A model generated the notes under the pieces. The model was not told where the DNA came from. It ran no database searches and worked only from the letters and a program-made list of their open reading frames with translations. Shown here piece by piece: positions 1 through 64,000 of a DNA stretch of 64,000 bases. Source of the DNA: Candidatus Aalborgicola danicus (lineage in GTDB: Bacteria > Pseudomonadota > Gammaproteobacteria > Burkholderiales > Burkholderiaceae_C); NCBI GenBank assembly GCA_016703945.1, contig JADJBC010000041.1:131558-195557 (forward strand). Direction: 5' to 3'. Made by a program: the position numbers and the translations under genes. How positions within the stretch are numbered: the stretch's first letter is position 1; the number at the start of each line of letters is the position of its first letter.

Positions 1-1068
1 CAGGGTCAACAGAGCCAGCACCAACACCACCGGCACAAACACGGCGCTGACCTTGTCTACCAGCCGCTGAATGGGTGCCTTGGCGGCCTGGGCATCTTCC
101 ACCAGACGGATGATGCGGGCCAGCACCGTGTCCACACCCACGGCGGTCACCTGCAGCACCACGCGACCTTCGCCGTTGATGGAGCCGCCGGTGAGCTTGT
201 CGCCAACGTCCTTGCGCACCGGCAAAGGTTCGCCGGTCAGCATGGACTCGTCGACCTGGGTCTGTCCCTCACTCAGGGTGCCGTCCACCGGAAAACGTTC
301 ACCGGGTTTGACGGCGATGTGATCGCCCACCATCACATCCGCCACGGGTACATCGACCTCCCCATCGCGTCCCAGCCAGTGCGCCACATCGGGGCGCAGC
401 GCGTGCAAGGAACGGATGGCGGCCGTGGTCTGGCGTTTGGCACGTGCCTCCAGCCACTTGCCCAGCAGCACCAGCGTGATGACCACGGCCGAGCCTTCAA
501 AGTACAGGTGCACCATGGCGCCGTCGGGTGCGGTCAACCACAGCCATACCGACAAGGCCCAGCCAGCGGTGGTGCCGATGGACACCAGCAGGTCCATATT
601 GCCGCTGCGCGCCAGCAGGGCATGCCAGCCGGCCTTGTAAAAGCGCGCACCGAGGATGAACTGCACAGGCGTGGCCAGCACAAACTGCAGCCAGGCCGGC
701 AGCATCCAGTGCTGGCCGAAGAGGTCGCCCACCATCGGCAGCGCCAGCGGTGCCGACAACAACGCGCCGATGGCGACCGGGCCAAAGCCGGCCCAGGGCG
801 AAACGGATTCCAGCGCGTCGACCTGTGCCGGGGTGCGCACCTCATAACCTGCATCGCGCACGGCGCGGCGCAGGCGGGCTGGCATCTGGTCGGCATCTGC
901 GTAGGTGATGCGCGCCGACTCGGTGGCCAGGTTGACAGTGGCTTCCTGCACGCCCGGCACTTTTTTCAAGGCCTTTTCAACACGGCCCACACACGAGGCA
1001 CAGGTCATGCCGCCGACGGCAATGTCCAGACTGAGGTTGGCGGCAGAGGGGGAGGTTATGGTGTCCAT
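1..1068 (-). CDS. copA: Copper-translocating P-type ATPase, N-terminal part (runs off left edge)
   Basis: Minus-strand translation from ATG at 1068 gives [50 protein letters not shown]..., an HMA domain with GMTCxxC. It continues in frame to ...[20 protein letters not shown] at position 1. It is absent from the ORF track because no stop lies in the window. Confidence 0.9.
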
Positions 1069-1075
1069 GGGGCAG

Positions 1076-1106
1076 AGCCTAAACCTTCTCACCATGGAAA
1101 GGTCAA
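1076..1106 (-). promoter_or_regulatory. Candidate MerR/CueR-type promoter-operator for copA (19-bp spacer)
   Basis: On the minus strand: TTGACC (1106-1101), a 19-nt spacer containing the imperfect dyad ACCTTTCCATGGTGAGAAGGT, then TAGGCT. The layout resembles the over-long-spacer promoters used by MerR-family activators. Confidence 0.45.
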
Positions 1107-1133
1107 GGGTTCTCCACAGATTTCACAAGTGGC

Positions 1134-1164
1134 TTGACTCTCCCACCATGGTAAGGTTCACACT
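1134..1164 (+). promoter_or_regulatory. Candidate MerR/CueR-type promoter-operator for copZ-cueR
   Basis: TTGACT (1134-1139), a 19-nt spacer centred on CCATGG as in the divergent site, then CACACT. It lies 30 nt upstream of the copZ start. The dyad is weaker than at the copA site. Confidence 0.35.
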
Positions 1165-1195
1165 ACCGGTTTTGCACACCAACCAAGGAATCACC

Positions 1196-1393
1196 ATGAA
1201 CCAGACTTTTACCGTTACCGGCATGACCTGCGGCCACTGCGAAAAGGCCGTCACGCGCGCGCTGCAGCAGGTGGACCCGCAAGCGCAAGTGGTGATTGAC
1301 CGGGCCCAAAACCGCGTGCAGGTCGAATCCACGCAAGCGCGCGAAGCCCTGGCGCAGGCCATTGCAGAAGAAGGTTATGCCGTCGCCAGCTGA
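1196..1393 (+). CDS. copZ: Heavy-metal-associated (HMA) copper chaperone
   Basis: MNQTFTVTGMTCGHCEKAVTRALQQVD... has the MTCxHC metal-binding motif and is 65 aa long. An AAGGAA RBS lies 8 nt upstream. The 905 start of the tracked ORF is a shadow extension. Confidence 0.9.
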   Translation: MNQTFTVTGMTCGHCEKAVTRALQQVDPQAQVVIDRAQNRVQVESTQAREALAQAIAEEGYAVAS

Positions 1394-1859
1394 AGCCCGC
1401 CTTCCCGGAGACAGCAAGCCTGCGACTGGCGAAAGCACAGGGTCTCTGGTCAATATCGGCCAGGCGGCAAAGTTGTCTGGTGTGTCGGCCAAGATGCTGC
1501 GCCATTACGAGTCGCTGGGCCTGCTGGGCCAGGTGGTGCGCACCGACAGTGGCTACCGCCAGTACACGTCGACAGACGTCAACACCCTGCGTTTCATCAA
1601 GCGCAGCCGCGACCTGGGTTTCTCAATGGCCGAGATTGCGGAGCTGGTGAACCTGTGGCAAGACCGCAGCCGCGCCAGTGCCAGCGTCAAACACATCGCA
1701 CAGAAGCATCTGGACGAACTCGGCACCCGTATTGCTGCCATGCAGGCCATGCAGCGCTCGTTACAAGACCTGTTGCAACACTGCCATGGGGATGCACGCC
1801 CGGACTGTCCGATTCTGGATGACCTGGCGGGGGGGCAGTCCCCTGCGCCCTGCCATTGA
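1377..1859 (+). CDS. cueR: MerR-family Cu(I)-responsive transcriptional regulator
   Basis: VNIGQAAKLSGVSAKMLRHYESLGLL...RTDSGYRQY is the MerR HTH. The C-terminal CHGDARPDCPI matches the CueR metal-binding loop (C-x7-C). The start is uncertain: the ATG at 1377 has a GAAGAAGG RBS and overlaps the copZ end. Confidence 0.85.
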   Translation: MPSPAEARLPGDSKPATGESTGSLVNIGQAAKLSGVSAKMLRHYESLGLLGQVVRTDSGYRQYTSTDVNTLRFIKRSRDLGFSMAEIAELVNLWQDRSRASASVKHIAQKHLDELGTRIAAMQAMQRSLQDLLQHCHGDARPDCPILDDLAGGQSPAPCH

Positions 1860-1875
1860 AGGCTGCCGCCAGTCG

Positions 1876-4032
1876 TCAGTTGCAGCCAGACTGGGCCTTC
1901 CAGATCGCCAGATCACCCAGATTCACCACCCCTTTGCCGGACGACGCGGCGAAGTAGTACAGGCTGTCATCAACACTGGAGCTGGCGAGGAAGGTATTGG
2001 TGGCGGGGTAGTAGCGGTAGTAATAGGGTGCCAGATCACCGGCCGCAGCACCGGCCAGCGGAAACGCACTGGGCACGCTACGCTCGCCCCACGCAAAAAT
2101 GCAATCCGACAGGCTGCCACTGGTCACCATGGTGAGCGGGCGGCTGGGCTCCTCAATGGGCATGCCGTCGCGCCAGAGCTGGGCGCGCAACTTGATGGGT
2201 CGTGCACTATTGGGCGGGAGTGTCAGCGCGGGTGCGGTGTTGGCACTGGTGTCGGCTATGGGCAGGCTTTGAATGAAACCGGTGCCACTTTGGAACCAGC
2301 GAACTTGCAAGCCCGTATTGGCCCCGGCCACGCTGGCGGCAGTGTGGCTGGAAACCATGCGCTTCTGGGTGTTTTGGGCGATGCGCGTGGCCGCCGGAGC
2401 CAAACCGCTGGCGTCTATGGCCTGCGAGATGGACAGGGTGTAGAACCCGCCCGCTGTGGGATTCGGCGGCCTGAGTACATAGAAGCTACGCCAGGTTTCA
2501 CTGTCAGACGACGTGCGTTGGGCGCAGCCTGTGCCAGTCACCCGAAGCAGTGGCCCCACCGCCGTGCCATTGGCATAGACGCCATTGAGCTGGAACTGCC
2601 CGCCCTCGCTGCACAGTTTCAGCGTTGCGGTACCCGCCAATGGCGTAGCCAGTGTGATGGAGTCCACATCATCCGCCTGTGCGGCGACGGGCTCGCTCAA
2701 TTGACCCCGGATGGTGAAGGGCAGCGCCGCCACCTTGGTCCCCGCATTCAGATCGTTCGAGTAGTCACCACCTGCGCTGTCGGCTTCCTTGACGACCACG
2801 TTGTCCACCAGGCCGTCGCAGTCATTGTCCAGACCATCGGCAATTTCGGTTTTCCCCGGTGCGATGGCTGCGTTGTCGTCGCGGCAATCCACAAATCGGT
2901 TGGAGCCGTCGTTGTCGCTGTCCAGACAACCCGGGAATGGCGTTGGATAGGCTGCAGCTCCGGCCAGACCCGGGCCCTGGTACCACTTGAATTGGCTGGC
3001 AATACAGCGCGTGTCCTTCTGTGTCACTTTGGCTAATGACAGCAGCATGGCATCACTGGTCTCTTGCGGCGTGTCATAAAACACACCCGCCAGCGAGCTC
3101 GACACGCCGTCCGCCAGCCAGGCCTTGACTTGCGCGCCTGTCATTTGCTGCGCCACCACAGTAAAGAAGCTGCCGACCAGGTAACGGGCCTCGGCGCTGG
3201 CGCAGGCTGGCACATCGTTGGGTGCAGCGGCGCAGTCGGCCCAGGTCAGCGCCGGGTTGGACAGAAAGGGCTTCCAATAGGTGCCCAACCAGTCGCTCAG
3301 CACCACATTCGGCCGTTTGATTTGCGAGCCGCCGTCTGCCATCTTGGTCTGCACCCGCGCATACCACTCCTGCAACACCGTGGTCCAGTTGTGGCTGGGG
3401 TCGGGGCCATAGGCCCAGGCCGACATCACATCAAAGTTGTGCGCCAGTTCGTGCACAAAAACATTGGTCAGAATATCGTCGTCCAGGCCGATTTCATCCA
3501 GCACGGCATTGCTGTATTCGGTGGAATCCCCCGGGGCAAAGGCCAGACCATAGAAGTTGCTCGGTTCATTGGGCAATATGGCAAATACCTGTTTGCCCCG
3601 TGGGTCACTTTGCAGCGTCGGAGCCCAGCCCAGCAATTCCTTGTAACTGGCGTACAGCATGTCCAGCCGGTCTACCAGGGTTTGGATCCGCACCGCATTC
3701 AGCTTGGCGCTTCTGGGGTGCACCGTGGGGATCAAAAGGGTGACGGCAGCGCCGTCGTAACGCGAGACCGTGAAGGTTTGCACTGGTGTGCTGAAGGTGG
3801 TGTAGCTGATGGTTTCGCCCCAGCACGGCGAACAGGCGGTGGTACCAAAGTTGATGCGGGACGCAGCACTGGTACGGGTCTGAACGTGCGCCTGGGGCTG
3901 TCGCACGTAGTCCGGAGTAGCGCCAGGTTGCGGCAACCGGGGTACGGCGTTGGCACCAGCCACGCCACAGACCAGCAGAAATGCCATGCAAAAGATGGGC
4001 AGTACCCGACGGATGGCTTGGCAAGTGGGCAT
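1876..4032 (-). CDS. Secreted HExxH metalloprotease-like protein with MopE-type DNDCDG metal-binding motif
   Basis: 718 aa. N-terminal signal peptide (MAFLLVCGVAGANA). VHELAHNFD is an HExxH zincin motif. DSDNDGSNRFVDCRDDNAAIAPGKTEIADGLDNDCDGLVDN matches the Cys/Asp-rich repeat seen in MopE-like copper-binding proteins. Confidence 0.75.
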   Translation of the reverse strand: MPTCQAIRRVLPIFCMAFLLVCGVAGANAVPRLPQPGATPDYVRQPQAHVQTRTSAASRINFGTTACSPCWGETISYTTFSTPVQTFTVSRYDGAAVTLLIPTVHPRSAKLNAVRIQTLVDRLDMLYASYKELLGWAPTLQSDPRGKQVFAILPNEPSNFYGLAFAPGDSTEYSNAVLDEIGLDDDILTNVFVHELAHNFDVMSAWAYGPDPSHNWTTVLQEWYARVQTKMADGGSQIKRPNVVLSDWLGTYWKPFLSNPALTWADCAAAPNDVPACASAEARYLVGSFFTVVAQQMTGAQVKAWLADGVSSSLAGVFYDTPQETSDAMLLSLAKVTQKDTRCIASQFKWYQGPGLAGAAAYPTPFPGCLDSDNDGSNRFVDCRDDNAAIAPGKTEIADGLDNDCDGLVDNVVVKEADSAGGDYSNDLNAGTKVAALPFTIRGQLSEPVAAQADDVDSITLATPLAGTATLKLCSEGGQFQLNGVYANGTAVGPLLRVTGTGCAQRTSSDSETWRSFYVLRPPNPTAGGFYTLSISQAIDASGLAPAATRIAQNTQKRMVSSHTAASVAGANTGLQVRWFQSGTGFIQSLPIADTSANTAPALTLPPNSARPIKLRAQLWRDGMPIEEPSRPLTMVTSGSLSDCIFAWGERSVPSAFPLAGAAAGDLAPYYYRYYPATNTFLASSSVDDSLYYFAASSGKGVVNLGDLAIWKAQSGCN

Positions 4033-4143
4033 GAAGTTCCTTGTAGGTGGCTGGTCGGTTCTGCATTCTGGCAGTGCCGTCCTGCGGCGGCAAGGTCTTT
4101 TCCAGACCGTCTTTTTCGGTTTGCCGGCCGCTACACTGCTCCC

Positions 4144-4803
4144 ATGTTGGACCCTTGCTCCCTGTACCCCGCGTTGGCCCGGGTATCACCTTCTCTGCCA
4201 TCGCTGGGGCTCTCTACTGGTCCCATGACGGTGGCGCCTGGCACCGTGTTGTTTGATGAAAACGCATCCTGCCAGGGTTTTCCGCTGGTGATGGAGGGTG
4301 AGGTCAAGGTGTCGCGTCACTCGGCCGACGGACGCTCGCTGGAGCTGTACCGGGTGGTGCCTGGCGAGCTGTGCCTGGCGTCCAGCGCCAGTTTGTTTCG
4401 CAGCCAACCCCTGATGGCCCAAGGCGTTGCCACCAAATCGACGACGCTGTTGCTGATTCCGCCGGTGGTGTTTGCGCAGTGGTTGGAGACGCCTGCATTT
4501 CGTGACCAGGTGTTGGGTCTGTTTGCCGAACGTATGGCGGACCTGACCGGGCTGATTGACGCCGTGGCTTTCCAGAAACTCGACCAGCGTTTGGCGGCGG
4601 CCCTGTTGGGGCGTGGTCAAGACCTGGCTTTGACCCACCAGGAGTTGGCCGACGAGTTGGGCACGGTGCGCGAAATTGTGTCGCGCCTGCTACGTCGCTT
4701 TGAACGGGAAGGCTGGGTGGAGCTGGCGCGCGAACGTATCCACATCAACAACAGTGCCGCTCTGCGCCTGTTGGCCGGCGACGCCAGCAAGGCCCGGCCT
4801 TGA
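4144..4803 (+). CDS. Crp/Fnr-family transcriptional regulator
   Basis: cNMP-binding fold (GTVLFDENASCQGFPLVMEGEVKV) plus a C-terminal HTH (THQELADELGTVREIVSRLLRRFEREGWV). Only the last 220 aa of tracked ORF 3064..4803 are real. The upstream part is antisense to the 1876..4032 gene. Confidence 0.85.
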   Translation: MLDPCSLYPALARVSPSLPSLGLSTGPMTVAPGTVLFDENASCQGFPLVMEGEVKVSRHSADGRSLELYRVVPGELCLASSASLFRSQPLMAQGVATKSTTLLLIPPVVFAQWLETPAFRDQVLGLFAERMADLTGLIDAVAFQKLDQRLAAALLGRGQDLALTHQELADELGTVREIVSRLLRRFEREGWVELARERIHINNSAALRLLAGDASKARP

Positions 4804-4823
4804 CATAAGGCAATCTCGGTTTT

Positions 4824-4846
4824 AAGATGCAATTTATATACATCTT
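4824..4846. promoter_or_regulatory. NsrR-like 11-1-11 inverted repeat upstream of nnrS
   Basis: AAGATGCAATT-T-ATATACATCTT lies 9 nt before the nnrS ATG. It closely resembles the NsrR operator pattern AAGATGyATTT-n-AAATrCATCTT, which I recalled from memory. Confidence 0.55.
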
Positions 4847-4854
4847 AAATTGCC

Positions 4855-6060
4855 ATGTCACCATCCCCCTTGATCCAACTGAAGGAAGCCCCCGCCACGG
4901 ACGGCGGCGCGCCCAATTTGCAGGCATTCCTTGAACTGGGATTTCGCCCGCTGTACCTGGCCGGTATCTCCTGGGCGCTGATCGCCGTTGCCCTGTGGAT
5001 CTACGCACCGTCGGTTTTGACCGGCCCCTTGCAGGGCATCGCCTGGCATGCCCACGAGATGTTGTGGGGCTTTATTGCCACCATTGCTGTGGGCTTTCTG
5101 ATGACGGCGGGCAGCAACTGGACCGGCATCAACCCGCTGCAGGGCCGCGCCCTGGGTGCCGTGTGTGGCCTGTGGCTACTGGCGCGCGTAGGCTTTCTGG
5201 TCAATAGCCGTACTGCTTTTTGGATCGCCATGGCCTGCGAGCTGGCCTTCTTCGGGTTGGCGGCACTGGCCATGATGCGCGCGGTTTACCGCTCCAAAAA
5301 CACGCGCAATTACGCCGTGCCCTGGCTGCTGGTCGGGTTGGCCGTCGGCGACGCACTGTACCTGCTGGCGGCGCTGGCAGGTGACTACGCGCTGCTGATG
5401 GTGCGTTTTAATGCGGCGCTGGTGGTCATGGCCTTGATTGCGCTACTGATCGGGCGCCGGGTGATTCCCTTTTTTGCCATGCGCGCTGTACCAGGGCTGG
5501 ACATTCCCAAACACACGACCTCCGGCCAGGTGCAATTGGGGGCCTGCACGGTGGCGGCGCTCAGCCAACTGGCCGGTTGGCCGGTGCTGACGGCTCTGGC
5601 TCTGGGTTTGGCCGGTCTGCTGGCAGCCGTCCAGGTACTGAGCTGGAAACCGCTGGCGGTGCGGCACAACCCGCTGCTGTGGATTTTGTACGCCGGTTAT
5701 GGCGGTATCGCGCTGGGCCTGTTGAGCGCCGCGCTGGCCAGTGCCGGGGTGGCGCTGCCACGGGTCCTGCCGGTGCACCTGATTGCCATGGCCGGCTTCT
5801 CCGTGCTGATCATTGGCATGGTGACCCGCACATCCCTGGGCCACCTGGGGCGGCCCTTGGCAACCGACGCCAGCATGCGCGCCAGTTATTGGCTGATGCT
5901 GCTGGCAGCGGCCTTGCGCCTGGCTGCCATGGCCGACACCGCCTGGGTCAGTGGTCTTTTGTACCTGGCGGCTGGTGCATGGGTGGGGGGCCTTGGCCCT
6001 GTTTCTGTGGCGTTTTGCACCGATGCTGGTTCGCCCCCGCCTCTAAGGTTGCAGCGCTGA
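4855..6060 (+). CDS. nnrS: NnrS family heme-copper membrane protein (NO-stress associated)
   Basis: 401 aa polytopic membrane protein with the NnrS signature region GIAWHAHEMLWGF...TAGSNWTG. Confidence 0.9.
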   Translation: MSPSPLIQLKEAPATDGGAPNLQAFLELGFRPLYLAGISWALIAVALWIYAPSVLTGPLQGIAWHAHEMLWGFIATIAVGFLMTAGSNWTGINPLQGRALGAVCGLWLLARVGFLVNSRTAFWIAMACELAFFGLAALAMMRAVYRSKNTRNYAVPWLLVGLAVGDALYLLAALAGDYALLMVRFNAALVVMALIALLIGRRVIPFFAMRAVPGLDIPKHTTSGQVQLGACTVAALSQLAGWPVLTALALGLAGLLAAVQVLSWKPLAVRHNPLLWILYAGYGGIALGLLSAALASAGVALPRVLPVHLIAMAGFSVLIIGMVTRTSLGHLGRPLATDASMRASYWLMLLAAALRLAAMADTAWVSGLLYLAAGAWVGGLGPVSVAFCTDAGSPPPLRLQR

Positions 6061-6177
6061 GCCCACACCACGGGAGGCGGGCCAGCGGAGATTTTTCCTC
6101 TGTGACAGATGTCACAGACGGACGGACGGACTCAGCATCTAATACGCCCATTACCCACTCGCTCCAAGGAATTCAGC

Positions 6178-6375
6178 ATGCAATCCAACGTTGGCGGTAT
6201 TGACCGCATTCTGCGCATCGTCGCCGGTCTGGTTCTGATCGGTCTGACCCTCACCGGCAATATCGGCCTGTGGGGCTGGCTGGGCGTGGTGCCGCTGGCC
6301 ACCGGCGCCATCGGTTGGTGCCCTCCCTATGCCATCTTTGGCTGGAGCACCTGTTCCGTCAAGAAACCCGGCTAA
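6178..6375 (+). CDS. DUF2892 (YgaP-like) small membrane protein
   Basis: MQSNVGGIDRILRIVAGLVLIGL...GAIGWCPPYAIFGWSTC is the typical DUF2892 sequence. An AAGGAA RBS precedes it. Confidence 0.8.
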   Translation: MQSNVGGIDRILRIVAGLVLIGLTLTGNIGLWGWLGVVPLATGAIGWCPPYAIFGWSTCSVKKPG

Positions 6376-6382
6376 CGTCAAA

Positions 6383-6431
6383 TGCTACTAATTTGATAGC
6401 TATTAACGCTTATTTCACGGGGGCTACGGCC
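6383..6431 (+). repeat. Family A dispersed ~50-bp repeat, copy 1
   Basis: tgctactaatttgatagctattaacgcttatttcacgggggctacggcc matches the family consensus tGCTAT-n7-ATAGCTGCTnaCGCa-n5-7-CACGAGGGCTAgaGcc. Confidence 0.8.
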
Positions 6432-6439
6432 CCCTTTTT
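6419..6439 (+). terminator. Intrinsic terminator after the DUF2892 gene (built from the 3' end of repeat A1)
   Basis: GGGGGC-tacg-GCCCCC stem-loop followed by TTTTT. Confidence 0.6.
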
Positions 6440-6545
6440 GTCTTTGTAATCGGTTGTTACTGCGGTCAGCCGAGCGCAGACCCTGGTCGTTAAGGGATGA
6501 CAAACCGCTACGTCTAGCGGTAGGGGCTCAGGCCCATCCATCGCC

Positions 6546-6953
6546 ATGCACACCAACCGTGTTTTGCCTACCCCCACTGTTTCACTCCATAAACCCGTGC
6601 TGAACGCCCACTGGTTGGGCCTGTTGCTACTGGCCAGCGGAATGGCTGCGCTGGCACCCCAGGTGCATGCGGAACACCGGTACCCCGCGCAAGGGCCGGT
6701 TGTCCGGGGCTACCAGGGTCCGGACTATCGGCCACTGGTGCGTGTGCAGCCTGCGCCACCGGTGGTGCCGCACCGTTACCTTCGCAGCTACACCGATCCC
6801 CGCCCGGTCGTCATATGGCAACCGCCGCCCAGGCTTGGCCACCGCCACGGGCACTGGTATTCGCCGTACGGCAATGGGCACCGCCATGGATACGAGTCCC
6901 ACTATGCCCCTGTGGTCAAACAGTACGGACCGCCCCGCTATGTTTACCGGTAA
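6546..6953 (+). CDS. Hypothetical secreted Pro/His/Arg/Tyr-rich protein
   Basis: Signal-peptide-like N-terminus (LGLLLLASGMAALAPQVHA) followed by low-complexity PxxHRY/HRHGH segments. No recognisable family. Confidence 0.45.
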   Translation: MHTNRVLPTPTVSLHKPVLNAHWLGLLLLASGMAALAPQVHAEHRYPAQGPVVRGYQGPDYRPLVRVQPAPPVVPHRYLRSYTDPRPVVIWQPPPRLGHRHGHWYSPYGNGHRHGYESHYAPVVKQYGPPRYVYR

Positions 6954-6981
6954 CTGAGACCTTTCAGCGGCTTTGTCTGGG

Positions 6982-7890
6982 TTATGCCGCTGCCATCTCG
7001 CCGCTCAGGGCCTCGATCAAATCCGGGATCAGCTTGCGCAGTTCACCAGTGGCAATGGCCACGTCGGCATCGAAGTTATCGTCCTTGCCATCGGCCGGAC
7101 TGGCCGCAGCGCCTTCAAACACACTTTCCAGAAACGCAAGTTTCTTGAGTTGCAAGGCTTCGGTCAGCACAAAAGAAACCCGGTCGCTCCAGGTCAGCGC
7201 CAGGCGGGTGGGCACCTTGCCCATGGCGATGTGCTGGGTCACTTCTTCGGTGTCGAGGGCATGGCGGGTGTATCGCACCACGGCACGGGATTCGTCCGCC
7301 GCCTTGAGTTCACACTCGCGGTCCACACTGAAGCCCGGGGGTGCCTCCTTGGTCGACAGCCACAGGCCCATGGCCGATGCAGGAGATGTCTGGGTGTTGA
7401 CCAGCTGCACGACCAAGCCGTCCACCGCCTTGATCAGCCAGGTAATGACCTCGTCGGCCTTGGCCTGGCTACCGGCATCGGTCAGCAGGTAACCGGCCGC
7501 CGGATCAACCCACACCTGCACGCTGGACTGTTTGCTGAACGCCATGGGCAGCAGGGCCAGGCGGGCGTCATCGGTTAACTCCCGTGTTTCCTTCTTGCCG
7601 GGCTTGCGTCCGGTGGTCGCTTCGATGTGGTCCAACTGCTCTTGCACCTTGCGTTTGACCACCGAGCCCGGCACTACCTTGACCTCCATCATCAGCTTGA
7701 GCAGCCATTGACCACCCACCACTTCGACCAACGCCCCATGGGCGTGGCCACGCGGCTCGACCCAGCCAACGGACTTTTCCTGTGACGCGCCGCACTCCAC
7801 AAAGTGCGCCTTTTCCAGCGCCGCTTCCAGGGGCTCCGCCACGTTCGGCCAGCCCGACACCAGGCGGTAAATCATCAAATTCTTGAACAC
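6982..7890 (-). CDS. rdgC: Recombination-associated protein RdgC
   Basis: 302 aa. MFKNLMIYRL...FVECGASQEKSVGWVEP...LLPMAFSKQSSVQVWVD is collinear with RdgC. Confidence 0.9.
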   Translation of the reverse strand: MFKNLMIYRLVSGWPNVAEPLEAALEKAHFVECGASQEKSVGWVEPRGHAHGALVEVVGGQWLLKLMMEVKVVPGSVVKRKVQEQLDHIEATTGRKPGKKETRELTDDARLALLPMAFSKQSSVQVWVDPAAGYLLTDAGSQAKADEVITWLIKAVDGLVVQLVNTQTSPASAMGLWLSTKEAPPGFSVDRECELKAADESRAVVRYTRHALDTEEVTQHIAMGKVPTRLALTWSDRVSFVLTEALQLKKLAFLESVFEGAAASPADGKDDNFDADVAIATGELRKLIPDLIEALSGEMAAA

Positions 7891-8137
7891 GTAGTCGCCT
7901 TTTTCAGTTTAGAAACTTGCGGGACAGACCGCAGTCGCGTAGCGACAAGCTCTGTCGCCAACACTTTAGGATTTCGCTTGAGGGCTGTATTGTCATCGCA
8001 ACGCACAAGCAGAGATTTCATGCAACTTTACAAAGCCTTATCGTGGCGCAATCGGAGTGATACACAAGCATTCCATACTTGCAACCAGCCTGATCGCGAT
8101 GTCCGCGTCAGACGCCTACACAGAAAAGGAAGTCACC

Positions 8138-8707
8138 ATGAAATCAGGTTTCAAACCACTCCTCGTATCCGCGTTGTTGGCCAGCGCTGGTTTTGCTGCG
8201 TTCGCGCAACAACCTTCCGCCCAAGACATGAACCGCGCGCACCCCAACCCCATGATGGGCATGGGTGCCCCCATGCAGCAGGGCGGCCCCATGGGCATGC
8301 GCGGGAAAATGGACCCCGCACGCATGGAAGCCATGATGGCCAAACGCCACGCCGAAATGAAGGCCAAGCTCAAGATCACGGCGGACCAGGAAGGCGCCTG
8401 GACCAGCTTTACCGCGGCCATGAAACCCATGGCAGCGATGGACCACAAACAGCCCGACCGCGCCGAGATGGACAAACTGACCACGCCCGAACGCATCGAC
8501 AAAATGCGTGCCCTGCGCGCCGAACGCATGACCGCCATGAATGCTGCGATGGAAAAGCGTGAGGACGCCACCAAGACCTTCTACGCCGCCCTCAACGCCG
8601 ACCAGAAGAAGGTATTTGACGCCGAACATGCACGCATGGGCGCACACCGTGGTGGCCATCGGGCCTATGGCCCCAACCGGGCGGCCAGCAAACCGGCCGC
8701 GCAATAA
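8138..8707 (+). CDS. Periplasmic Spy/CpxP-family (LTxxQ-motif) protein
   Basis: Signal peptide MKSGFKPLLVSALLASAGFAAFA. Repeated xTADQ / LNADQ motifs and a Met-rich region (MMGMGAPMQQGGPMGMRGKM). AAAGGAAG RBS. Confidence 0.75.
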   Translation: MKSGFKPLLVSALLASAGFAAFAQQPSAQDMNRAHPNPMMGMGAPMQQGGPMGMRGKMDPARMEAMMAKRHAEMKAKLKITADQEGAWTSFTAAMKPMAAMDHKQPDRAEMDKLTTPERIDKMRALRAERMTAMNAAMEKREDATKTFYAALNADQKKVFDAEHARMGAHRGGHRAYGPNRAASKPAAQ

Positions 8708-8715
8708 GTCTCTAG

Positions 8716-8797
8716 TTCACCGCCGGGCCGCCCCAATGTGAACTGCGTCCCCCTCTTGGGGCACCGACCCGCGAAGCGGCGCAGCGAGGGGGCTACG
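8716..8797 (-). repeat. Family C GC-rich hairpin repeat, copy 1 (reverse orientation)
   Basis: Its reverse complement, ccgtagccccctcgctgcgccgcttcgcgggtcggtgccccaagagggggacgcagttcacattggggcggcccggcggtgaa, aligns along its length with 60511-60582 plus 59016-59024. It lies between convergent genes. Confidence 0.75.
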
Positions 8798-9164
8798 GTT
8801 TTTCCAGCAGCGTCTTGAGTTCGCCGCTGGTAATCAGTTTCTTCAGGTCATTGGCGCCCCCAATCAGGGTGCCTTTGACGAACACCATCGGAAAGGTGGG
8901 CCAACCGGTCCACAGTTTCAAGGCGTTTCTTTCACGCCACCGGCTGAAATACGTGCCGTAGGTCAGGTAATGGTAGGCGATACCTGCATCGTCCAGCAGC
9001 TTGCGGGCCTGCTTGGGAAAGGGATTCATGCCCATACCCACCACCACCACGGCATGCTGAGCGACAGCCCCCTGTACCTCTTTGACAATGGCCTGCTGGT
9101 GGCTGGCCACCCGCTCTTGGATGGCAGAATGGATTCGGGATTCGTCGAGGATGGAGCGTGGCAT
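8793..9164 (-). CDS. Glutaredoxin-family protein
   Basis: MPRSILDES...VVVVGMGMNPFPKQARKLLDDAGIAYHYL...WPTFPMVFVKGTLIGGANDLKKL shows the Grx fold (TFP...FV.G..IGG). The start was taken at the internal ATG 9164. Confidence 0.75.
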   Translation of the reverse strand: MPRSILDESRIHSAIQERVASHQQAIVKEVQGAVAQHAVVVVGMGMNPFPKQARKLLDDAGIAYHYLTYGTYFSRWRERNALKLWTGWPTFPMVFVKGTLIGGANDLKKLITSGELKTLLEKP

Positions 9165-9294
9165 GCAGGGCCTTTGGCGGAGTAAAACGGCGATTATGAA
9201 CGGACCGGCCACAGCCGCAGGTCTAGGTTTGACAGAAATCAAGGCGCTATAGTGGTTCACGTTTTACACTGCGCGGCGCCTGCGCCACCCCACC

Positions 9295-10137
9295 ATGCCC
9301 CAAGCCACCCCCAATCTCCCTGCTGTGCGCACCATCACGTTGATGCGACCTTTGGTCTGGCTGGTCTACGCCTGGCGCGACATGGCCCGGGTGGGCTGGG
9401 TCAGTTTTGCCCACGGGTTGGCGCTGGCGGCCGTGGGTGCCATCATCGTAGCCATCGCGCACCAGCGGTTCTGGCTGCTGGCAGGCGCGCTGTCGGGTTT
9501 TATGGTGATTGCACCGGTTCTGGCCACCAGTTTGTATGCCTTGAGCCGGGCCCTGGAGCGCGGCGAAAAAGCCGACCTGAGCGTGGTTCTGAAGACCTGG
9601 TTGAACTGGCAAAACAGCCACTTCAACAAATGGGGCAACGACTACTGGTGCATGGTGCAATTTGGCGCCCTGTTGGCCCTGGCCGCCACTGGCTGGGTGG
9701 TCACGTCGGCAGCCCTGATCACACTATTGGCACCCGCACCGATTCTGGGCCCACTCGACTTTGTGCGCCATGTGGTGCTGGCGCAGGACGGCTGGTTGTT
9801 TGAATTGTGGCTGGCCCTGGGGGGCATCATGGCCGCCCCCTTGTTTGCGTCCAGCGTGGTCTCCATGCCCTTGTTACTGGACCGCCGCGTCACGCTGATG
9901 CAAGCCGTGCTGACCAGTTGGCAGGCGGTGTTAGCCAACCCGGTACCCATGGGGTTTTGGGCGGCATTGATCATGGGCTTTACGCTGTTGGGCCTGGGTT
10001 CCTTGTTATTGGGCCTGATTGCCGTGATTCCCATGCTGGGTCACGCCAGTTGGCATGCGTACCGCGATTTGGTGGATGCGTCCAGCTTGCCGCTACGCGA
10101 ACCGCTGCCCACACCATCGAACAGCAGCAGGAACTGA
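9295..10137 (+). CDS. DUF2189-like integral membrane protein
   Basis: 280 aa polytopic protein. The N-terminus LMRPLVWLVYAWRDMARVGWVSFAHGL is typical of the DUF2189/COG5473 family. Confidence 0.7.
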   Translation: MPQATPNLPAVRTITLMRPLVWLVYAWRDMARVGWVSFAHGLALAAVGAIIVAIAHQRFWLLAGALSGFMVIAPVLATSLYALSRALERGEKADLSVVLKTWLNWQNSHFNKWGNDYWCMVQFGALLALAATGWVVTSAALITLLAPAPILGPLDFVRHVVLAQDGWLFELWLALGGIMAAPLFASSVVSMPLLLDRRVTLMQAVLTSWQAVLANPVPMGFWAALIMGFTLLGLGSLLLGLIAVIPMLGHASWHAYRDLVDASSLPLREPLPTPSNSSRN

Positions 10138-10139
10138 GC

Positions 10140-10349
10140 ATGTTTGGTTATTCAGAAGAACAGATTGCCGGCTTTGGCCTCTCCTTTGGGGTGGGCGGCT
10201 TCATGCTCTACATGTTGTTCATCATTGGCCACCTGGCCTGGGAATCCAAGGCCGGCAAATTCGGCACCTTTGTGATTTTTCTAGGCCTGGCGTTTGGCAT
10301 GGTGGGGTTTGTGGCCAAGTTCATCATCCAGTGGTACATGGAGAAGTAG
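10140..10349 (+). CDS. DUF2788 small membrane protein
   Basis: MFGYSEEQIAGFGLSFGVGGFMLYMLFIIGHLAWESKAGKFGTFVIFLGL. The start lies 3 nt after the upstream stop. Confidence 0.7.
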   Translation: MFGYSEEQIAGFGLSFGVGGFMLYMLFIIGHLAWESKAGKFGTFVIFLGLAFGMVGFVAKFIIQWYMEK

Positions 10350-10377
10350 GCCAACCACGGCGGCCACCGCCACATGC

Positions 10378-10956
10378 TCAACCAAAGGGGCGGATGCCGA
10401 TCAACAGCCCGTGTAATTTGAACGCAAACGCCGCCCAGGCAATCAAACCCACTAGCACGGCCACCACGGTGCCTGACACCGTACCGGCCGGGTACTGTGT
10501 GCCGGCAGCCCGGTCACGTCGGCGCGCGGCGATGAAGTCCACAACGGCCCAGGCCAGAAAGGCGCCAAACAACACCAGGTGAGCCAGATTGCCATTCACC
10601 AACACATGTGCCAACGCCCAGGATTTGACACCCAGGACCATGGGGTGGTGTAGCTTCGCCTTGATGCCATTGCGCGGCACATAGGCTGCTGCCAGCAGCA
10701 CAAAAGCCACCAGGGTCAACAGCGACGCGGCATGGCGCATGCCCACCGGCACCGTCCATAACAAGGTGGGGGTTTCACGCGCAATGCCGAAGCCATAAAT
10801 GATGAGCCCGAACCCGACGATGGAGACCACCGAATAAACACCTTTGTAAGTGCCATCACCCACCCGGGCCAGGGTACGGGTGCGCCAGCCGTCCGCCACG
10901 ATGCGCACCGAATGCACACCCAGAAACATCAGCAAACCAGCAATCAGATAAACCAT
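10378..10956 (-). CDS. NnrU family membrane protein
   Basis: 192 aa. MVYLIAGLLMFLGVHSVRIV...HHPMVLGVKSWALAHVLVNG is the characteristic NnrU sequence. Confidence 0.8.
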   Translation of the reverse strand: MVYLIAGLLMFLGVHSVRIVADGWRTRTLARVGDGTYKGVYSVVSIVGFGLIIYGFGIARETPTLLWTVPVGMRHAASLLTLVAFVLLAAAYVPRNGIKAKLHHPMVLGVKSWALAHVLVNGNLAHLVLFGAFLAWAVVDFIAARRRDRAAGTQYPAGTVSGTVVAVLVGLIAWAAFAFKLHGLLIGIRPFG

Positions 10957-11105
10957 GGTGTTGTTCCTTTAAAAAATCATGTCACCAGCCACGCCCAGGG
11001 CGTTCACGTTCACGCGGTATACGCCAGCCCGTTTGAGCCAGGGCTCTGATGGCTGAGATTTTCAAGCGCGGTTTCAAAAGTTTTCTTTATCCATGACACA
11101 ACATT

Positions 11106-11153
11106 TGCTATAAATTAAATAGCGCTTTGCGCATGATTCACAAGGGCTAGAGC
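11106..11153 (+). repeat. Family A repeat, copy 2
   Basis: tgctataaattaaatagcgctttgcgcatgattcacaagggctagagc. Confidence 0.75.
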
Positions 11154-11193
11154 ACTATTTAACCACTAATTATTGAATCGGGTCTCGGGCGTT

Positions 11194-12141
11194 TCACCGC
11201 GCTGACATAAACAATTTGAAGGCCTCGACCGTCTTGGGGCCGTCTTCTTCATGCGGAACATGGCCCAAGTCGTCAAAGATGACCATCTGTGCCCCCGCAA
11301 TATCGGCCAAAAAACGCTGTGCCGTATCCGGCGGAATCAACCGGTCTTTGGCACCCCACATGACCAGGGTTGGCACTTTAAGTCCTTTGAGGGCGGCTTC
11401 ATCACCACTGTGGAGTTGATCCATCCGGTAGGCCAAGGCCTGGCGGTTGCCGGCGCGCAGAGTCAGCTCGTAATACCGGTCCACCAAATCCGCGGTGACC
11501 TTAGCCGGATCACCATAGACGTTGCGCACACTGCTTTGCACGACACCCCGGGGCAATACATATTCCATCACCACACGCAAGCCCGGCGTGCGGGCGATCG
11601 TAAAACCCAAGGGTACCGATGTCGACTGCAACCGGTAGCCCGCCGAATCAATCAGCACCAACTTTTTTACGCGCTGCGGGTGAGCTACTGCAGTACCCCA
11701 GGCAATTTGTCCACCCAGAGAATTGCCAGCCAATACAAATTGCTGCACACCCATCTGGTCCAGAACGGCCACCACAAAACGCACATAGGCGGCAATGGAA
11801 TAGTCGTTGTCGGGATGGGGTCCGGTCAGCCCGAAGGCGGGCAGATCGAACCGGATGACGCGACGTTGGTGCGTCAGCGCCTGGGTCCAAGCATCCCAGG
11901 TGTGCAGACTGGCCGACGTTCCATGCAACAACACAATTGGCAGCGGATCGCCACGTGGGCCTTCGTCGCGCAGATGCACCTGCATGCCCAACACGGGCAG
12001 GAATTGCGATGGGGCTGGCGCCCAGCGGGCCGACAGTTGTTGCACGGAGCGGTCTGGCGCCCAGGTCGCCAATATACCGGCCATCACAAAAATGGCGCAG
12101 GACAGCAGCACAACACCCAGAACACGCAGCAGAAGTTTCAT
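11194..12141 (-). CDS. Alpha/beta-fold hydrolase (membrane-anchored)
   Basis: HGTSASLHTW oxyanion region, GNSLGG nucleophile elbow, and C-terminal DDLGHVPHEE. The start was taken at MKLLLRVLGV (12141). Confidence 0.85.
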   Translation of the reverse strand: MKLLLRVLGVVLLSCAIFVMAGILATWAPDRSVQQLSARWAPAPSQFLPVLGMQVHLRDEGPRGDPLPIVLLHGTSASLHTWDAWTQALTHQRRVIRFDLPAFGLTGPHPDNDYSIAAYVRFVVAVLDQMGVQQFVLAGNSLGGQIAWGTAVAHPQRVKKLVLIDSAGYRLQSTSVPLGFTIARTPGLRVVMEYVLPRGVVQSSVRNVYGDPAKVTADLVDRYYELTLRAGNRQALAYRMDQLHSGDEAALKGLKVPTLVMWGAKDRLIPPDTAQRFLADIAGAQMVIFDDLGHVPHEEDGPKTVEAFKLFMSAR

Positions 12142-12190
12142 GGGTCTGAACTCTACACGGATCTTTGTCGATGTTGTCAACTAGAAAAGC

Positions 12191-12227
12191 TGTGGATAGT
12201 TTTCGCACAAGACCATGGTTATCCACA
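12191..12227. promoter_or_regulatory. Inverted pair of DnaA boxes in an AT-rich ~400-bp intergenic region
   Basis: TGTGGATAG (12191-12199, one mismatch on the complement) and a perfect TTATCCACA (12219-12227), 19 bp apart. The flanking 12181-12579 is non-coding and visibly AT-rich. Confidence 0.5.
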
Positions 12228-12579
12228 GGGTCTTCAGTTTTTGAATAGTTATTCATTTTCGGTGACGTTGGCGAGAGCAGACTCACACACAGGAGTCAAA
12301 CGCATGCAAGTCCTTGATTTAGAAAAGAAATACGACCTTGTGCACAGAAACTGGCGATGCTTACCTACTACTACTATCTTTAAATAGAATAAATAGGAAG
12401 ATAGGTACGAACAGCAGCTAAGAAAAAAAGAAGTTTTCCAGAGCCTGTGTTGTCCTCACAGCGATGGCCGAAAAGAAGCTGTAAGCCGGGGGTTTTTGGC
12501 CGCTGCAATCAAGTAAGATTCGCCGACTTCGGGTTCACCGACCTTTTTCCCCCGCTTTCTCGCGTTCACTTCCCTTTTC

Positions 12580-13389
12580 ATGTCCGTTTCTTCTGCAGGT
12601 ACAAGCCCCAGCCATGTGCCGGCCTCATTCGAAATAAAGAGTGCCCAGTTGCCTTTGGTTGCGCTTCATCTGAAATCCAGTGACTTTGGGAGCGTGGCGG
12701 CCGACGTGTTTGCCAAGTTCGGACCCCAAGGGGAAAGTCCGGATTTTTTTGACCACGATGCCTTGGTCCTGGATTTTTCGCATCTGGACCCGCAAACTCC
12801 GGTATGCGATCTGGTTCCTTTGCTGCGGGTATTGCGCTCCTGCAGCCTGGTTCCGGTGGCGGTTCGAGCGGCCAGTCCTGAGACGATGGCGGCGGCCCTG
12901 GCGGTCGGCCTGGTTGAAGCGGCACCCGAGGTGTACCGTCAACGACCTGCAGTGAAGGATGCCATGCCGCAGGAGGAAAAACCTCTTCCAGTGGCGGAAA
13001 GCATTCGCGAGGTGGTCCATGAGGTCGTGCGGGAAGTACCCGGACCCGGCACCATGGTGGTGGATAAACCTTTGCGATCAGGCCAAAAGATCTATGCCCG
13101 GGGTTGTGATCTGGTGGTGCTGGCCATGGTGAACCAGGGGGCCGAAGTGGTGGCTGACGGCAATATTCATGTTTATGCGCCGCTGCGTGGCAAGGCCATG
13201 GCGGGAGCGCGGGGCAATACCAGCGCCCGTATTTTTTCGCTGTGTCTGGAACCCGAGTTGGTATCCATTGCCGGTGTGTACCGCACCAGCGAGAACCCGT
13301 TGGCACCGAATGTGCGAGGCAAGGCCGCCCAGGTGCGTCTGAGCAACGACGGGCAGGACAAATTGATCATTGAGGCGTTGAACCCTTGA
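12580..13389 (+). CDS. minC: Septum site-determining protein MinC
   Basis: The C-terminal domain [50 protein letters not shown] is the MinC beta-helix. The gene lies upstream of minD-minE. Confidence 0.9.
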
Positions 13390-13441
13390 GGCCCGGCAGG
13401 CGTGCCGATTGACGATATTTCTTAGGGAAGCAAACAAAACT

Positions 13442-14257
13442 ATGGCAAAAATAATTGTGGTGACATCGGGCAAAGGCGGAGTGGGAAAAACCACCACCAG
13501 CGCCAGTTTTGCAACCGGCCTGGCCCTGCGAGGCCACAAGACGGCGGTGATCGACTTTGATGTGGGCCTGCGCAACCTGGACCTGATCATGGGTTGTGAG
13601 CGCCGTGTGGTGTATGACCTGATCAATGTGATTCAGGGGGAAGCCAACCTGAACCAGGCCTTGATCAAGGACAAACAGTGCGACAACCTGTACGTGCTGG
13701 CCGCGTCCCAGACGCGGGACAAGGATGCCTTGACCCAGACCGGTGTAGAAAAAGTATTGACCGACCTGGCCGCCATGGACTTCGAGTTCATCGTTTGTGA
13801 CTCTCCCGCAGGCATTGAGACGGGGGCCTTGATGGCCATGCATTTTGCCGACGAGGCGCTGGTGGTGACCAACCCCGAGGTGTCGTCGGTGCGCGACTCG
13901 GATCGCATTTTGGGCATGCTGGCCAGCAAAACCAAACGCGCCATCGAGGGGCTGGACCCGATCAAGGAACACCTGCTGATCACGCGTTACAACCCGGCCC
14001 GTGTGGACCAGGGGCAGATGTTGTCGCTGGACGATATTCAGGACATTCTGCGTATCAAGTTGATTGGTGTGATTCCCGAGAGTGAGTCGGTGTTGCAGGC
14101 CTCCAATCAAGGGGTGCCAGCCGTGCACATGCAGGGCAGTGATGTGTCCGAAGCCTATAAAGACGTGATTGACCGCTTCCTGGGTGCTGAAAAGCCCATG
14201 CGCTTTACCGAAGCTCCCAAGCAAGGGTTGCTCAAGCGTCTGTTTGGAGGGAAATAG
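13442..14257 (+). CDS. minD: Septum site-determining ATPase MinD
   Basis: MAKIIVVTSGKGGVGKTT deviant Walker A motif. Full-length MinD collinearity. Confidence 0.95.
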   Translation: MAKIIVVTSGKGGVGKTTTSASFATGLALRGHKTAVIDFDVGLRNLDLIMGCERRVVYDLINVIQGEANLNQALIKDKQCDNLYVLAASQTRDKDALTQTGVEKVLTDLAAMDFEFIVCDSPAGIETGALMAMHFADEALVVTNPEVSSVRDSDRILGMLASKTKRAIEGLDPIKEHLLITRYNPARVDQGQMLSLDDIQDILRIKLIGVIPESESVLQASNQGVPAVHMQGSDVSEAYKDVIDRFLGAEKPMRFTEAPKQGLLKRLFGGK

Positions 14258-14260
14258 GCC

Positions 14261-14524
14261 ATGGCATCGTTCCTGTCTTTCCTGTTGGGTGAGAAGAAAA
14301 AAACGGCCAGTGTGGCCAAAGAACGCCTGCAGATCATCCTGGCGCACGAGCGCAGTGGTCGCAACGCTGCAGAGCCCGACTACCTGCCCGCGCTGCAGGC
14401 CGAACTGGTGGCCGTGATTAGCAAATACATCAAGATCAACCCCGACGACATCAAGGTGCACCTGGAACGCCAGGACAACCTGGAAGTGCTGGAAGTGAAG
14501 ATCGAGCTGCCCGAAAACAGATAA
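14261..14524 (+). CDS. minE: Cell division topological specificity factor MinE
   Basis: [31 protein letters not shown]... is the canonical MinE N-terminus. Confidence 0.95.
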
Positions 14525-14529
14525 CTGTT

Positions 14530-15699
14530 TTAGGCCCGCACCAGTCGCAGGTGGGTAATCTCGGACGGGGCACCAAAACGCTTGGGTGGACCCCAGTAGC
14601 CCGTTCCTCGGCTGGTGTAGACCCAGAGGTCGCGCAACTTGTGCAGGCCGGCCGTGTAGGGTTGTTGGAACTGAACAAAATGGTTCCAGGGCCAGAACTG
14701 ACCACCGTGGGTGTGGCCTGAGAGTTGCAGGTCAAAACCAGCGTCGGCTGCCTCAGATGCGCTACGGGGCTGGTGGGCCAGCAGCAGCTTGAATACTGCG
14801 TGGTCGGGAGCAAGGGCGATGGCCTTGTGCGGGTCGCTGCGATGGCTTTCATCAAAATGGTGGGCACTGTAGTCGGCGACACCGGCGATCACCATCACCG
14901 CAGGTTCGGGATCCTGGGTGTCGGTGCTGTGTTGGATCAGCACATGTTCGTTCATCAGCACCTGCACCCCCAGCGCGCGTAAGGTCTCGATCCAGCTGTG
15001 GGCACCCGAGTAGTACTCGTGGTTGCCGGTCACAAAAAACGTACCGTGGGTCGAGCTCAATTGGGCCAGGGGTGCAACATGCTGGCCCAGCTCCTTGACA
15101 CTGCCATCGACCAGGTCGCCGGTGATAGCGACCATATTGACGTTCAGGCCGTTGACCTTGTCCACAATACGCTGCAGGTAGTGGGTCTTGATGGTGGGGC
15201 CGACATGGATGTCGCTGATCTGCGCCATGCTGAAACCCTGCAAGGCCTCGGGCAGGTTGGTGATAGGCACATCCACCTGGACCACGGTGGCGGTGCGCCG
15301 CGCGTTCCAGAAACCCAACATTGTGATGAGTAATGCCAGCACCGGTAAAGCCAGTGCCGTAGACAGCTGCAGCGCGTGCAGGGGAAGGGCATCGACCCAC
15401 AGTGCATTGGTGGCGTGCGCCAGCAGCAGCAGGGTCTCGCGCACGACTGTCAGCACCAGCAGCGACGAAAAAAGGCCCATGCACAAAAGGCCTATCCATG
15501 TCAGCACCTCGGTGGCGGGTGGTTTTGAGACCCGGCGGGCCAGCAAACCCATGGGCATCAAGACCGCCGAGGCCAACAACAGCATCCAGACCAGAGTGAT
15601 TGCCAAGTTGCTGTCGAATGACTCCAGCCCGAGTGACAGACGCCAAGTCACCAGGCCGTGCAAGGCCAATGAGAACGAATAGACCACGGCCAAGGCCAT
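14530..15699 (-). CDS. Membrane-anchored metallophosphoesterase
   Basis: N-terminal TM helices followed by ISDIHVG, GDLVDG, GNHEYY and SGHTHGGQ calcineurin-like motifs. Confidence 0.85.
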   Translation of the reverse strand: MALAVVYSFSLALHGLVTWRLSLGLESFDSNLAITLVWMLLLASAVLMPMGLLARRVSKPPATEVLTWIGLLCMGLFSSLLVLTVVRETLLLLAHATNALWVDALPLHALQLSTALALPVLALLITMLGFWNARRTATVVQVDVPITNLPEALQGFSMAQISDIHVGPTIKTHYLQRIVDKVNGLNVNMVAITGDLVDGSVKELGQHVAPLAQLSSTHGTFFVTGNHEYYSGAHSWIETLRALGVQVLMNEHVLIQHSTDTQDPEPAVMVIAGVADYSAHHFDESHRSDPHKAIALAPDHAVFKLLLAHQPRSASEAADAGFDLQLSGHTHGGQFWPWNHFVQFQQPYTAGLHKLRDLWVYTSRGTGYWGPPKRFGAPSEITHLRLVRA

Positions 15700-15814
15700 A
15701 CGCTGGACCCCACAACAGGGTTGTGGGGTGTAGTAACAATGCCTCTATCTGGTGGGTTTTGGCGAGACTTCAAGTCCTTCCACGTGGTCATGCTCCCTGG
15801 AGAGGGTGCTTTGC

Positions 15815-16819
15815 CTAGATGAGGACAAAGTCGTTGGCAGACACGCTGTTGGGATCGATACCGACCAGTGTGATGCTGTTGCCTTGGCCAAGATCGATGT
15901 GCATGTTGTTTCCCTGGACCGTGATGTGCTCGGACAAGGAGTCGAAATCCTGAATATTGCTGCCGTTGATGCCGCGATCCAGCGTGATGTGGTCGGTTTC
16001 GGCATGGAAGTTCAGAATGGCGTCATTGCCATTTCCACTGTGGATGTGGAAGTCGTTTTCGACCTGGTTGCCAAGCCCATTGCCTACACCATCCACAATA
16101 TTGGCAACACCAGCAAACTTGGTATCGGTGTGGATGACGGTATTCAGTGTGGTATTGGCCGTAAAGAAGTCACTAAAGAAGTCGGTTTTCTGGCCACCTG
16201 CAACCAGGATGTCATCCCCATCACCACCTTCAAAGTGGTTGATACCCTGGTCGTCTCTGCCGCCACCCACCAGAATATCGTCTCCTGTGCCAGCGCGGAG
16301 TGTGTCACTGCCATTGCCACCGTCCAGAACATCGTTGTGGTTGCCACCGGAGAGGATGTCGTCGCCGTCGCTACCCGATATTGCGTTTTGATTCGTCAGA
16401 CTGCCCTGTACTTCGTTGTGGCTGGAGTCGGCGATTTGGTGCTCGTATCCATCACTTTCGATGGAATGCGTTTCAGAATGTGTTTCAGTATCGGAGCCGA
16501 ATTCGTTGTCGTTGCTGTCGTCGAGGTAACTATTGCCCAGCAGGTCGTCATCGCCGGACAGGGTGGCGGTGCCTTGGCTATTGGCGTAGGTTTTGGAAAC
16601 TGCGAAGAAGATACCGTCGCCATTGGCGTCGCTGTAAGTGGTGGTTTCCAGTCGACCATCATCCCACTGTGTTTTGACGACGTTACCGCCATCGAGTGAC
16701 CAGGATTCGTCGTGGTCCATGCCGTCATTCTGGATGCGGCCATTTTCGATTTTGTAGACCGCAGTCACAGTGCCATTGACGATCTGGAACTTGTAGGCTT
16801 TATTGGCAGAGTTGCTCAT
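15815..16819 (-). CDS. RTX-type calcium-binding repeat protein
   Basis: GSDGDDILSGGNHNDVLDGGNGSDTLRAGTGDDILVGGG are GGxGxD nonapeptide repeats. The protein is acidic, has no N-terminal signal peptide, and ends in DFVLI. The local sequence looks more AT-rich than its surroundings. Confidence 0.8.
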   Translation of the reverse strand: MSNSANKAYKFQIVNGTVTAVYKIENGRIQNDGMDHDESWSLDGGNVVKTQWDDGRLETTTYSDANGDGIFFAVSKTYANSQGTATLSGDDDLLGNSYLDDSNDNEFGSDTETHSETHSIESDGYEHQIADSSHNEVQGSLTNQNAISGSDGDDILSGGNHNDVLDGGNGSDTLRAGTGDDILVGGGRDDQGINHFEGGDGDDILVAGGQKTDFFSDFFTANTTLNTVIHTDTKFAGVANIVDGVGNGLGNQVENDFHIHSGNGNDAILNFHAETDHITLDRGINGSNIQDFDSLSEHITVQGNNMHIDLGQGNSITLVGIDPNSVSANDFVLI

Positions 16820-16883
16820 GGTGGATTCCTTGGAAAGTGGTTGGGGAGTGAATGGACTTTAGAAATCCAAACTGAAGCCACGA

Positions 16884-18197
16884 TTAAGTTACCGAACCGG
16901 ATGCAATATTTTTCTCGGGCCAGATCAACTCGACGCAAAACCCCTGGCTGACAACTGGAAGTTCGATGGAACCACCGTGTGCGCGCAGCACCAGGTCGGC
17001 CAGAATCAAGCCCAAACCCTTGAGGCCTTCGCTGGAACTGTAGTCCTGCCGCTCCAAAGCCGCTTTTAACTTGCTGCGTCGCTCGACCGAGCAGCCTTCT
17101 CCATCGTCAACCACGCGAAGGTGGGTTTGGCTACCCAGCTGCGTTACCATCATGTTTACGCGGGTCGCCTGGTGGCGCTGTGCGTTGTCCAAGAGATTGA
17201 GCAAGACGGCGGTCAACAGGTCCGGGTCGACGTTGAGTTGCACAGGGCTGTCGACTTCGATCACCAAGGTGTTGAACGACAGCGGCGCCAGCAGGTCGGC
17301 CAGCACGACGTTTTGGCGTTGCGGCTCGATGCCACTGCGAAACATGGCCAGCAGGGCCTGCATGACGCGGCCCAGACGGGTAGTTGCCTCGCGGGCTCTT
17401 TGCAGCCGCGGACGCAGACTTTCTGGGGCCTCTCTGAGGGCCATCGCGAGTTGAACGTCGAGGCCCGCAACGGGTGTTCGCAGGGCGTGCGCCGCGTGGG
17501 ACGTGAAGGCGCGTTCGCTGATGACGCGTTGCGCCAGTCGTTGACCCAGATCCTGGATCGCGGTTTCAATGGGCTTGAGTTCTTCGCGTTGTGCCGACGG
17601 CGGGGCCGTTGCCGGAACCAGCGGATCGTAAGCCTGTACATCCCGTGACAAAGTGTTGAGTGGGCGCAGTTCTTGCCGCATGCGCCAATTCATCAGCACC
17701 ATGGAGAGCAGGATCATCAATAGCGAACCGATGAAGGTGTAGAACACTGCGTCATTTTGTGCCTCGCCACGCTCCGTTTCACTCTGCGCGACGACCAGAA
17801 TGCGATGCGGGTCGTGTTTGAACCCCAGTGAGATAACCCGCCACCGGCCGTCAGGAGTGGGTAGGGGGTCGGCGGTGACCTCCGTCAGCAAGGCAGTCAA
17901 GGGCGCCTTGTTTGAGCGGGCCAGTACGGCCCCGCTGGAGCTGTTGATCAATTGCCAGACCAGATGTTCTTCGTATTCGGAGTTTCCGGTGCGCGTGACC
18001 GTTGCTGCCGTGTTCACCGGTGAAAGTGCCAGAACATTGTGAATGATTTCAGCAGCCTCGCGCAGCTCCTGGTTCATCAGTTCTTCCATCTCGTGGCTGA
18101 CGATGTAGCGCACCAGCCCAATGGTCATGAGGCCAGTAATCAATGAGACCCACAACAGCGAGAACGCCAGGCGGCGGCGAATGGAGGGCAGCATCAT
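16884..18197 (-). CDS. Sensor histidine kinase
   Basis: Two TM segments, H-box FTSHAAHALRTPVAG, and an ATPase domain (LLNLLDNAQRH, GLGLILADLV). The ATG at 18197 overlaps the regulator stop (ATGA). Confidence 0.85.
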   Translation of the reverse strand: MMLPSIRRRLAFSLLWVSLITGLMTIGLVRYIVSHEMEELMNQELREAAEIIHNVLALSPVNTAATVTRTGNSEYEEHLVWQLINSSSGAVLARSNKAPLTALLTEVTADPLPTPDGRWRVISLGFKHDPHRILVVAQSETERGEAQNDAVFYTFIGSLLMILLSMVLMNWRMRQELRPLNTLSRDVQAYDPLVPATAPPSAQREELKPIETAIQDLGQRLAQRVISERAFTSHAAHALRTPVAGLDVQLAMALREAPESLRPRLQRAREATTRLGRVMQALLAMFRSGIEPQRQNVVLADLLAPLSFNTLVIEVDSPVQLNVDPDLLTAVLLNLLDNAQRHQATRVNMMVTQLGSQTHLRVVDDGEGCSVERRSKLKAALERQDYSSSEGLKGLGLILADLVLRAHGGSIELPVVSQGFCVELIWPEKNIASGSVT

Positions 18198-18868
18198 GCC
18201 TTGGCAGGAGCCGACTCGGATGGCGTCATTCGGTAGCCCAGTCCCCGCACGGTTTCTATCAGTTCTTTGCCGAGTTTGCTGCGCAGTTTGAAAATATGGA
18301 CCTCGATGGCGTTGCTGGCAAGTTCGCTGTCTGAACCAAGAACCAAGGCTTCCAGATCGTTCTTGGAAACCAGACGCCCGGATCGCAGAACCAGGGCTTC
18401 CAGGATGTCCCACTCTCGGGCTGTGAGTTCCATCGCCTGGCCGTTGAGCCAGACGGCTTTGGCGGTGAGGTCGACGTCGACCGCGCCGAAGGCCTTGCGT
18501 TGGGCGACGCCAGCGACCCGGCGTGAAATGGATCGCAGGCGGGCGCAGAGTTCTTCTGGCGCAAAGGGCTTGACTAAAAAATCGTCCGCACCGCTGTCGA
18601 GGCCCTGAATGCGGTCCGTCAGCATGTCGCGGGCGGTCAGAACCAGGGCCGGGACTTTCAGGCCTTTATTCCTGAGGGATTTGAGCCATTCGACGCCAGA
18701 GCCGTCCGGCAGGTTCCAGTCGAGCAGCCAGGCGTCATAGGGCTCATTGACCAGCATTTTTGCCTGCGCGATGGAGGTACACCAGTCAACGACATAACCG
18801 TCGCTTTGCAGAAAGTCCTGCAAGCCTTCGCCCAGGGTGGGATCGTCTTCAAGCAGGAGCAAGCGCAT
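18194..18868 (-). CDS. OmpR-family response regulator
   Basis: MRLLLLEDDPTLG...LLDWNLPDGSG receiver domain plus a winged-helix C-terminus (LTAREWDILEALV...VHIFKLRSKL). Confidence 0.9.
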   Translation of the reverse strand: MRLLLLEDDPTLGEGLQDFLQSDGYVVDWCTSIAQAKMLVNEPYDAWLLDWNLPDGSGVEWLKSLRNKGLKVPALVLTARDMLTDRIQGLDSGADDFLVKPFAPEELCARLRSISRRVAGVAQRKAFGAVDVDLTAKAVWLNGQAMELTAREWDILEALVLRSGRLVSKNDLEALVLGSDSELASNAIEVHIFKLRSKLGKELIETVRGLGYRMTPSESAPAKA

Positions 18869-18963
18869 GGCAGGCGGACAGGGTTGGATGGATGGTTTGG
18901 GGTCTGCAAGGGAAGGCCAGCAGAACCCACCGTGTATTGGGCGCTCTGAAGATTAAGGCAATA

Positions 18964-19737
18964 TTAAGGGCGCAGCGCAAAGTCCTGTTGGTTTTTGAGC
19001 AACAAGCCTTGCGGTCCAAAGCTGTGCTCGGTGAATGTGGCATGTGTGGAGTGAATGGCCAGCACACTGCAGGCACGGGTGCCGTACTCCGCTGTGTGAA
19101 TAAAGCTGGCTGACAAGGCCCGCTCCCATTCGATAGGGACACCGGTGTGGGGCAAAGTCTCGTCGCTTGCCAGGCTGGGGTCCTGCAGCAGGGGCAGCAG
19201 ATCGGGTGTGTTGGTGCGTTGCCGGGTTATCTGGCCCTGCAGCCGCTGGCTCAGTCGGGTCAACTTGGGCCAGGGCGTGTGGAAATCGGCGTTGGAGACG
19301 GCGCCTATGCCGGGTTGCAGGGGCACCAGTTTTGCGCCTCGGCTTTCCAAACCCATCAACGTGCGGCCGTCATAAACTAGCAGATTAAAGGGGTTGTAGT
19401 CGGCAGCGCGTCCTGCCAGCTGCTGCAGGTAAGTGGCTGCGTCCAGGTCGCTGTGCAGAAAACCGGCGACCAGTTCACCACGCGAGGGTGTGTCACTGCG
19501 CAGGGCATCCGCCGAGCGGTAGTTGGTCAAGGCCGCCAGGCGGCCGCTGCGGCTGAGGCCCAGCCAGGTGCCGCCCCCTTGCAGGTCTTTGCCTGCCAAT
19601 ATGGTGGGGCCGTGCCCATCGTCGTCACCCCACCAGTGCAGCGGCATTGCGGGCCGGGCGTAAAACTCGTCGCGGTTGGACAGCAGCAGCAGCGGTTTGC
19701 TGCTGTGGGGCTGCCAGTTCCAAGCGATCAGGCACAT
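18964..19737 (-). CDS. NRDE-family (DUF833) protein
   Basis: MCLIAWNWQP...LLLSNRDEFYARP...GGTWLG...LAALTNYR matches the N-terminal nucleophile Cys and NRDE motif of the family. Confidence 0.8.
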   Translation of the reverse strand: MCLIAWNWQPHSSKPLLLLSNRDEFYARPAMPLHWWGDDDGHGPTILAGKDLQGGGTWLGLSRSGRLAALTNYRSADALRSDTPSRGELVAGFLHSDLDAATYLQQLAGRAADYNPFNLLVYDGRTLMGLESRGAKLVPLQPGIGAVSNADFHTPWPKLTRLSQRLQGQITRQRTNTPDLLPLLQDPSLASDETLPHTGVPIEWERALSASFIHTAEYGTRACSVLAIHSTHATFTEHSFGPQGLLLKNQQDFALRP

Positions 19738-19746
19738 GGGGTTGCC

Positions 19747-20224
19747 CTATTCGGCGCGGGTGGAGACGTCCAGCGCGGTCTTGACCAGTACCTGGCGCAG
19801 CACAAAGCTGGAATGCACACCGGTAACCCCTTCGATGCCGCTCAAGCGGTTCAGCAGCAGGGACTGGTAGTGGTCCATGTCCCGTACGGCAACTTTAAGC
19901 TGGTAGTCGGCTTCCTGGCCGGTGATCAGCAGGCACTCCAGAACTTCCGGCAAGACCTTAACGGCCGCCTCAAAGTTGGCAAAACGGGCCGGGGTATGCA
20001 GGTCCATGGAGACGTGGATCAGAGCCATCAAGGGTCAGGCCCAGCTTCTTGGCGTCCAACAGTGCGCGGTAGGCAACGATCAGCCCCGACTCTTCCAGTA
20101 CACGCACCCGGCGCAGGCAGGGTGAGGGCGACAGGCCAATACGGTCGGCCAGATCCTGGTTGTTGATGCGGCCGTCCTGTTGCAGGATGTCCAGAATCTG
20201 TTGGTCGTAGCGATCCAGTTTCAT
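19747..20224 (-). pseudogene. Lrp/AsnC-family regulator interrupted by a single-base frameshift near 20029
   Basis: The N-terminal HTH (MKLDRYDQQILDILQQDGRINNQDLADRIGLSPSPCLRRVRVLEESGLI...KKLGLTL) is in one frame. The RAM domain (MALIHVSMDLHTPARFANFEAAV...) is in the next frame. Removing one G at about 20029 joins them into a 158-aa Lrp-like protein. Confidence 0.7.
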
Positions 20225-20462
20225 GTCAATGCCGTAAAAATCGGTTTTGTTGGCAGAGTATGCCAAAAACCAGCTATGCAGAGGCTAAAACGCAATCTTC
20301 TGCCGCCTGCGCACGTCTACACTGCATTCAACTGTTACCCACAGCCCAACACAACCCGGTGGACTACTGCCGCCGTTGTGCAGTCCAGGCCCACAAGGCC
20401 ATGCATTGCGAAACCCAACCCCGGGGCATACCCCCGGCCCCGGGGCCGGTCTTTCTTGCATT

Positions 20463-20509
20463 TGCTCTGTTTTTGATAGCTGCTTGCGCTTATTCCACGG
20501 GGGCTAAAC
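20463..20509 (+). repeat. Family A repeat, copy 3
   Basis: tgctctgtttttgatagctgcttgcgcttattccacgggggctaaac. Confidence 0.75.
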
Positions 20510-21225
20510 TAATTTTTGACTGTTGTGTTTTCCAGAAAGGCGACCATCAGGCGGGCGATGTGATGGCCTTCATGTCCGTATTGCAGACTGTCCCGGCTGC
20601 GCTGGTAGTGGTCTTCCCCCAGCGTGTCTTCACGTTTGTCCAGCAGATGGGCGCTAAAGCCCTCATCAAATTCCGGGTGGGCCTGGACACAAAACACCTC
20701 TTGCCCCACCGTGAACGCTGCTACCGGGCAAAAGTCGCTGCTGGCCACCAGTGTGGCGCCAGGAGGTAGCTTAAAAACCTGGTCCTGGTGGCTGGCCAGC
20801 AGGGCGATCCGGGTGCGATCGGCCGAGTAGGGCAGGTCTTGGCGGTGCCAGTCGTAGGTCAAACGCCCGGCACCCCAGCCCTGTGGCGCCCGCCCCACTG
20901 GGGCGCCCATACACAGCGCAATCAGTTGGTGGCCAAAACAGACGCCGACCAATTTCTTGCGTTCAGCCAGCAGCGCAGTGACCTGGCGGCGCAGTTCGAC
21001 GACCCAGGGCTCGTCGGAGAAAGAATCCGCTCCACTGCCGGTCAGCAGCACCGCATCGTAGCCGTCAAAGGAGGCCGGGTACTGGCCCAACGGGGTGTTG
21101 AAAACCTCCATGGTCCAGGTGGCACCGGCATTCTCAAATAGCCGGATAAACATGGCACCAAACCCCCCATAGGCCTGCGCCAGTTCTCCTTCGAGGATGT
21201 CATTTTCAAGAATGCAGAGTTTCAT
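20509..21225 (-). CDS. Class I glutamine amidotransferase-like protein
   Basis: GVCFGHQLIA nucleophile-Cys motif and a C-terminal HPEF. 238 aa. Confidence 0.85.
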   Translation of the reverse strand: MKLCILENDILEGELAQAYGGFGAMFIRLFENAGATWTMEVFNTPLGQYPASFDGYDAVLLTGSGADSFSDEPWVVELRRQVTALLAERKKLVGVCFGHQLIALCMGAPVGRAPQGWGAGRLTYDWHRQDLPYSADRTRIALLASHQDQVFKLPPGATLVASSDFCPVAAFTVGQEVFCVQAHPEFDEGFSAHLLDKREDTLGEDHYQRSRDSLQYGHEGHHIARLMVAFLENTTVKN

Positions 21226-21226
21226 T

Positions 21227-21276
21227 TGCTATACATTTAATAGCTGCTGACGCATGTTCCACGAGGGCTGGAAGCC
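21227..21276 (+). repeat. Family A repeat, copy 4
   Basis: tgctatacatttaatagctgctgacgcatgttccacgagggctggaagcc. It begins 2 nt from the start codon of the amidotransferase gene. Confidence 0.8.
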
Positions 21277-21288
21277 AATATCACTCAA

Positions 21289-22374
21289 TTACTTCTGACT
21301 GGTCCGCCGCGCACGCACCGCGGCGGCAAGCTGCTCCAGCACCGGCACGGTTTGCGCCATGCTGATACAGGCGTCGGTGACCGACACGCCGTGTTTCAAG
21401 GGCTGGTTGGGCGTGATGTCCTGGCGGCCTTCGTTCAAATGGCTTTCGATCATGATGCCGGTGATACGGGCATCACCCGCGGCAATTTGCGCGGCCACTT
21501 CCGCGGCGACGATGATCTGGCGGGCGTGTTGTTTGCTGCTGTTGGCGTGGCTGACGTCGATCATGACCTGCTCACGTAGTCCGGCGGCCTTCAGCAGCGC
21601 GCAGGCTGCGTCCACATCGGAGCGGGCGTAGTTGGTGGTTTTGCCGCCGCGCAGGATCACATGGCAGTCATCATTGCCACGGGTCTCGAAAATCGCGGCC
21701 TGGCCCATCTTGGTCATGCCCATGAAGGAGTGGCTGGCTTGCGCGGCCTGGATGGCGTCGGTGGCGACCTTGATGCCGCCATCGGTGCCGTTCTTGAAAC
21801 CCACCGGGCAGGAGAGGCCGCTGGCCAACTGGCGGTGGCTCTGGCTCTCGGTGGTGCGCGCGCCGATGGCGCCCCAGCTGACCAGTTCGCTGATGAACTG
21901 GGGCGATAGCAAATCCAGAAACTCGGTACCGACCGGCATGTCGATGGCCAAAATGTCCAGCAGCAGCTTGCGCGCCATCTCCAGCCCCTGGTTGATGGCA
22001 AAGCTGCCATCCAGGTGCGGGTCATTGATATAACCCTTCCAACCGACGGTGGTGCGGGGCTTCTCGAAATACACACGCATGACCACCAGCAGGTCGTCAT
22101 TGAAGGCATCGGCCTGCTCCTTGAGTTGCCAGGCGTAGTCCATGGCCTGCTCGTGGTCGTGGATGGAGCACGGACCTACAACGACGATCAGGCGGTCGTC
22201 CCTGCCATGCAGGATGTTGGAAATAGCGGTACGGCTGGTCTCCACCAGGGTCTGGGCCGCGTCCGGGACCGGCAGCTTTTCTTCCAACAGGGCGGGCGTG
22301 ATCAGGGGCCGCACCGCACCAATGCGGGTATCGTCGATGCGGGTCGTGTCGTGGGTGGTGAGTTCGGTCTTCAT
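21289..22374 (-). CDS. 3-deoxy-7-phosphoheptulonate (DAHP) synthase, class I
   Basis: MKTELTTHDTTRIDD...LITPALLEEKLPV...VVVGPCSIHD...KPRTTVGWKG...GAIGARTTESQ is collinear with AroF/G/H. The isoenzyme was not assigned. Confidence 0.9.
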   Translation of the reverse strand: MKTELTTHDTTRIDDTRIGAVRPLITPALLEEKLPVPDAAQTLVETSRTAISNILHGRDDRLIVVVGPCSIHDHEQAMDYAWQLKEQADAFNDDLLVVMRVYFEKPRTTVGWKGYINDPHLDGSFAINQGLEMARKLLLDILAIDMPVGTEFLDLLSPQFISELVSWGAIGARTTESQSHRQLASGLSCPVGFKNGTDGGIKVATDAIQAAQASHSFMGMTKMGQAAIFETRGNDDCHVILRGGKTTNYARSDVDAACALLKAAGLREQVMIDVSHANSSKQHARQIIVAAEVAAQIAAGDARITGIMIESHLNEGRQDITPNQPLKHGVSVTDACISMAQTVPVLEQLAAAVRARRTSQK

Positions 22375-22375
22375 C

Positions 22376-22423
22376 ACTATGAATTTTATAGCTACTAATG
22401 CAATTCGGACGAGGGCTGGAGGC
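22376..22423 (+). repeat. Family A repeat, copy 5
   Basis: actatgaattttatagctactaatgcaattcggacgagggctggaggc. It starts 2 nt upstream of the DAHP synthase start codon. Confidence 0.7.
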
Positions 22424-22504
22424 GTTTTTTTACTGCATCTGCGTGGAGGCAAGTATAGGCACTGGCGACAGGGCTGCACCTTCAAATCCACGACAATTGC
22501 CGCC

Positions 22505-23707
22505 ATGAACAACGATTTGCGCCTTTGGTTTCGTCTGGTGCCAGCCTATGCGGCCGGTTATTTTCTGTCCTATGGTTTGCGCAGTGTCAATGCGGTTATT
22601 GCGCCGGAGTTGATGCAGGAGCTCAACATTACGGCGGCTGGATTGGGCCTGCTGACCTCGGCCTATTTCCTGGCCTTTGGTTTGTTCCAGTTGCCGCTGG
22701 GCTTGCTGTTAGACCGCTTCGGCCCGCGCCGGGTGGAGGCGGTTTTGTTGCTGGTGGCGGCTGCCGGTTGTGCGTTGTTTGCTGTCGGCACTTCCTTGCA
22801 GGCGCTGGCGGTTGCGCGTGCGCTGATTGGCCTGGGGGTGTCGGCCTGCCTGATGGCCAGTTTCAAGGCCTTCAGCCAGTGGTTTCCGTCTGAGCGCCAG
22901 CCGTCGCTCACCGCCACCATCATGGTGGCCGGCGGGCTGGGTGCACTGACCGCCAGCGTCCCGGTGGAGCTTGCGCTGCCACTCCTGGGTTGGCGTGGTG
23001 TTTTTCTGGTGGTGGCGGCTCTGCTGGTGGTGACTGCAGGGTCTTTGCTGACTGTGCCGGATCAGGAGGTGGCGGGCCAGCGCGAGTCGATCGGCCAACA
23101 GTTGCGCAGTTTGGGTGGCATTTACGGCAACCGTGCGTTCTGGCGGTTTGCGCCGCAGGGCAGTTTCACCATGGGCGGTTTCATGGCGATTCAAGGTTTG
23201 TGGGCGGTTCCCTGGCTGATAGAAGTCAACGGTGTTGGCCGGTCGGACGCGGCAGGGGTGCTGTTTTTCATGTCGTTGGCGATGTTGCTGGGTTTTCTGT
23301 TTGTTGCCACCTGCTCGGTGTGGTTGGGGCGCAAAGGCATTTCGCCCATGGTGTTGCTGACCGCTGGCATGGGCCTGGCGCTGGTGGTGGAGTTGGCTAT
23401 CGTTTTGAATCTGGCCCGTCCGCAATGGTTATGGCCCTTGCTAGGGCTGTCTTTTAGTCTTGGAAATATCGCCTATTCGCAGTTGACGGCCTCGTTTCCG
23501 GTGACGTTGTCGGGGCGTGTCAATACGGCCCTGAATCTGCTGGTTTTCATCGGGGCCTTTGGTCTGCAGTGGGGCATTGGTGCTGCGGTGGATGCGTTCA
23601 CCAGCGGTGGCTTGGCCCGTTCGGACGCGTTCCGGGCCACCTTTTCGGCATTGCTGGTGCTTCAGGTTCTGAGTTTTGCCTGGTTTCTGAAACCCGTGAA
23701 AACGTGA
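22505..23707 (+). CDS. MFS transporter
   Basis: Twelve hydrophobic segments. The GLLLDRFGPRR motif lies between TM2 and TM3. The start was taken at MNNDLRLW (22505). Confidence 0.85.
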   Translation: MNNDLRLWFRLVPAYAAGYFLSYGLRSVNAVIAPELMQELNITAAGLGLLTSAYFLAFGLFQLPLGLLLDRFGPRRVEAVLLLVAAAGCALFAVGTSLQALAVARALIGLGVSACLMASFKAFSQWFPSERQPSLTATIMVAGGLGALTASVPVELALPLLGWRGVFLVVAALLVVTAGSLLTVPDQEVAGQRESIGQQLRSLGGIYGNRAFWRFAPQGSFTMGGFMAIQGLWAVPWLIEVNGVGRSDAAGVLFFMSLAMLLGFLFVATCSVWLGRKGISPMVLLTAGMGLALVVELAIVLNLARPQWLWPLLGLSFSLGNIAYSQLTASFPVTLSGRVNTALNLLVFIGAFGLQWGIGAAVDAFTSGGLARSDAFRATFSALLVLQVLSFAWFLKPVKT

Positions 23708-23797
23708 AGATTGCGCAATGTTTGCGCCAACCGGTATTGACATTGGTCATTTGGTGAAAAAATTGCAGATGTCATTGCACTCTTTTCCATTACCACC

Positions 23798-26032
23798 ATG
23801 AAGCATGTTGTCAGCATCAGCCTGGGTTCGAGCACCCAGGATTTCGATTTTGTTACCGACTTTTTGGGCGAGAAGCTGCATGTGCGGCGGGTTGGCACCA
23901 ACGGCAGCACGGCCGCCGCCGTCAAGTTGATAAAGTACTGGGACAAAAAGGCCGCAGCCATCGGCTTGGGTGTGCTCAAGGATCACTACAAAGTAGGGTC
24001 ACGGCGCTTCATCGAGAAGGACAGCGCGCGCCTGAAGCTGGTGGCGACCGAGGTACCGGTGACCACTGGCGGGCGTTTGGGCGACATTTTTCAGGAATGG
24101 GCGGTGCGCCATGCACAAACCCACATGGGGAATTTTTTCAACAACACGCGGGTGCTCTTCTTCTCGGGCATGACGGACTACAAGCTGGCCTTGTCCATGG
24201 GCGAGTTCACCAGCAATCTGCAGTTCGCCGATCCGTTGATGCAGTTGGGTGTACCCAAACTATTGGGTTCCCTGGACGCGCTGAACCTGTATGCCAATGG
24301 TGCGCATTACGTCAAGGACTGGACGTTGCCTGCGGCCATGGCCTCGGGCCCTGTCAAGGAGTGGACGCGGTTTGTGCTGCGCAAGGCCATGCAGAAAGCC
24401 AGTGTGATTGTGGCGCCGGTGCATGAGCTGGACGACTTTGGTCTTGAGGAGCTGGCGGGTAAAACGGTAGTCACCGCCACGGTGAACGACGAGCGTATTG
24501 CCCAGTTTCGGGACAAGGGTGTGGCCACCATCATCGACGGCTCGCCCGTGATGCACGGGCATGTGCTGGGTGCGAATTTGCTGGATGCCATGGTGGTGGC
24601 TGCCCTGGGTAAGCGCCCCAACGACATTCTGGAAGACGACTATCTGGAAATCATCGCTGGTCTGCAATCGGAGCCGCGCATCATCCACCCGAATGGTTTT
24701 CAGCGCGTGAACCGTTTTGCCTTTGTGATTCACCCGCTGTCGCAGGAGTATTTCAAGAAGGTCAAGCCCATAGAGATGTTGTCCCAGGTGTCGCCACCGG
24801 TGCTGATGAACTCTCTGGAAAAAATCATGGCGTATGCGCCACCCTTTGTGTATTCGCGGGTGACAGGCATTCGGTCACCGACCGGTGTGCAAGCCGAGGG
24901 CTGGCTGATTTCGGTCGGGGGTACACCCCGGGAGATCATGCGCCATGACCCTGAATTCACGTATCGGCGCTTGTTGGATGCCGCTGCCATGGCCAAGCGC
25001 CTGGGTGCGCAAATTATGGGGCTGGGTGCTTTTACCAAGGTGGTGGGGGATGCAGGACTTACCGTGGCCAAACGAGCGCCATTACCGATCACCACCGGCA
25101 ATAGTTACAGTGCGTCGGGCGCCTTGTGGGCGGCCCATGACGCGATATTGCGGATGCGTCTGCTGCCAGCACCCAAGGGTAAGGGGCGGGTCAAGTTCAA
25201 GGCCATGGTGGTGGGCGCCACCGGTGCCATCGGTTCGGTTTGTGCGCGCTTATTGGCACGGGCGGCGGAAGAGGTTTACATGGTCTCCCCTGAGACCGCC
25301 AAGTTGTTAGCCCTGAAGGAATCGATTCTGCTGGAGTCGCCCGACGCCAAGATTTTCCTGTCTGCGCACGCGGACAAGGACATTGGCGAGATGGACATGG
25401 TAGTGACCGCGACCTCTGGCGCTGGCAAAAAGGTGCTGGACATCATGCGGGTCAAGCCGGGCTGTGTCATCACTGACGTGGCCCGCCCCTTGGACCTGCC
25501 GCCATCGGAAGTCGCCAAGCGTCCGGATGTACTGGTGATCGAGTCCGGCGAGATTCAATTGCCCGGCGACGTACAGATGAAGAACATCGGCCTTCCAAAA
25601 GGTGTGGCCTATGCGTGTCTGGCCGAGACGATTGTGCTGGCGCTGGAAGGGCGGTTTGAGAATTTCACAGTGGGCCGAGCCATTGAGTGGGAAAAAGTGC
25701 GCGAGATCTACAAGCTGGGCTTGAAACACGGCATGAAGCTGGCTGCAATTTCGGGGGTCAACGGCCCGTTCAGTGATGCCGATATCGAAAAGGTGCGGGA
25801 GTTGGCCTTGGTGGCTAGGGCCAAGGCTGCTTTGGGTCAGCCCATTGTCTTGGAGGTGTCTGATGCCAAGGTCACCGGCAAGGGCAAACCAAAAGCCTTA
25901 CCAACAAATAAACCAAAGGCCAGACCCAAACCCGAAACCGCGGGAGCGCGTCCGGTAGTAGCGAAAACCGTGTCGGTGCGAAAATCGCGTGTTCCGAGCA
26001 AGAGGCGTGTGTCCGCGCCGCCGAAGCTTTAG
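23798..26032 (+). CDS. Two-domain protein: uncharacterised N-terminal domain fused to an acyl-ACP-reductase-like (COG5322) NAD(P)-binding dehydrogenase, with a basic Lys/Pro-rich tail
   Basis: The C-terminal half (RFAFVIHP..., GLGAFTKVVGD, ITTGNSYSA, VVGATGAIGSVCARLL, ACLAETIVLALEG, FTVGR) parallels conserved blocks of cyanobacterial acyl-ACP reductase as I recall them. The tail is KGKPKALPTNKPKARPKPETAGARP...SKRRVSAPPKL. Confidence 0.75.
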   Translation: MKHVVSISLGSSTQDFDFVTDFLGEKLHVRRVGTNGSTAAAVKLIKYWDKKAAAIGLGVLKDHYKVGSRRFIEKDSARLKLVATEVPVTTGGRLGDIFQEWAVRHAQTHMGNFFNNTRVLFFSGMTDYKLALSMGEFTSNLQFADPLMQLGVPKLLGSLDALNLYANGAHYVKDWTLPAAMASGPVKEWTRFVLRKAMQKASVIVAPVHELDDFGLEELAGKTVVTATVNDERIAQFRDKGVATIIDGSPVMHGHVLGANLLDAMVVAALGKRPNDILEDDYLEIIAGLQSEPRIIHPNGFQRVNRFAFVIHPLSQEYFKKVKPIEMLSQVSPPVLMNSLEKIMAYAPPFVYSRVTGIRSPTGVQAEGWLISVGGTPREIMRHDPEFTYRRLLDAAAMAKRLGAQIMGLGAFTKVVGDAGLTVAKRAPLPITTGNSYSASGALWAAHDAILRMRLLPAPKGKGRVKFKAMVVGATGAIGSVCARLLARAAEEVYMVSPETAKLLALKESILLESPDAKIFLSAHADKDIGEMDMVVTATSGAGKKVLDIMRVKPGCVITDVARPLDLPPSEVAKRPDVLVIESGEIQLPGDVQMKNIGLPKGVAYACLAETIVLALEGRFENFTVGRAIEWEKVREIYKLGLKHGMKLAAISGVNGPFSDADIEKVRELALVARAKAALGQPIVLEVSDAKVTGKGKPKALPTNKPKARPKPETAGARPVVAKTVSVRKSRVPSKRRVSAPPKL

Positions 26033-26374
26033 ATCGTGTGGTGAATCGCAAAAATGCAACACATTAGCAGGCTTATGGACATCGTGTTACATTAGTGGGT
26101 CGCTTTTGGCGACTGGTCACGCCTCTGCACTGCGGACAGCGCGGACGCCCCCGGCAGAGGGGCACCAGTCCAGCCCCTCAAATGCGTCCCCACGAAACTT
26201 CTCACGGTCTAGTGGCTTTTTCCCTCTGTTGTTGTCGTCCCTGCTATGGCGCAAAACCTGTTTCCGGTTTTTTGAACCACCAGACGGGTTGACTGAATGG
26301 ATTTCCCGGCATGGGGGCGTGCCTATGAAGACTCGGGTCCCTAGAGCCATATTGCTCACGGCCCATTTGAATTT

Positions 26375-26623
26375 TTGATGACTTTTACTGACACTATTGA
26401 ACAGACGCCTATTACGATGGGCAAATATCGGATTGCAGCTTGCCCCCGTCAACTACCATGTGGGCAGTTTGCCGCACAGGTTTCGATTGCCAGCGGCCGA
26501 GGCAGTGCTTCTACGGATCGTGTGATGCGATTCCACGATGAATTTCCCTCGCTTGACGCTGCAGCGCGCTACGCCATTGCACAAGGGATCGACTGGGTGC
26601 GTGCCATCACTCGCCCACATTGA
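26375..26623 (+). CDS. Hypothetical small protein
   Basis: 82-aa ORF upstream of infA. No recognisable motif. It is called only on ORF integrity and position. Confidence 0.4.
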
Positions 26624-26648
26624 ATTTAGTATTTACAGGAGTACCACC

Positions 26649-26897
26649 ATGGCTAAAGAAGATCTGATCGAAATGATGGGCGTAGTGAATGAAGTTTTGC
26701 CCGATACCCGTTTTCGCGTGACGCTGGACAACGGACATCAATTGATCGCCTACTCTGCTGGAAAGATGCGCAAGAACCACATCCGCATTCTGGCCGGTGA
26801 CAAGGTGTCGCTGGAATTGTCCCCGTACGACCTGAGTAAAGGTCGTATCAACTTCCGCCACATTGAAGGCCGTGGGCCGATGACGCCGCGTCGTTAA
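26649..26897 (+). CDS. infA: Translation initiation factor IF-1 paralogue with short C-terminal extension
   Basis: [71 protein letters not shown] is the IF-1 S1 fold. About 10 extra residues ([11 protein letters not shown]) follow. Confidence 0.9.
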
Positions 26898-26967
26898 ATA
26901 GAGTGAGTTGAACGGGACGCGTTTTGCCTTGGTTGACTTGACGGCAAAATATGCCAAATTGAAAAAA

Positions 26968-26993
26968 GGGCTGCAGACGCGGCCCTTTCTGTT
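26968..26993 (+). terminator. Intrinsic terminator after infA
   Basis: GGGCTGC-agac-GCGGCCC (one G.U pair) followed by TTTCTGTT and preceded by an A-run. Confidence 0.55.
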
Positions 26994-27116
26994 GCGCCCC
27001 ACTGTTGTAGGTTGAGCATGCGGAAGCCGGATAGCTTCGGGCAACGCTGGCTTGAGTAAACTGCAAGCTTTCAATCGCGCTGTTTAGCTTGTTCCAAGCA
27101 GCCAACTTGGTGTTCA

Positions 27117-27635
27117 ATGACATCTTCCGCCTCTATCAGGGACAGCATTCAGAAGTTGCTAAACACCACAGGTTTTGCCGTACTTGCCACTGAAAGTGCG
27201 GGGCAACCACACACCAGTTTAATTGCCATTACACCAGTCGATGAAGGGCATCGGCTAGTTTTTGCCACGTATCGTAACACCCGAAAATTCACCAATCTGC
27301 TGCAAAACCCGCGGGTGTCGGTGCTAATAGATGGCAGTCGCCTTGAGGCAGCAGTCGGCGCAACCAGCCGTTTTGTGTTGAGTGCCGTGGGGCGGGTGCA
27401 AGAATCCAATGCCACTACACACCCCTACTTGCTGAGTGCTCATTTGGAAAAACACCCCGACCTTGGGACGTTCATACAAACGCCAGACTGTGTGTTGCTG
27501 GAGGTGGTGGTGGAGGCCTACCAAGTGGTACACGGCATCGACGATGTCACCTGGTTTTGCATGGAGGAACTGAAAATGCCTCTTAGAGAAAAGGTCAACA
27601 CAGAGTCATCAACAGCCGCCGAAAAGAGCCTGTGA
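27117..27635 (+). CDS. Pyridoxamine 5'-phosphate oxidase-family (FMN-binding split-barrel) protein
   Basis: GFAVLATESAGQPHTSLIAITPVDEGHRLVFATYRNTRKFTNLLQNPRVSVLI is typical of the PNPOx-like family. Confidence 0.7.
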   Translation: MTSSASIRDSIQKLLNTTGFAVLATESAGQPHTSLIAITPVDEGHRLVFATYRNTRKFTNLLQNPRVSVLIDGSRLEAAVGATSRFVLSAVGRVQESNATTHPYLLSAHLEKHPDLGTFIQTPDCVLLEVVVEAYQVVHGIDDVTWFCMEELKMPLREKVNTESSTAAEKSL

Positions 27636-27689
27636 AGGCAAAAAGCTACTTGATTACTCAGCCAAAATCGCTGTTCCAACTCGGCTCGT

Positions 27690-28391
27690 TTAGCTTTTAA
27701 AGTCGAGCGGAGTGTCGACCACAGGCAGGTGCCCGGTCTTCACCAGAATCAGACAGCCCTCCCGACTAAAAGGTTGGTGCTGGCTAAGATGGGGACTGCG
27801 AATCCAGCTCCCTTGATGGTAGCTTCCATATTCGTCAGAAAAGACACCCTCAACGACGAGTATTTCTTCCCCACCGAAGTGGCGATGCGGGTTGAAAAAT
27901 GTTCCAGGTGCCCAGCGCACCATAGCCGTGTGTTGGGTGCCAAATTCGGCCAGTGGCAAAACCGTCAAGCCCTTAACAAGCCCCTGAAGCCAATGCGACT
28001 GTCGGGTGTCTACCACCCGCCGTTCGGCATCTGCCGGGTCGAGATGACGGAGTTTTACAAACAATAGGCAGCCGTCCACTGAAAACGGTGCGTGCCGGGA
28101 GCCTGGTGGGTTTTTCAGGTAAGTGCCGGGTCCATAGGTACCGGCTTCATCGCTGAGCGTCCCATCGAGCACCAAAATCTCTTCACCCAATTCGTGGTCG
28201 TGCGATTCAAAACTTGCCCCGGCAGCGTATCGAACAATAGATGTAGCCTTTGCGGCCTCGGCACCGGCGCGCTCGAGCATCCGGCGGTGTATCAAGGGTG
28301 AAGGCGAGGCTTGCCAGGCCAACGTGCTGCTATCTACGACGCAGCGCCGTGAAAAGTCTGTATTGAGTCGCACGTGGTCCATGTCACTCAA
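27690..28391 (-). CDS. Bicupin protein (ChrR-like cupin domains)
   Basis: Two cupin repeats: HDHELGEEILVLDGTLSDEAGTYGPGTYL...PGSRHAP and HRHFGGEEILVVEGVFSDEYGSYHQGSWIRSPHLSQHQP. Confidence 0.75.
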   Translation of the reverse strand: MSDMDHVRLNTDFSRRCVVDSSTLAWQASPSPLIHRRMLERAGAEAAKATSIVRYAAGASFESHDHELGEEILVLDGTLSDEAGTYGPGTYLKNPPGSRHAPFSVDGCLLFVKLRHLDPADAERRVVDTRQSHWLQGLVKGLTVLPLAEFGTQHTAMVRWAPGTFFNPHRHFGGEEILVVEGVFSDEYGSYHQGSWIRSPHLSQHQPFSREGCLILVKTGHLPVVDTPLDFKS

Positions 28392-28720
28392 TCGGGGTCT
28401 GAATTGCCGGCGGGGGTTGTCAAATCAGGGTCAAAGTTCTCGCGTGGTGGCTCATTTGCGACCGGGCGGCACATTTTTTCGCCATCCCATTGTTGCCCAC
28501 ACCAACACAGGCCGCGGGTGTCAATGATGCACGTTCCCGTGCCACAGCAGCGCTCGTCATCTTGCATGGCTTTATCCCGATAGGTAAGTGAGCGTGGTGC
28601 GTGAATGCGAATGCCCGCAAAATTCCCACAGATAAGGGTGGTGTGGCAGCATTCATTGCTTGAAGTAATTTTGCTCTTTTCTGAATTTCGCCCATTGGCA
28701 TGAGGATATTGAATCGACAT
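28388..28720 (-). CDS. Cysteine-rich small protein (CWC-type motif)
   Basis: ERCCGTGTCIIDTRGLCWCGQQWDGEKMC. Its stop overlaps the start of the bicupin gene (ATGA). Confidence 0.55.
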   Translation of the reverse strand: MSIQYPHANGRNSEKSKITSSNECCHTTLICGNFAGIRIHAPRSLTYRDKAMQDDERCCGTGTCIIDTRGLCWCGQQWDGEKMCRPVANEPPRENFDPDLTTPAGNSDPD

Positions 28721-29078
28721 GACAGCATTGAACGTTCTGGGAGGCCCGCTATTAGCCTGCTCCTATGCTCCGTTGACCGGTTACCTTCGCGATGGTTGCT
28801 GCCAAACGGATGAAAGCGACCACGGCACCCATGTGGTTTGCGCCAGGATCACCAGTGATTTTCTGGCGTATTCACTCGCGCAGGGAAACGACCTGATAAC
28901 GCCCCGACCGGAATACCGATTTGCCGGACTCAAACCTGGCGACCGTTGGTGCCTTTGCGCTGTGCGCTGGAAAGAGGCTGTTTTAGCGGGAGTTGCGCCA
29001 CCGGTACATCTGGACGCAACCCATGCCAAGGCACTGGAGACAGTGTCTCTGGAGCAACTGAAGCGACACGCGCTCTGA
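28719..29078 (+). CDS. DUF2237 family protein
   Basis: NVLGGPLLACSYAPLTGYLRDGCCQTDESDHGTHVVCA...GDRWCLCAVRW is the hallmark DUF2237 sequence. Confidence 0.8.
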   Translation: MTALNVLGGPLLACSYAPLTGYLRDGCCQTDESDHGTHVVCARITSDFLAYSLAQGNDLITPRPEYRFAGLKPGDRWCLCAVRWKEAVLAGVAPPVHLDATHAKALETVSLEQLKRHAL

Positions 29079-29095
29079 ACTGAGGTGACAACGTT

Positions 29096-31983
<2,888 letters not shown>

Positions 31984-31993
31984 CTAATGACCA

Positions 31994-32030
31994 AACCCCC
32001 GGGAGGCCGGGGGTTTGCGCCGTATGGCGC
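31994..32030 (-). terminator. Two adjacent GC hairpins between dnaN and gyrB (possible attenuator/terminator)
   Basis: AAACCCCCGG-gagg-CCGGGGGTTT followed by GCGCC-gtat-GGCGC. There is only a short T-run on the transcribed strand. Confidence 0.35.
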
Positions 32031-32046
32031 TACATTTTCAGTAGCA

Positions 32047-33153
32047 TTAAATTCTCATCGGCATTACCACGTATTTGAACGTGGCGTTGTCCGGAATGGT
32101 GAACAGCGCCGAGCTGTTGCCATCGGACAGTTCCAGCTTGACCATGTCCTGGCTCATATTGGCCAGCGCATCGATCAGGTAGGTCACGTTGAAACCAATC
32201 TCGATGCTGTCGCCGCCGTAGTCGATGTCCAGTTCGTCCACGGCTTCTTCCTGCTCGGCATTGTTGGACGCCACGCGCAGGCTACCGGGGTCGATGTTCA
32301 GGCGCACGCCCTTGAACTTGTCACTGGTCAGAATCGCAGTGCGCTGCAGCGTGGCCAGCAGGGCGGTGCGACCCAGCGTGATGCTGTTCTTGTGGTTCTT
32401 GGGAATGACTCGGTTGTAGTCGGGGAACTTGCCCTCGACCAGCTTGGTCACGAACTCCATGCCGTCGAACACGAACTTGGCCTGGTTGTTGGCGAACTGC
32501 ATCTCGATGGCGCCTTCGGCGTCGGACAACAGGCGCTGCAACTCCACTACGGTCTTGCGCGGCAGGATCACTTCTTGTTTCGGCACTTCCACGTCCAGCG
32601 TGGCGGAGGCAAAGGCCAGGCGGTGGCCATCGGTGGCAACCAGGCTGAGCGTCTTGCCTTCGGCAACAAACAGGATGCCGTTAAGGTAGTAGCGAATGTC
32701 ATGCACGGCCATTGCAAACGACACCTGGCTCAGCAGGCTCTTCAGTGTCTTTTGCGGCACGCTGAACACAGGGCCGAAGTTGGCCGATTCCTGCACCAGC
32801 GGAAAGTCTTCAGCGGCCATGGTTTGCAGCGTGAACTTGCTTTTGCCGCCCTTGAGAATGATTTTGCTCTGACTGGATTCCAGCGACACGGTCTGGTCGG
32901 CTGGCATGGTGCGCAGAATGTCGATGAGTTTGCGCGCGCCAATGGTGGTGGTGAAGTTGCCGGTATCACCACCCAGTTCGGCGGTGGTGCGGATCTGGAT
33001 TTCGAGGTCGCTGGTGGTGACCTGTAATGAAGTGCCGGTTTTGCGGATCAACACATTGGCGAGTATGGGCAAGGTGTGTCGGCGTTCTACAATTCCGGCG
33101 ACGGACTGTAGTACCGAGAGGACTTTGTCCTGCGTTGCCTTCAAAACGATCAT
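32047..33153 (-). CDS. dnaN: DNA polymerase III beta sliding clamp
   Basis: MIVLKATQDKVLSVLQSVAGIVERRHTLPILANVLI..., 368 aa. Located between dnaA and gyrB. Confidence 0.95.
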   Translation of the reverse strand: MIVLKATQDKVLSVLQSVAGIVERRHTLPILANVLIRKTGTSLQVTTSDLEIQIRTTAELGGDTGNFTTTIGARKLIDILRTMPADQTVSLESSQSKIILKGGKSKFTLQTMAAEDFPLVQESANFGPVFSVPQKTLKSLLSQVSFAMAVHDIRYYLNGILFVAEGKTLSLVATDGHRLAFASATLDVEVPKQEVILPRKTVVELQRLLSDAEGAIEMQFANNQAKFVFDGMEFVTKLVEGKFPDYNRVIPKNHKNSITLGRTALLATLQRTAILTSDKFKGVRLNIDPGSLRVASNNAEQEEAVDELDIDYGGDSIEIGFNVTYLIDALANMSQDMVKLELSDGNSSALFTIPDNATFKYVVMPMRI

Positions 33154-33275
33154 GTCAACCTCTTCTTTAATATCTGTTGTCGCAACTCTTTGCGCCACGT
33201 ACCCGGTTTTTCCAGAAACCATCCATTTTCCCAGTTTTGTGCGCTACTTTCGGTCGGCTGGTGTTTTATTCGTGT

Positions 33276-34688
33276 TCAACCTTTAAGCGTTTGTTCCAAC
33301 ACATGCAGTTGCTGGTTCAGTTCGGTCATCTGCTGGCGCTCGCCATTGATTTTGCGCACGGCGTGTAACACTGTCGTGTGGTCGCGCCCGCCAAACAATT
33401 CTCCGATTTCGGGAAGACTTTTTTGTGTCAATTCCTTGGCCAGGTACATGGCAATCTGGCGCGGGCGGGCGATGCTGGCCGGGCGCTTTTTGGAGTACAT
33501 GTCGGCGACCTTGATCTTGTAGTAGTCGGCCACCGTTTTCTGAATGTTTTCCACCGAAATTTGCCGGTTTTGGATGGACAGCAGGTCGCGCAGGGCTTCA
33601 CGGGCCAACTGGATGGAAATTTCCTTCTGATTGAAGCGTGAATAGGCCAGAATTTTTCGCAACGCACCTTCGAGTTCACGCACGTTGGACCGAACGTTCT
33701 TTGCTACAAAAAAGGCTACCTCTTCGGGCATTTCCGTGCCTTCAACGCGGGCTTTATTGATGAGGATCGCCACCCGCATTTCCAGTTCAGGCGGTTCAAT
33801 TGCAACCGTCAGGCCGGAGTCGAAGCGGGACACCAGACGTTCGTGGATGTCGGTCAAACCTTTGGGGTAGGTGTCGCTGGTCATCACGATGTGTGATTTC
33901 TTGGCCAGCAAGGCTTCAAAGGCGTTGAAGAACTCTTCTTGGGTGCGGTCTTTGTTGGCAAAGAACTGCACATCGTCAATCAACAGCAAATCCAAAGAGT
34001 GATAACGCTCCTTGAATTCGTCAAAAGTCTTACGCTGGTAGGCTTTAACCACATCCGATACAAATTGCTCCGCGTGGATGTAGAGAACTTTGGATCCGGG
34101 CTTGTCCGCCAATAGCCGGTTTCCAACAGCGTGCATCAAGTGGGTCTTGCCCAAGCCGACGCCGCCGTAGATGAACAAGGGGTTGTACAAATGACCTGGA
34201 ATGGTCGCTACATGCATGGCGGCGGCACGGGCCATGCGATTGGCAGTTCCTTCCACCAGGTTTTCAAACGTCAAGCTGCTGTTGAGCCGGTTCTTGGGAA
34301 GGCCGGATGGCGTCGGTTCCCCCGCTGCCACACTTTCCTCCGCTGAAACCATTTCGACGATTGGAGAGATAACCACTTTCCGGACAATGGTTTCCCGGGG
34401 AGTGATCGCTAACTCAATCTGAACCGGTTGCCCATACATTTTTTCAAGCATCTGCGCAATGCGCCCGCTGTATTGCGCCCGAACCCAGTCCAGTTTGAAG
34501 CGGTTCGCGATATAAATGGTGACCTTGGAAAAATCTTCCTCCACTTGTGCAATGAGAGGCTTGATCCAGGTGTTGAACTGCTGTTCAGGAAGTTCCTGGG
34601 CAAGTTGGTCAACACAGCTCTGCCACAGACTTTGGCCTATATCGAGCCCGGTAGAAGGGGTTGGGTTAGATGGGTGTCCCTCGGTCAT
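33276..34688 (-). CDS. dnaA: Chromosomal replication initiator DnaA
   Basis: FENLVEG..N, Walker [23 protein letters not shown], and the C-terminal DNA-binding region [16 protein letters not shown]. Confidence 0.97.
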
Positions 34689-34704
34689 TATTCTTTTCAG
34701 CTTC

Positions 34705-34762
34705 TGTGGATAGTTATGGTTTGCTGCACATTGAATTGTAATTTATCAAAACCTTATCCACA
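34705..34762. promoter_or_regulatory. DnaA boxes in the dnaA-rpmH spacer (dnaA autoregulation and/or oriC)
   Basis: TGTGGATAG (34705-34713) and a perfect TTATCCACA (34754-34762) flank an AT-rich stretch (cacattgaattgtaatttatcaaaacc). Confidence 0.6.
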
Positions 34763-34817
34763 ATTTTGCAGTGCAGCAGCAACCTACAGTGCTACGGCGC
34801 GTTCCAGATGTAAGGCC

Positions 34818-34846
34818 TTGCCCTGCCTGAGAAAATTTGCCATAAT
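34818..34846 (+). promoter_or_regulatory. Candidate sigma-70 promoter for rpmH-rnpA
   Basis: TTGCCC, 17 nt, then CATAAT. Confidence 0.4.
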
Positions 34847-34940
34847 CGACGGTTCCCCTGATTGTGTTCAGGGCGATTTGACCGAGAACCGCCGTTTTAA
34901 ATGGTAGTGTTCCGAAACTGAGCCTGTTAGGAATTCCAAA

Positions 34941-35075
34941 ATGAAACGCACTTACCAACCCTCCAAAATCCGTCGTGCCCGCACCCACGGCTTTCTTGTT
35001 CGTATGAAAACCCGTGGTGGCCGCGCGGTCATCAATGCGCGTCGCGCCAAAGGCCGCAAGCGCCTGGCCGTCTAG
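34941..35075 (+). CDS. rpmH: 50S ribosomal protein L34
   Basis: [44 protein letters not shown], 44 aa. It is below the ORF-track length cutoff. Confidence 0.95.
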
Positions 35076-35149
35076 CCGCTGGTTGCGGGTGTATTCCTGC
35101 ACATGCGCCTCGCGGTTTTGCCGGCGTGCGGTTTTGGTAAAGAGCCAAC

Positions 35150-35548
35150 GTGCAGCGATTGAAATCTAGGCCCCAGTTTCAGGCAGTCCTGGCTGGGAGT
35201 ACTGTAGCTCGGACCGCGCACTTTGCCATGCATTGCTGCCCTCTTGAGTTGCCGCAGCCTCTTAGTCATAGCCCGGCTTTGTTTGCCGTGAACGCGGTAT
35301 GGTTCGGTGCTATGGTTCCTAAGCGTTGGGCAAAACGGGCTGTGACCCGAAACACCATCAAACGTCAGATTTACAGCGTCAGTGTTGATTTTGAGTCCGT
35401 GTTATCCACACGGGCGCATGTGGTCCGATTGCGTGCCGGGTTTGATCGGGTGCAGTTTCCAAGCGCGACGTCCGATGCGCTCAAAGCGGCCGTTCGTGCT
35501 GAATTACGGCTGCTGTTTTCGCGGGTTCAAGAGGCTGTTGCCAAATGA
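35150..35548 (+). CDS. rnpA: Ribonuclease P protein component
   Basis: Basic protein with KRWAKRAVTRNTIKRQIY (RNR-like motif). Positioned between rpmH and yidD. Confidence 0.85.
   Translation: MQRLKSRPQFQAVLAGSTVARTAHFAMHCCPLELPQPLSHSPALFAVNAVWFGAMVPKRWAKRAVTRNTIKRQIYSVSVDFESVLSTRAHVVRLRAGFDRVQFPSATSDALKAAVRAELRLLFSRVQEAVAK
35402..35410 (+). promoter_or_regulatory. Perfect DnaA box inside rnpA
   Basis: TTATCCACA. This is the third perfect copy in the window. Confidence 0.4.
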
Positions 35549-35820
35549 TGCGTGTCGCCCTTATGCAAGTTGTCAAAGCATACCGGATGTTTTTGAGCCC
35601 GTGGTTGGGGTCGTCTTGTCGCTTTGAACCCACTTGTTCCCTGTATGCTCTCACGGCCTTGGAGTCGCATGGTGCGGCGGCCGGTAGTTACCTTGCTGCT
35701 ACTCGAATCGCGCGTTGTCACCCTTGGTGTGCGGGAGGTCTTGATCCTGTGCCCAGTGAAGCTCCCAGGTTGTTTGCCTGGCTGACCCCCTCTTCCCATT
35801 CTGAAAAGAAACGCTCATGA
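35545..35820 (+). CDS. yidD: Membrane protein insertion efficiency factor YidD
   Basis: YRMFLSPWLGSSCRFEPTCSLYALTALESHG...RIARCHPW. ATGA overlaps with both rnpA and yidC. Confidence 0.85.
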   Translation: MMRVALMQVVKAYRMFLSPWLGSSCRFEPTCSLYALTALESHGAAAGSYLAATRIARCHPWCAGGLDPVPSEAPRLFAWLTPSSHSEKKRS

Positions 35821-37550
35821 ACGATATTCGCCGCACCATTTTGTGGGTGATTTTTGGCTTCTCCATGGTTCTGTTGTGGGATCAGTGGCAGATACACAAC
35901 GGTAAGAAAGCGACTTTTTTCCCAGCTCCGGCTCAGCAGGTTGCAGTTGCCACCAATGGTACGACCGGTTCTGTTCCAAGTGTGAATTCAGCGGGTGTGC
36001 CCAGCAGCGCGGGGTCGGCGCCCCTTGTGTCCGTAGCGCCTGCTACCACCGGGTCGGCGTTGGTGAACCCGTCCGTGCCCAAAGAACGTTTTGAGGTTAC
36101 CACCGATGTGTTGAAACTGACCTTTGAGTCCGAAGGTGGTTCTTTGGTTCGTACCGAGTTTCTTAAGCACACCGACATGAGCGACAAGAGCAAGAATTTT
36201 GTACTGCTCGATGACAACAAGGAGCGTGTTTATTTGGCGCAGTCCGGCGTGATCGGTGGCGGCGCTGCTGGCAGCCTTCCGACCCACAAGACCCCCATGA
36301 CCATGAGTGGCGCTCGAACGCTCAAAGACGGCGATGACGAATTGGTAGTCAAGTTCACTTCGGGAGAGGTGGGCGGCATCAAGTTGGTCAAGACCTACAC
36401 CCTGCGCCGCGGTGCTTACGATATGGCGGTCAAACACGAACTGACCAATGTGTCCAATGCGCCGCTGTCACCGCAGCTCTATCTGCAACTGGTTCGCGAC
36501 GGCAGCAAACCGCCAGGCGAGTCGTCTTTCTATTCCACTTTCACCGGACCAGCGGTTTATACGACGGCCAAAAAATACCAAAAGGTGGAGTTCGACGAGA
36601 TCAAGAAAAAGAAGGCCGACTACGAAAAGCAGGCAACGGATGGTTATGTGGCGATGGTCCAGCATTACTTCGCCAGCGCGTGGATGCTGCCCGATGGTAT
36701 GGCGCGCACGATTTCTGTCGATGGTGTGGACATTGGCTCCTCAGTTGCCGATTGCTGTTACCGTGCCACGATGATCACGGCCCCCGAGACAATTGCCCCG
36801 GACACCACCAAAGTTATCGAGACCAAGTTTTTTGCCGGCCCACAACAGGAAACTACGCTGGAAAAACTGGCACCTGGCCTGGAATTGGTTAAGGACTACG
36901 GTTGGCTTACCATTTTGGCCAAACCCCTTTATTGGCTGCTCGACAAGTTGCACGGCTTCATCCTGAATTGGGGGTGGTCCATCGTCGCCCTGGTGGTATT
37001 GCTGAAGATCGCCTTCTACTGGCTCAATGCCAAAGCGTATGCAAGCATGGCCAAGATGAAGGCGGTAAACCCCAAGATCATGGAGATGCGCGAGCGCCTG
37101 AAGGACAACCCGCAACAGATGCAGCAGGAGATGATGCGGATTTACCGTGAGGAGAAAGTCAACCCCATGGGAGGCTGCTTCCCCATCATGGTCCAAATTC
37201 CCGTATTCATTGCGCTTTACTGGGTTCTGTTGTCCAGCGTGGAGATGCGCAACGCGCCGTGGATTCTGTGGATCAAGGATTTGTCGTCGCCTGATCCCTA
37301 CTACATCCTGCCCCTGGTCATGACGTTGACGACTTTGCTGCAAACCGCGTTGAACCCCACGCCGCCGGACCCGATGCAAGCCAAGATGATGTGGTTTATG
37401 CCACTGATCTTCAGCGTGATGTTCTTCTTCTTCCCGGCCGGTCTGGTGTTGTATTGGATTACCAACAACATATTGTCCATTGCCCAGCAGTGGATCATCA
37501 ATACCCGTATGGGTGTGCCGCCGCAGTTTAATCTGCCGAAGTTCAAGTAA
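35817..37550 (+). CDS. yidC: Membrane protein insertase YidC
   Basis: 577 aa. C-terminal core GWSIVALVVLLKIAFYWL...MMRIYREEKVNPMGGCFPIMVQIPVFIALYWVL. Confidence 0.95.
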   Translation: MNDIRRTILWVIFGFSMVLLWDQWQIHNGKKATFFPAPAQQVAVATNGTTGSVPSVNSAGVPSSAGSAPLVSVAPATTGSALVNPSVPKERFEVTTDVLKLTFESEGGSLVRTEFLKHTDMSDKSKNFVLLDDNKERVYLAQSGVIGGGAAGSLPTHKTPMTMSGARTLKDGDDELVVKFTSGEVGGIKLVKTYTLRRGAYDMAVKHELTNVSNAPLSPQLYLQLVRDGSKPPGESSFYSTFTGPAVYTTAKKYQKVEFDEIKKKKADYEKQATDGYVAMVQHYFASAWMLPDGMARTISVDGVDIGSSVADCCYRATMITAPETIAPDTTKVIETKFFAGPQQETTLEKLAPGLELVKDYGWLTILAKPLYWLLDKLHGFILNWGWSIVALVVLLKIAFYWLNAKAYASMAKMKAVNPKIMEMRERLKDNPQQMQQEMMRIYREEKVNPMGGCFPIMVQIPVFIALYWVLLSSVEMRNAPWILWIKDLSSPDPYYILPLVMTLTTLLQTALNPTPPDPMQAKMMWFMPLIFSVMFFFFPAGLVLYWITNNILSIAQQWIINTRMGVPPQFNLPKFK

Positions 37551-37562
37551 CCCCAGAGTTTG

Positions 37563-37625
37563 GTAACCCCCTGAAGCGCCTGCGGAGCCTCCCCCCAGGG
37601 GGCGATGCCAGTGGCCCGGCAGAGC
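37563..37625 (+). repeat. Family C repeat, copy 3 (shorter/diverged)
   Basis: gtaaccccctgaagcgcctgcggagcctccccccagggggcgatgccagtggcccggcagag aligns with copy 2 (taGCCCCCT..GCGG..CCCCCC-n-GGGGG..GGCCCGGC). It lies between yidC and mnmE. Confidence 0.55.
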
Positions 37626-37671
37626 CGGTTCCACGGTATCCCTGGCAAGACAACCCTTTCCTCCGTCTCTT

Positions 37672-39078
37672 ATGCTTGCTCGGCACCACGATCCCATCGT
37701 CGCCATTGCCACGGCCCCGGGGCGTGGGGCGGTCGGGATTGTGCGCGTTAGCGGCAAAAGCTTAGGGCCGTGGGTGGAACACCTGTTGGGTCGCAGTCTG
37801 CGTCCCCGTGAGGCGACCTACCTGCCGTTCAACGACGGGAACGGGGTGGCGATTGACCAGGGCTTGGCTTTGTTTTTTCCGGGGCCGCATTCGTTTACCG
37901 GTGAAGACGTTTTGGAGTTGCAAGCCCACGGTGGTCCGGTGGTGCTGCAATTGCTGCTGGCGCGGGCGTTGGAAGCGGGATCCGAGAGTCAAGGAGCCGA
38001 TGGACAAGCGTGGTTGCCTAGCCTGCGATTGGCGCAGCCGGGTGAGTTTTCTGAGCGGGCGTTCTTGAATGACAAAATTGATTTGGCCCAGGCCGAGGCG
38101 ATTGCCGATTTGATAGATGCCAGCACCGAGGCAGCTGCGCGCAGTGCGGCGCAGTCCTTGTCCGGCGCTTTTTCGCGAGAAATCCATTCTTTGCGTGACA
38201 CCTTGGTTCATTTGCGGATGTTGGTAGAGGCGACGCTGGACTTCCCTGAGGAGGAAATCGATTTTCTCGAACGGTCCGATGCCAAGGGGCAATTGTTGCG
38301 TTTGCAACAAGCGTTGCAGCGCGTGGTGCAACGCGCCTTTCAGGGTGCGTTGTTGCGCGAGGGCATCACAGTGGTGATTGCGGGACAACCCAATGCGGGT
38401 AAGTCATCTTTGCTCAACGCCTTGGCGGGTGCCGAGTTGGCTATCGTGACGCCGATCGCAGGTACGACACGCGACAAAGTACAGCAGACCATTCAGATAG
38501 CAGGTGTACCTATCCATGTGGTCGACACGGCTGGCCTGCGACCCAGCGATGATGATGTCGAGAAGCTGGGTATTGCGCGCACCTGGGAGGCGATTAGCAA
38601 TGCCGATGCAGTGCTGTTTTTGCATGACTTGACACGTGTGTATGCTATTGAATATATAGCTGCTGACGCAGCAATCACGAGGGCTATAGCCGAAAAACTC
38701 TCAGAACATGTGCCGGTGATCGATGTTTGGAACAAGGCCGACGCGATGTCTGGCGTGTTACCAGAGTCAGGCATTGTCATTTCCGCTAAAACCGGTGCTG
38801 GTCTGGAGCATTTGCGCCAAAAGTTGCTGGAAGCTGCCGGCTGGCAGGCTCAGACTGGCGGTGTGTTTATTGCGCGGGAGCGGCATTTACAGGCTCTGCA
38901 GCGGGTGACTTTGCACTTGGAGGCTGCGACGCAACACCTAGCCACGGACAACCAGGCCTTGGACTTGCTCGCTGAAGAATTGCGTTTAGGCCAGACTGCG
39001 CTGAATCAAATCACTGGAGACTTCACCTCCGATGACTTGCTGGGCGTGATTTTCTCGAAATTTTGTATTGGCAAGTAG
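37672..39078 (+). CDS. mnmE: tRNA uridine-5-carboxymethylaminomethyl synthesis GTPase MnmE
   Basis: [23 protein letters not shown]-domain [14 protein letters not shown] / DTAGLR / NKAD, and C-terminal FCIGK. Confidence 0.95.
38643..38691 (+). repeat. Family A repeat, copy 6, in frame inside mnmE
   Basis: tgctattgaatatatagctgctgacgcagcaatcacgagggctatagcc is translated as [16 protein letters not shown], between the LFLHDL segment and the NKAD (G4) motif. Confidence 0.8.
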
Positions 39079-39121
39079 CTGGAATACACTGTTTGAGTTG
39101 TCGTACTCGGAAAATCAAAAG

Positions 39122-39853
39122 ATGTCGCTCCTCAACTGGTTCTCCAAAAAGCCCTCTGCGCAGCTACCCGCGCCCATTGAAAGCTCGGGTCTCGGTCATG
39201 TTGATGCAACCGTACCGTTCAATTCTTCTGGGAAAGGGCGTCCTCGCACGACCATCGCGCCGCCCGGCAGTGCAGCGAATCGCAAGAGCGAGCGTTTGGA
39301 GCGCCGGGAAATGCTGTATTCCGTCGTACGCGAAGCCATGATCAAGGCGGGAGTGTTGTCCTCCAGCTACAAGTTCAAGGTGCTGTCTCTGGATTCGCGT
39401 GGCCGCCAGTACTTGATCATGATGGATTTGGCACGCCAGTATGCTGGTGAAACTTCCCGTTTGGCCGAAATCGAGGGGTTGATCGCGCAGCATGCAAAAC
39501 ACCGGCACGACATTTTGGTAACGGCCGTCTATTGGCGTGTTAACGAACATGTCACGGCAGGTCTTAGCCGCAATGCACCGGTTTCAGCTCCAGCGCCCTT
39601 GGTGAGCAAGTCGATGGAGGTCAAATCACCAGCGATGGCACCCAAGACCGGTTACGAGCCACTGCATCCTGATGAGGTCGCTGCGTTCAAGCAAGCTTTG
39701 GCATCGGTACCTTCGGGCGCTACGCTATCCGCGCCAGGAGAAATAGTGCGGTCCGGGCGCCGCAACCCCGCCCCACAACCCAGCTTCGAAGATACGGAAT
39801 TGGATGATCGGCCATCCCCATTGAGTGGCACGCAATACGGGGATTTCAATTAA
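39122..39853 (+). CDS. Hypothetical protein
   Basis: 243-aa ORF from MSLLNWFSKKP. No recognisable domain. Codon usage looks like neighbouring genes. Confidence 0.5.
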   Translation: MSLLNWFSKKPSAQLPAPIESSGLGHVDATVPFNSSGKGRPRTTIAPPGSAANRKSERLERREMLYSVVREAMIKAGVLSSSYKFKVLSLDSRGRQYLIMMDLARQYAGETSRLAEIEGLIAQHAKHRHDILVTAVYWRVNEHVTAGLSRNAPVSAPAPLVSKSMEVKSPAMAPKTGYEPLHPDEVAAFKQALASVPSGATLSAPGEIVRSGRRNPAPQPSFEDTELDDRPSPLSGTQYGDFN

Positions 39854-39887
39854 AGACAGCTGACAGGTCTTGTGGTTGTGGGCGTCT

Positions 39888-40442
39888 TCAATGACCGCTG
39901 AAATCCACCAGGGTAAAGAGCGGCAGGCCGGACTCCCGTAATTTTTGGGAACCACCGAGTTCAGGCAAGTCAACAATCGCTGCACCTTCCATGACGTGGG
40001 CGCCCAGTCTTTCCAACAGCCTTCGCCCAGCCATCATGGTGCCGCCCGTGGCTATCAGATCGTCGATCAGCAGGACCCGGTCGCCTGCCTTAACGGCGTC
40101 GGTGTGCAGCTCGACGGTTGCGCTACCGTATTCGAGTTCATAGGTCTCTTCCACCGTGGTAAAGGGTAATTTTCCCTTCTTGCGGATCGGCACAAAACCA
40201 ACATTGAGTTCGTAGGCCACCACAGCGCCCAGAATGAAGCCCCGTGCGTCCAGCCCGGCCACGATATCCGGGCGCATGCCTGCATCCATGTAGCGGTGGA
40301 CAAACGCATCAATCAGGACGCGGAAAACCCTGGCGTTTTGAAGCAGGGGGGTGATGTCGCGGAACTGCACACCGGGGGTGGGCCAATCCGGTACGGTACG
40401 AATGTTGTCGCGAAGGTACTGGTTGACACTGGTGTTTTGCAT
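39888..40442 (-). CDS. apt: Adenine phosphoribosyltransferase
   Basis: [21 protein letters not shown]...[12 protein letters not shown]...[13 protein letters not shown] (PRPP motif). The start was taken at MQNTSVNQ (40442). Confidence 0.92.
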
Positions 40443-40515
40443 GGTTGAGACGGCGCGTAGGGTTCGTGGGTCGACAGCAGGTTGCATTGTGCCCGTGTCG
40501 GCGCGGCCGCAGGCA

Positions 40516-42501
40516 CTAGGCTTTGAGCAATTTTTGCTCTGCCACAGCCAGCATCTCGGCTTTTCCCGACAACACAAGGGTGTCGCCGGGACTGAGTACC
40601 GTGGCGCCCGTGACGGCTGCAGACTTGCCGTCGGCGTGGCGCAAGCTGACAATGTGCACGTCGAGGGTGTGAAAGGCAAAAGAGTCAATGGTACGGCCCG
40701 CCACCTTGGCTCCCAAGGGCAAGGTCAACGTGGTGAGGCGTTCGTACTGCAGCTCATCCACGGAGTCATCATCCGATCCTCGGAAAAACCCCCGCAGAAG
40801 GTTGTAGCGGGCGTCTCGTTGGTCTTGAACGATGCGAATGACGCGGCGCATGGGAACACCGACGAGTGCCAGGGCGTGGCTGGCCAACATGAGTGATCCC
40901 TCGATGGTCTCTGGCACCACTTCGGTAGCACCGGCAGCACGCAAGACATCGAGGCTGAGGTCATCCTGGGTGCGGACAATGACCGGGACTTGTGGGGCGT
41001 GGGCGCGCGTGTGGCTCAATACGCGCAGAGCGCCAGCGACGTCGAGGTATGTAATGACCACAGCACTGGCGCGTGCCAGGCCCGATGCAATGAGGGCCTG
41101 AAGGCGCGCGGCATCTCCGAACACCACAGAATCGCCGGCCGCGGCTGCCTGGCGGACGCGGTCTGGGTCCAGGTCCAGTGCCATATAAGGTATGCCTTGG
41201 CTTTCCAGCATCTTTGCCAGATTTTGACCACAACGGCCATAACCACAGATGATGACGTGGCGGTTGGCGTTAATGGACTTGCGCGCAATGGTGGTCATCT
41301 GCAGTGACTGCAACAGCCACTCACTGGCGACCAGTTTCATGACGATGCGGTTGCTGTACATCACGATAAACGGTGTGGCGAGCATCGACAACACCATGCT
41401 GGCCAGAATCGGGTTCAACAGGGCCGGTGGTACCAGGGAGCTCTTTTGCGCCAGAGTCAACAGGACAAAGCCGAACTCGCCGGCTTGGGCCAGATACAAC
41501 CCCGTGCGCAGCGATACGCCTGAACTGGCACCCAGTCCCTTGGAAAGGCCTGTGACAAGTGCTGCCTTGAATAACGTGGGCACAATCAGCAGCAGCAGCA
41601 CCAGTGGCCAGCGTTCCAGAACCAGGCGCCAATCGAGCAGCATGCCGATGCTGATGAAGAACAGCCCCAGCAACACATCATGAAAGGGACGGATGTCGGT
41701 TTCCACCTGGTGTTTGAATTCGGTTTCTGAAATCAGCATTCCGGCGATAAATGCCCCCAGGGCGAGACTGAGCCCCGCCAACTCAGTCAGCCAGGCGAGA
41801 CCCAGTGTGATGAAGAGCAGGTTGAGAACGAACAGTTCTTCACTCTTGCGACGGGCGACAACTGTGAGCCAGCGGCGCATGACGTGTTGTCCGCCAACCA
41901 ACAAAACGGAAATGAGCGCGATGGCTTTGACGGCGGCGAGGACCAACGCACCTGCTAGCTGTTCCGCAGACGCTCCGAGGGCCGGAATCAGGATGAGCAA
42001 TGGCACCACAGCGAGGTCTTGAAACAGCAGGATACCCATCACCCGTTTGCCGTGCTCGGATTCGCGCTCCAACCGCTCCACCAACAGTTTGCCAACGATG
42101 GCTGTGCTGCTCATCGCAAGCGCGCAGGACAAGGCCAGCGCGGCTTGCCAGGTCATCGACCAGATGTTGGGCAAAAGTAGGGACAGCGCGATGGTCGCCA
42201 TGGTTGCAATCAAAATGGTCATTGCAACTTGCAACAGGCCCAGACCGAATACATGCTGTCGCATGGCGCGCAGTTTTTGAAGGTTGAATTCCAGTCCGAT
42301 GACGAACATCAAAAACACCACACCAAACTCCCCCAGATGACGCACACCATCGGCGTTTTGCGAGAGCGCCATCGCATTGGGGCCGATGACCACACCAACG
42401 GCGAGGTAACCCAGCATGGGAGGAAGTTGGAAATAGCGACACGCCACCACGCCGATCACTGCGGCAAGGAGGTAGAGGAGGGTGATTTCCAGTCCTGTCA
42501 T
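40516..42501 (-). CDS. CPA2-family monovalent cation:proton antiporter with TrkA-N/TrkA-C (RCK) domains
   Basis: 661 aa. Kef-type membrane domain, then [11 protein letters not shown] (Rossmann GxGxxG) and a C-terminal RCK_C region. Confidence 0.9.
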
Positions 42502-42545
42502 GGCACCATACTAGCAAGAGTCTGTGGGGTCTATAAAATGTCTGC

Positions 42546-43547
42546 ATGTCCACACTCCTAGTCCAGCAATCGGTATCCAAAGCTGAAAGAGCGATTGTGT
42601 TGGCCCGTGAAACTTTTGACATCGAGGCAGCAGCAGTCCTCGGCCTCAAGCAACGGGTCGGTCCGTCTTTTGCACGGACGGTTGAACTGGTCCTTGCCAC
42701 GCGCGGACGGGTGGTAGTGATGGGCATGGGTAAGAGTGGTCACATTGGGCGCAAGATTGCTGCAACGCTGGCGTCGACCGGCACGCCTGCGATGTTTGTA
42801 CATCCCGCCGAAGCGAGCCATGGTGACCTTGGCATGATTACCGCAATAGACTTGGTCTTGGTGATTTCCTATCGTGGTGAGTCTGACGAGATTGCTGTCA
42901 TTTTGCCCGCCCTTAAACGATTGGGCGCTCCCATCGTGGCCATGACAGGCAGCCCGGATTCGACGCTGGCCTTGCACGCGGATGTCTGGCTCGATACGGG
43001 GGTTGACAAAGAGGCGTGCCCGTTGAACCTCGCGCCGACGGCAAGTACCACAGCGCAGTTGGCGTTGGGGGATGCGCTGGCCGTGGCGTTGCTGGACGCC
43101 CGCGGTTTTAAAGCCGAGGACTTTGCCCGCTCCCATCCAGGGGGTGCCTTGGGGCGCAAGCTGTTAACCCATGTCAGCGATGTGATGCGTACCGGCTCGG
43201 ATATTCCGCGGGTGTTGCCCGACGTGATTTTCAGCGACATGATGCGTGAGATGAGTGCCAAGGGCCTGGGTGTTGCTGCGGTCGTGGATGCCAATAATTT
43301 TGTGCTCGGGATTTTTACTGACGGTGACCTACGGCGTCTGGTGGAGCAGGGTGTCGATTTGCGGGCCACGACGGCCCAAGACGTGATGCACCGCTCGCCA
43401 CATTCCATTGGCGCTCAGGCGCTTGCGGTCGATGCTGCGGAGATCATGGAAGCCAAGCGGATTACGTTCCTGCTCGTTGTTGATGAAGCAGGGCATTTAT
43501 GCGGGGCACTCAACAGCAACGACCTGATGCGTGCCAAGGTCATTTGA
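42546..43547 (+). CDS. kdsD: Arabinose-5-phosphate isomerase (KpsF/GutQ family; SIS + 2 CBS domains)
   Basis: GRVVVMGMGKSGHIGRKIAATLASTGTPA...SYRGES (SIS domain), CBS pair, followed by kdsC-lptC. Confidence 0.9.
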   Translation: MSTLLVQQSVSKAERAIVLARETFDIEAAAVLGLKQRVGPSFARTVELVLATRGRVVVMGMGKSGHIGRKIAATLASTGTPAMFVHPAEASHGDLGMITAIDLVLVISYRGESDEIAVILPALKRLGAPIVAMTGSPDSTLALHADVWLDTGVDKEACPLNLAPTASTTAQLALGDALAVALLDARGFKAEDFARSHPGGALGRKLLTHVSDVMRTGSDIPRVLPDVIFSDMMREMSAKGLGVAAVVDANNFVLGIFTDGDLRRLVEQGVDLRATTAQDVMHRSPHSIGAQALAVDAAEIMEAKRITFLLVVDEAGHLCGALNSNDLMRAKVI

Positions 43548-44092
43548 TGGCGCCCGTACTGAACTTTGATCCTGCGTTGTTGTTGCTGGCCCAAGGGGTC
43601 AAGGTTGCATTTTTCGACGTCGATGGGGTCTTGACGGACGGTGGCTTGCTGTTTTCCGAGTCAGGTGAAACACTTAAACGTTTCAACACGCTGGATGGAC
43701 ATGGCCTGAAGTTGTTGCAATTGGTCGGCATTACACCGGTTGTTATCACGGGGCGGGATTCCAAGGCTTTGCGTGCGCGGCTGCTGGGGTTGGGGATTGA
43801 ACGTGCATTTTTTGGCACGGAGGACAAGCGCCCTGCTGCTGAAGAGACGTTGGCCGCTTTGGGTCTCGATTGGAGTGAGGCTGCAGCCATGGGGGATGAC
43901 TGGCCAGACTTACCCGTGATGCAGCGTTGTGCTGTGTCGTGCGCGCCAATCAATGCCCATGCTGAGGTTTTGGCGACCGCCAGTTACGTGACCAAAACAA
44001 GCGGCGGACATGGAGCGGCACGCGAGTTCTGCGATTTGCTGTTGGTTGCCAGTGGGCGTTATGTCGACCTTTTGGAAAAGTACACGCAATGA
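43547..44092 (+). CDS. kdsC: KDO 8-phosphate phosphatase
   Basis: FFDVDGVLTDGGL...FNTLDGHGLKLL...GDDWPDLPVM (HAD motifs). The start overlaps the kdsD stop (TGATG). Confidence 0.88.
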   Translation: MAPVLNFDPALLLLAQGVKVAFFDVDGVLTDGGLLFSESGETLKRFNTLDGHGLKLLQLVGITPVVITGRDSKALRARLLGLGIERAFFGTEDKRPAAEETLAALGLDWSEAAAMGDDWPDLPVMQRCAVSCAPINAHAEVLATASYVTKTSGGHGAAREFCDLLLVASGRYVDLLEKYTQ

Positions 44093-44703
44093 AGAGTTTG
44101 TTGCGGGATGCATGGGATCGATTCCTGCTTTTGTTTCCGCTGGTGTCCATGGGTTTGCTGGCGTTGGGGACTTACTGGTTGGTGCGCAGCACGCCACCTT
44201 CGACCGGGGCGGTCGCAGCGCGCGCAGTGGTTCATGAGCCTGACTACTTCATGAACGAGTTTTCCGTGAAGACCTTTGATGCATCGGGGCGGGTCAAGAC
44301 AGAAGTGAGCGGGTTCATGGCCCGTCACTATCCTGATACACAATGGCTGGAAATTGAAGGGGTGCGTGTGCGCTCTTTTGATGAGCATGGGCGTGTCACG
44401 ACGGCCACGGCGCAACGGGGCCTAACCAATGAAGATGCTTCTGAGGTTCAGTTGATGGGTAATGCGGTTGTTGTGCGCCAGGCTGATCTAGGCAGCATGC
44501 GTCCGGCATTGCCGCGCGTGGAATACCGAAGTGATTTTTTGCATGCCTTTCTGAACACCGAGAGAGTGCAATCGCACAAACCGGTTGAATTGATTCGCGG
44601 CAATGACCGTTTCACCGCCGATCGACTGGAGTTTGACAATGTCGAGCAGATTTTGCAGTTGAGTGGCAGGGTGCGTGGCACGCTCTCGCCGGTTGTGAAG
44701 TGA
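44089..44703 (+). CDS. lptC: LPS export system protein LptC
   Basis: N-terminal TM anchor, then a beta-jellyroll-like sequence (PDYFMNEFSVKTFDASG...). Conserved position after kdsC. Confidence 0.8.
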   Translation: MKSLLRDAWDRFLLLFPLVSMGLLALGTYWLVRSTPPSTGAVAARAVVHEPDYFMNEFSVKTFDASGRVKTEVSGFMARHYPDTQWLEIEGVRVRSFDEHGRVTTATAQRGLTNEDASEVQLMGNAVVVRQADLGSMRPALPRVEYRSDFLHAFLNTERVQSHKPVELIRGNDRFTADRLEFDNVEQILQLSGRVRGTLSPVVK

Positions 44704-44722
44704 CGTCTGTGAAAGTCCTTGC

Positions 44723-45499
44723 ATGTCCAAGTTGATCTTTGTGACTGGCGCGTCCAGTGGTATCGGACAGGCGCTCGCTTGGCGCTATTACCAAGACGGT
44801 TATGACTTGGCGCTGGTTGCGCGGCGTACGCAGGACATGCAGGCCTGGGCCACAAAGCAGGGTCTGGCCGAGTCCCGTTACCAGATTTATGGCGCAGATG
44901 TGGCTGTGATTGACAGCATCGTGGCCGCTGCACGCTTGTGCCTTGAGCGTCAGGGAGTACCCGATGTGGTGATTGCCAATGCAGGTGTCAGTATTGGTGT
45001 GGATACTGCTGTGCGGGGCGACTTGGACGTCCTGGTCCAAACCTTCGCGATTAACAATGTCGGACTGGCCGCCACGTTCCATGCCTTTGTGGAGCCCATG
45101 GTGCAACGTGGTTCCGGTGCGCTGGTGGGCATTGGCAGTGTGGCGGGAATACGTGGATTGCCCGGACACGGTGCTTATTGCGCCAGCAAAGCTGCTGTAA
45201 TCGGCTACTGCGAAAGCCTGCGCGGTGAACTGCGCCATGCCGGTGTCAAGGTCGTCACGATTTGCCCTGGCTATATTGACACGCCACTTACGCAAAAGAA
45301 CCGGTACGCCATGCCCTTTTTGATGCAGCCCGAGGTGTTCGCCGAAAAGGCCTTCAGGGCGATTGGGGCTGGTGCCAGTTACCGCGTGATTCCGTGGCAA
45401 ATGGGATGGGTAGCCAAGGGCTTGCGCTTGTTACCAAACTGGTTGTTTGACAAAGTCCTGTCTGGCCGCCCACGCAAGCGGCGCGCCAATGAAGTGTGA
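44723..45499 (+). CDS. SDR-family oxidoreductase
   Basis: TGASSGIGQALA, NAG, and YCASKAA catalytic motif. Confidence 0.85.
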   Translation: MSKLIFVTGASSGIGQALAWRYYQDGYDLALVARRTQDMQAWATKQGLAESRYQIYGADVAVIDSIVAAARLCLERQGVPDVVIANAGVSIGVDTAVRGDLDVLVQTFAINNVGLAATFHAFVEPMVQRGSGALVGIGSVAGIRGLPGHGAYCASKAAVIGYCESLRGELRHAGVKVVTICPGYIDTPLTQKNRYAMPFLMQPEVFAEKAFRAIGAGASYRVIPWQMGWVAKGLRLLPNWLFDKVLSGRPRKRRANEV

Positions 45500-45546
45500 T
45501 AGGCCACCAGTGAAAGCCCTCACCGCTTTGGGTTGAGTGGGACAAC

Positions 45547-45571
45547 AAAAAAGGACCCGAAGGTCCTTTTT
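45547..45571. terminator. Bidirectional intrinsic terminator
   Basis: AAAAAAGGACC-cgaa-GGTCCTTTTT between the convergent SDR and RRM genes. Confidence 0.7.
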
Positions 45572-45597
45572 GATTGGGGTTAATCCCCAGTCGGTGC

Positions 45598-46017
45598 TTA
45601 GTAGCTGTTGCGGCCACCGCCGTAACCACCACCACCGCCGCCGCCACCACTGCGGCCGCCGCCGGCGCCACCACCGTAGCCGCCACCACCGCCGTAACCA
45701 CCACCGCCGCTACGGCCGCCGCCAGCACCGCCGCCAAAGCCGCCGCCGCCAGTGCGGGGAGGACGAGCTTCCATCGGACGTGCTTCGTTCACCACGAGAC
45801 CGCGGCCACCGAATTGTTGACCATTCATGCCACCGATAGCGGCTTGTGCTTCTGCATCGCTGCCCATTTCCACAAAGCCGAAGCCTTTGGAACGGCCCGT
45901 GTCACGTTCCATCATGACTTTGGCGCTGGAAACGGAACCGTAGGCTGCAAACGCTTGTTGCAAGTCTTCATCACGGAAAGAATAGGGCAGGTTGCCCACG
46001 TAAAGTTTGTTGCCCAT
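45598..46017 (-). CDS. RRM-domain RNA-binding protein with Gly-rich tail
   Basis: MGNKLYVGNLPYSFRDEDLQQAF (RNP2), KGFGFVEM (RNP1), then a GGGGYGGG tail. Confidence 0.85.
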   Translation of the reverse strand: MGNKLYVGNLPYSFRDEDLQQAFAAYGSVSSAKVMMERDTGRSKGFGFVEMGSDAEAQAAIGGMNGQQFGGRGLVVNEARPMEARPPRTGGGGFGGGAGGGRSGGGGYGGGGGYGGGAGGGRSGGGGGGGGYGGGRNSY

Positions 46018-46188
46018 GTAAGGACTCCTCAAAATAACTCTCAAAACGCGATGGTGTCCAAACCCGCAATCAACAAACCAATGAAGACTTAAAGCAGACG
46101 CGAAACTGGTAAATCACCGCAAACCAGTAATACCGAAATTTCGGCAATACTGCGCCATTATGCTGGGTTTTCAGACGTTCGCCAAATT

Positions 46189-46416
46189 TTATTTTGGCAA
46201 AACCCCGTCCTGCTGCGAATCGTCAGCGGCGCGGTAATTGCGCCACTGCTGCATGCTGTTGCGCATGCTCAGTATTTGGCGCTCGAAGCGGGGGCAGGTG
46301 TCGCAGATGAGCATGTGCATGCGCAATGCCAGACGGTCCGGCAGGCCGAGGGCGCGGTCTTCCCGAGCGACCAGCAGGGCGGCGACTTCGCGGCAGGTTC
46401 GGTTGAAAGGAATCAC
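46189..46416 (-). CDS. zf-HC2 anti-sigma factor (short)
   Basis: HMLICDTC is the H-x3-C-x2-C motif. The GTG at 46416 overlaps the sigma-factor stop (GTGA). Confidence 0.65.
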   Translation of the reverse strand: MIPFNRTCREVAALLVAREDRALGLPDRLALRMHMLICDTCPRFERQILSMRNSMQQWRNYRAADDSQQDGVLPK

Positions 46417-46985
46417 GTGGCTTCGGGTTTCATATACCAATGGAGCTCCAGGCACTCCCGCAAACGCAGGCGGGCCCGGTGGAGCTGAACGTACAGGTTG
46501 GTCGGAGTCAGCAGCAACTCCTTACAGATTTCTTCACTGGAAAGCTCCAGCCATTCCCGCATCAGAAACAAGCGACCCTGGGTGGCGGGTAGTTTGTTGA
46601 CGCAGGCTTCGAGGATGGCAAAAAACTGTTGGCTGCTGGCCTGTTGTTCCGGGTTTCCCCAGTCTGCCGGCGCTTCAACGAAATGGCCGTCGGTGTGAAA
46701 GGCGATGGATTCGAGCGGGTCCGCTTGCGCGTCCTCCGATGTTTCGAGGCCGCTGACTTCGCGGTGGTGATGGCGCAGGGCGTCAACGACTTTGTGTTTC
46801 AGAATACCAACCAGCCAGGTCTTGAGCTGCGAGCGGTTACCAAACGATTGCGGTTTGGCCAGTGCCGCCACCACGGTTTCTGATACGGCGTCTTCCGCCC
46901 AGGCGTCGTTGCGCAATTGGAGGCGTGCGAATTTGAGCAGGTAGTCCTGCAGCGCAACGATTTGTTGTTCGAAACTGCTCATCGG
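46413..46985 (-). CDS. ECF (sigma-70 group IV) RNA polymerase sigma factor
   Basis: Region 2 (FARLQLRNDAWAEDAVSETVVAAL) and region 4 (LPATQGRLFLMREWLELSSEEICKELLLTPTNLYVQLHRARLRLR). Confidence 0.85.
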   Translation of the reverse strand, partial: PMSSFEQQIVALQDYLLKFARLQLRNDAWAEDAVSETVVAALAKPQSFGNRSQLKTWLVGILKHKVVDALRHHHREVSGLETSEDAQADPLESIAFHTDGHFVEAPADWGNPEQQASSQQFFAILEACVNKLPATQGRLFLMREWLELSSEEICKELLLTPTNLYVQLHRARLRLRECLELHWYMKPEAT

Positions 46986-47101
46986 GTCCCATTCAATGGC
47001 GCACACGGGTCGCTCGTGAAAAGTGCGATGGTAAACCCGGAGACGAGATAATTTGAATGGTCTGTAAGAAAGCGACCCTGCACCAGACTAAACCGTAACC
47101 A

Positions 47102-47128
47102 GCAACAAGGTGCAATCTGTGTGCGTCT
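47102..47128 (+). promoter_or_regulatory. Weak candidate ECF-type promoter for the DUF2282 operon
   Basis: GCAAC, 17 nt, then CGTCT, about 42 nt upstream of the ATG. It is pattern-only and low information. Confidence 0.25.
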
Positions 47129-47169
47129 CCGCTGGTTTTACTTTAACTGTCCCTTTTAGGAGTTTTCCA

Positions 47170-47442
47170 ATGAACCAACGTGCCATGATCGCTGCCACGG
47201 CAGCCGCTGTGATGTCCCTGTCGATGGTGTCGGTGCCAGCAGCCGCCCAGGAAAAAGAGAAATGTTTTGGTATTGCCAAGGCGGGTCAAAACGATTGCGC
47301 CAGCGTGAATGGTGCCCACTCCTGCGCCGGCCAGTCCAAGGTCGACATGGACAAAATGGAATGGAAATATGTGGCCAAGGGCAGTTGCAAGAGCATGAAG
47401 GGTCTGAGCCTGGATGAAGCCAAGGCCGCAAAAAAGGCGTAA
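47170..47442 (+). CDS. DUF2282 Cys-rich secreted peptide (BufA/GigP-like RiPP precursor)
   Basis: Sec signal peptide MNQRAMIAATAAAVMSLSMVSVPAAA, then QEKEKCFGIAKAGQNDCASVNGAHSCAGQSKVDMDKMEWKYVAKGSCKSM with four conserved Cys. AGGAG RBS. Confidence 0.85.
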   Translation: MNQRAMIAATAAAVMSLSMVSVPAAAQEKEKCFGIAKAGQNDCASVNGAHSCAGQSKVDMDKMEWKYVAKGSCKSMKGLSLDEAKAAKKA

Positions 47443-47472
47443 CGCCCTGGATTGCGTGTATCGCGCCTTTTT
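47431..47472 (+). terminator. Possible attenuator hairpin between precursor and MNIO genes
   Basis: AAAAAGGCG (spanning the last codons and stop) pairs with CGCCTTTTT 24 nt downstream. A T5 run follows. Not energy-evaluated. Confidence 0.3.
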
Positions 47473-47487
47473 CTTGAGTTTGAGGCC

Positions 47488-48456
47488 ATGACACGCCTGA
47501 CCGTGGAAGATGCCGATACGGCAGCCGCCAGCAACGAGAACGAGGCAAATGTGGCGAACGTGGGGAATGTGGGTATCGGCTGGCGGCATCCCCATTACGC
47601 CGAGTTGCTGGAGCGCCTACCAGCCTTGGATTTTCTCGAAGTGCACTCCGAGAATTTCTTTGCGCCGGGCGGAGCGTCCCAGGCCGTGCTGGAGCAAGGG
47701 CGTGCCCACTATCCCGTCAGCCTGCATGGCGTCGGTCTGTCACTGGGCTCGGCCGCGGGCCTGGATGATTGGCATCTGGACCAGTTGCAGCGTCTGGTGC
47801 AACACATTGACCCGGTGCGGGTGAGTGACCATGCCTCCTTTGCGCGCGGCGTTTTCAAAGGCGCCGTCGTGCATGCGGCTGATCTGCTGCCGATCCCGTT
47901 CAGTTCCGAGGCGCTCGACGTGTTGTGCGCCAATGTCAGCCGGGTGCAGGACCGTCTGCAGCGACGGTTCATGGTGGAAAACCTGTCTGCCTATCTGCGC
48001 TGGAAGTTGCCAGACACGGAACGCGTCTGGGCGGAAACCGAATTCCTGACCACCCTGGCCCGCCGTACCGGCTGTCAGCTGTTGGTGGATGTGAACAATA
48101 TTTATGTCAACGCCTTGAACGCGCAGTTGCGCGAAGGCAGTGTGTGTGATCCGGTGCAAGCCTGCCGCGAATGGCTGGATGCCATTCCTGCTGACATCGT
48201 GGGCGAAATGCATCTGGCAGGGCATTGCCGTGTCAGCGACGAACACGGTGACATCGCTATCGACGACCATGGCAGCCAGGTCTGTGACCCGGTCTGGGAC
48301 TTGTACCGACAGGCGGTGTCGCGTTTTGGCGCCGTGCCGACGTTGCTGGAATGGGACACCGATGTGCCAACGCTGGACGTCTTGCTAGACGAAGTGCGGC
48401 GTGCCCGCGGAGTCTGCGCCGAAGTGGCGGCCCTGTCGGTTGGGGTGCCAGCATGA
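47488..48456 (+). CDS. DUF692 / MNIO-family (multinuclear non-heme iron oxidative) enzyme, BufB/GigA-like
   Basis: [10 protein letters not shown]...[11 protein letters not shown]...[12 protein letters not shown]...RVSDHASF...ENLSAY...[12 protein letters not shown]...EMHLAGH...IDDHGS...TLLEWD are UPF0276/DUF692 hallmark blocks. Confidence 0.88.
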
Positions 48457-49250
48457 GCAACCTGGCCCGGCAGCAGCAGGCCCTGCTGGATGCCCTGTTG
48501 GCATGGCCCCCAAAAAATGCTATAAAAAACATAGCTGCTTACGCAATTGATTCGAGGGCTAGAGGCCTAAAAGCCTATCAAACCCATGGACATATGCTGG
48601 CCCAACGCGCGTTGCAAGCAGCCTACCCGGTGGTGGCGCAGATGCTGGGGGAGGAGAGTTTTGCCGACCTGGCCCGTGCCCTGTGGCACGCCCAACCGCC
48701 GGTGCGTGGTGACATCGCGTGCTGGGGCAGTGGTTTGCCGGCCTTTTTGCAAACCAGTGAACAGTTGCAGGACGAGCCATATTTGCCGGATGTGGCGCGG
48801 GTGGAATGGGGGTTGCACCAGTGCGCTGGGGCGTCTGACCGTGCTGCGGACTTGTCGACATTGGCCTTGCTGACCACGGACGACCCCGCCAGCCTCACTC
48901 TGGTGCTGGCGCCGGGCTGTGCAGTGGTGCGCAGTGCCTGGCCTATTGCCAGCATTCTTGGTGCCCACCTGGACGGCCAGCCCTCGTTGCAAGAGGCCGG
49001 GGCTCAACTGAGGGCCGGCGTGGCGCAGGATGTGGTGGTCTGGCGCGCCGGGTTGAAACCCCGCTTTCGGCTGGCGGTAGATGGCGAGGTCGGGGCGGTG
49101 ATGGCGTTGTTGCGTGGAGAGTCCCTGGACCAGGCGTTATCACTGGCGCCTCAACTCGATTTCGCTCTCTGGTTGCCCATGGCCGTGCAAAGCGGTTTGC
49201 TTGTGTCGGTCCAGGTTTTACCAGGTGGACTGGGGAGCACCGCCGCTTGA
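48453..49250 (+). CDS. DUF2063 protein (BufC/GigB-like MNIO partner)
   Basis: [15 protein letters not shown]..., ...[24 protein letters not shown]...[18 protein letters not shown] overlap with the DUF692 gene. Confidence 0.8.
48518..48567 (+). repeat. Family A repeat, copy 7, in frame inside the DUF2063 gene
   Basis: tgctataaaaaacatagctgcttacgcaattgattcgagggctagaggcc is translated as [16 protein letters not shown], in the same repeat frame as the mnmE copy. Confidence 0.8.
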
Positions 49251-49301
49251 TATGGGTGCACCATTGCGCATCCCAACGGCCGCACAGCCCAACGCCTTGC
49301 C

Positions 49302-51506
49302 ATGGAACCTACCCCAACCCATCACACGCCGGTGACGCCTAGCACCACAATGCCGGCTGATTTGCCAGGCATGGCAGAGCAAGCGTGGCAGCGTTGGTGG
49401 CCGCAACGCATAGGCTGGCGGCTGGCGCTGGGGTTTGGTGTGCTGGTGGTCTTGATGCTGGTGGCATTGGCGCAAGCGACCTACCAGATCCGCAACATCA
49501 CCGGTGTCACGCAACGCTTTGCGACCGGTGACATGCAACGTTTGCTGAGGGTGCAGGCCTTGTCCATGCAGACCGAAGGGGTTGGCAACGCGTTGATTCG
49601 GCTAATCAATGCCCCACGTGACAGCCGCGTTGCGGAATATGCCGATGTGGACGAACGCAATCGGCGCATCGACGGCGCGATTGAGTCGCTTGTCCAAGAC
49701 ATGCGGGGCTCTGACCAAGAGGAAAACCTTAAGCGTTTGGTCGAATGCCGTGCGGTCTACGCGGCGGCCTTTATTGCTACAGCCGACGAGATTGAGGCTG
49801 ATAACTCTTCGCAAGCCTGGCGTTTGCTCAACGACCGTGTCAATCCCGCATTAAAAACCATGCTGGTGGAATCGAACGCCTTGTTGCAGAGTGAGCGGCA
49901 ACGGATCGAGTCGCAACTGGACGACGCCCAACGCCAATTCGAGCGCGCTGCGCTGTGGGTGGCGGGTCTGTCGCTGCTGGCTGTGGTGTTGGCCACGTGG
50001 CTGGGGGTACGCACCACCCGCAGCGTGGTGGGCCCGCTGGCGCAGCTCGAAGTGGCGGCCCAGCGCATTGCCGAAGGCGACTACAGCAGCCGTGTGTCCA
50101 CCACCCGCACACAAGAGGTTGACCGCGTTGGCCAGGCCCTGAACACCATGACCGACGCCGTGGCGCAACGTGAACGCGACATCGAACACCTAGCCTTCCA
50201 CGACCCGCTGACCGGTTTGCCCAACCGCACGGCGCTGTTCCAGCCCCAGCAAGCCAGCGCAACCGAACCCCATTGCCTGGCGCTGATGGACTTGGCCCGC
50301 CTCAAGGCCATCAACGAAACCTTGGGCTACACCACCGGCGATACGCTGATCCAGCAAACGGCGCAGCGCGCCAGCCTGGCACTGCAGCAGGCTGCGGCCG
50401 ATGGATTGATAGGCCCGGACCCCATCGTGGCGCGCCTGTCCGGTGGCACCTTTGCTGCGATCTTTTCCGCCCCCAACCGGGCGACTGTGGAGGCTCTACG
50501 CGAACGCATCGAGCAAGCCATGGGCGCGCCGGTGCAATGCAGCGGCCATAGTGTGGATTTGAGCTTGACGTATGGCCTGGCGGACTCTGGCGACCGGGCA
50601 CAGGGTAGCAAAGCATTGCCGGTGGACACGCTGCTGCGCAATGCCGAGGTGGCCCTGCACAGCGCCAAGCGGGCGGCCGTGGGCTTTGCCTGGCACAGCG
50701 AGGCGCAAGAGGCGGCGCGTTTGAGCCACCTGAGTCTGCTGTCGGATTTGCGCCAGGCGGTGGCCACCTCCCAATTGCAGATGTGGTTGCAACCCAAGTT
50801 CTCACTGGCCACGGGCAGGGCCGTCGGCACCGAGGCCCTGGTGCGCTGGCAGCACCCGACACGCGGCTTTGTGTCGCCAGCCGAGTTTGTGCCCTTTGCC
50901 GAACAGGCCGGCTACATCACCTTGGTCACCGAATGGATGCTGCAGCAGGCCCTGCGCACGCTGGCCGTCTGGGCACCCACGCACCCCGAGCTGAGCATTG
51001 CGGTCAACGTCAGCACGCGCGATCTGCAACACAAAGGCTTTGCCGAGCGTGTGGCCCGCATGATTGAGGCCAGTGGTGTGCCCGCCAAACGCCTGCGCCT
51101 GGAGATCACCGAGAGTGGCCTGATGGACGACCCCACGCACAGTGTGGCCCTGCTGTACGAGCTGCGCGAGATCGGTACACCGCTGTCGATTGACGACTTC
51201 GGCACCGGCTATTCGTCGTTGGCCTACCTGCAAAAGTTGCCGGTCAGCGAGCTCAAAATTGACCGCAGTTTCGTTGACAAGCTGGACCAGTCTCCTGGCA
51301 CCCAAAAGCTGGTGCGCGCCATGACCGAGATGGGCCATGGCCTGGACTTGATGGTGACGGCCGAAGGTGTGGAGACCGAGGCCGAGCGCGAAACCATCAC
51401 GCGCCTGGGCTGTGATGTGATGCAGGGTTATCTGGCCAGCAAGCCACTGCATGGGGACAAGCTGCAAGCGTGGTTTGATGCGCTGCCGGTGCATGCCGCG
51501 TCCTAG
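49302..51506 (+). CDS. Membrane sensor with HAMP, degenerate GGDEF and EAL domains (c-di-GMP phosphodiesterase type)
   Basis: TM plus helical sensor. HAMP (VGPLAQLEVAAQRIAEGDY). GGDEF position reads RLSGGTF. EAL blocks EALVRW, LEITES, DDFGTGYSSL, KIDRSF and AEGVET are intact. Confidence 0.88.
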   Translation: MEPTPTHHTPVTPSTTMPADLPGMAEQAWQRWWPQRIGWRLALGFGVLVVLMLVALAQATYQIRNITGVTQRFATGDMQRLLRVQALSMQTEGVGNALIRLINAPRDSRVAEYADVDERNRRIDGAIESLVQDMRGSDQEENLKRLVECRAVYAAAFIATADEIEADNSSQAWRLLNDRVNPALKTMLVESNALLQSERQRIESQLDDAQRQFERAALWVAGLSLLAVVLATWLGVRTTRSVVGPLAQLEVAAQRIAEGDYSSRVSTTRTQEVDRVGQALNTMTDAVAQRERDIEHLAFHDPLTGLPNRTALFQPQQASATEPHCLALMDLARLKAINETLGYTTGDTLIQQTAQRASLALQQAAADGLIGPDPIVARLSGGTFAAIFSAPNRATVEALRERIEQAMGAPVQCSGHSVDLSLTYGLADSGDRAQGSKALPVDTLLRNAEVALHSAKRAAVGFAWHSEAQEAARLSHLSLLSDLRQAVATSQLQMWLQPKFSLATGRAVGTEALVRWQHPTRGFVSPAEFVPFAEQAGYITLVTEWMLQQALRTLAVWAPTHPELSIAVNVSTRDLQHKGFAERVARMIEASGVPAKRLRLEITESGLMDDPTHSVALLYELREIGTPLSIDDFGTGYSSLAYLQKLPVSELKIDRSFVDKLDQSPGTQKLVRAMTEMGHGLDLMVTAEGVETEAERETITRLGCDVMQGYLASKPLHGDKLQAWFDALPVHAAS

Positions 51507-51520
51507 CGCATTGCGCTGTC

Positions 51521-51908
51521 TTATTTGCCAATGTCGGTGGGGTCACCCAGCGATGCGTTCAATGCCACTGCTTCTAGTGTGAGACGGCTGGCAGTAGCCG
51601 AATCCACGCTGTCCCCCGCACGCAGTTCAATAGTGGCCATTTCATATTTGCCGCCAGGTTTGAGACGGGGATTCAGGTGACGCAAGCGCTTGCCGCGCCA
51701 GAAACCGAATAACACCCGTTCTTCCTCCCGCACGGATCAGCAGCACCGGGCCGTTGGACAGGTAGACCAGATGGCCCCACTTGATGGCTTCGTCCAGCTT
51801 TGCACCGCTGCGAACGGCCGCGCGCAAGCTCTCAACACACGTGTGTTGCCAGCCGGTCAGTGCGGCGACATAGGCGTCCGGGTTGGTGGCGGGGGTTGAC
51901 TTCTTCAT
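51521..51908 (-). pseudogene. DUF1801 (YdhG-like) protein interrupted by a single-base frameshift near 51727-51730
   Basis: MKKSTPATNPDAYVAALTGW...KWGHLVYLSNGPVLLIRA is in one frame. EEERVLFGFWRGKRLRHLNPRLKPGGKYEMATIEL... is in the next frame. An extra G in a G-run links them. Confidence 0.6.
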
Positions 51909-51937
51909 CCGTGGGAGGTCGCTGGACCCATTAAAAC

Positions 51938-51987
51938 GCTACAAAAAAATAGTAGCTGACTACGCTATATCCACGAGGGCTAGCGGT
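51938..51987 (+). repeat. Family A repeat, copy 8
   Basis: cgctacaaaaaaatagtagctgactacgctatatccacgagggctagcgg. The first hairpin shows a compensatory change (GCTAC/GTAGC instead of GCTAT/ATAGC). Confidence 0.75.
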
Positions 51988-52030
51988 AAGTTTGATCCAA
52001 GACATTGTGCAGAAACCGTGAAGGGGTATT

Positions 52031-52636
52031 TCAGTTCTTGGCGCAATGTTTGCGCCATTGCTCAGGCGTAATACGGTGCAGGATATGCCTTTTGAGCGGC
52101 CAGTCTGTCGGCACGCGCGGGTGGTCAAAGTCGGCCGCCTCGTCGCGCACCATGCCAATGCGCTCCATGACGCTGTGCGATGGCGTGTTGGTGGTTACGG
52201 ACATGGCGACGACCTGCGGCAGCTCCAGGTGTGTGAACGCGAAGGCCAGCGCGGCCGTGGCGCCTTCGGTGGCGTAGCCCTGGTGCCAGGTCGCTGGGGC
52301 GAGGCGCCAGCCGATCTCTACGGCGGGCATCCACGGTGCTTCATAACCGGGCAGGCTCAGGCCCACAAAACCAGAGAATGGATGGACGCCAGGAATCTCC
52401 AGCGCCCACATGCCCCAGCCGCGTTGCGTGATGCTGGCGCGTATGCGGTCAGCCTCGGCCTGTGCTTCTGCGCGGTTCAGCACGGCGGGGAAAAAGCGGC
52501 GGACCTCGGGGTCCGCATTCATCGCCGCCCAGGCGTCGATGTCGCTGTCCTTCCACTGGCGCAGCAATACACGCGGCGTGCGCAATTCGATTGGCGAGGT
52601 AAAGGTGCGCAGCACCAACGTGGGCACACCGTGCAT
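52031..52636 (-). CDS. GNAT-family N-acetyltransferase (RimJ/RimL-like)
   Basis: LRTPRVLLRQWKDSD...VEIGWRLAPATWHQGYATEGATAAL...NTPSHSVMERIGM. Confidence 0.85.
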   Translation of the reverse strand: MHGVPTLVLRTFTSPIELRTPRVLLRQWKDSDIDAWAAMNADPEVRRFFPAVLNRAEAQAEADRIRASITQRGWGMWALEIPGVHPFSGFVGLSLPGYEAPWMPAVEIGWRLAPATWHQGYATEGATAALAFAFTHLELPQVVAMSVTTNTPSHSVMERIGMVRDEAADFDHPRVPTDWPLKRHILHRITPEQWRKHCAKN

Positions 52637-53244
52637 TACTTGAGCAGCCCTTCCGCTTTCATAGCGGCCACCACGGCAGGACGCGCCGCCACACGGGCGC
52701 GGTAGGCGACGATGTTGGCGTACGGTGACAAATCCAGCCCCACGTACTGCGCCCAGTTGGTAACGGTAAACAGGTAGCCGTCAGCCACCGTGAAGCTGTC
52801 ACCCATCAGGTATTGTTTGTCTGCCAGTTCGCCGTCCACCCAATTCAGGCGTCCTTGCAGTTTGGTGATGGCAGCTGCCTTGGTCTCGGCGGGAGTGGCG
52901 GGGTCAAACAGCGGCGAGAAGCTTCGGTGCAGCTCGGTGCCGATAAAGGTCAACCATTCCTGCAGCTTGTAGCGCGCATAAGTTCCGTTGACGGGTGCCA
53001 GGTTTTTGGCCGGCACCTGGTCTGCAATGTATTGCACGATGGCCGGGCCTTCGTGCAGAGATCGGCCGTCGTCCAGCGTCAGGTAAGGCACGTAGCCCAG
53101 CGGGTTGATGGTGTAGTAGTCAGTGCCGTCGGGCAGCTTGTGCGTTTTGGTGGGTGCGGGGATGGCTTCAAAGGCCAGGCCAGCCTCGTGCAGAGCGATG
53201 TGGGGAGACAGGGAGCATGCGCCGGGGGAGTAATACAGCTTCAT
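52636..53244 (-). CDS. Glutathione S-transferase
   Basis: MKLYYSPGACSLSPHIALHEAGL...INPLGYVPYL...GDSFTVADGYLFTV. The 5' extension of tracked ORF 52636..53517 reads through repeat DNA and was rejected. Confidence 0.9.
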   Translation of the reverse strand: MKLYYSPGACSLSPHIALHEAGLAFEAIPAPTKTHKLPDGTDYYTINPLGYVPYLTLDDGRSLHEGPAIVQYIADQVPAKNLAPVNGTYARYKLQEWLTFIGTELHRSFSPLFDPATPAETKAAAITKLQGRLNWVDGELADKQYLMGDSFTVADGYLFTVTNWAQYVGLDLSPYANIVAYRARVAARPAVVAAMKAEGLLK

Positions 53245-53331
53245 GGGATTCCTTGCTTCTTTTTGACAAATGAATGAGAGGCAGATACTACCTCTCGCAT
53301 TGCTTTTGCGCTGCGTTTGGGTTATAGGCCC

Positions 53332-53426
53332 GCAGCAGGTATGGGGTGGCTGTTCTGCTCCGTGTCCCCCGCCCGCTGCGGGCTCCTCCTTGACCTGCGC
53401 AGAACAGCCACCCCATGCCTGCTGCT
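53332..53426 (+). repeat. Family B nested palindrome, copy a (core forward)
   Basis: Outer arms GCAGCAGGTATGGGGTGGCTGTTCTGC / GCAGAACAGCCACCCCATGCCTGCTGC (26 of 27 complementary) flank the core TCCGTGTCCCCCGC-[ccgctgcgg]-GCTCCTCCTTGACCTGC. Confidence 0.8.
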
Positions 53427-53530
53427 CGAACCTTTGCTCGCAGCAGTTGGTCGTCGAAATCGCCTTGGTCGGTGGAGCGAGATGACGGACTTCTGTCTTC
53501 AGATCAGTACAAACCAAGCCCCGCTGTATT

Positions 53531-53619
53531 CATCGGGTAGTGGGTTTTGCGCAGGTCAAGGAGGAGCAGAGGGCTTCGGCCCTCTGCGGGGGACACGGAG
53601 CAAAACCCGCTACCCGATG
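53531..53619 (-). repeat. Family B nested palindrome, copy b (core reverse)
   Basis: Outer arms CATCGGGTAGTGGGTTTTGC / GCAAAACCCGCTACCCGATG. The reverse complement carries the same core TTTTGCTCCGTGTCCCCCGC-[agagggccgaagccctct]-GCTCCTCCTTGACCTGCGCAAAA. Confidence 0.8.
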
Positions 53620-53682
53620 GATACGAACGTCACGTTGGCACTCACCCCCGGCCTGCCGCTCGACAGCTCGGGGCTTCCCCTT

Positions 53683-55302
53683 TTAGGCCAAAGCCACTTC
53701 CTTGCCGGTCAGGCGTTTGGCCAATCCCTGTGCCAGCCGATTCACATTGCCATAGATGGACAACTGCGGGTTGGCGCCAATGCTGGTGGGGAAGATCGAG
53801 CCATCGTGGATGGACAGATTCTCCAGTTGCCAGTGCACACCGTCGGGGCGGGTGACACCGCGTTTGTCGTCCGCAGACAGACCGCAACCGCCCATCACGT
53901 GGGCGCTGCCGATTTTGGTCAGCAACGGCTTCATCGGCAGAGCATTGATGGCGGCCTTGGTGTCGGCCCAATTCGTCGTGCCCGTGCCCATTTCATGGCC
54001 GGGGTAAACCGTTTTGGCACCGGCTTCGAACTGGATTTCGGCCATGGCCAGCATGGAACGGCGGGCGCCTTCCATCAGGTAGTCGGTCAGCGGGTAGTCC
54101 AGCAAGGGTGAGCCGTTGCCGCGCAACTCGACCTTGCCACCGACCGCTTGGTCATGGAAGCCGTCGCGCATCAGTGCCAGCATGACGTTGGCATGGGGGT
54201 ATTGGCGGAACAGCTGGGCTTGTTTCTCGCCAAAGCCGGGCAGGTTGGCGCCAAAAAATACCGGGTGCAGCGGTGCGACTTCGAGCTTGAAGCCAATCGG
54301 TCCGTCGATCGCCTGGGTATTCAGGAAATGGTCCGAGTAAATGGATTGAGGTGCACCGTCCCACGCGGACACATTGTTGGCCATGATGGCCGTAGTGATG
54401 GCCACCGGGTGCAAAAAGGTGCGGGTGCCCAGGCGTTTGTGCGGGTCAGGGGCGCCCGAGCGCATCAGCAGGGCCGGCGAGTTGATCGATCCACCGGCCA
54501 GTACATAATGTTTTGCTATGATTTGTGTAGGTGGCCCCGCAGTTTTTACGGGGGCTGCATTGGGTTTTACTGCTATACAACTGAGGCTCTGGATGCGTCC
54601 GTTGCTGATTTCGAACTTCTCGGCCCGGGTCTCCACCAACAGGGTGGCGCCGCCGTCCAGCGCAAACGGAATGGTGGTGACCAGCATGGACTGTTTCGCG
54701 TTGGTCGGGCAGCCCATGCCGCAGGAACCCAGGTTGTAACAACCCTTGACGTTGCGCGGAATCACCTCGGCCTTGATACCCAGCTTGGCGGCACCCCGGC
54801 GCAGCAACTCGTTGTTTTCGTTGGGTGGGGTTTGCCAGGGCGCGATATTCAGGCGCTGTTCGGCTTGCTGGAAAAACGGTGCCAGGGCATCGGGGTTGTA
54901 GTCGGTTAGGCCAAATTGTTCTTGCCAGAATTTGAGCGTGGCAGCCGGGGTGCGAAACGAGCTGGTCCAGTTGACGGTGGTGGTGCCGCCCACGCTGCGC
55001 CCTTGCAGGATGGTGATGCCTTTGTCCTTGGTTTGGCGGCCAGCGGCCTCCTGGTACAGCGATGCATAGGCTTCGGGTTCGCGCTGTTTGAAGTCGCTGC
55101 TGCTTTTGAGCTGGCCTTCTTCGATGATGACAACCTTGAGGCCGGCCTTGGTCAACAGCTCGGCGGTGATGCCGGCCCCCGCGCCTGAGCCGATGATGGC
55201 CACGTCACAGGTGATGCTGGTCGGGAGCGCCGCGTGTGCGCCGCCCAATACTTTCCAACCGCGGGCGAGTCCCTCTTTGATGGGGTCCGTTAAGCTGCTC
55301 AT
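53683..55302 (-). CDS. GMC-family FAD-dependent oxidoreductase
   Basis: DVAIIGSGAGAGITAELL (FAD GxGxxG). C-terminal GMC blocks (HVMGGCGL...). 539 aa. Confidence 0.9.
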   Translation of the reverse strand: MSSLTDPIKEGLARGWKVLGGAHAALPTSITCDVAIIGSGAGAGITAELLTKAGLKVVIIEEGQLKSSSDFKQREPEAYASLYQEAAGRQTKDKGITILQGRSVGGTTTVNWTSSFRTPAATLKFWQEQFGLTDYNPDALAPFFQQAEQRLNIAPWQTPPNENNELLRRGAAKLGIKAEVIPRNVKGCYNLGSCGMGCPTNAKQSMLVTTIPFALDGGATLLVETRAEKFEISNGRIQSLSCIAVKPNAAPVKTAGPPTQIIAKHYVLAGGSINSPALLMRSGAPDPHKRLGTRTFLHPVAITTAIMANNVSAWDGAPQSIYSDHFLNTQAIDGPIGFKLEVAPLHPVFFGANLPGFGEKQAQLFRQYPHANVMLALMRDGFHDQAVGGKVELRGNGSPLLDYPLTDYLMEGARRSMLAMAEIQFEAGAKTVYPGHEMGTGTTNWADTKAAINALPMKPLLTKIGSAHVMGGCGLSADDKRGVTRPDGVHWQLENLSIHDGSIFPTSIGANPQLSIYGNVNRLAQGLAKRLTGKEVALA

Positions 55303-55317
55303 GGGTGTTTTTTCCGA

Positions 55318-55848
55318 TCAGAGGGTCTTGGGGCCGGGGTAGCCCAGCACGGCCCAGGATTCCTGGCCGGAGAAATACGAAGCACACACGATATCGTGCA
55401 GGCCCTGGTAGGCCTGTACCCGCAGGGACACGCTGGAGGAGCGCATGGCCTGGAACGCCTCGGTAATGTCAGCCACGCTGGCGTCCGCCCAGCCACTCGA
55501 CAAACCTACAACGCCGCGCCGCCCGGCTACGGTGCCCAACAGACCCAACAGCATGGACAACTCGGCCTGCACATGGTCGGGTGTGCCGCTGAGGAAGGTG
55601 TCGATGCGGTCGAGCAGGGAGTTGATGGCAATCTGGTTCGGCCCGGCCTCCGCTGGCAGGGTACCCGCCAGAATGGTCTGGCCCGCGCGGGAAAAGATCA
55701 GGCGGGAGCCTTCGGTGAGTTTGCCGTTTTGCAGGCCGGGTTGCATCAGCGCAACGGCGCCGCCCGCCACGGCCAGTACCACAGCCGAGGCAACGCCCAG
55801 TTTGAGAAAGGTTCTTCGTTGAAGATGCGGGGGTCCGTAGTGGCTCAT
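55318..55848 (-). CDS. Tat-signal small subunit associated with the GMC oxidoreductase
   Basis: The twin-arginine motif LQRRTFLKLGVASAVV follows the ATG at 55848. Its position directly upstream of the flavoprotein parallels gluconate-2-dehydrogenase-type three-gene systems. Confidence 0.65.
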   Translation of the reverse strand: MSHYGPPHLQRRTFLKLGVASAVVLAVAGGAVALMQPGLQNGKLTEGSRLIFSRAGQTILAGTLPAEAGPNQIAINSLLDRIDTFLSGTPDHVQAELSMLLGLLGTVAGRRGVVGLSSGWADASVADITEAFQAMRSSSVSLRVQAYQGLHDIVCASYFSGQESWAVLGYPGPKTL

Positions 55849-55864
55849 CGGGAGTCCTTGTTGG

Positions 55865-55944
55865 TCAGTTGGGGACAGAGCTGAAGGGCTGTCCCGCAAG
55901 CTTTTTAATCAGTTGAGGACAGAGCTAAAGATCTGTCCCGCAAG
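55865..55944. repeat. Tandem duplicated hairpin (2 x ~36 bp, 44-bp period) between the ALDH and Tat-subunit genes
   Basis: tcagttggggacagagctgaagggctgtcccgcaag and tcagttgaggacagagctaaagatctgtcccgcaag. Each contains GGACAG-n10-CTGTCC. Confidence 0.8.
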
Positions 55945-55948
55945 GTAG

Positions 55949-57391
55949 TTACTTTGTCAAAAAGTCGAGGTATTTGGTGGCGAACTTGCCATAGGGCGGG
56001 TACATGAATTTCACGGCGCTGAAGGGCGCCTGGTAGAACACCGGCCGCATTTTGGAGAAGGTCAGGAACCCCTCGTAGCCGTGGTAGTGGCCCATGCCGC
56101 TGTCGCCCACGCCGCCAAACGGCATGTCGTGTTGTGCGGTGTGCAGGATGCCGTCGTTCACCGTGACACCGCCGGACATCACATGGGTGATCAGGTGGTG
56201 TACCTGTTTCTTCTTGTTGCTGAAAGGGTAGAGCGCCAGCGGGCGCGGACCATTGTTGATGATCGTGATGGTGTCTTCAATGTTGGTGTAGCCAATCACC
56301 GGCAGGATGGGGCCAAAAATCTCGCGGGTGCGCAGCTCGCAGTCGGCCGGTGCGTTCAACACCACGTGGGGGGCGATCTTGCGGGTCTTTTTGTCCCAGG
56401 CTTTACCGGGAATCAGTTGTACCAGGGTGGCGCCGCGTTCCTTGGCGTCTTGCAGTGCGTTGGTGATGCGGTTGAAGGCGCGGTCATCAATAATGGAGGT
56501 GTAGTCGGGTGTGTCCAGGGTGGGGTAGCGTGCCGTGACAATCTCTTTGGCCATCTCGACAAAACCCGCCACCTTGGCCTCGGGAACGAACAGGTGGTCC
56601 ACCGTGGTGCAGACCTGGCCAGCGTTGAAACACTTGCCAAACAGCAGACGCTCGGCGGCCAGCCGCATCGGGAAGTCGTCGAACAGGACTGCAGGTGACT
56701 TGCCGCCCAGTTCCAGCGTGACCGGGCACAGGTTGCTGGCGGCGGCGGCCATCACCGAGCGGCCGGTGGTGCCCGAGCCGGTGAAGATGAGGTGGTCGAA
56801 CTTCAGCTTGGAAAACTCCACACCGACGCCGCCGGTTTCGTCAAAAAAAGCCAGTTTTTCGCGCGGGAAGTAGTCGGGAATTTTTTCCAGCAACAAGGCT
56901 GCGATGTGGCGCGAGTTTTCCGACATCTTGACCATGGAGCGGTTGCCGGCGGCAAAGGTGCAGATCAGGCCGTTGAAACTGGTCCAGATCGGAAAGTTCC
57001 ACGGAATGATGGCGCCCACCACACCCAGAGGTTGTGGGATGACGCGGTTGGATGCGCCAAAGAAACTCTTCAAATCGATATGCCGGTTTTGGGGTTTCAT
57101 CCACAGCTTGAGGTGTTTGAGCGTGTGGCTGACGCCGTCGATGATGCTGAAAATTTCGGCAAACAGGGATTCGTGCCGTGAGCGGTTGCCATAGTCCTTG
57201 TTGATGGCGTCGACGATGGCGTCGCGGTTGTCAATGACAAAGGCCTTGAGTTTGAGCAGGTCGGCCTTGCGCTCAGCAAAGCTGGGGTAGGGGTGCGCCA
57301 TAAAGGCATCGCGCTGGAGTTTGAGGGTGTCTTCCAATTCGATGCGCACGGTATCGATGGGGGTGACAGCGTGGAGAGGGCTTGCAGCCAT
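55949..57391 (-). CDS. NAD(P)-dependent aldehyde dehydrogenase (coniferyl-aldehyde-DH-like subfamily)
   Basis: ELGGKSP, GQVCTTVDH (catalytic Cys), PFGGVGDSGMG. 480 aa. Confidence 0.92.
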   Translation of the reverse strand: MAASPLHAVTPIDTVRIELEDTLKLQRDAFMAHPYPSFAERKADLLKLKAFVIDNRDAIVDAINKDYGNRSRHESLFAEIFSIIDGVSHTLKHLKLWMKPQNRHIDLKSFFGASNRVIPQPLGVVGAIIPWNFPIWTSFNGLICTFAAGNRSMVKMSENSRHIAALLLEKIPDYFPREKLAFFDETGGVGVEFSKLKFDHLIFTGSGTTGRSVMAAAASNLCPVTLELGGKSPAVLFDDFPMRLAAERLLFGKCFNAGQVCTTVDHLFVPEAKVAGFVEMAKEIVTARYPTLDTPDYTSIIDDRAFNRITNALQDAKERGATLVQLIPGKAWDKKTRKIAPHVVLNAPADCELRTREIFGPILPVIGYTNIEDTITIINNGPRPLALYPFSNKKKQVHHLITHVMSGGVTVNDGILHTAQHDMPFGGVGDSGMGHYHGYEGFLTFSKMRPVFYQAPFSAVKFMYPPYGKFATKYLDFLTK

Positions 57392-57465
57392 GGGATTACC
57401 TCAGTAAGAAGAAACAGTTGGGACGGATCGCAGTAGCGAAGATCGGGTGATGGGTCAGTGAATCC

Positions 57466-58224
57466 TCAGGTCTTGTAGCCGGGGTCCAGCCGGTCGGCTT
57501 TGCGCAGCAGAGCGGGCCAGGCAAAGGCACCGCCCAGGCCGCCGGTCTGCACCCGCATGGCCTCGGCCACACCTTTGACGATCAGCGGGTTGACCTGGGT
57601 GAGTTGACCACCACCGGCCTGGGCACTGATCTGGATCTGGCAGGTGGACTCAAATGTGTACATGGACAGAAAGGCGTCGGCGATGGTCTTGCCCACGGTC
57701 AGCAGGCCGTGGTTGCGCAGCATCAGGAAGTTGGCATGGCCCAGGTCGGCTTGCAGGCGGGGCTTCTCTTCGTCGCGGAAGGCTACGCCTTCGTACGCGT
57801 GGTAGGCCAGCGAGCCCAGCACAAAGGTAGATTGCTGGCTGATGGGTAACACGCCATCTTTTTGTGCGCTGACGGCGACTCCGGCGCGGGTGTGGGTGTG
57901 CATGACACAGCCGGCATCTTCGCGCACCTCGTGCACGGCGCTGTGGATCACAAAACCGGCCGGGTTGACCGGGAAAGGCGAGTCGATCAGCTTGTTGCAT
58001 TGCTGGTCCACCTTGACCAGGCTGCTGGCTGTGATCTCGTCGAACATCAGCCCATAGGGGTTGATCAGGAAGTGGTGCTCCGGCCCGGGGATGCGTGCGC
58101 TGATGTGGGTGAACACCAGGTCGCTCCAGCCATAAGCGGCCACCAGGCGGTAACAGGCGGCCAGGTCGACGCGCAACTGCCATTCTTCGGGGCTGACTTG
58201 ATTTTGAATCGAAGGAATGTTCAT
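57466..58224 (-). CDS. Class II aldolase/adducin-family protein
   Basis: FTHISARIP...HSAVHEVREDAGCVMHTHT...LRNHGLLTVG. Confidence 0.88.
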   Translation of the reverse strand: MNIPSIQNQVSPEEWQLRVDLAACYRLVAAYGWSDLVFTHISARIPGPEHHFLINPYGLMFDEITASSLVKVDQQCNKLIDSPFPVNPAGFVIHSAVHEVREDAGCVMHTHTRAGVAVSAQKDGVLPISQQSTFVLGSLAYHAYEGVAFRDEEKPRLQADLGHANFLMLRNHGLLTVGKTIADAFLSMYTFESTCQIQISAQAGGGQLTQVNPLIVKGVAEAMRVQTGGLGGAFAWPALLRKADRLDPGYKT

Positions 58225-58273
58225 GGGAGCGCGATCCTTGGGGTACGGTCTGCCACGTTAACCCGCTGCTCGC

Positions 58274-58297
58274 TGTAAGACTGTTAAAAATCTTACA
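58274..58297. promoter_or_regulatory. Candidate operator: TGTAAGA-n10-TCTTACA
   Basis: Perfect 7-bp inverted repeat in the 101-bp divergent spacer between the aldolase and Crp-family genes. Confidence 0.3.
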
Positions 58298-58325
58298 ATT
58301 TAGGGTAATCACCGGGAAGAAATGG

Positions 58326-59018
58326 ATGGCCGACTCAAAAGACGAATGGCTGGGAATTTTGTCAATGAACCCCTGGTTTGGCGCGTTGCCATTGCCTGAG
58401 CGCAAGGCGATGTTGGCAGCGGCGGACGTGGCGCAGGTGCGTGCAGGCGAGATGCTGTACCGCAAAGGCGATACCTCTGGTGGATTTTTTGGTGTGGTGA
58501 AGGGTGCCTTCAAGGTCTCTACGCTGGGGGAGGATGGGCGCGAAGGTATTTTGTCGGTGGTGGAGGCAGGCAACTGGTTTGGCGAGGCTTCGCTGATCGA
58601 CGGTCAACCACGGCCGCACGATGCCACTGCCGTGTTGGCCAGCACCGTGTTGGTGATTCAGCCCCAAGCTTTCAAACGCCTGATGCAGCGCAGCGTCTTT
58701 GCCCGCGCCATCGCCGCGTTGTTATGTAGCCGGGTGCGGGTGCTCTATGGCTTGGTGGAAGACGCCATGCTGCGCTCGACCCGTACCCGCATCGCCCGCC
58801 GTCTGATCACGTTGGCACGCGGGGATGCGACCATGGCGAACGACGCGCGCAGCAGCGTGGCGGTGTCCCAAGAAGCGCTGGCAATGATGCTGGGCATCAC
58901 GCGGCAGACCTTGTCCAAGGAACTGAAGGTGCTGGTGCGCGACGGGGTGCTGAGCCTGGGTTATGGACGGATTGAGATTGTGTCCATGGCCGAGCTGGAG
59001 CTGCGCGCAGAAATATAG
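58326..59018 (+). CDS. Crp/Fnr-family transcriptional regulator
   Basis: cNMP-binding domain (GEMLYRKGDTSGGFFGVVKGAFKV...NWFGEASLIDG) plus HTH (SQEALAMMLGITRQTLSKELKVLVRDG). Confidence 0.85.
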   Translation: MADSKDEWLGILSMNPWFGALPLPERKAMLAAADVAQVRAGEMLYRKGDTSGGFFGVVKGAFKVSTLGEDGREGILSVVEAGNWFGEASLIDGQPRPHDATAVLASTVLVIQPQAFKRLMQRSVFARAIAALLCSRVRVLYGLVEDAMLRSTRTRIARRLITLARGDATMANDARSSVAVSQEALAMMLGITRQTLSKELKVLVRDGVLSLGYGRIEIVSMAELELRAEI

Positions 59019-59024
59019 CCCCCT

Positions 59025-60510
59025 ACTGGGACTTCCCCCGGTGTCAAGCAATCGCTTGCGTTTGGATATCCCTGGAGACGGTATTTTTTGCACTGGCGTG
59101 AACTGGATTTGCGAGTAAATCAGAAACAGACTGCACATCTACTGTCGGTCTTATTGCACCGTTGACCTTGATCCTGGTGCGGACCCAGATACGAACCGCT
59201 CAGCGGGGCTCCAATCACGCTACGTGGACATTGTCAAAACGCCACTGGGGGCTAGTCGAGCTTGCCCGCTGCCGGTCTGACCTGTTTATTGCATCTTTCG
59301 ATTTACGCCTTGCAAGAAACTATCTATTCAGTTACCCAAATTGTCGTCACCGGCTAGCCATTCACTATCGCCGGTCGCACGCTCACATGGCGCGCATCGA
59401 ATGGCTTACCACGTGTAAACACGGCCCAGAGGATGCGCGCATTCTTGTTGGCCAGCGCTACAGCTGCCTTTTGCCAACCCGTCTTTTCGCGCAACTGATG
59501 CGCCCACTTGGAAATGGGATCATCGCGCCGATGCGCCGTAAATACTGCGGCCTTGGCTCCTTGAATGAGAAGGGATCGCAGGTAGGTGTCCCCATGTTTT
59601 GTGATGCCGCCCAGGTTGCTTTTGCCGCCGCTGGAGTTCTGCCGAGGCGTCAGCCCCATCCAGGCGCCAAACTGTGCGCCATTCTTGAACTGTTTGAAGT
59701 CACCTACCGTGGCAATGAGTGCGGAGGCCCCAAGCGGCCCAACGCCTATGAGTTGCTCGGCCTGTCGAACCTGCTCATTGGCTTTGAGATGGGCAGCAAT
59801 GCGTGCATCGCACCAGCTCAGGTGTGCATCAAGCTCCTGCCACTGCTCCCAGGCCCGCTGCAGTGCCAGGCGGGCCAGAGTTGGAAGTTCGTTACTGGCA
59901 TCTTCAATAACGTCGGGCAAGGCGTGGTGCAGGATCTCGGGCTTTTGCGCTAACACAATGCCAAACTCGCCCAAAAGACCCCGAATGCGATTGGTACAGG
60001 CGATGCGCTCCTTCTTGAAGCCTTCGCGCAAGCGGTGAATGCACAGCATGCTTTGTTGTTCTACGCTCTTGATGGGTACGAAATGCATTTGCGGACGTGA
60101 TGCAGCCTCGCAAATGGCCGCCGCATCATTGGCGTCGTTCTTTCCGTGCTTGCCCTGCATCCGGTAGGGTGCAACCAGATGGGCAGCGATGATGCGCGCA
60201 TCCAACCCAAGCGCGACCAGCTTGCGTGCCCAATAATGTGCGCTGGAGCTGGCCTCCATGACCACCATGCAACCAGCAGGCAATTGAGCGCACCAAGCCG
60301 TGAATTTGTCGCGTGGCAGCGCTCGGCCAACAACCCGCTGATCAGCTCTATCCACTCCGTGAACTTGAATGACCCGCTTTGCCAGATCAACGCCGACTCG
60401 TGTAACCTCATGCATGGGACTTCTCCTTCCAAAGGTTTTAGATTGACTTTTCAAAACCAATCTTGGCACTCAATGCCGTTACCAGGAAGTGGGAAGTCCC
60501 TTCGTATTCA
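59025..60510 (-). mobile_element. IS110-family insertion sequence (IS1111-like layout), inserted in a family C repeat
   Basis: The flanks 59016-59024 (tagccccct) and 60511 onward (cgctccaccgctacgcggg...) together reconstitute a family C repeat, by comparison with copy 1. Subterminal inverted repeats are GGGACTTCCC (59028-59037) and GGGAAGTCCC (60491-60500). The 3' non-coding arm is about 330 bp and the 5' arm about 95 bp. Ends are uncertain by about 10 bp. Confidence 0.7.
59354..60415 (-). CDS. IS110-family DEDD transposase/recombinase
   Basis: MHEVTRVGVDLAKRVIQVHGVD (DEDD N-terminal domain) and LIGVGPLGASALIATVGDFKQFKNGAQFGAWMGLTPRQNSSGGKSNLGGITKHGDTYLR (Transposase_20-type C-terminal domain with catalytic Ser region). 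AAGGAG RBS. Confidence 0.9.
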   Translation of the reverse strand: MHEVTRVGVDLAKRVIQVHGVDRADQRVVGRALPRDKFTAWCAQLPAGCMVVMEASSSAHYWARKLVALGLDARIIAAHLVAPYRMQGKHGKNDANDAAAICEAASRPQMHFVPIKSVEQQSMLCIHRLREGFKKERIACTNRIRGLLGEFGIVLAQKPEILHHALPDVIEDASNELPTLARLALQRAWEQWQELDAHLSWCDARIAAHLKANEQVRQAEQLIGVGPLGASALIATVGDFKQFKNGAQFGAWMGLTPRQNSSGGKSNLGGITKHGDTYLRSLLIQGAKAAVFTAHRRDDPISKWAHQLREKTGWQKAAVALANKNARILWAVFTRGKPFDARHVSVRPAIVNG

Positions 60511-60582
60511 CGCTCCACCGCTACGCGGGTCGCTGCCCCCCGAGGGGGCCGTGTTTCGCCTTGGGGCGGCCCGGCGGCGAAT
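60511..60582 (+). repeat. Family C repeat, copy 2 (major part; its first 9 bp lie at 59016-59024 across the IS)
   Basis: cgctccaccgctacgcgggtcgctgccccccgagggggccgtgtttcgccttggggcggcccggcggcgaa. Confidence 0.75.
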
Positions 60583-60596
60583 TGTCTCCGCGATAG

Positions 60597-61178
60597 TTAT
60601 TGCGCTAGCCGCTCGGCCGCCCACAAAACCTGCTTGACCACCTCCAACACGCTGTCGCGCTGAGCCGGCAGCTGGAGTTCGCCGTTGTCGTCAAAGGCGT
60701 CTCCGGCCCGGCCAAGCGCAAACTGCTTGGGCGCGATCCAGCACTGGGATAAGGTCATCAGCGGGTTCAAGTGGCTTAGCGACCGCAGGCCCCCTAAGGC
60801 GCCGGGTGATGCGCTCATCAGGCCGACGACCTTGCCGCGCATGGAGCGGTCACCGTCGGACCAAATGGGGTCGCCTTTGACCGGGCTGCTGATCCAGTCG
60901 ATGGTGTTTTTCAGCAGGCCGGTGTAGGAGCCGTTGTACTCGGGTGAGCAGATGATCCAGGCCGGGTGGTCATAGGCGATGGCCTTGAGGCGCATCACGT
61001 CGGCCGGTGTGCCCCGGGCTTCCAGGTCGGCGTTGTACAGGGGGACGTCGAAGTCGCTCAATTCGATGTGGGTGACTTCCGCGCCCTCGGCCCGTGCCAT
61101 GGCGGCGGCGGCGTTGGCGAGGCGGCGGTTGAAGGAGAGTTGGCGGGTGCTACCCGCGAAGATGAGTAGTTTGGTCAT
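60597..61178 (-). CDS. NADPH-dependent FMN reductase
   Basis: MTKLLIFAGSTRQLSFNRRLA...SPEYNGSYTGLLKNTIDW. The 5' extension of the tracked ORF reads through repeat DNA and was rejected. Confidence 0.88.
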   Translation of the reverse strand: MTKLLIFAGSTRQLSFNRRLANAAAAMARAEGAEVTHIELSDFDVPLYNADLEARGTPADVMRLKAIAYDHPAWIICSPEYNGSYTGLLKNTIDWISSPVKGDPIWSDGDRSMRGKVVGLMSASPGALGGLRSLSHLNPLMTLSQCWIAPKQFALGRAGDAFDDNGELQLPAQRDSVLEVVKQVLWAAERLAQ

Positions 61179-61260
61179 GGGGCTATTGTCACCAAGTTGT
61201 GGTTTTCCCCCCATACCAGTTACCCCGGGATCAGTCGGTATATTGCGCTCGCCCGCGACA

Positions 61261-61346
61261 GGCAAGGCGCGGGTTTTTTTTGCTCCGTGTCCCCCGCCCG
61301 CTGCGCGGGCTCCTCCTTTACCTGCGCAAAACACCCATGCCTTGCC
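61261..61346 (+). repeat. Family B nested palindrome, copy c (core forward)
   Basis: ggcaaggcgcgggtttTTTTGCTCCGTGTCCCCCGC-[ccgctgcgcgg]-GCTCCTCCTTTACCTGCGCAAAAcacccatgccttgcc. Confidence 0.8.
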
Positions 61347-61412
61347 TGTCGCTGGAGGTTGGTGAAGGACGGGCTGTTTGTATTTTCGGAGCCTGGCCAC
61401 CTGCTACGCCAG

Positions 61413-61503
61413 ATCGGTTGGGCTGTGCGTTTTGCGTAGGTCAAGGGGGAGGCCAAGCTTGCTTGGCCGGAGGACACGCAGCAAAACGTGCAGCCCAACC
61501 GAT
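61413..61503 (-). repeat. Family B nested palindrome, copy d (core reverse, more diverged)
   Basis: Outer arms GATCGGTTGGGCTGTGCGTTTTGC / GCAAAACGTGCAGCCCAACCGATC. The reverse-complement core is TTTTGCTGCGTGTCCTCCGG-[ccaagcaagcttgg]-CCTCCCCCTTGACCTACGCAAAA. Confidence 0.75.
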
Positions 61504-61620
61504 CCCCCACAGCAGCAACCCAACCCAACGAATTCTCCCAACGTGCCAAAAAACCAGGCACCCGGTAAAATCGCTGGCTACACCACACTGGGCGCACGCG
61601 GATTTGCCTTGCGCCCCCGA

Positions 61621-63686
<2,066 letters not shown>

Positions 63687-63687
<1 letters not shown>

Positions 63688-64000
63688 TGCCTACGCACGC
63701 TTTGGATTCAGGCTTGCGCCAAGGCTTGGTTGGGTTGGGTTTGGCACTCAGCGACGCGCAGGTACAGCAGTTGCTGGACTATCTGGACTTGGTCCAGAAA
63801 TGGACCAAGGTCTACAACCTGACGGCGGTGCGTGACCCGGCGGAGATGCTGACCCACCATTTGCTGGATAGTCTGGCGGCAGTAAGGCCGTTGGACCAGC
63901 AGTTGGAAACGCTGGGTTTGGCGCACAAGGCGGTTCGCTTGCTGGACGTGGGCTCGGGTGCCGGGTTGCCGGGCATCGTCATTGCGGTCTGCCGACCGGA
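63687..64000 (+). CDS. rsmG: 16S rRNA (guanine527-N7)-methyltransferase RsmG (GidB), N-terminal part (runs off right edge)
   Basis: MPTHALDSGL...QLLDYLDLVQKWTKVYNLTAVRDPAEMLTHHLLDSLA...LLDVGSGAGLPGI. The start overlaps the mnmG stop (TGATG). Confidence 0.9.

Follow-up and report, generated by a model that had tools for sequence, protein, structure and literature searches.

The 64-kb window, by which we mean the whole stretch of 64,000 nucleotides of Candidatus Aalborgicola danicus that was analysed, carries copies of a short repeat behind, between and inside genes that include those for a GATase, DAHP synthase and MnmE (Table 1). The original prediction had placed eight copies on the + strand, on both sides of dnaA, and motif scans together with a profile search of the window (nhmmer) returned all eight at those positions and in that orientation, with E values of 1e-11 to 1e-18 overall. 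The 5' motif GCTAT-N7-ATAGCTGCT, allowing up to two mismatches, matched five times in the window against 0.16 expected, and the 3' motif CACGAGGGCTA, allowing up to one, matched seven times against 0.8 expected, in keeping with the claim of a genuine repeat family. A profile built from the eight copies recovered exactly those eight (E 4e-18 to 6e-13); no further window sequence scored better than E 1e-3 with it, and an improved profile agreed. Mean column identity among the window copies is 63%, and the consensus reads AaTTGCTAYnAATTTnATAGCTGCTyACGCAnnTTccACGAGGGCTAgaGGCCnATTT. Because per-column information content over ~180 copies shows sharp edges at -17 and about +49 from the T of an invariant TAGC, the element measures ~67 bp rather than the ~50 bp first proposed. 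The family is real and, apparently, undescribed.

Table 1. Repeat copies, their hairpins and neighbouring genes in the 64-kb window
Feature	Coordinates	Strand	nhmmer E	Context
YgaP-like gene	6109-6375	+		Pfam YgaP-like_TM
Copy 1	6380-6446	+	5e-13	Starts 5 nt past stop of YgaP-like gene
Terminator hairpin, copy 1	6419-6434			3' part of copy; 44 nt after ygaP-like stop codon
nnrU	10378-10956	-		Pfam; start towards copy 2
Copy 2	11103-11169	+	7e-13	Intergenic, antisense to both neighbours
Alpha/beta hydrolase gene	11194-12180	-		Pfam; stop towards copy 2
Copy 3	20460-20526	+	2e-11	Antisense, behind GATase gene
GATase gene	20509-21225	-		Pfam; stop (CTA on + strand, 20509-20511) inside 3' part of copy 3; ATG at 21225
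Copy 4	21224-21290	+	2e-18	Nearest to consensus of the window copies; antisense to both neighbours
DAHP synthase gene	ATG 22374, stop 21289	-		Pfam
Copy 5	22372-22438	+	1e-12	Divergent region, DAHP synthase and MFS transporter genes
MFS transporter gene		+		Pfam
Decayed copy 9 (probable)	~31993-32049	-	7-12	Directly behind dnaN; E with improved profile, not significant alone
Terminator hairpin, copy 9 site	31996-32013			GC-rich; in place of 3' part
Hairpin 1, copy 9	32029-32045			GCTAC-N7-GTAGC
dnaA	33276-34688	-
mnmE	37672-39078	+
Copy 6	38640-38706	+		In frame, sense, inside mnmE
DUF2063 gene	~48450-49250	+		Pfam match spans copy 7
Copy 7	48515-48581	+		In frame inside DUF2063 gene
HAMP-GGDEF-EAL gene	49302-51506	+		Pfam
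Copy 8	51936-52002	+	1e-11	Intergenic; ~430 nt past HAMP-GGDEF-EAL gene, 29 nt from stop of GNAT gene
GNAT acetyltransferase gene	52031-52636	-		Pfam

Relatives were surveyed with a 21-base pattern, one genome per species, which gave at least 116 loci in the form of fragments of 1-8 kb. Among the matches listed, nearly all loci come from Rhodoferax, Polaromonas or Burkholderiales MAGs; the 116 loci listed hold 189 copies, 73 of which the pattern had not selected, or about one per 11 kb. Over the window and the related loci together, copies occur about once per 8-11 kb at fairly even spacing and stand singly at each site, two copies 81 nt apart being seen at one locus only (L056). Four Comamonadaceae plasmids carry copies, and more distant relatives have a diverged form whose central hairpin is perfect (L123). 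On these sequence matches, and among those listed, the family appears to be a high-copy repeat restricted, within the Comamonadaceae, to the Rhodoferax/Polaromonas part, with diverged sister versions apparently present in other members of that family.

Most copies outside genes lie tightly against gene ends, with a median of 11-40 nt from the element edge to the next open reading frame, the divergent side excepted. Copy 4 fills the entire 63-nt spacer between the DAHP synthase stop and the GATase start and, as had been noticed at the outset, copies 4 and 5 abut the start codons of the GATase and DAHP synthase genes; the hairpin 1 loop of copy 5, read on the gene strand, is TATAAAAT, 9 nt ahead of the ATG. 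Similar arrangements recur in the relatives, where an antisense gene starts at the 5' edge in 37 of 192 copies and an antisense stop falls within or just past the 3' part in 48 of 192, and in the NCBI annotation a Diaphorobacter cobN and a TonB-dependent receptor have the matching layout. Orthologues of aroG in L117, L119, L121 and L122 preserve the gene-element-gene order, and in L118 the element is still found behind aroG; the TAG within the CTAG of the element serves as the aroG stop in L117, L118, L121 and L122. The nearest orthologues also carry the copy upstream of aroG, at the site of copy 5; it has decayed in L118 and L140 and is missing from more distant ones, and it overlaps TAAAATTC, which is also found in orthologues that have no remainder of the element. 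In the opposite situation, with the element reading out of a gene, the terminator scan upheld the predicted intrinsic terminator in copy 1, where the hairpin GGGGGCTACGGCCCCC, with six G-C pairs plus TTTTTGTCTT, is followed by TTTTT (folding z-score -3.2). Directly behind dnaN, a probable ninth copy of opposite orientation to the other eight retains hairpin 1, its 3' part being replaced by a terminator hairpin; its orthologue in L092 (5431-5496) is a detectable copy.

The original prediction had overlooked that copies 6 and 7 lie in frame within protein-coding genes. Copy 6 encodes 22 residues in the G domain of MnmE, with Pfam matches to TrmE_N, MMR_HSR1 and MnmE_helical on either side, and the segment is found in 11 aligned homologues at 76-93% identity; copy 7 encodes 21 residues in the same sense frame, and the DUF2063 homologues P0130 and P0132 share both the N-terminus and this segment. 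In relatives, roughly 16-22% of copies lie in frame in coding sequence, in either orientation (29 of 185 under a strict test and 35 of 161 when genes were called), and reading frames of 300-1187 aa run through them. The consensus permits this by one stop-free sense frame, A-(I/T)-x-x-I-A-A-x-A-x-x-T-R-A-x-G, and mainly one antisense frame. In PutA (three copies), PepN, RNase II, ECH, ROK and squalene synthase the Pfam domain match extends across the copy; in sulfite reductase, KdtA, RpoN and a ResIII helicase the copy falls between matched domains or beyond them. Compared with homologues of known structure, MetH is longer by 22 aa (1MSK), ACAD by 13 aa (5IDU) and the CCA-adding enzyme by 20 aa (3H37); some coding copies add little or no length, the window MnmE being only 4 aa longer than that of E. 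coli and MiaA 3 aa shorter than its comparator. In six mnmE orthologues, the segment has a GC3 of 0.21-0.53 against 0.55-0.70 in the rest of the gene, and synonymous codons within it agree in 57% of comparisons, compared with 40% outside it, while its amino-acid identity is lower (60% against 77%). One copy, in the CCA-adding enzyme, itself encodes the conserved nucleotidyltransferase motif RRD-x-TINxxA: the element-encoded ITINSIA stands at the position of the family motif FTINAMA, with no further native motif after it. Such a copy is not what simple insertion into a tolerant loop would predict.

The strict orientation bias that had been read from the window turned out to be window-local. Eight copies on one strand have a two-sided p of 0.008, yet adjacent copy pairs in related loci (n = 80) are co-oriented in 50 cases and opposed in 30 (p = 0.03), and the 56 multi-copy loci divide into 30 of uniform and 26 of mixed orientation. 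The sense strand lies on the G-rich strand in 42.5% of copies in relatives, with a split of 32:48 in loci whose absolute skew exceeds 0.03; on these numbers, a replication-strand bias of the IS200/IS605 type was rejected. Gene direction is equally uninformative (35 copies between genes of the same sense, >E>, and 50 of the opposite, <E<; 18 coding sense and 17 coding antisense). The family thus lacks polarity, and the shared + orientation in the window is a local accident, not a family trait. As there is no link to GC skew or gene direction, the suggestions of a replication- or transcription-polar site or of a single-stranded substrate for a transposase are left unsupported.

The reading as a structured RNA fared no better. 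Hairpin 1 exists as described, GCTAT pairing with ATAGC and, in copy 8, which also has a 2-nt insertion there, GCTAC with GTAGC; this change, which had been called compensatory, does not generalise, the closing pair being unpaired in 69 of 150 copies, with four compensatory cases and shuffled alignments doing equally well. RNAalifold retains 4 invariant pairs only (-0.7 kcal/mol), and the consensus gives weak folding z-scores of -0.8 (-13.6 kcal/mol) and -1.3. One candidate helix, which would join alignment columns 26-32 to 42-48, shows pairing in 93% of cells and has U-G pairs on the sense strand only, but covariation is absent here as in every helix examined, shuffles equalling the observed values. 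Rfam returned nothing at gathering score in the 64-kb window, and within 20400-22500 only chance-level matches (E > 3), none inside a copy core. A strand-specific element, whether an sRNA or cis-regulatory RNA, a polar site or a substrate of a Y1 transposase (IS200/RAYT type), would accommodate this helix, the one-sided window, the mild excess of co-oriented pairs and an (A/G)TAGC motif that recalls the GTAG-tagged REPs (PMC3733652). Set against the mixed orientations, the structure tests and the finding that about one fifth of copies, of either orientation, are translated within proteins, we regard it as highly improbable.

Copies appear to be old in their present places. At orthologous positions the copy is retained between pairs that share 67-92% identity in the flanking DNA, and 218 queries turned up no empty site. 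Direct repeats of 3-8 nt flank at most 10 of 185 copies at any offset, against ~3 expected, which is no signal of target-site duplication; in the 64-kb window and the 1-8-kb fragments, we saw no direct sign of mobility, with no filled-versus-empty pair, terminal inverted repeat, target duplication or candidate transposase. In aroG orthologue sets assembled through the protein, independently of the repeat, identity is 76-80% in the columns of the conserved blocks, compared with 49-58% in variable columns and 35-40% in the flanks, the block conservation being partly inflated by choosing registers by best match to the consensus. This ranking contradicts pure neutral decay, and it raises the question of an attached host function.

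We consider it unlikely, on the whole, that the repeat is not inert, with its blocks being held as a DNA-level site for a host factor or the repeat being spread and renewed by copying guided by similarity. The first of these would make it a functional duplex site for a putative nucleoid-associated, topological or chromosome-organising protein, maintained by selection everywhere, genes included. The slower change of the blocks, the AT-rich rare codons retained in mnmE, where synonymous identity is in excess across six lineages, the indifference to transcription and strand and the fairly even spacing are all as such a site would have them. Individual orthologous copies nonetheless decay (L118 and L140 at aroG, L199 at mnmE and the dnaN relic in the window), no known class of site of at least 60 bp reaches such a copy number, and block conservation could also stem from gene conversion among copies or, in part, from the choice of register; we give a duplex site a small chance.

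The second would be an uptake-signal-like drive or a conversion-like process in which the element replaces resident sequence that resembles it instead of inserting cleanly. It would explain why MnmE and MiaA change so little in length, why ITINSIA sits exactly at the FTINAMA position, why TAAAATTC at aroG is shared with orthologues that have no other part of the element, and why blocks are kept across orthologues. MetH and the CCA-adding enzyme, however, look like ordinary insertions of one element length, and the length comparators are distant (E. coli, P. aeruginosa, T. maritima) for loops whose lengths vary anyway. Known uptake sequences are 9-12 bp long and about ten times denser than this element, which counts against an uptake-like drive. 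Such a process seems to us improbable; if it did operate, it could overwrite resident sequence as important as a catalytic-core motif of the CCA-adding enzyme or the promoter-proximal leader of aroG, and it would be a mode of repeat spread undescribed for bacterial small repeats.

The reading that we favour, and hold to be probable, is an old, high-copy, non-autonomous repeat of ~67 bp, similar to the Rickettsia palindromic elements (RPEs) and partly co-opted. It would have spread in the distant past, probably as a non-autonomous mobile sequence, and most present copies would be fixed survivors inherited orthologously. Survival may have been confined to sites of low harm, either short spacers, often filled whole, or genes in which a stop-free frame was available, the intragenic copies then being translated as a segment of 22-23 residues, as in RPEs. 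Co-option, visible in the positions of copies, would depend on orientation: where a copy follows a gene in the sense orientation, its 3' GGC..GCC hairpin and T-run could act as, or evolve into, a terminator (copy 1 and the dnaN relic), and in the antisense orientation the CTAG of the element would supply the stop of the upstream gene while its AT-rich end comes to lie against the next ATG (copies 3-5). Against this reading count the missing direct signs of mobility, the slower change of the blocks, the codon pattern of the mnmE segment, the coding copies that add hardly any length and the copy that encodes the nucleotidyltransferase motif.

Until now, in-frame 'selfish' repeats in essential genes were a curiosity that textbooks associate with Rickettsia, and they were usually linked to reductive evolution in an intracellular parasite. 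Their occurrence in mnmE, metH, putA, rpoN, miaA and cca of free-living, GC-rich Comamonadaceae shows that they are not peculiar to degenerate genomes, and the family provides hundreds of natural experiments in how a protein can tolerate or exploit a fixed insert of 22 residues. The repeat also accounts for AT-rich patches of rare codons and for gene ends within repeats in these genomes, and is a useful marker for annotating and binning Rhodoferax and Polaromonas genomes.

Several known classes share features with the element. A MITE was rejected, in line with the original prediction, as the consensus has no inverted termini (judged by eye rather than by a formal scan) and no target-site duplications were found. 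REPs and BIMEs, mobilised by RAYTs, are extragenic GC-rich imperfect palindromes of 20-40 nt that bear a GTAG or CGTC tag and frequently form inverted doublets (PMC3733652). The element resembles them in being short, abundant, mostly at gene ends and terminator-capable, and in its (A/G)TAGC motifs, but it is no GC-rich palindrome, having 4-5-bp stems round an AT-rich loop, it appears not to form REPIN doublets, about a fifth of its copies are intragenic and it lacks strand bias; REP/REPIN identity was rejected, again as first supposed. BREs share its hosts (Polaromonas, Rhodoferax, Acidovorax), are mostly intergenic with some copies in coding sequence, and are not co-oriented with replication (Hot et al. 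2011, PMC3110155). They are ~90 bp long, 69% GC and often tandem, reading TTTTGGCCGCGGGCCGCCCAAGGCAAAAAAGCCCCCTCGGGGGGCAGC..., and identity was rejected because no motif is common to the element and the BRE supplementary sequences (PMC3110155).

Closer in layout are the MIRUs (cited in PMC3110155), which occupy short operon spacers with open reading frames overlapping or touching them, stops inside and starts abutting; the element shows this intercistronic overlap in copies 3-5, the aroG orthologues, cobN and the TonB-dependent receptor. MIRUs, however, keep one orientation with respect to their operon and form variable tandem arrays, whereas the element occurs once at each site, may face either way and is found inside genes too. 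The nearest likeness is to RPEs (Ogata et al. 2000), described in PMC3733652 and PMC2229807 as palindromic repeats of ~100-150 bp with a stable hairpin. Both are small, high-copy and non-coding-looking, occur between genes as well as in frame in housekeeping genes, where they are translated as an extra peptide segment, and are inherited orthologously; neither is known to have a transposase, terminal inverted repeats or target duplications. The likeness rests on features and not on sequence, between hosts of different phylum-level lineages. At 67 bp, the element is barely palindromic, with short stems and a folding energy that is not significant, in place of the long stable palindrome of RPEs; it inhabits a free-living, GC-rich betaproteobacterium with a normal-sized genome, and its coding copies run in both orientations, some apparently replacing resident sequence rather than adding to it.

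We found the dispersed repeat, Family A, to be a real and apparently undescribed family. Upon checking the sequence, all eight copies were confirmed where the original prediction had placed them, every one on the + strand and on both sides of dnaA (five left, three right), and the two halves of the motif occurred well over chance (5 matches where 0.16 were expected, and 7 where 0.8 were). When the eight copies were made into a profile, it retrieved those eight alone in the window (E values of 4e-18 to 6e-13; next match at 1.6e-3), as did an improved profile built from 150 copies. While the repeat itself stood, its proposed length of ~50 bp did not: the per-column information content over ~180 copies sets the edges at -17 and ~+49 from the T of the invariant TAGC, so the element is ~67 bp long, with the consensus AaTTGCTAYnAATTTnATAGCTGCTyACGCAnnTTccACGAGGGCTAgaGGCCnATTTnnC in a window of 59% GC. 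Its 3' end exists in two forms, GGCCnATTTnnC in the majority and GGCCnAAAAGnC (examples are the related loci L067, L012, L038 and L100 and window copies 6 and 7). The A-rich form, read as Q/E-K, occurs mostly in copies that code in the sense frame, and it looks as if either a small terminal hairpin loop was inverted or the form was selected in coding copies.

Beyond the window, a scan of one genome per species yielded at least 116 loci that match the element pattern, nearly all of them, among the matches listed, from Rhodoferax, Polaromonas or Burkholderiales MAGs. These listed 8-kb loci hold at least 189 copies, 73 of which lie beyond the pattern-selected ones, at a density of about one per 11 kb compared to one per 8 kb in the window, and copies are also present on four Comamonadaceae plasmids. 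A diverged version, GATAGCTGCCAACGCTTGATGCACAAGCGCTGGTGGCATTTTTGACC, occurs in more distant relatives; its centre is a perfect CGCTTG/CAAGCG hairpin that is degenerate in the window's family. A full-text literature search with diagnostic element strings found no paper, and a keyword search of the literature found no description of the element in Comamonadaceae. Identity with BRE, a published betaproteobacterial repeat, was ruled out, the BRE sequence being different and GC-rich.

Outside coding sequence, the copies are packed closely against genes. Among the matches listed in related loci, the gap between a copy and its neighbouring ORF had a median of 11-40 nt on all but the divergent side; an antisense gene starts at the 5' edge of 37/192 copies, and an antisense gene stops in or just past the 3' part of 48/192. 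In the window, copy 4 forms the whole 63-nt spacer from the DAHP synthase gene (aroG) to the GATase gene, the GATase stop codon falls within copy 3, and copy 5 directly adjoins the DAHP synthase ATG, bearing out the claim that copies abut start codons. In four related loci (L117, L118, L121 and L122), the DAHP synthase gene ends on the TAG within the element's CTAG, and the NCBI annotation of a Diaphorobacter plasmid gives an equal layout at cobN and a TonB-dependent receptor gene. A sense copy behind a gene supplies a terminator through its 3' hairpin and T-run, as predicted for copy 1 and as also found in a probable decayed ninth copy, which was recognised via its orthologue in the related locus L092 and whose 3' half is now a GC-rich terminator hairpin. 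L092 is the closest relative among the loci compared (86% identical to the window in gyrB and dnaN); it lacks two window segments of lower GC (~53-56%), which may be indels or islands beside gyrB. On the gene strand, the hairpin 1 loop of copy 5 has the sequence TATAAAATTC and lies 9 nt upstream of the DAHP synthase ATG, in front of which no Shine-Dalgarno is visible; among the aroG loci L117-L140, TAAAATTC is retained upstream of aroG even in orthologues without the rest of the element (L127 and L133). This loop could be an AU-rich region for initiation or, if the mRNA is leaderless, its -10 box.

Other copies lie inside genes, which the original prediction overlooked. Copy 6 lies in mnmE and copy 7 in a DUF2063 gene, both read in the common frame T GCT ATn; exactly this sense frame is the one that the consensus leaves without stop codons, and one antisense frame is mostly open too. 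Many copies in relatives lie within long ORFs: a Pfam match spans three copies in PutA (one sense, two antisense) and a copy in PepN, RNase II, enoyl-CoA hydratase, ROK kinase and squalene/phytoene synthase, the copy lies between or outside Pfam-matched domains in sulfite reductase, KdtA, RpoN and a ResIII helicase, and further hosts are MetH, acyl-CoA dehydrogenase (ACAD), MiaA and MnmE. A 30-column profile of the window's element-coded peptides, run as a full HMMER scan, gave 14 matches, among them DUF2063 orthologues and a CCA-adding enzyme that contains two copies. In the listed loci, 29/185 copies were embedded in coding sequence by a strict test, and 35/161 were coding by gene calls, with an even sense/antisense split. 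Compared to solved homologues, the net length change was +22 aa in MetH, +20 aa in the CCA-adding enzyme, +13 aa in ACAD, +4 aa in MnmE and -3 aa in MiaA; the AlphaFold model of the window MnmE had a mean pLDDT of 59, too low to position the element segment reliably. The CCA-adding enzyme has ITINSIA, encoded by a full-length copy (49 bits) in AT-rich rare codons, exactly at the position of the family's RRD-FTINAMA motif, and no second native motif follows. The gene with copy 7 stands behind a DUF692 (MbnB/TglH/ChrH-family) gene with overlapping stop and start codons; such a pair is typical of RiPP operons with a small upstream precursor gene. A 110-aa ORF precedes the pair in the window.

The copies are old. 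Orthologous sites retain the element in pairs with 67-92% identical flanking DNA, and the element segment is found in 11/11 aligned MnmE homologues (76-93% identity). None of 218 element-removed junction queries hit a clean empty site in any of the related loci compared; in 80 metagenome aroG loci, the closest relatives have the upstream copy, in L118 and L140 it has visibly decayed, and distant loci lack it, so that presence, decay or synteny loss was seen and no precise empty site. Because, in addition, no target-site duplications were found flanking the copies and no terminal inverted repeats were evident by inspection, we infer mobility solely from the dispersed multi-copy distribution, which includes plasmids. 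In aroG orthologue sets chosen independently of the repeat, the conserved (block) columns were 76-80% identical, compared to 49-58% for variable columns and 35-40% for the flanks. In six mnmE orthologues, the segment had a GC3 of 0.21-0.53 (comparison range, 0.55-0.70), with synonymous codons identical in 57% versus 40% elsewhere and amino acids less conserved (60% versus 77%). The block conservation, the mnmE codons, the length changes and the CCA-enzyme motif are not accounted for by a simple "dead selfish insert"; they would be compatible with a DNA-level function, with concerted evolution of the copies or with similarity-guided replacement.

Strict strand polarity, from which a strand-specific function had been proposed, turned out not to be a property of the family. 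In the window, 8/8 copies lie on the G-rich strand (two-sided p = 0.008 for the one-strand pattern), and since four copies are sense to adjoining + genes and three or four antisense to - genes, the pattern cannot be ascribed to gene direction. The probable ninth copy, behind dnaN, is on the - strand. Among the matches listed for related loci, 30 multi-copy loci were uniform and 26 mixed, neighbouring copies were co-oriented in 50/80 pairs, and the sense strand was the G-rich strand for 42.5% of copies. Relative to flanking genes, copies in the listed loci (E, element) were arranged as >E> in 35 cases, <E< in 50, convergent in 24, divergent in 17, coding sense in 18 and coding antisense in 17. 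Orientation in related loci tracks neither GC skew nor gene direction, and as the window pattern was singled out post hoc, we treat it as local and due to chance.

A structured-RNA reading likewise found no support, with covariation absent and stability insignificant except for the terminator of copy 1. RNAalifold retained just four pairs, all invariant (TAGC/GCTA; -0.7 kcal/mol); of two helix models, hairpin 1 had its closing pair unpaired in 69/150 copies, with four compensatory cases, and shuffled controls were equal, and the other candidate helix, which joins alignment columns 26-32 to 42-48, was 93% paired with one-sided variation only. Single-sequence folding of the consensus was unremarkable in both orientations (z = -0.8 and -1.3), copy 1 being the sole outlier (z = -3.2). 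Rfam gave no match to the element at the gathering score or at a permissive E-value, and inspection of both consensus orientations by eye revealed no sigma-70 promoter, only an antisense -10-like TATnAAAT and no -35.

Several other features were observed in the window. DnaA-box matches number 18 versus 7.2 expected, and the sign change of the GC skew falls near 10-12 kb rather than at dnaA. The two parts of an Lrp/AsnC-type regulator occupy separate, overlapping ORFs that differ in frame; this is a pseudogene with a frameshift or else a sequencing error. A tandem pair of 44-nt direct repeats (84% identity, CTTGTTGGTCAGTTGGGGACAGAGCTGAAGGGCTGTCCCGCAAG), unrelated to Family A, sits where two - strand genes join. 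A direct repeat of 52 nt (83% identity) occurs close to the 5' end of each of two - strand genes, and paralogous N-termini or a common regulatory region might account for it. Periodic 9-15-nt GC-rich repeats (CCACCGCCG...) would encode a glycine-rich stretch.

Coordinates of the repeat copies and other features in the window
Feature	Position	Strand	Remark
Family A copies 1-8 (starts)	6380, 11103, 20460, 21224, 22372, 38640, 48515, 51936	+	
Copy 5, region with hairpin 1 loop	22372-22400		
Copy 6	38640-38706	+	in mnmE
Copy 7	48515-48581	+	in DUF2063 gene
Decayed copy (dnaN relic)	~31993-32049	-	directly behind dnaN
gyrB-dnaN-dnaA	29335-34688	-	
yidC-mnmE	35817-39078	+	
Segments absent from L092	~23.7-26.1 kb, 26.9-29.3 kb		
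Lrp/AsnC-type regulator	19747-20266	-	split
HTH_AsnC part	19970-20266	-	
Ligand-binding part of regulator	19747-20031	-	
110-aa ORF	47110-47442		
DUF692-DUF2063 pair	47452-49250	+	
GC-rich periodic repeats	45599-45763	-	strand of glycine-rich reading
Tandem 44-nt repeats	55857-55944		
52-nt direct repeat	53378-53429, 61305-61356		
Genes at 52-nt repeat	52636-53517, 60597-61400	-	
DnaA-box matches (among others)	34705-34762, 35402-35410, 12191-12227		
Perfect DnaA boxes	34754, 35402, 12219		34754 upstream of dnaA; 35402 near rpmH/rnpA

The element fails defining tests of the MITE, REP/REPIN, IS200-type, BRE and Rfam families, in agreement with the earlier view that it looks like neither a classical MITE nor a known REP. 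It resembles MIRU in its intercistronic behaviour and REP in its terminator use. That it coexists with coding sequence in free-living bacteria is of more interest than its orientation, and the closest known analogue is the Rickettsia RPE: Rickettsia palindromic elements are known for in-frame coding copies, as is the element here.

What the first reader, a model, noticed from the sequence alone, without database searches (positions are those of the whole stretch)
46189..49250. ECF sigma/anti-sigma + DUF2282 Cys-rich precursor + DUF692 (MNIO) + DUF2063: a bufferin/gig-type metallophore RiPP cluster
Seen in sequence: a 90-aa protein has a Sec signal peptide and four Cys in the pattern EKC-FGIAKAGQND-C...HS-C-AGQ...GS-C. 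It is followed by a DUF692 enzyme and a translationally coupled (ATGA) DUF2063 protein. A divergent ECF sigma / zf-HC2 anti-sigma pair (GTGA overlap) sits upstream. Established knowledge: DUF692 proteins are multinuclear non-heme iron oxidative (MNIO, MbnB-like) RiPP-tailoring enzymes. DUF2282-DUF692-DUF2063(-DoxX) operons are the gold/copper-induced gig operon of Cupriavidus. They were characterised in 2024 as bufferins, periplasmic copper-binding peptides whose Cys residues become 5-thiooxazoles. Inference: this locus makes such a peptide, probably under ECF control and linked to metal stress. The window also holds copA/copZ/cueR and a MopE-like protein. It is the most system-like cluster in the window, and very few members have been studied.
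Basis: partly seen in the sequence, partly recalled or inferred. Interest (0 to 1): 0.8.

Follow-up and report, generated by a model that had tools for sequence, protein, structure and literature searches.

The report
Copper-binding peptide (bufferin) gene cluster
This is a real but ordinary example of a recently described, very widespread bacterial gene cluster that makes a small secreted copper-binding peptide; it is switched on by its own dedicated sigma factor, and its control region has two conserved features I did not find described.

Summary
Window 46189-49250 encodes a divergent ECF sigma / short zinc-finger anti-sigma pair and a bufA-bufB-bufC operon: a DUF2282/BufA1 precursor, an MNIO maturase above NCBIfam's BufB cut-off, and a DUF2063 partner. 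All HMM hits pass curated cut-offs. The host is a Rhodoferax-like Comamonadaceae bacterium, and the locus is syntenic in dozens of relatives. The bufferin interpretation is supported, with corrections. There is no DoxX gene, although relatives have one. By analogy with Caulobacter Buf1, only the two central Cys (C43, C52) should become thiooxazoles, and C32-C73 should form a disulfide. The regulator is not the SigF/NrsF (ECF16) pair described for Buf1 clusters. It is a soluble RsrA/MseR-like ZAS anti-sigma with an ECF13-type sigma, so the likely signal is cytoplasmic thiol-reactive stress. New details: a promoter GTAAGAA-N15-GACTAA upstream of bufA matches the Neisseria sigma-E consensus. A second copy lies inside the sigma gene, just upstream of the anti-sigma gene, and is held by synonymous-site conservation. 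A covarying hairpin starts 5 nt after the -10 element of the bufA promoter. Verdict: a new member of a known kind, of modest interest.

The parts
46189..46440 (-). Anti-sigma factor. Soluble ZAS type, probably 83 aa from TTG 46440 (GGAG Shine-Dalgarno). Alternative starts are GTG 46455 (88 aa) and GTG 46416 (75 aa, GTGA overlap with the sigma stop).
   Evidence: zf-HC2 and NF052368 antisigmaE are above cut-off. The motif is Cys16...His42-x3-Cys46-x2-Cys49, with the same 26-residue Cys-to-His spacing as MseR (C4/H30/C34/C37) and RsrA (PMC2893595). There is no hydrophobic segment: maximum Kyte-Doolittle over 19 residues is 0.69. Relatives are called at 83 or 75 aa.
46413..46982 (-). ECF sigma factor, 189 aa from ATG 46982. 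The longest ORF starts at GTG 47006.
   Evidence: Sigma70_r2 and r4_2; NF009173 284 bits (cut-off 255); TIGR02943 213 bits (cut-off 162). More than 6000 homologues; the closest are named Rhodoferax.
46498..46525 (-). Predicted sigma-dependent promoter inside the sigma coding sequence, driving the anti-sigma gene: GTAAGGAG-N14-GACCAA.
   Evidence: It is one of only two strict motif matches in the 64 kb window. The motif is present inside the sigma gene of relatives, including ones only 44-52% identical (39 motif matches in that position). Synonymous sites are held fixed: Cys153 is TGT in 34/35, Lys is AAG in 33/35, Glu-position third base is A in 30/35 (GAA 29), and codon 160 is NCG in 33/35 whether it encodes P, S or A. 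The gene-wide mean third-position entropy is 1.26 bits, and TGT makes up only 29% of Cys codons in window genes.
47064..47091 (+). Predicted sigma-dependent promoter of bufABC: -35 GTAAGAA (47064-47070), 15-nt spacer, -10 GACTAA (47086-47091).
   Evidence: Conserved upstream of bufA in 40 related loci. It matches the N. meningitidis sigma-E consensus, -35 GTAAGGTT and -10 TCTAA (PMC2893595). The motif occurs nowhere else in 817 kb of loci apart from the sigma-internal site and a redoxin gene.
47097..47137 (+). Conserved leader hairpin: outer arms AACCAGC (47097-47103) and GCTGGTT (47131-47137), followed by a T-rich tail. It starts 5 nt after the -10 element.
   Evidence: Mean MFE z-score is -2.3 over 46 loci, against -0.02 for upstream control segments. 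On an unfitted MAFFT alignment of 38 loci, 85% of cells are paired, 6 of 7 pairs show double changes, and 0/500 shuffles reach the covariation score; slid controls give 15-45% paired. The pattern is unique in the window and confined to bufA leaders in the loci. There is no Rfam match.
47170..47442 (+). bufA: a 90-aa Buf1-type bufferin precursor with a Sec signal peptide (residues 1-26, predicted cleavage AAA|QE) and a 64-aa core.
   Evidence: PF10048 at 5e-25. The four Cys (C32, C43, C52, C73) are invariant in 67 homologues. Their spacings are 11/9/21, against 11/8/21 in Caulobacter Buf1 (PMC11626156). N-terminal hydrophobic segment.
47454..47475 (+). Weak terminator-like hairpin plus T-run between bufA and bufB. 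It may be a leaky terminator; membership in the system is uncertain.
   Evidence: Consensus scan. It is not conserved in the closest relatives, but strong 8-11 bp hairpins with T-runs sit at this position in more distant bufferin loci (L048-L051, L055, L067, L070).
47488..48456 (+). bufB: the MNIO (DUF692) maturase.
   Evidence: PF05114 at 7.8e-93; NF050167 MNIO_BufB 314.7 bits (cut-off 310). PDB 3bww at 5.6e-30. Invariant H53, H80, H115, E164, D201, N204, H242, D259, H261 and E288 in 80 homologues.
48453..49250 (+). bufC: the DUF2063 partner protein, translationally coupled to bufB (ATGA).
   Evidence: PF09836 at 1.2e-13. AlphaFold2 model with pLDDT 82.9. Best PDB fold matches are TglI, the partner of MNIO TglH (8hci_A), and NGO1945 (3dee).

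Best explanation
The locus is a minimal Buf1-type bufferin biosynthetic cluster (bufA, bufB, bufC, no DoxX) together with its own regulator pair.

Proposed mechanism:
1. In unstressed cells, the ECF sigma (ECF13/ECF293-like) is held by a small cytoplasmic zinc-binding anti-sigma of the RsrA/MseR/HrsE type.
2. Thiol-reactive stress (oxidants, or possibly thiophilic Cu(I)/Au) attacks the Zn-Cys site, and the sigma is released.
3. The sigma transcribes bufABC from the promoter GTAAGAA-N15-GACTAA at 47064-47091.
4. It also transcribes the anti-sigma gene from a second copy of that promoter embedded in the 3' end of its own coding sequence. This gives negative feedback without positive autoregulation.
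5. The bufA mRNA begins with a conserved stem-loop. I think this most likely protects the 5' end and stabilises the message; attenuation is the alternative.
6. In the cytoplasm, the MNIO BufB with its partner BufC oxidises the two central Cys of the precursor (C43, C52) to 5-thiooxazoles.
7. The Sec system exports the peptide and the signal peptide is removed at AAA|QE.
8. C32-C73 form a disulfide, and the 64-residue product buffers copper in the periplasm.

Shown here: gene identities, architecture, conservation of the catalytic and Cys columns, the two promoter-like motifs and their exclusive distribution, and covariation in the hairpin.

Inferred from characterised homologues: the chemistry, export, copper binding, the signal sensed, and what the hairpin does.
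For: - Family membership passes curated cut-offs.
- Cys and metal-ligand columns are invariant.
- The BufC fold matches MNIO partner proteins.
- Synteny SDR - RRM - (anti-sigma, sigma) - bufABC holds across Rhodoferax, Polaromonas and Ramlibacter.
- The promoter motif has 85 occurrences in 817 kb: 40 upstream of bufA, 39 inside sigma, 6 upstream of a TlpA-like redoxin gene and none elsewhere. There are only two in the window, both in this locus.
- The motif matches the published Neisseria sigma-E consensus, and the anti-sigma Cys/His spacing is identical to MseR and RsrA (PMC2893595).
- Sigmas with ZAS anti-sigmas are known to drive DUF692/DUF2063/DoxX clusters in Neisseria and Haemophilus (PMC2893595, PMC7907618).
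- Synonymous-site conservation marks the internal promoter.
- In five betaproteobacterial loci (L049, L051, L055, L060, L065) where sigma, anti-sigma and bufABC are co-directional, my pattern finds no motif directly upstream of bufA but does find the sigma-internal one.
- Hairpin statistics and covariation.
- Buf1 chemistry, copper affinity and the dispensability of DoxX come from PMC11626156.
Against: - There are no expression, mass-spectrometry or metal-binding data for this organism.
- The BufB score is only just above the equivalog cut-off (314.7 against 310).
- Ten related loci keep bufABC and the promoter motif but have no adjacent sigma pair, so the sigma could be encoded elsewhere, or another factor could read the motif.
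- In Cupriavidus, sigma control of gig could not be demonstrated, although that sigma belongs to a different ECF group (PMC13492112).
- Neisseria MseR did not respond to the oxidants tested (PMC2893595), so the signal is uncertain.
- The window's own hairpin is only moderately stable: z = -0.7 on 81 nt and -1.5 on 52 nt.
- The related loci are phylogenetically related, so the shuffle statistics overstate independence.
- The transcription start sites are predicted, not mapped.
Confidence: 0.82

Rival explanations
1. The genes and chemistry are the same, but the physiological role is defence against oxidative or hypohalite (thiol) stress, or against another metal, rather than copper buffering. 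The cluster would then be one arm of an MseR/HrsE-type oxidative-stress regulon.
For: The regulator pair is the cytoplasmic ZAS type. Its Haemophilus homologue is induced by HOCl, H2O2 and paraquat and co-regulates msrAB (PMC7907618). Polaromonas relatives put a periplasmic TlpA-like thiol-disulfide oxidoreductase under the same promoter motif. The copper-efflux locus in the window has its own CueR-like regulator 45 kb away.
Against: Both characterised bufferins protect against copper and bind Cu(I) and Cu(II) very tightly (PMC11626156). gig operons are induced by Cu and Au (PMC10304878). Thiophilic metals could themselves trigger a ZAS switch, so the two roles are not exclusive.
Confidence: 0.2
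2. The leader stem-loop is a transcription attenuator (an intrinsic terminator that limits read-through into bufABC) rather than a 5'-end stabiliser.
For: The 3' arm is followed by a T-rich stretch in most loci, for example GCTGGTTTTACTTT in the window and CTGGTTGTTTAT in L004 and L008. A conserved TTTAAC(C)TG box downstream partly resembles the 5' arm and could in principle compete for the 3' arm.
Against: The T-tracts are interrupted and short. The terminator scan did not call this hairpin. The hairpin starts within a few nucleotides of the predicted start site, which leaves no room for an upstream anti-terminator. Loop length varies from about 12 to 47 nt.
Confidence: 0.3
3. The sigma/anti-sigma pair is merely adjacent and does not control bufABC. 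The conserved GTAAG...GACTAA element would be read by another factor.
For: Ten relatives have bufABC plus the motif but no adjacent sigma pair. RpoQ control of gig could not be shown in Cupriavidus (PMC13492112).
Against: The motif is found only at bufA, inside this sigma gene and at one accessory gene. It matches the consensus of the homologous Neisseria sigma (PMC2893595). In co-directional loci, the sigma-internal copy is the only candidate promoter for bufA.
Confidence: 0.07
4. The older annotation is right: DUF2282 is an integral membrane protein, DUF692 is a sugar-isomerase-like enzyme, and DUF2063 is a DNA-binding regulator, with no RiPP involved.
For: Pfam's legacy descriptions read 'predicted integral membrane protein' and 'putative DNA-binding domain'. 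NGO1945 was proposed to be a transcriptional regulator (PMC2954202).
Against: This view is superseded by in vitro reconstitution of Buf1 with BufB and BufC (PMC11626156). The only hydrophobic segment of the precursor is its N-terminal signal peptide. The BufC model's best match is the MNIO partner protein TglI.
Confidence: 0.02

Closest known systems
Caulobacter vibrioides buf1 (CCNA_03363-03366) bufferin 1 cluster with SigF/NrsF (PMC11626156, PMC3511200)
   Same: A DUF2282 precursor with a Sec signal peptide and four Cys at nearly the same spacing, with the NDC and SCA contexts conserved. An MNIO BufB and a DUF2063 BufC. An ECF sigma encoded nearby. The -35 element begins GTAA.
   Different: There is no DoxX (bufD) here. 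The anti-sigma is a soluble peptide of about 80 aa of the ZAS type, not the multi-pass membrane protein NrsF. The promoter is GTAAGAA-N15-GACTAA rather than GTAACC-N16-CGAA. CysII-CysIII spacing is 9 rather than 8.
Cupriavidus metallidurans gigPABT with divergent rpoQ-rsqA, and Sinorhizobium meliloti SMb20527-20530 with rpoE7-ecfR7 (PMC10304878, PMC13492112, PMC6180224)
   Same: A betaproteobacterial or alphaproteobacterial bufABC(D) operon transcribed divergently from an ECF sigma / anti-sigma pair. It is linked to metal stress.
   Different: Those sigmas are ECF16 with membrane-bound anti-sigmas, and those operons include a DoxX-like gene (gigT). RpoE7 activates its own promoter, whereas here no motif precedes the sigma gene.
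Neisseria meningitidis sigma-E operon NMB2140-2145 with MseR, and Haemophilus influenzae RpoE2/HrsE with the hvf cluster (PMC2893595, PMC3240639, PMC7907618, PMC11252979)
   Same: An ECF13-type sigma with a short cytoplasmic ZAS anti-sigma (identical Cys/His spacing) controlling a DUF692 + DUF2063 (+ DoxX) cluster. The promoter consensus is GTAAGGTT / TCTAA.
   Different: The precursor there is the EGKCG-repeat (oxazolin/HvfA) type, not DUF2282. In Neisseria, sigma and anti-sigma lie at the end of the same autoregulated operon. Here they are divergent, and only the anti-sigma appears to have the sigma-dependent promoter.
Methanobactin MbnA/MbnB/MbnC
   Same: An MNIO enzyme plus a partner protein that modifies Cys of a ribosomal peptide into a copper-binding heterocycle with sulfur.
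   Different: Methanobactins are small, leader-cleaved, secreted copper-scavenging peptides with oxazolone-thioamide groups. The MbnB model scores far below its cut-off here (28.7 bits against 325).

Membership tests
Buf1-type bufferin biosynthetic cluster | Precursor belongs to DUF2282/BufA1 (PF10048) | tested here: met
   87.6 bits against a gathering score of 22.4, E = 5e-25. Relatives are labelled PF10048:BufA1.
Buf1-type bufferin biosynthetic cluster | Four conserved Cys (CysI-IV) in the core | tested here: met
   C32, C43, C52 and C73 are invariant in 67 homologues. Spacings are 11/9/21, against 11/8/21 in Caulobacter Buf1 (PMC11626156).
Buf1-type bufferin biosynthetic cluster | N-terminal Sec signal peptide on the precursor | tested here: met
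   MNQR, then a hydrophobic stretch (Kyte-Doolittle over 19 residues 1.72 at residues 6-24), then PAAA|QE. This rests on inspection only; no signal-peptide predictor was available.
Buf1-type bufferin biosynthetic cluster | Adjacent MNIO (DUF692) enzyme of the BufB type with its metal ligands intact | tested here: met
   PF05114 at 7.8e-93; NF050167 314.7 bits against a cut-off of 310. His, Asp, Glu and Asn columns are invariant. Assigning these columns to the iron ligands rests on my recollection of MbnB structures.
Buf1-type bufferin biosynthetic cluster | DUF2063 partner protein (BufC) next to the MNIO | tested here: met
   PF09836 51.6 bits against 27.2. ATGA coupling with bufB. The model matches TglI and NGO1945.
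Buf1-type bufferin biosynthetic cluster | DoxX (BufD) gene. It is frequent in the core but dispensable for modification and function in Caulobacter. | tested here: not met
   bufC stops at 49250 and a GGDEF-EAL gene starts at 49302. There is no DoxX homologue anywhere in the window. DoxX is present after bufC in L006, L022 and L053. buf2 of Caulobacter also lacks it (PMC11626156), so this is not disqualifying.
Buf1-type bufferin biosynthetic cluster | Cys converted to 5-thiooxazole; the product binds copper | not testable with these tools
   Needs LC-MS/NMR and metal-binding assays.
ECF13/ECF293-type sigma with cytoplasmic ZAS anti-sigma (RsrA/MseR/HrsE-like) | Anti-sigma gene directly downstream of the sigma gene, carrying H-x3-C-x2-C plus an upstream Cys 26 residues before the His | tested here: met
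   Cys16, His42, Cys46 and Cys49 in the 83-aa form, compared with C4/H30/C34/C37 in MseR and C11/H37/C41/C44 in RsrA (PMC2893595). NF052368 is above cut-off.
ECF13/ECF293-type sigma with cytoplasmic ZAS anti-sigma (RsrA/MseR/HrsE-like) | Anti-sigma is small and has no transmembrane segment | tested here: met
   75-88 aa; maximum 19-residue hydropathy 0.69.
ECF13/ECF293-type sigma with cytoplasmic ZAS anti-sigma (RsrA/MseR/HrsE-like) | Target promoters resemble GTAAGGTT ... TCTAA | tested here: met
   47064-47091 (+) and 46498-46525 (-). Distribution across the loci.
ECF13/ECF293-type sigma with cytoplasmic ZAS anti-sigma (RsrA/MseR/HrsE-like) | Sigma groups phylogenetically with ECF13/ECF293 | not tested
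   Only indirect evidence: TIGR02943/PRK12520 hits and the anti-sigma and promoter types. No ECF-group classifier or reference sequences were available.
ECF13/ECF293-type sigma with cytoplasmic ZAS anti-sigma (RsrA/MseR/HrsE-like) | Release of sigma by thiol oxidation or zinc loss | not testable with these tools
   Needs biochemistry or reporter assays.
ECF16 SigF/NrsF regulation (the type reported for Buf1 clusters) | NrsF/DUF1109 multi-pass membrane anti-sigma | tested here: not met
   The anti-sigma hits zf-HC2 and antisigmaE only, and it is soluble.
ECF16 SigF/NrsF regulation (the type reported for Buf1 clusters) | Promoter GTAACC-N16-CGAA | tested here: not met
   The conserved element is GTAAG[A/G]-...-GAC[T/C]AA. 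Only the GTAA of the -35 element is shared.

The most novel reading that the evidence does not exclude
The regulatory wiring is a distinct, previously undescribed design for bufferin clusters. The ECF sigma carries a copy of its own target promoter inside its coding sequence, maintained by selection on synonymous sites, so that it drives its anti-sigma but not itself (pure negative feedback). In co-directional relatives, the same sigma-internal promoter drives the whole bufferin operon. The precursor mRNA carries a structurally conserved 5'-terminal hairpin that sets precursor dosage. I found no description of either element in the bufferin and ECF papers I read.
Probability: 0.5. Interest if true: 0.45.

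Novelty: new member of a known kind. Interest (0 to 1): 0.33.

Why it matters
Bufferins are among the largest RiPP families and a widespread copper defence, yet only a handful have been studied, and their regulation is known only for the SigF/NrsF type. This locus adds nothing new to the chemistry. It does offer a compact three-gene example without DoxX, in an environmental Comamonadaceae lineage, that is wired to a cytoplasmic redox-type anti-sigma. That links the Buf1 family to the regulatory logic already known for the Neisseria and Haemophilus clusters. The promoter motif, the promoter embedded in the sigma gene and the covarying leader hairpin are concrete, testable regulatory elements. 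They could help predict when such clusters are expressed and how precursor and enzyme levels are balanced.

Tried and rejected
- Rfam scan of 45400-49400 at E <= 1 found no known RNA family for the leader.
- A per-sequence test for a 7-mer complement was too weak to be informative: mean null p was 0.41. I replaced it with MFE z-scores and alignment covariation.
- I looked for the Cupriavidus gig locus in the plasmid collection to compare RpoQ/RsqA directly. The Cupriavidus oxalaticus hit (L081) is an unannotated DUF692/DUF2063 pair in which my ORF listing shows no obvious bufA or sigma, and the Ralstonia hits have bufABCD without a sigma. Neither was useful for the regulator comparison.
- A conserved leaky terminator after bufA is strong in distant loci but absent from the close relatives, so it is not a conserved feature of this lineage.
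- The leader hairpin does not follow the same promoter motif at the TlpA-like gene, so it is specific to bufA and not part of the promoter.
- A dispersed repeat explanation for the hairpin fails, because the pattern is unique in the window.
- A palindromic protein operator is unlikely, because the distance between the arms varies from about 12 to 47 nt.
- No sigma-70-like promoter and no copy of the ECF motif was found upstream of the sigma gene, so the sigma's own promoter remains unidentified.
- Sequence search of BufC against PDB found nothing. Only the fold comparison linked it to TglI and NGO1945.

Full report
**1. What is there**

On the minus strand:
- An ECF sigma factor at 46413-46982 (longest ORF to 47006). 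It has Sigma70_r2 and r4_2, scores 284 bits on NF009173 (cut-off 255) and 213 bits on TIGR02943 (cut-off 162).
- A short anti-sigma at 46189-46440/46455, overlapping the sigma's end. It scores 23.4 bits on zf-HC2 (cut-off 22.2) and 58.6 bits on NF052368 'antisigmaE' (cut-off 50).

On the plus strand, 187 bp away:
- bufA (47170-47442, PF10048 DUF2282, E = 5e-25).
- bufB (47488-48456, PF05114 E = 7.8e-93; NF050167 'MNIO family bufferin maturase' 314.7 bits, cut-off 310).
- bufC (48453-49250, PF09836 DUF2063, E = 1.2e-13).

The GTGA and ATGA overlaps and the Cys pattern are as described. These are not chance features.

**2. Organism and conservation**

The sigma has more than 6000 homologues. The closest (81-99% identity) are mostly unnamed metagenome sequences, and those that carry a name are called Rhodoferax, Burkholderiales or Pseudomonadota.

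A scan of one genome per species with BufB returned 80 loci. Across Rhodoferax, Polaromonas, Ramlibacter and related MAGs, the order SDR - RRM protein - (anti-sigma, sigma) - bufA - bufB - bufC is conserved.

Three variations are informative:
- A DoxX gene (Pfam-verified in L006, L022 and L053) appears to follow bufC in many relatives. It is absent from the window and its nearest relatives. There, bufC is followed after 51 bp by a 4HB_MCP-HAMP-GGDEF-EAL gene.
- Ten loci keep bufABC but lack the adjacent sigma pair.
- Polaromonas-type loci insert a periplasmic TlpA/redoxin-like CxxC protein between sigma and bufA.
- In addition, in five more distant betaproteobacterial loci (L049, L051, L055, L060, L065), sigma, anti-sigma and bufABC are all co-directional.

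**3. The biosynthetic genes**

- *BufA.* It has a positively charged N-terminus, a hydrophobic stretch and PAAA|QE. Its four Cys (C32, C43, C52, C73) are invariant in 67 homologues, as are K31, G34, N41, D42, A53 and G54. Cys spacings are 11/9/21, against 11/8/21 in Caulobacter Buf1. In that peptide, CysII and CysIII become 5-thiooxazoles and CysI-CysIV form a disulfide (PMC11626156). By analogy, C43 and C52 are the modified residues here.
- *BufB.* It aligns to the DUF692 structure 3bww (E = 5.6e-30). It keeps H53, H80, H115, E164, D201, N204, H242, D259, H261 and E288, which are invariant in 80 homologues. Identifying these as the iron ligands rests on my recollection of MbnB structures.
- *BufC.* It has no sequence match in PDB. 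An AlphaFold2 model (pLDDT 82.9) finds TglI, the partner of the MNIO TglH (8hci_A, E = 2e-4), and NGO1945, the founding DUF2063 structure (3dee, TM-score 0.63 on the target), as its only significant fold matches.
- *Annotation status.* The precomputed annotations, from a newer Pfam release than the one scanned, already name PF10048 'BufA1' and PF09836 'HvfC_N'. UniRef names a Rhodoferax relative 'HvfC/BufC family'.

**4. The regulator is not the type described for Buf1 clusters**

The bufferin papers report sigma factors with NrsF anti-sigmas in Buf1 clusters (PMC12452194). Examples are SigF/NrsF in Caulobacter (promoter GTAACC-N16-CGAA; PMC3511200), RpoE7/EcfR7 in Sinorhizobium (PMC6180224) and RpoQ with membrane-bound RsqA in Cupriavidus (PMC13492112). 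All of these are ECF16.

Here the anti-sigma is a peptide of 75-88 aa with no hydrophobic segment. It carries a ZAS motif with an upstream Cys at exactly the spacing found in MseR of N. meningitidis and RsrA of Streptomyces (PMC2893595). That class is called ECF13 in PMC7907618 and was merged into ECF293 in PMC7826278. It is cytoplasmic and, where known, thiol-redox-sensitive. In Neisseria and Haemophilus it controls msrAB and a DUF692/DUF2063/DoxX cluster.

So the pairing of this regulator class with an MNIO cluster is known, but with the EGKCG/oxazolin-type precursor rather than the DUF2282 type. I could not run an ECF-group classifier, so the group assignment is indirect.

**5. Promoters**

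Upstream regions of bufA from the related loci share GTAAG(A/G)A-N15/16-GAC(T/C)AA. In the window this lies at 47064-47091. It matches the meningococcal sigma-E consensus, -35 GTAAGGTT and -10 TCTAA (PMC2893595).

- A strict pattern has only two matches in the 64 kb window, both in this locus.
- A slightly relaxed pattern has 85 matches in 817 kb of related loci: 40 upstream of bufA, 39 inside the sigma gene, 6 upstream of the TlpA-like gene and none elsewhere.
- The sigma-internal copy (46498-46525, minus strand) overlaps codons 153-162 (CKELLLTPTN).
- Across 35 orthologues, the third positions that fall in the motif are nearly fixed: TGT 34/35, AAG 33/35, third-base A at the Glu position 30/35 (GAA 29), and NCG 33/35 even when the residue is P, S or A.
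- By contrast, the mean third-position entropy of the gene is 1.26 bits, and the non-motif third positions of the neighbouring codons vary freely.
- TGT is the minority Cys codon in this genome, at 29%.
- The motif persists in sigma homologues only 44-52% identical.
- In the five co-directional loci named in section 2, my pattern finds no motif directly upstream of bufA, and the sigma-internal copy is the only one present.

I read this as a sigma-dependent promoter for the anti-sigma gene embedded in the sigma ORF. No copy precedes the sigma gene in any locus, so the circuit looks like negative feedback without positive autoregulation. This differs from the autoregulated Neisseria operon. This is inference from sequence; no start sites have been mapped.

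**6. Leader hairpin**

Five nucleotides after the -10 element, a stem-loop begins: AACCAGC ... GCTGGTT at 47097-47137, followed by a T-rich tail.

- Over 46 loci, the first 52 nt of the leader fold better than dinucleotide shuffles (mean z = -2.3). The 52 nt upstream of the promoter do not (mean z = -0.02; Mann-Whitney p = 1e-11).
- On a plain MAFFT alignment of 38 loci (A1), the seven outer pairs are 85% paired. Six have changes on both sides (AACCAC/GTGGTT, AACCC/GGGTT, AGCCAG/CTGGC, AATCAG/CTGATT and others).
- No shuffle out of 500 reaches the covariation score, and sliding the partner by 1-3 columns drops pairing to 15-45%.
- The sequences are related, so these numbers overstate independence. 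The compensatory variants do, however, occur in several genera.
- Loop length ranges from about 12 to 47 nt, which argues against a dimeric protein operator.
- The element has no Rfam match. It is unique in the window, confined to bufA leaders in the loci, and absent after the same promoter at the TlpA-like gene.
- More distant loci (L048, L050, L053, L079) have a different hairpin sequence at the same position.
- The window's own copy is only moderately stable: -13.8 to -16.1 kcal/mol, z = -0.7 to -1.5.

Because the hairpin sits at the predicted 5' end, I favour a 5'-terminal stabiliser. An attenuator is the main alternative.

**7. How it most likely works**

The sigma is sequestered by the Zn-bound anti-sigma. 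Thiol-reactive stress, or possibly thiophilic metals, releases it. It then transcribes bufABC and, from the internal promoter, more anti-sigma. BufB with BufC converts C43 and C52 of the precursor to thiooxazoles in the cytoplasm. Sec exports the peptide, and the signal peptide is cleaved. C32-C73 oxidise, and the 64-residue peptide binds copper in the periplasm.

The chemistry, the export, the copper affinity and the dispensability of DoxX are taken from Caulobacter Buf1 (PMC11626156). The thiooxazole assignment has been re-examined and supported in later preprints (abstracts listed). None of this is shown for this organism.

**8. Verdict**

This is a genuine Buf1-type bufferin cluster in a minimal three-gene form, in a family with thousands of members that is now curated in Pfam and NCBIfam. 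It is a new member of a known kind.

The modest added value is regulatory: the ZAS-type control of a DUF2282 cluster, the promoter embedded in the sigma gene, and the covarying leader hairpin. I did not find either of the last two described in the papers I read. Interest is about 0.33.

Noticed in passing
window 49302-51506 (+): A 734-aa 4HB_MCP-HAMP-GGDEF-EAL protein starts 51 bp after bufC, with no terminator-like hairpin in the gap. The gene follows bufC (or bufC plus a DoxX-sized ORF) in Rhodoferax relatives, including L046, which lacks the sigma pair. Read-through from the buf promoter, and so a link to c-di-GMP signalling, is possible but untested.
   Followed up: partly
window 45598-46044 (-): An RRM-type RNA-binding protein with a long Gly-rich tail (RRM_1, E = 2e-21) lies immediately downstream of the anti-sigma gene. 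It is syntenic with bufABC in nearly all Comamonadaceae loci, even those without the sigma pair. Any connection with the conserved leader hairpin is pure speculation.
   Followed up: no
L014 4991-5563, L026 4905-5444, L032 4795-5446, L033 4879-5484, L038 2218-2874, L047 4794-5471: In these relatives (Polaromonas, a Candidatus Skiveiella and unclassified Burkholderiaceae/Betaproteobacteria MAGs), a periplasmic TlpA/redoxin-like CxxC protein (WSTxCAVCRD; AhpC-TSA and Redoxin hits on the L034 homologue) sits between sigma and bufA. It carries its own copy of the GTAAG...GACNAA promoter. This makes it a likely accessory member of the regulon that the bufferin surveys do not list.
   Followed up: partly
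window 47140-47152 (+): A conserved box, ACTTTAAC(C)TGTCC (TTTAAC(C)TG across genera), lies between the hairpin and the AGGAG ribosome-binding site (47158-47162). It resembles the hairpin's 5' arm and could in principle pair with the 3' arm. Its function is unexplained.
   Followed up: no
L048-L051, L055, L067, L070 (between bufA and bufB); window 47454-47475: Distant bufferin loci have strong 8-11 bp GC-rich hairpins with T-runs right after bufA. This suggests a leaky terminator that raises the precursor:enzyme ratio. The window has only a weak 5-bp version, and its close relatives have none.
   Followed up: partly
window 1-4032: A copper locus at the window start. It comprises a P-type ATPase with a GMTCxxC domain (minus strand, starting at 1068 and running off the window), a CopZ-like 65-aa protein (1196-1393 +), a CueR-like MerR regulator (about 1452-1859 +; Pfam MerR hits) and a 718-aa protein with a MopE copper-binding motif (1876-4032 -; PF11617, E = 1e-8). 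NnrS follows at 4855-6060.
   Followed up: partly
L004, L007, L010, L015, L016, L020, L023, L024, L027, L046: These relatives keep bufABC, and most also keep the promoter motif and hairpin, but have no sigma/anti-sigma pair next to the operon. Either the sigma is encoded elsewhere or it has been lost. This could not be resolved from the fetched flanks.
   Followed up: no
window 47488-47570 (+): BufB has a low-complexity N-terminal extension of about 28 residues ([25 protein letters not shown]) before the conserved GIGWR start of the MNIO domain. It is not conserved in relatives: tblastn matches begin at about residue 23-29. The true start codon may lie further downstream.
   Followed up: no

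Follow-up and report, generated by a model that had tools for sequence, protein, structure and literature searches.

REP units are G+C-rich extragenic imperfect palindromes of 21-65 nt (PMC3184786), which are defined by a GTAG/CGTC tetranucleotide head (PMC3733652) and which flank the RAYT genes (PMC5581495). ERIC is an imperfect palindrome of approximately 100-130 nt, for which RNA-level effects have been proposed and which carries the TIR/TA features of MITEs; the Correia elements are marked by conserved 26-bp TIRs, a TA duplication, an IHF site, and promoters (PMC3184786). Here we describe an intergenic hairpin repeat of approximately 100 nt, which belongs to an apparently undescribed family and occurs mostly as head-to-head pairs in Rhodoferax-like bacteria. 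Four copies, A to D, lie in the window, that is, in the whole 64-kb stretch of Candidatus Aalborgicola danicus DNA that was analysed.

The first pair is located between a GST gene (52636-53244, minus strand) and a GMC oxidoreductase gene (53683-55302, minus strand). The original prediction had placed two copies in opposite orientation there, and both the copies and the flanking genes were confirmed. Copy A, which has alpha-type arms, occupies 53332-53425 on the minus strand; its outer stem is formed by 53332-53358 with 53399-53425 and encloses the core at 53359-53398. Copy B, which has beta-type arms, occupies 53526-53624 on the plus strand and thus ends at 53624 rather than at 53619 as first reported. 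Its outer stem is formed by 53526-53550 with 53600-53624, and it contains a 5' loop at 53551-53566, an apical hairpin with a UUCG loop at 53567-53586, and a 3' loop at 53587-53599. The two stems are separated by a spacer of 100 bp (53426-53525), not by the 104 bp given previously, and the 5' ends of both purine-sense hairpins face this spacer. The outer arms are 27 nt long and 96% complementary in copy A, and 25 nt long and 92% complementary in copy B. In both copies the arms enclose a 40-49-nt centre that is non-palindromic save for a short G+C hairpin. The core sequences TCCGTGTCCCCCGC and GCTCCTCCTTGACCTGC are exact in copies A and B, in opposite orientation, and the chance expectation of the combined core pattern is 0.02 per window. 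The motifs TTTTGC/GCAAAA had been described as flanking the core; this does not hold for copy A, which has TTCTGC/GCAGAA. When scored with the covariance model, copy A gave 103 bits on the minus strand, its purine-rich and better-folding sense, compared to 37.5 bits on the plus strand, and copy B gave 95.4 bits on the plus strand compared to 26.5 bits on the minus strand. The cores of this pair lie 148 nt apart, a core-to-core distance that is common to two other loci (L040 and L030), with weak sequence similarity.

The second pair lies between an FMN reductase gene (60597-61178, minus strand) and mnmG (61630-63687, plus strand). Copy C, with alpha-type arms, is at approximately 61252-61355 (92.2 bits on the minus strand), and copy D, with beta-type arms, is at approximately 61401-61515 (89.2 bits on the plus strand); the spacer between them, at 61356-61400, is conserved in part among three genera. 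The cores of this pair are at 61284-61325 and 61436-61477. One of them is exact or near-exact, and the other, in copy D, is diverged and has the variant form GGGGGA...GGAGGA. The stem of copy D contains a tandem U·G/G·U, and the longest open reading frame for mnmG in the window begins inside this copy. All four window copies are built alike: the outer stem spans 25-35 bp, the core is two-sided and conserved, and the apical hairpin varies. They represent four different arm subfamilies. Their folding against shuffled sequence gave z-scores from -5.5 to -10.9. The covariance-model search of the 64 kb returned exactly these four copies, the same number as in the original prediction.

The original prediction had made the family depend on the existence of further copies. 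At least 238 further loci were found by pattern scans, in Rhodoferax, Curvibacter, Hydrogenophaga, Polaromonas, Roseateles, Rhodocyclaceae MAGs, and freshwater metagenomes. A degenerate core pattern gave at least 118 matching stretches in a one-genome-per-species collection, and a second pattern matched at least 120 metagenome contigs. Among the matches listed were Rhodoferax (many), Curvibacter, Hydrogenophaga, Polaromonas, Roseateles, Macromonas, and Ca. Aalborgicola, together with unnamed Comamonadaceae and Burkholderiales MAGs, several Rhodocyclaceae MAGs, and one Janthinobacterium MAG. The core conservation of the seed copies is partly a matter of ascertainment, since these loci were found by the core pattern; partner copies, which were chosen without the core pattern, show conserved cores too. 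The copies are intergenic, show no preference for any gene class, and lie at a median of approximately 39 bp after stop codons. A consensus-core query found zero copies in 72,556 plasmids and zero in 50,697 phage records, and the pattern occurred in only 1 of the 2.9 million viral contigs of IMG/VR. The statement that the element is not any named motif was borne out by Rfam 15, which gave zero matches across the window at gathering thresholds and, in E-value mode, nothing beyond chance matches below threshold, microRNA-precursor-like ones among them. Full-text literature queries with words of the core sequence returned only unrelated primer matches, and two REP/RAYT surveys do not mention the Comamonadaceae.

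The helices were then considered in an alignment of 127 copies. The 34 proposed pairs were 91.2% paired, compared to 37-41% when the partner was slid by 1-3 columns, and the cells changed on both sides numbered 1237, compared to 371 in shuffles. In an independent set of 132 metagenome copies, 90.5% were paired, compared to 37-40% after sliding; these copies had been aligned to the covariance model, so that this alignment, being fitted to the model, leans towards the structure. The proposal that the copies form a true family, with a core that is conserved and helices that co-vary, was upheld. Quasi-palindrome template switching could mimic compensatory change without any selection.

In the purine-rich sense, the core reads GYAGGUMAAGGRGGAG, followed by the apical hairpin and then by CGGRGGACAYGRAG. 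The two core strands had been described as conserved and not complementary. They are conserved, but they are not wholly non-complementary, as GGU and ACC can pair and the internal 'loop' is partly structured by two Watson-Crick pairs and a covarying A·G/G·A pair. Columns 45 and 97 held C-G in 148 copies, U-A in 29, U·G in 30, and C·A in 29, and columns 47 and 95 held G-C in 280, A-U in 14, and G·U in one; both covary as Watson-Crick pairs. Columns 55 and 89 exchange purine for purine (A·G↔G·A), with A,G in 260 copies, G,A in 28, A,A in 7, and G,G in 4. G48-C93 and U49-A92 are invariant, and the stem goes on through alternating G·A oppositions; G·A pairs are likely within the internal loop. The remaining asymmetric loop is all purine, with AAGGRGGA opposite GGRG. 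A GGRGGA hexamer is found on each side of the loop, one with A and one with G, and the core holds two similar half-sites, GGACACGGA and GGTCAAGGA. The strongest conservation adjoins the core, at GCGTTYTGC.

In a kink-turn, a bulge of 3 nt precedes sheared G·A and A·G pairs in tandem. This motif was rejected for the core, because with C50-G91 as the closing pair and AAG as the bulge the 1b·1n position would be G·G and not G·A, and because A55·G89 swaps to G·A. Loop-loop pairing of the two copies in one transcript was rejected as well, since copy D has the variant 55/89 state and its partner, copy C, does not. The apical loops are triloops in 134 of 176 cases, closed by C-G and mostly GCA (49), GAA (31), or AAA (30); some others are UUCG or CUUG. 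The d(C-GNA-G) hairpin is unusually stable in DNA, and UUCG and CUUG loops are typical of RNA.

The original prediction had read the elements in the pyrimidine-rich orientation. In that orientation, the non-Watson-Crick positions comprised 203 A·C and 35 G·T in the raw count. The excess of A·C on the pyrimidine-rich strand corresponds to G·U/T wobbles on the complementary purine-rich strand, and the functional strand is thus the reverse complement of the one first read. After correction for redundancy, the bias was 29 to 8 when cluster-weighted and 73 to 32 when counted once per cluster and position, approximately 3:1. Between tandem genes, the ratio of G·U to A·C was 22 to 3 where the purine sense was the mRNA sense and 40 to 12 where it was antisense; convergent neighbours gave 31 to 4, and divergent neighbours 16 to 8. 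The purine sense was also the stabler fold, in 204 of 220 copies with RNA parameters (by a mean of 7.2 kcal/mol) and in 213 of 220 with DNA parameters (by a mean of 4.6 kcal/mol). In the window, the purine sense is on the minus strand in copies A and C and on the plus strand in copies B and D. Therefore, both pairs are divergent in this sense, including the first pair, which had been called convergent. A DNA cruciform had been offered as one reading of the elements; a symmetric cruciform cannot yield such a strand asymmetry, because every transition gives one wobble and one mismatch. A conserved loop together with stems that covary on one strand suggests that some factor reads single-stranded DNA or RNA.

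Among adjacent copies less than 400 bp apart, 69 of 74 had the (-,+) arrangement in the purine sense, and so did 26 of 28 in the independent metagenome set. About half of all copies sit in doublets, and a doublet is always made of two different arm types. The alpha stem base is CAGCRRCAGG, and the beta stem base is GATCGG or ATCAGTCGGG. Doublets between convergent, tandem, and divergent genes were in the ratio 8:28:9. Single copies showed no preference of orientation relative to genes (15 against 12 after de-duplication) or to the local GC skew (14 against 23, p=0.19).

Arm subfamilies were obtained by greedy clustering of the arm sequences. The number of distinct gene neighbourhoods was 17 for one arm type (GGAGGCTGGGCGGCAGAGCGTTCTGC), 6 for the alpha type of copy A, and 9 and 5 for two Rhodocyclaceae types. 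Since the subfamilies recur at unrelated loci, the whole hairpin of approximately 100 nt is the repeated unit. The outer stems had been described as self-complementary and as specific to each copy; the self-complementarity was confirmed, but the arms belong to diverged subfamilies that recur at many unrelated loci. Arms that were simply parts of a longer conserved repeat had been named as an outcome that would speak against the original prediction. Part of this was indeed observed, in the recurrence of one arm type in those 17 neighbourhoods and in a mid-stem G-C pair, 13 bp below the loop, which is present in 85 of 93 non-redundant copies.

Two other genera (L030 and L042) retain the second pair at the orthologous position, with the FMN reductase gene on one side and mnmG on the other; their MnmG is 93% and 89% identical to that of the window, and the product of the neighbour gene is 88% and 71% identical. 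These orthologues have almost the same cores as the window pair, and their beta arm barely differs, down to the tandem U·G/G·U of copy D. The alpha arm is largely replaced yet still paired, and the DNA to the left is unalignable. The L030 doublet of the mnmG-rsmG region lies 3' of rsmG, a place past the end of the window. Another doublet, between same-strand carboxyltransferase-beta and biotin-carboxylase-alpha genes, was found at 24 loci. Over 13 genomes with this carboxylase locus, the identity at third codon positions was 0.58-0.63 and that of the arms 0.68-0.74, with the arms still paired; the closeness of the two values indicates that the arms drift nearly neutrally in sequence. Double changes occurred at 8 or more (at least 8) stem positions in these 13 genomes. 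Most intermediates, when read in the mRNA sense, were C·A/A·C and hence G·U in the purine sense (26 against 4-11), and in the copy concerned the purine sense is antisense to the operon.

We prefer the reading in which the family is a REP/BIME-like hairpin doublet, vertically retained and read as a single strand, and we consider it about equally likely to be right or wrong. Under this explanation, which taken as a whole has roughly an even chance, the family would be chromosomal, with units of approximately 95-125 nt, in Comamonadaceae (Rhodoferax, Curvibacter, Hydrogenophaga, and relatives) and some Rhodocyclaceae. Copies are usually paired as head-to-head doublets of alpha and beta units around a 45-100-bp spacer. 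The active form may be the purine-rich single strand, folded into a rod with a stem of about 27 bp, the structured purine loop, and a short apical hairpin mostly capped by a C(GNA/AAA)G triloop. A putative trans-acting factor would read the invariant loop, for which the helices would serve as a scaffold; since each DNA strand of a doublet carries one purine-sense hairpin, such a factor would see one whichever strand was exposed or transcribed. The family was dispersed long ago, and purifying selection on folding would then have kept it in place. What was observed is how the element is built and that it covaries, together with the bias towards one strand, the doublet rule, the retention of orthologous copies, and the lack of any association with genes of mobile elements; the reading factor, and DNA rather than RNA as its substrate, are inferred.

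As the substrate, single-stranded DNA is somewhat favoured over RNA. The lean to DNA comes from the bias being independent of gene context, from the lack of transcription signals, from the dominance of C(GNA)G triloops, and from the analogy with REP/BIME; the tolerance of G·T and the A·G covariation cannot separate the two. A more specific proposal, that the loop is a putative recognition module for a conserved Burkholderiales factor acting on single-stranded nucleic acid, is put forward tentatively as a possibility.

The strongest rival is a structured non-coding RNA, whose purine-sense hairpin would have its effect once transcribed: it would be a cis element where it lies in an operon mRNA, or else a decoy or sponge. 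The loop would then show AAGGAGGAG, a near-perfect Shine-Dalgarno sequence, and its GGA motifs to the ribosome or to an RNA-binding protein. RNA motifs typically show covarying helices rich in G·U and swaps of the A·G/G·A kind, and some copies have UUCG and CUUG tetraloops. Several copies lie inside operons and must therefore be transcribed; many are situated between co-directional genes, such as those of the carboxylase and mnmG-rsmG-region operons, and any transcript across a doublet carries one purine-sense hairpin. Because so many copies are necessarily transcribed, RNA stays a serious rival. However, the strand bias was the same where the purine sense is antisense to genes (the 40 to 12 above), including the best-conserved operon-internal copy, triloops dominate over the RNA-type tetraloops, single copies show no orientation preference, and Rfam gave no match. 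Furthermore, no sigma-70-like promoter was found in either spacer of the window, and the 125 nt that precede the purine-sense hairpin held no informative position in 93 non-redundant copies, which leaves the hairpin without a promoter-like signal at a fixed distance. Copy D is even upstream of the predicted mnmG promoter at 61543-61571. No U-tract followed the hairpin in either sense, terminator scans called none at the elements, and the 3' flanks were not T-rich; the lack of a U-tract means that the hairpin is not an intrinsic terminator. All considered, we regard the RNA reading as rather unlikely. Two promoter candidates were rejected separately: TTGACC as a -35 box had no conserved -10, and a sigma-54-like GG-N10-GC reading of the arm, made by eye, had a spacing of 11.

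An inert, decaying MITE or foldback element, with the arms as terminal inverted repeats and with no present function, is clearly improbable. The compensation would then be only apparent, arising from subfamily ancestry and from template-switch correction of quasi-palindromes. The dispersal of arm subfamilies at unrelated loci (17 neighbourhoods for one type), the intergenic position without gene-class preference, and the perfect inverted duplicate at one locus (L212) would all be expected of such an element. The same is true of the near-identical paralogous doublets in one Rhodocyclaceae-type genome; however, their arms and core are approximately 97-100% identical while their spacers are approximately 65% identical, and their apical stems differ, with compensation. 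Also against it stand the strand-specific G·U bias, which is not expected of symmetric processes, and the retention of orthologous copies across genera, with third codon positions near saturation, stems paired, and the loop nearly invariant. The original prediction had judged a drifting MITE unfitting, and we agree that a factor reading the structure explains the family better.

Traces of mobility were also looked for directly. No target-site duplication was seen at the unit boundaries, no transposase or integrase was present among the neighbour genes, and the family is absent from the plasmids and phages searched. An autonomous parent between distant (-,+) copies was not seen, the enclosed genes being htpX, rsmG, mnmG, and cob genes. 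In the 1.6 Mb around approximately 330 copies, there was no RAYT/HUH gene and no recurrent non-housekeeping neighbour; the recurrent neighbours were all housekeeping genes, as follows from the orthology of the loci. When the same 1.6 Mb of flanking DNA was searched by tblastn with the E. coli RayT, there was no hit at E<0.1. If two of the approximately 100 copies per genome flanked a RAYT gene, a few hits would be expected in such a sample, so that this result is moderate evidence against the canonical REPIN-RAYT arrangement.

The original prediction had also mentioned a small element that inserts into the loops of pre-existing hairpins. In that case, the mobile part would be a core of about 50-75 bp that brings only a short stem, and the outer arms would be host sequence. 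The one case that bears on it is ambiguous. One locus (L155) has a doublet, and the same orthologous intergenic site in two others (L044 and L176) has a plain hairpin only, the arms of which (TTGGGGTCGGGTT / GACCTGACCCCAA) resemble the outermost arms of the L155 copy. An internal deletion would explain this case equally well, and the other candidate filled and empty pairs (L031/L181 and L090/L212) were not alignable. The peak of conservation next to the core, at GCGTTYTGC, would suit an inserted unit; however, the plain hairpin is not a repeated family in the 1.6 Mb, and no empty 25-bp hairpins were present in the window. Moreover, the subfamily consensus shared at unrelated loci and the near-universal mid-stem G-C pair make the arms part of the repeat. 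Insertion of a core alone is therefore quite improbable.

Finally, the least probable reading by our estimate, very unlikely indeed, is that a nucleoid or regulatory protein binds the element as duplex DNA or as a symmetric cruciform. The half-sites GGACACGGA and GGTCAAGGA, the two GGRGGA hexamers, and the intergenic positions, including a divergent promoter region, would fit a duplex site. Against this, the two halves of the core lie anywhere from 8 to 38 bp apart across copies, helix covariation has no role in a duplex, and a cruciform predicts no strand bias where approximately 3-6:1 was observed.

It is an unsettled question how non-coding repeats persist in bacteria, where they may be parasites, tools of the host, or partners of domesticated transposases. 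The hairpin doublets offer a clean test case for it, with an invariant loop against free helices, a G·U/T marker of the strand, and the same loci traceable across genera. If the loop is the recognition module proposed above, they would form either a new host-retained (domesticated) class of hairpin doublet free of RAYT-type transposases or a new and widespread class of structured RNA, with some hundred copies in each genome. The chance that the family marks an unrecognised hairpin-reading system is a real one, and a loop-reading factor, if it exists, should be easy to fish with hairpin oligonucleotides. The covariance model lets annotators mark the elements in Comamonadaceae genomes and MAGs, where they now inflate ORF calls.

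The family was compared with the known systems in turn. An sRNA that titrates CsrA/RsmA is a discrete transcript with multiple GGA motifs in hairpin loops and with its own promoter and terminator. GGA motifs are present in the hairpin family (UCAAGGAGGA, ACACGGAGCA), but one of them is in a covarying helix and there is no promoter or terminator, and this class was rejected. In the attC sites of integrons, a folded single strand is recognised, one strand is used, and the structure is conserved while the sequence varies. The hairpin family resembles attC in being a folded single strand, in keeping structure over sequence, and in the use of one strand only; its stems are much longer, its stem-base sequences do not fit RYYYAAC/GTTRRRY, its copies form inverted doublets and not direct cassette arrays, and no integrase is nearby. 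With intrinsic terminators and SPRITE-like repeats it shares a stable G+C-rich hairpin after stop codons; however, it has no U-tract, and copies are also present in divergent promoter regions. Membership in the MITEs was rejected, as the arms vary and co-vary and there is no target-site duplication, transposase, or autonomous parent. The Correia/NEMIS elements, a betaproteobacterial MITE of Neisseria, are likewise intergenic hairpin-forming repeats of approximately 100-150 bp, but the arms of the hairpin family vary, and a target-site duplication, an IHF site, and a promoter signal were not found in it.

Like ERIC/IRU of the Enterobacteriaceae, the family is an imperfect palindrome of approximately 100-130 nt that is intergenic, co-transcribed, and of the same consensus across genera. 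It has no sequence relationship to ERIC and resides in another host clade, the TIR/TA features were not seen in it, and the doublet rule and the invariant purine internal loop belong to it only. The REP, BIME, and REPIN systems compared were those of enterobacteria, Pseudomonas, and Stenotrophomonas, with their RAYT transposases. The hairpin family differs from them in its units of 95-125 nt with a 40-60-nt non-palindromic core, in arms that diverge into many subfamilies, and in being most conserved in the internal loop, not in the stem or in a GTAG/CGTC head; no information for such a head was present at or outside the stem base in 93 non-redundant copies. Its core is also conserved across families, which REPs are not known to be. 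On the other side, it shares with them G+C-rich extragenic imperfect palindromes often located within operons or after genes, inverted doublets of two unit types around a less conserved spacer (69 of 74 in (-,+) for the hairpin family), the strand-specific logic of a single-strand hairpin, and a chromosomal location with vertical inheritance and rarity on plasmids (PMC3184786, PMC5581495). Because it fails the tests for REP (by size and by head, with no RAYT hit in the 1.6 Mb searched), MITE, attC, terminator, and Rfam membership, the family was filed under structured intergenic palindromic repeats. Its organisation and genomic behaviour are closest to those of REP/BIME/REPIN, and its size and cross-genus conservation are closest to those of ERIC (PMC3184786, PMC5581495).

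The doublet of hairpin-repeat copies lying between the carboxyltransferase and biotin-carboxylase genes was found to carry a variant core class with 4-nt insertions on each side (CAGCGAAGTMAAGG ... GACATGAGCGGAGG). This class formed the second copy of the carboxylase-operon doublet at the loci L002, L019, L056, L060, L076, L078, L096 and L155, which come from our pattern scans of other genomes. The insertions were kept across the carboxylase-operon orthologues, and the partner was a canonical copy in every case. Directly 3' of the first copy, approximately 10 nt past the stem base, the spacer contained a TTGGTAT(T/G)C motif (e.g. L078, ~3650-3660), which was also kept among the orthologues and which, considered as a -10 element, was a poor match in both directions. 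In one genome (L049, 5962-6520), the first hairpin copy at the carboxylase locus was duplicated in tandem, and ~30-bp tandem repeats (GGCGAGCTCAGCAATTCACAACACGCCCAT) formed a run ahead of the downstream gene.

A further arrangement was observed at L212 (3073-3656), a perfect inverted duplicate bordered by the simple repeats GGTTGC/GGTGC(G/T). Its two copies have identical arms and lie approximately 370 bp apart, and the pair differs from the usual doublet, in which the two copies are of different arm types. Furthermore, a plain hairpin with a 15-bp stem and a GCGCAGCG centre was present in two genomes (L044, 1794-1850; L176, 996-1050), and the orthologous intergenic site of a third genome was occupied by a full doublet (L155, 3282-3695). 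The arms of the plain hairpin were similar to the outermost arms of the first copy of that doublet.

In the Rhodocyclaceae-type subfamily (L016, L022, L023, L043, L048, L061, L064, L111 and L114), the apical hairpin (GGCGGAC...GTCCGCC) was long and its loop spanned 10-12 nt, and the arms of the subfamily were near-identical across many loci. This repeat type was also carried by contigs of the 'Ignavibacteria' MAG JBLNBJ01, which are therefore probably mis-binned betaproteobacterial DNA.

In the window, a promoter-like site (GTGCCA-17-TAAAAT, 61543-61571, plus strand) lies between copy D, the plus-strand member of pair 2, and the mnmG start at 61630, and it was kept upstream of mnmG in three genera. 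The longest mnmG ORF (61378-63687), which traverses copy D, would be a mis-call. The sole terminator-like call in the intergenic region of pair 1 was a small hairpin between copy A and the GST start codon (53276-53296, minus strand), with T-rich sequence trailing it.

Approximately 800 bp from pair 2 and directly past the FMN reductase gene on its 3' side, there is an IS110-family transposase gene (59354-60469, minus strand; Pfam DEDD_Tnp_IS110 and Transposase_20), whose GC3 was lower than that of its neighbours. No interrupted hairpin-repeat copy was seen at its ends. REP-like hairpins are the targets of some IS110/IS1111 members.
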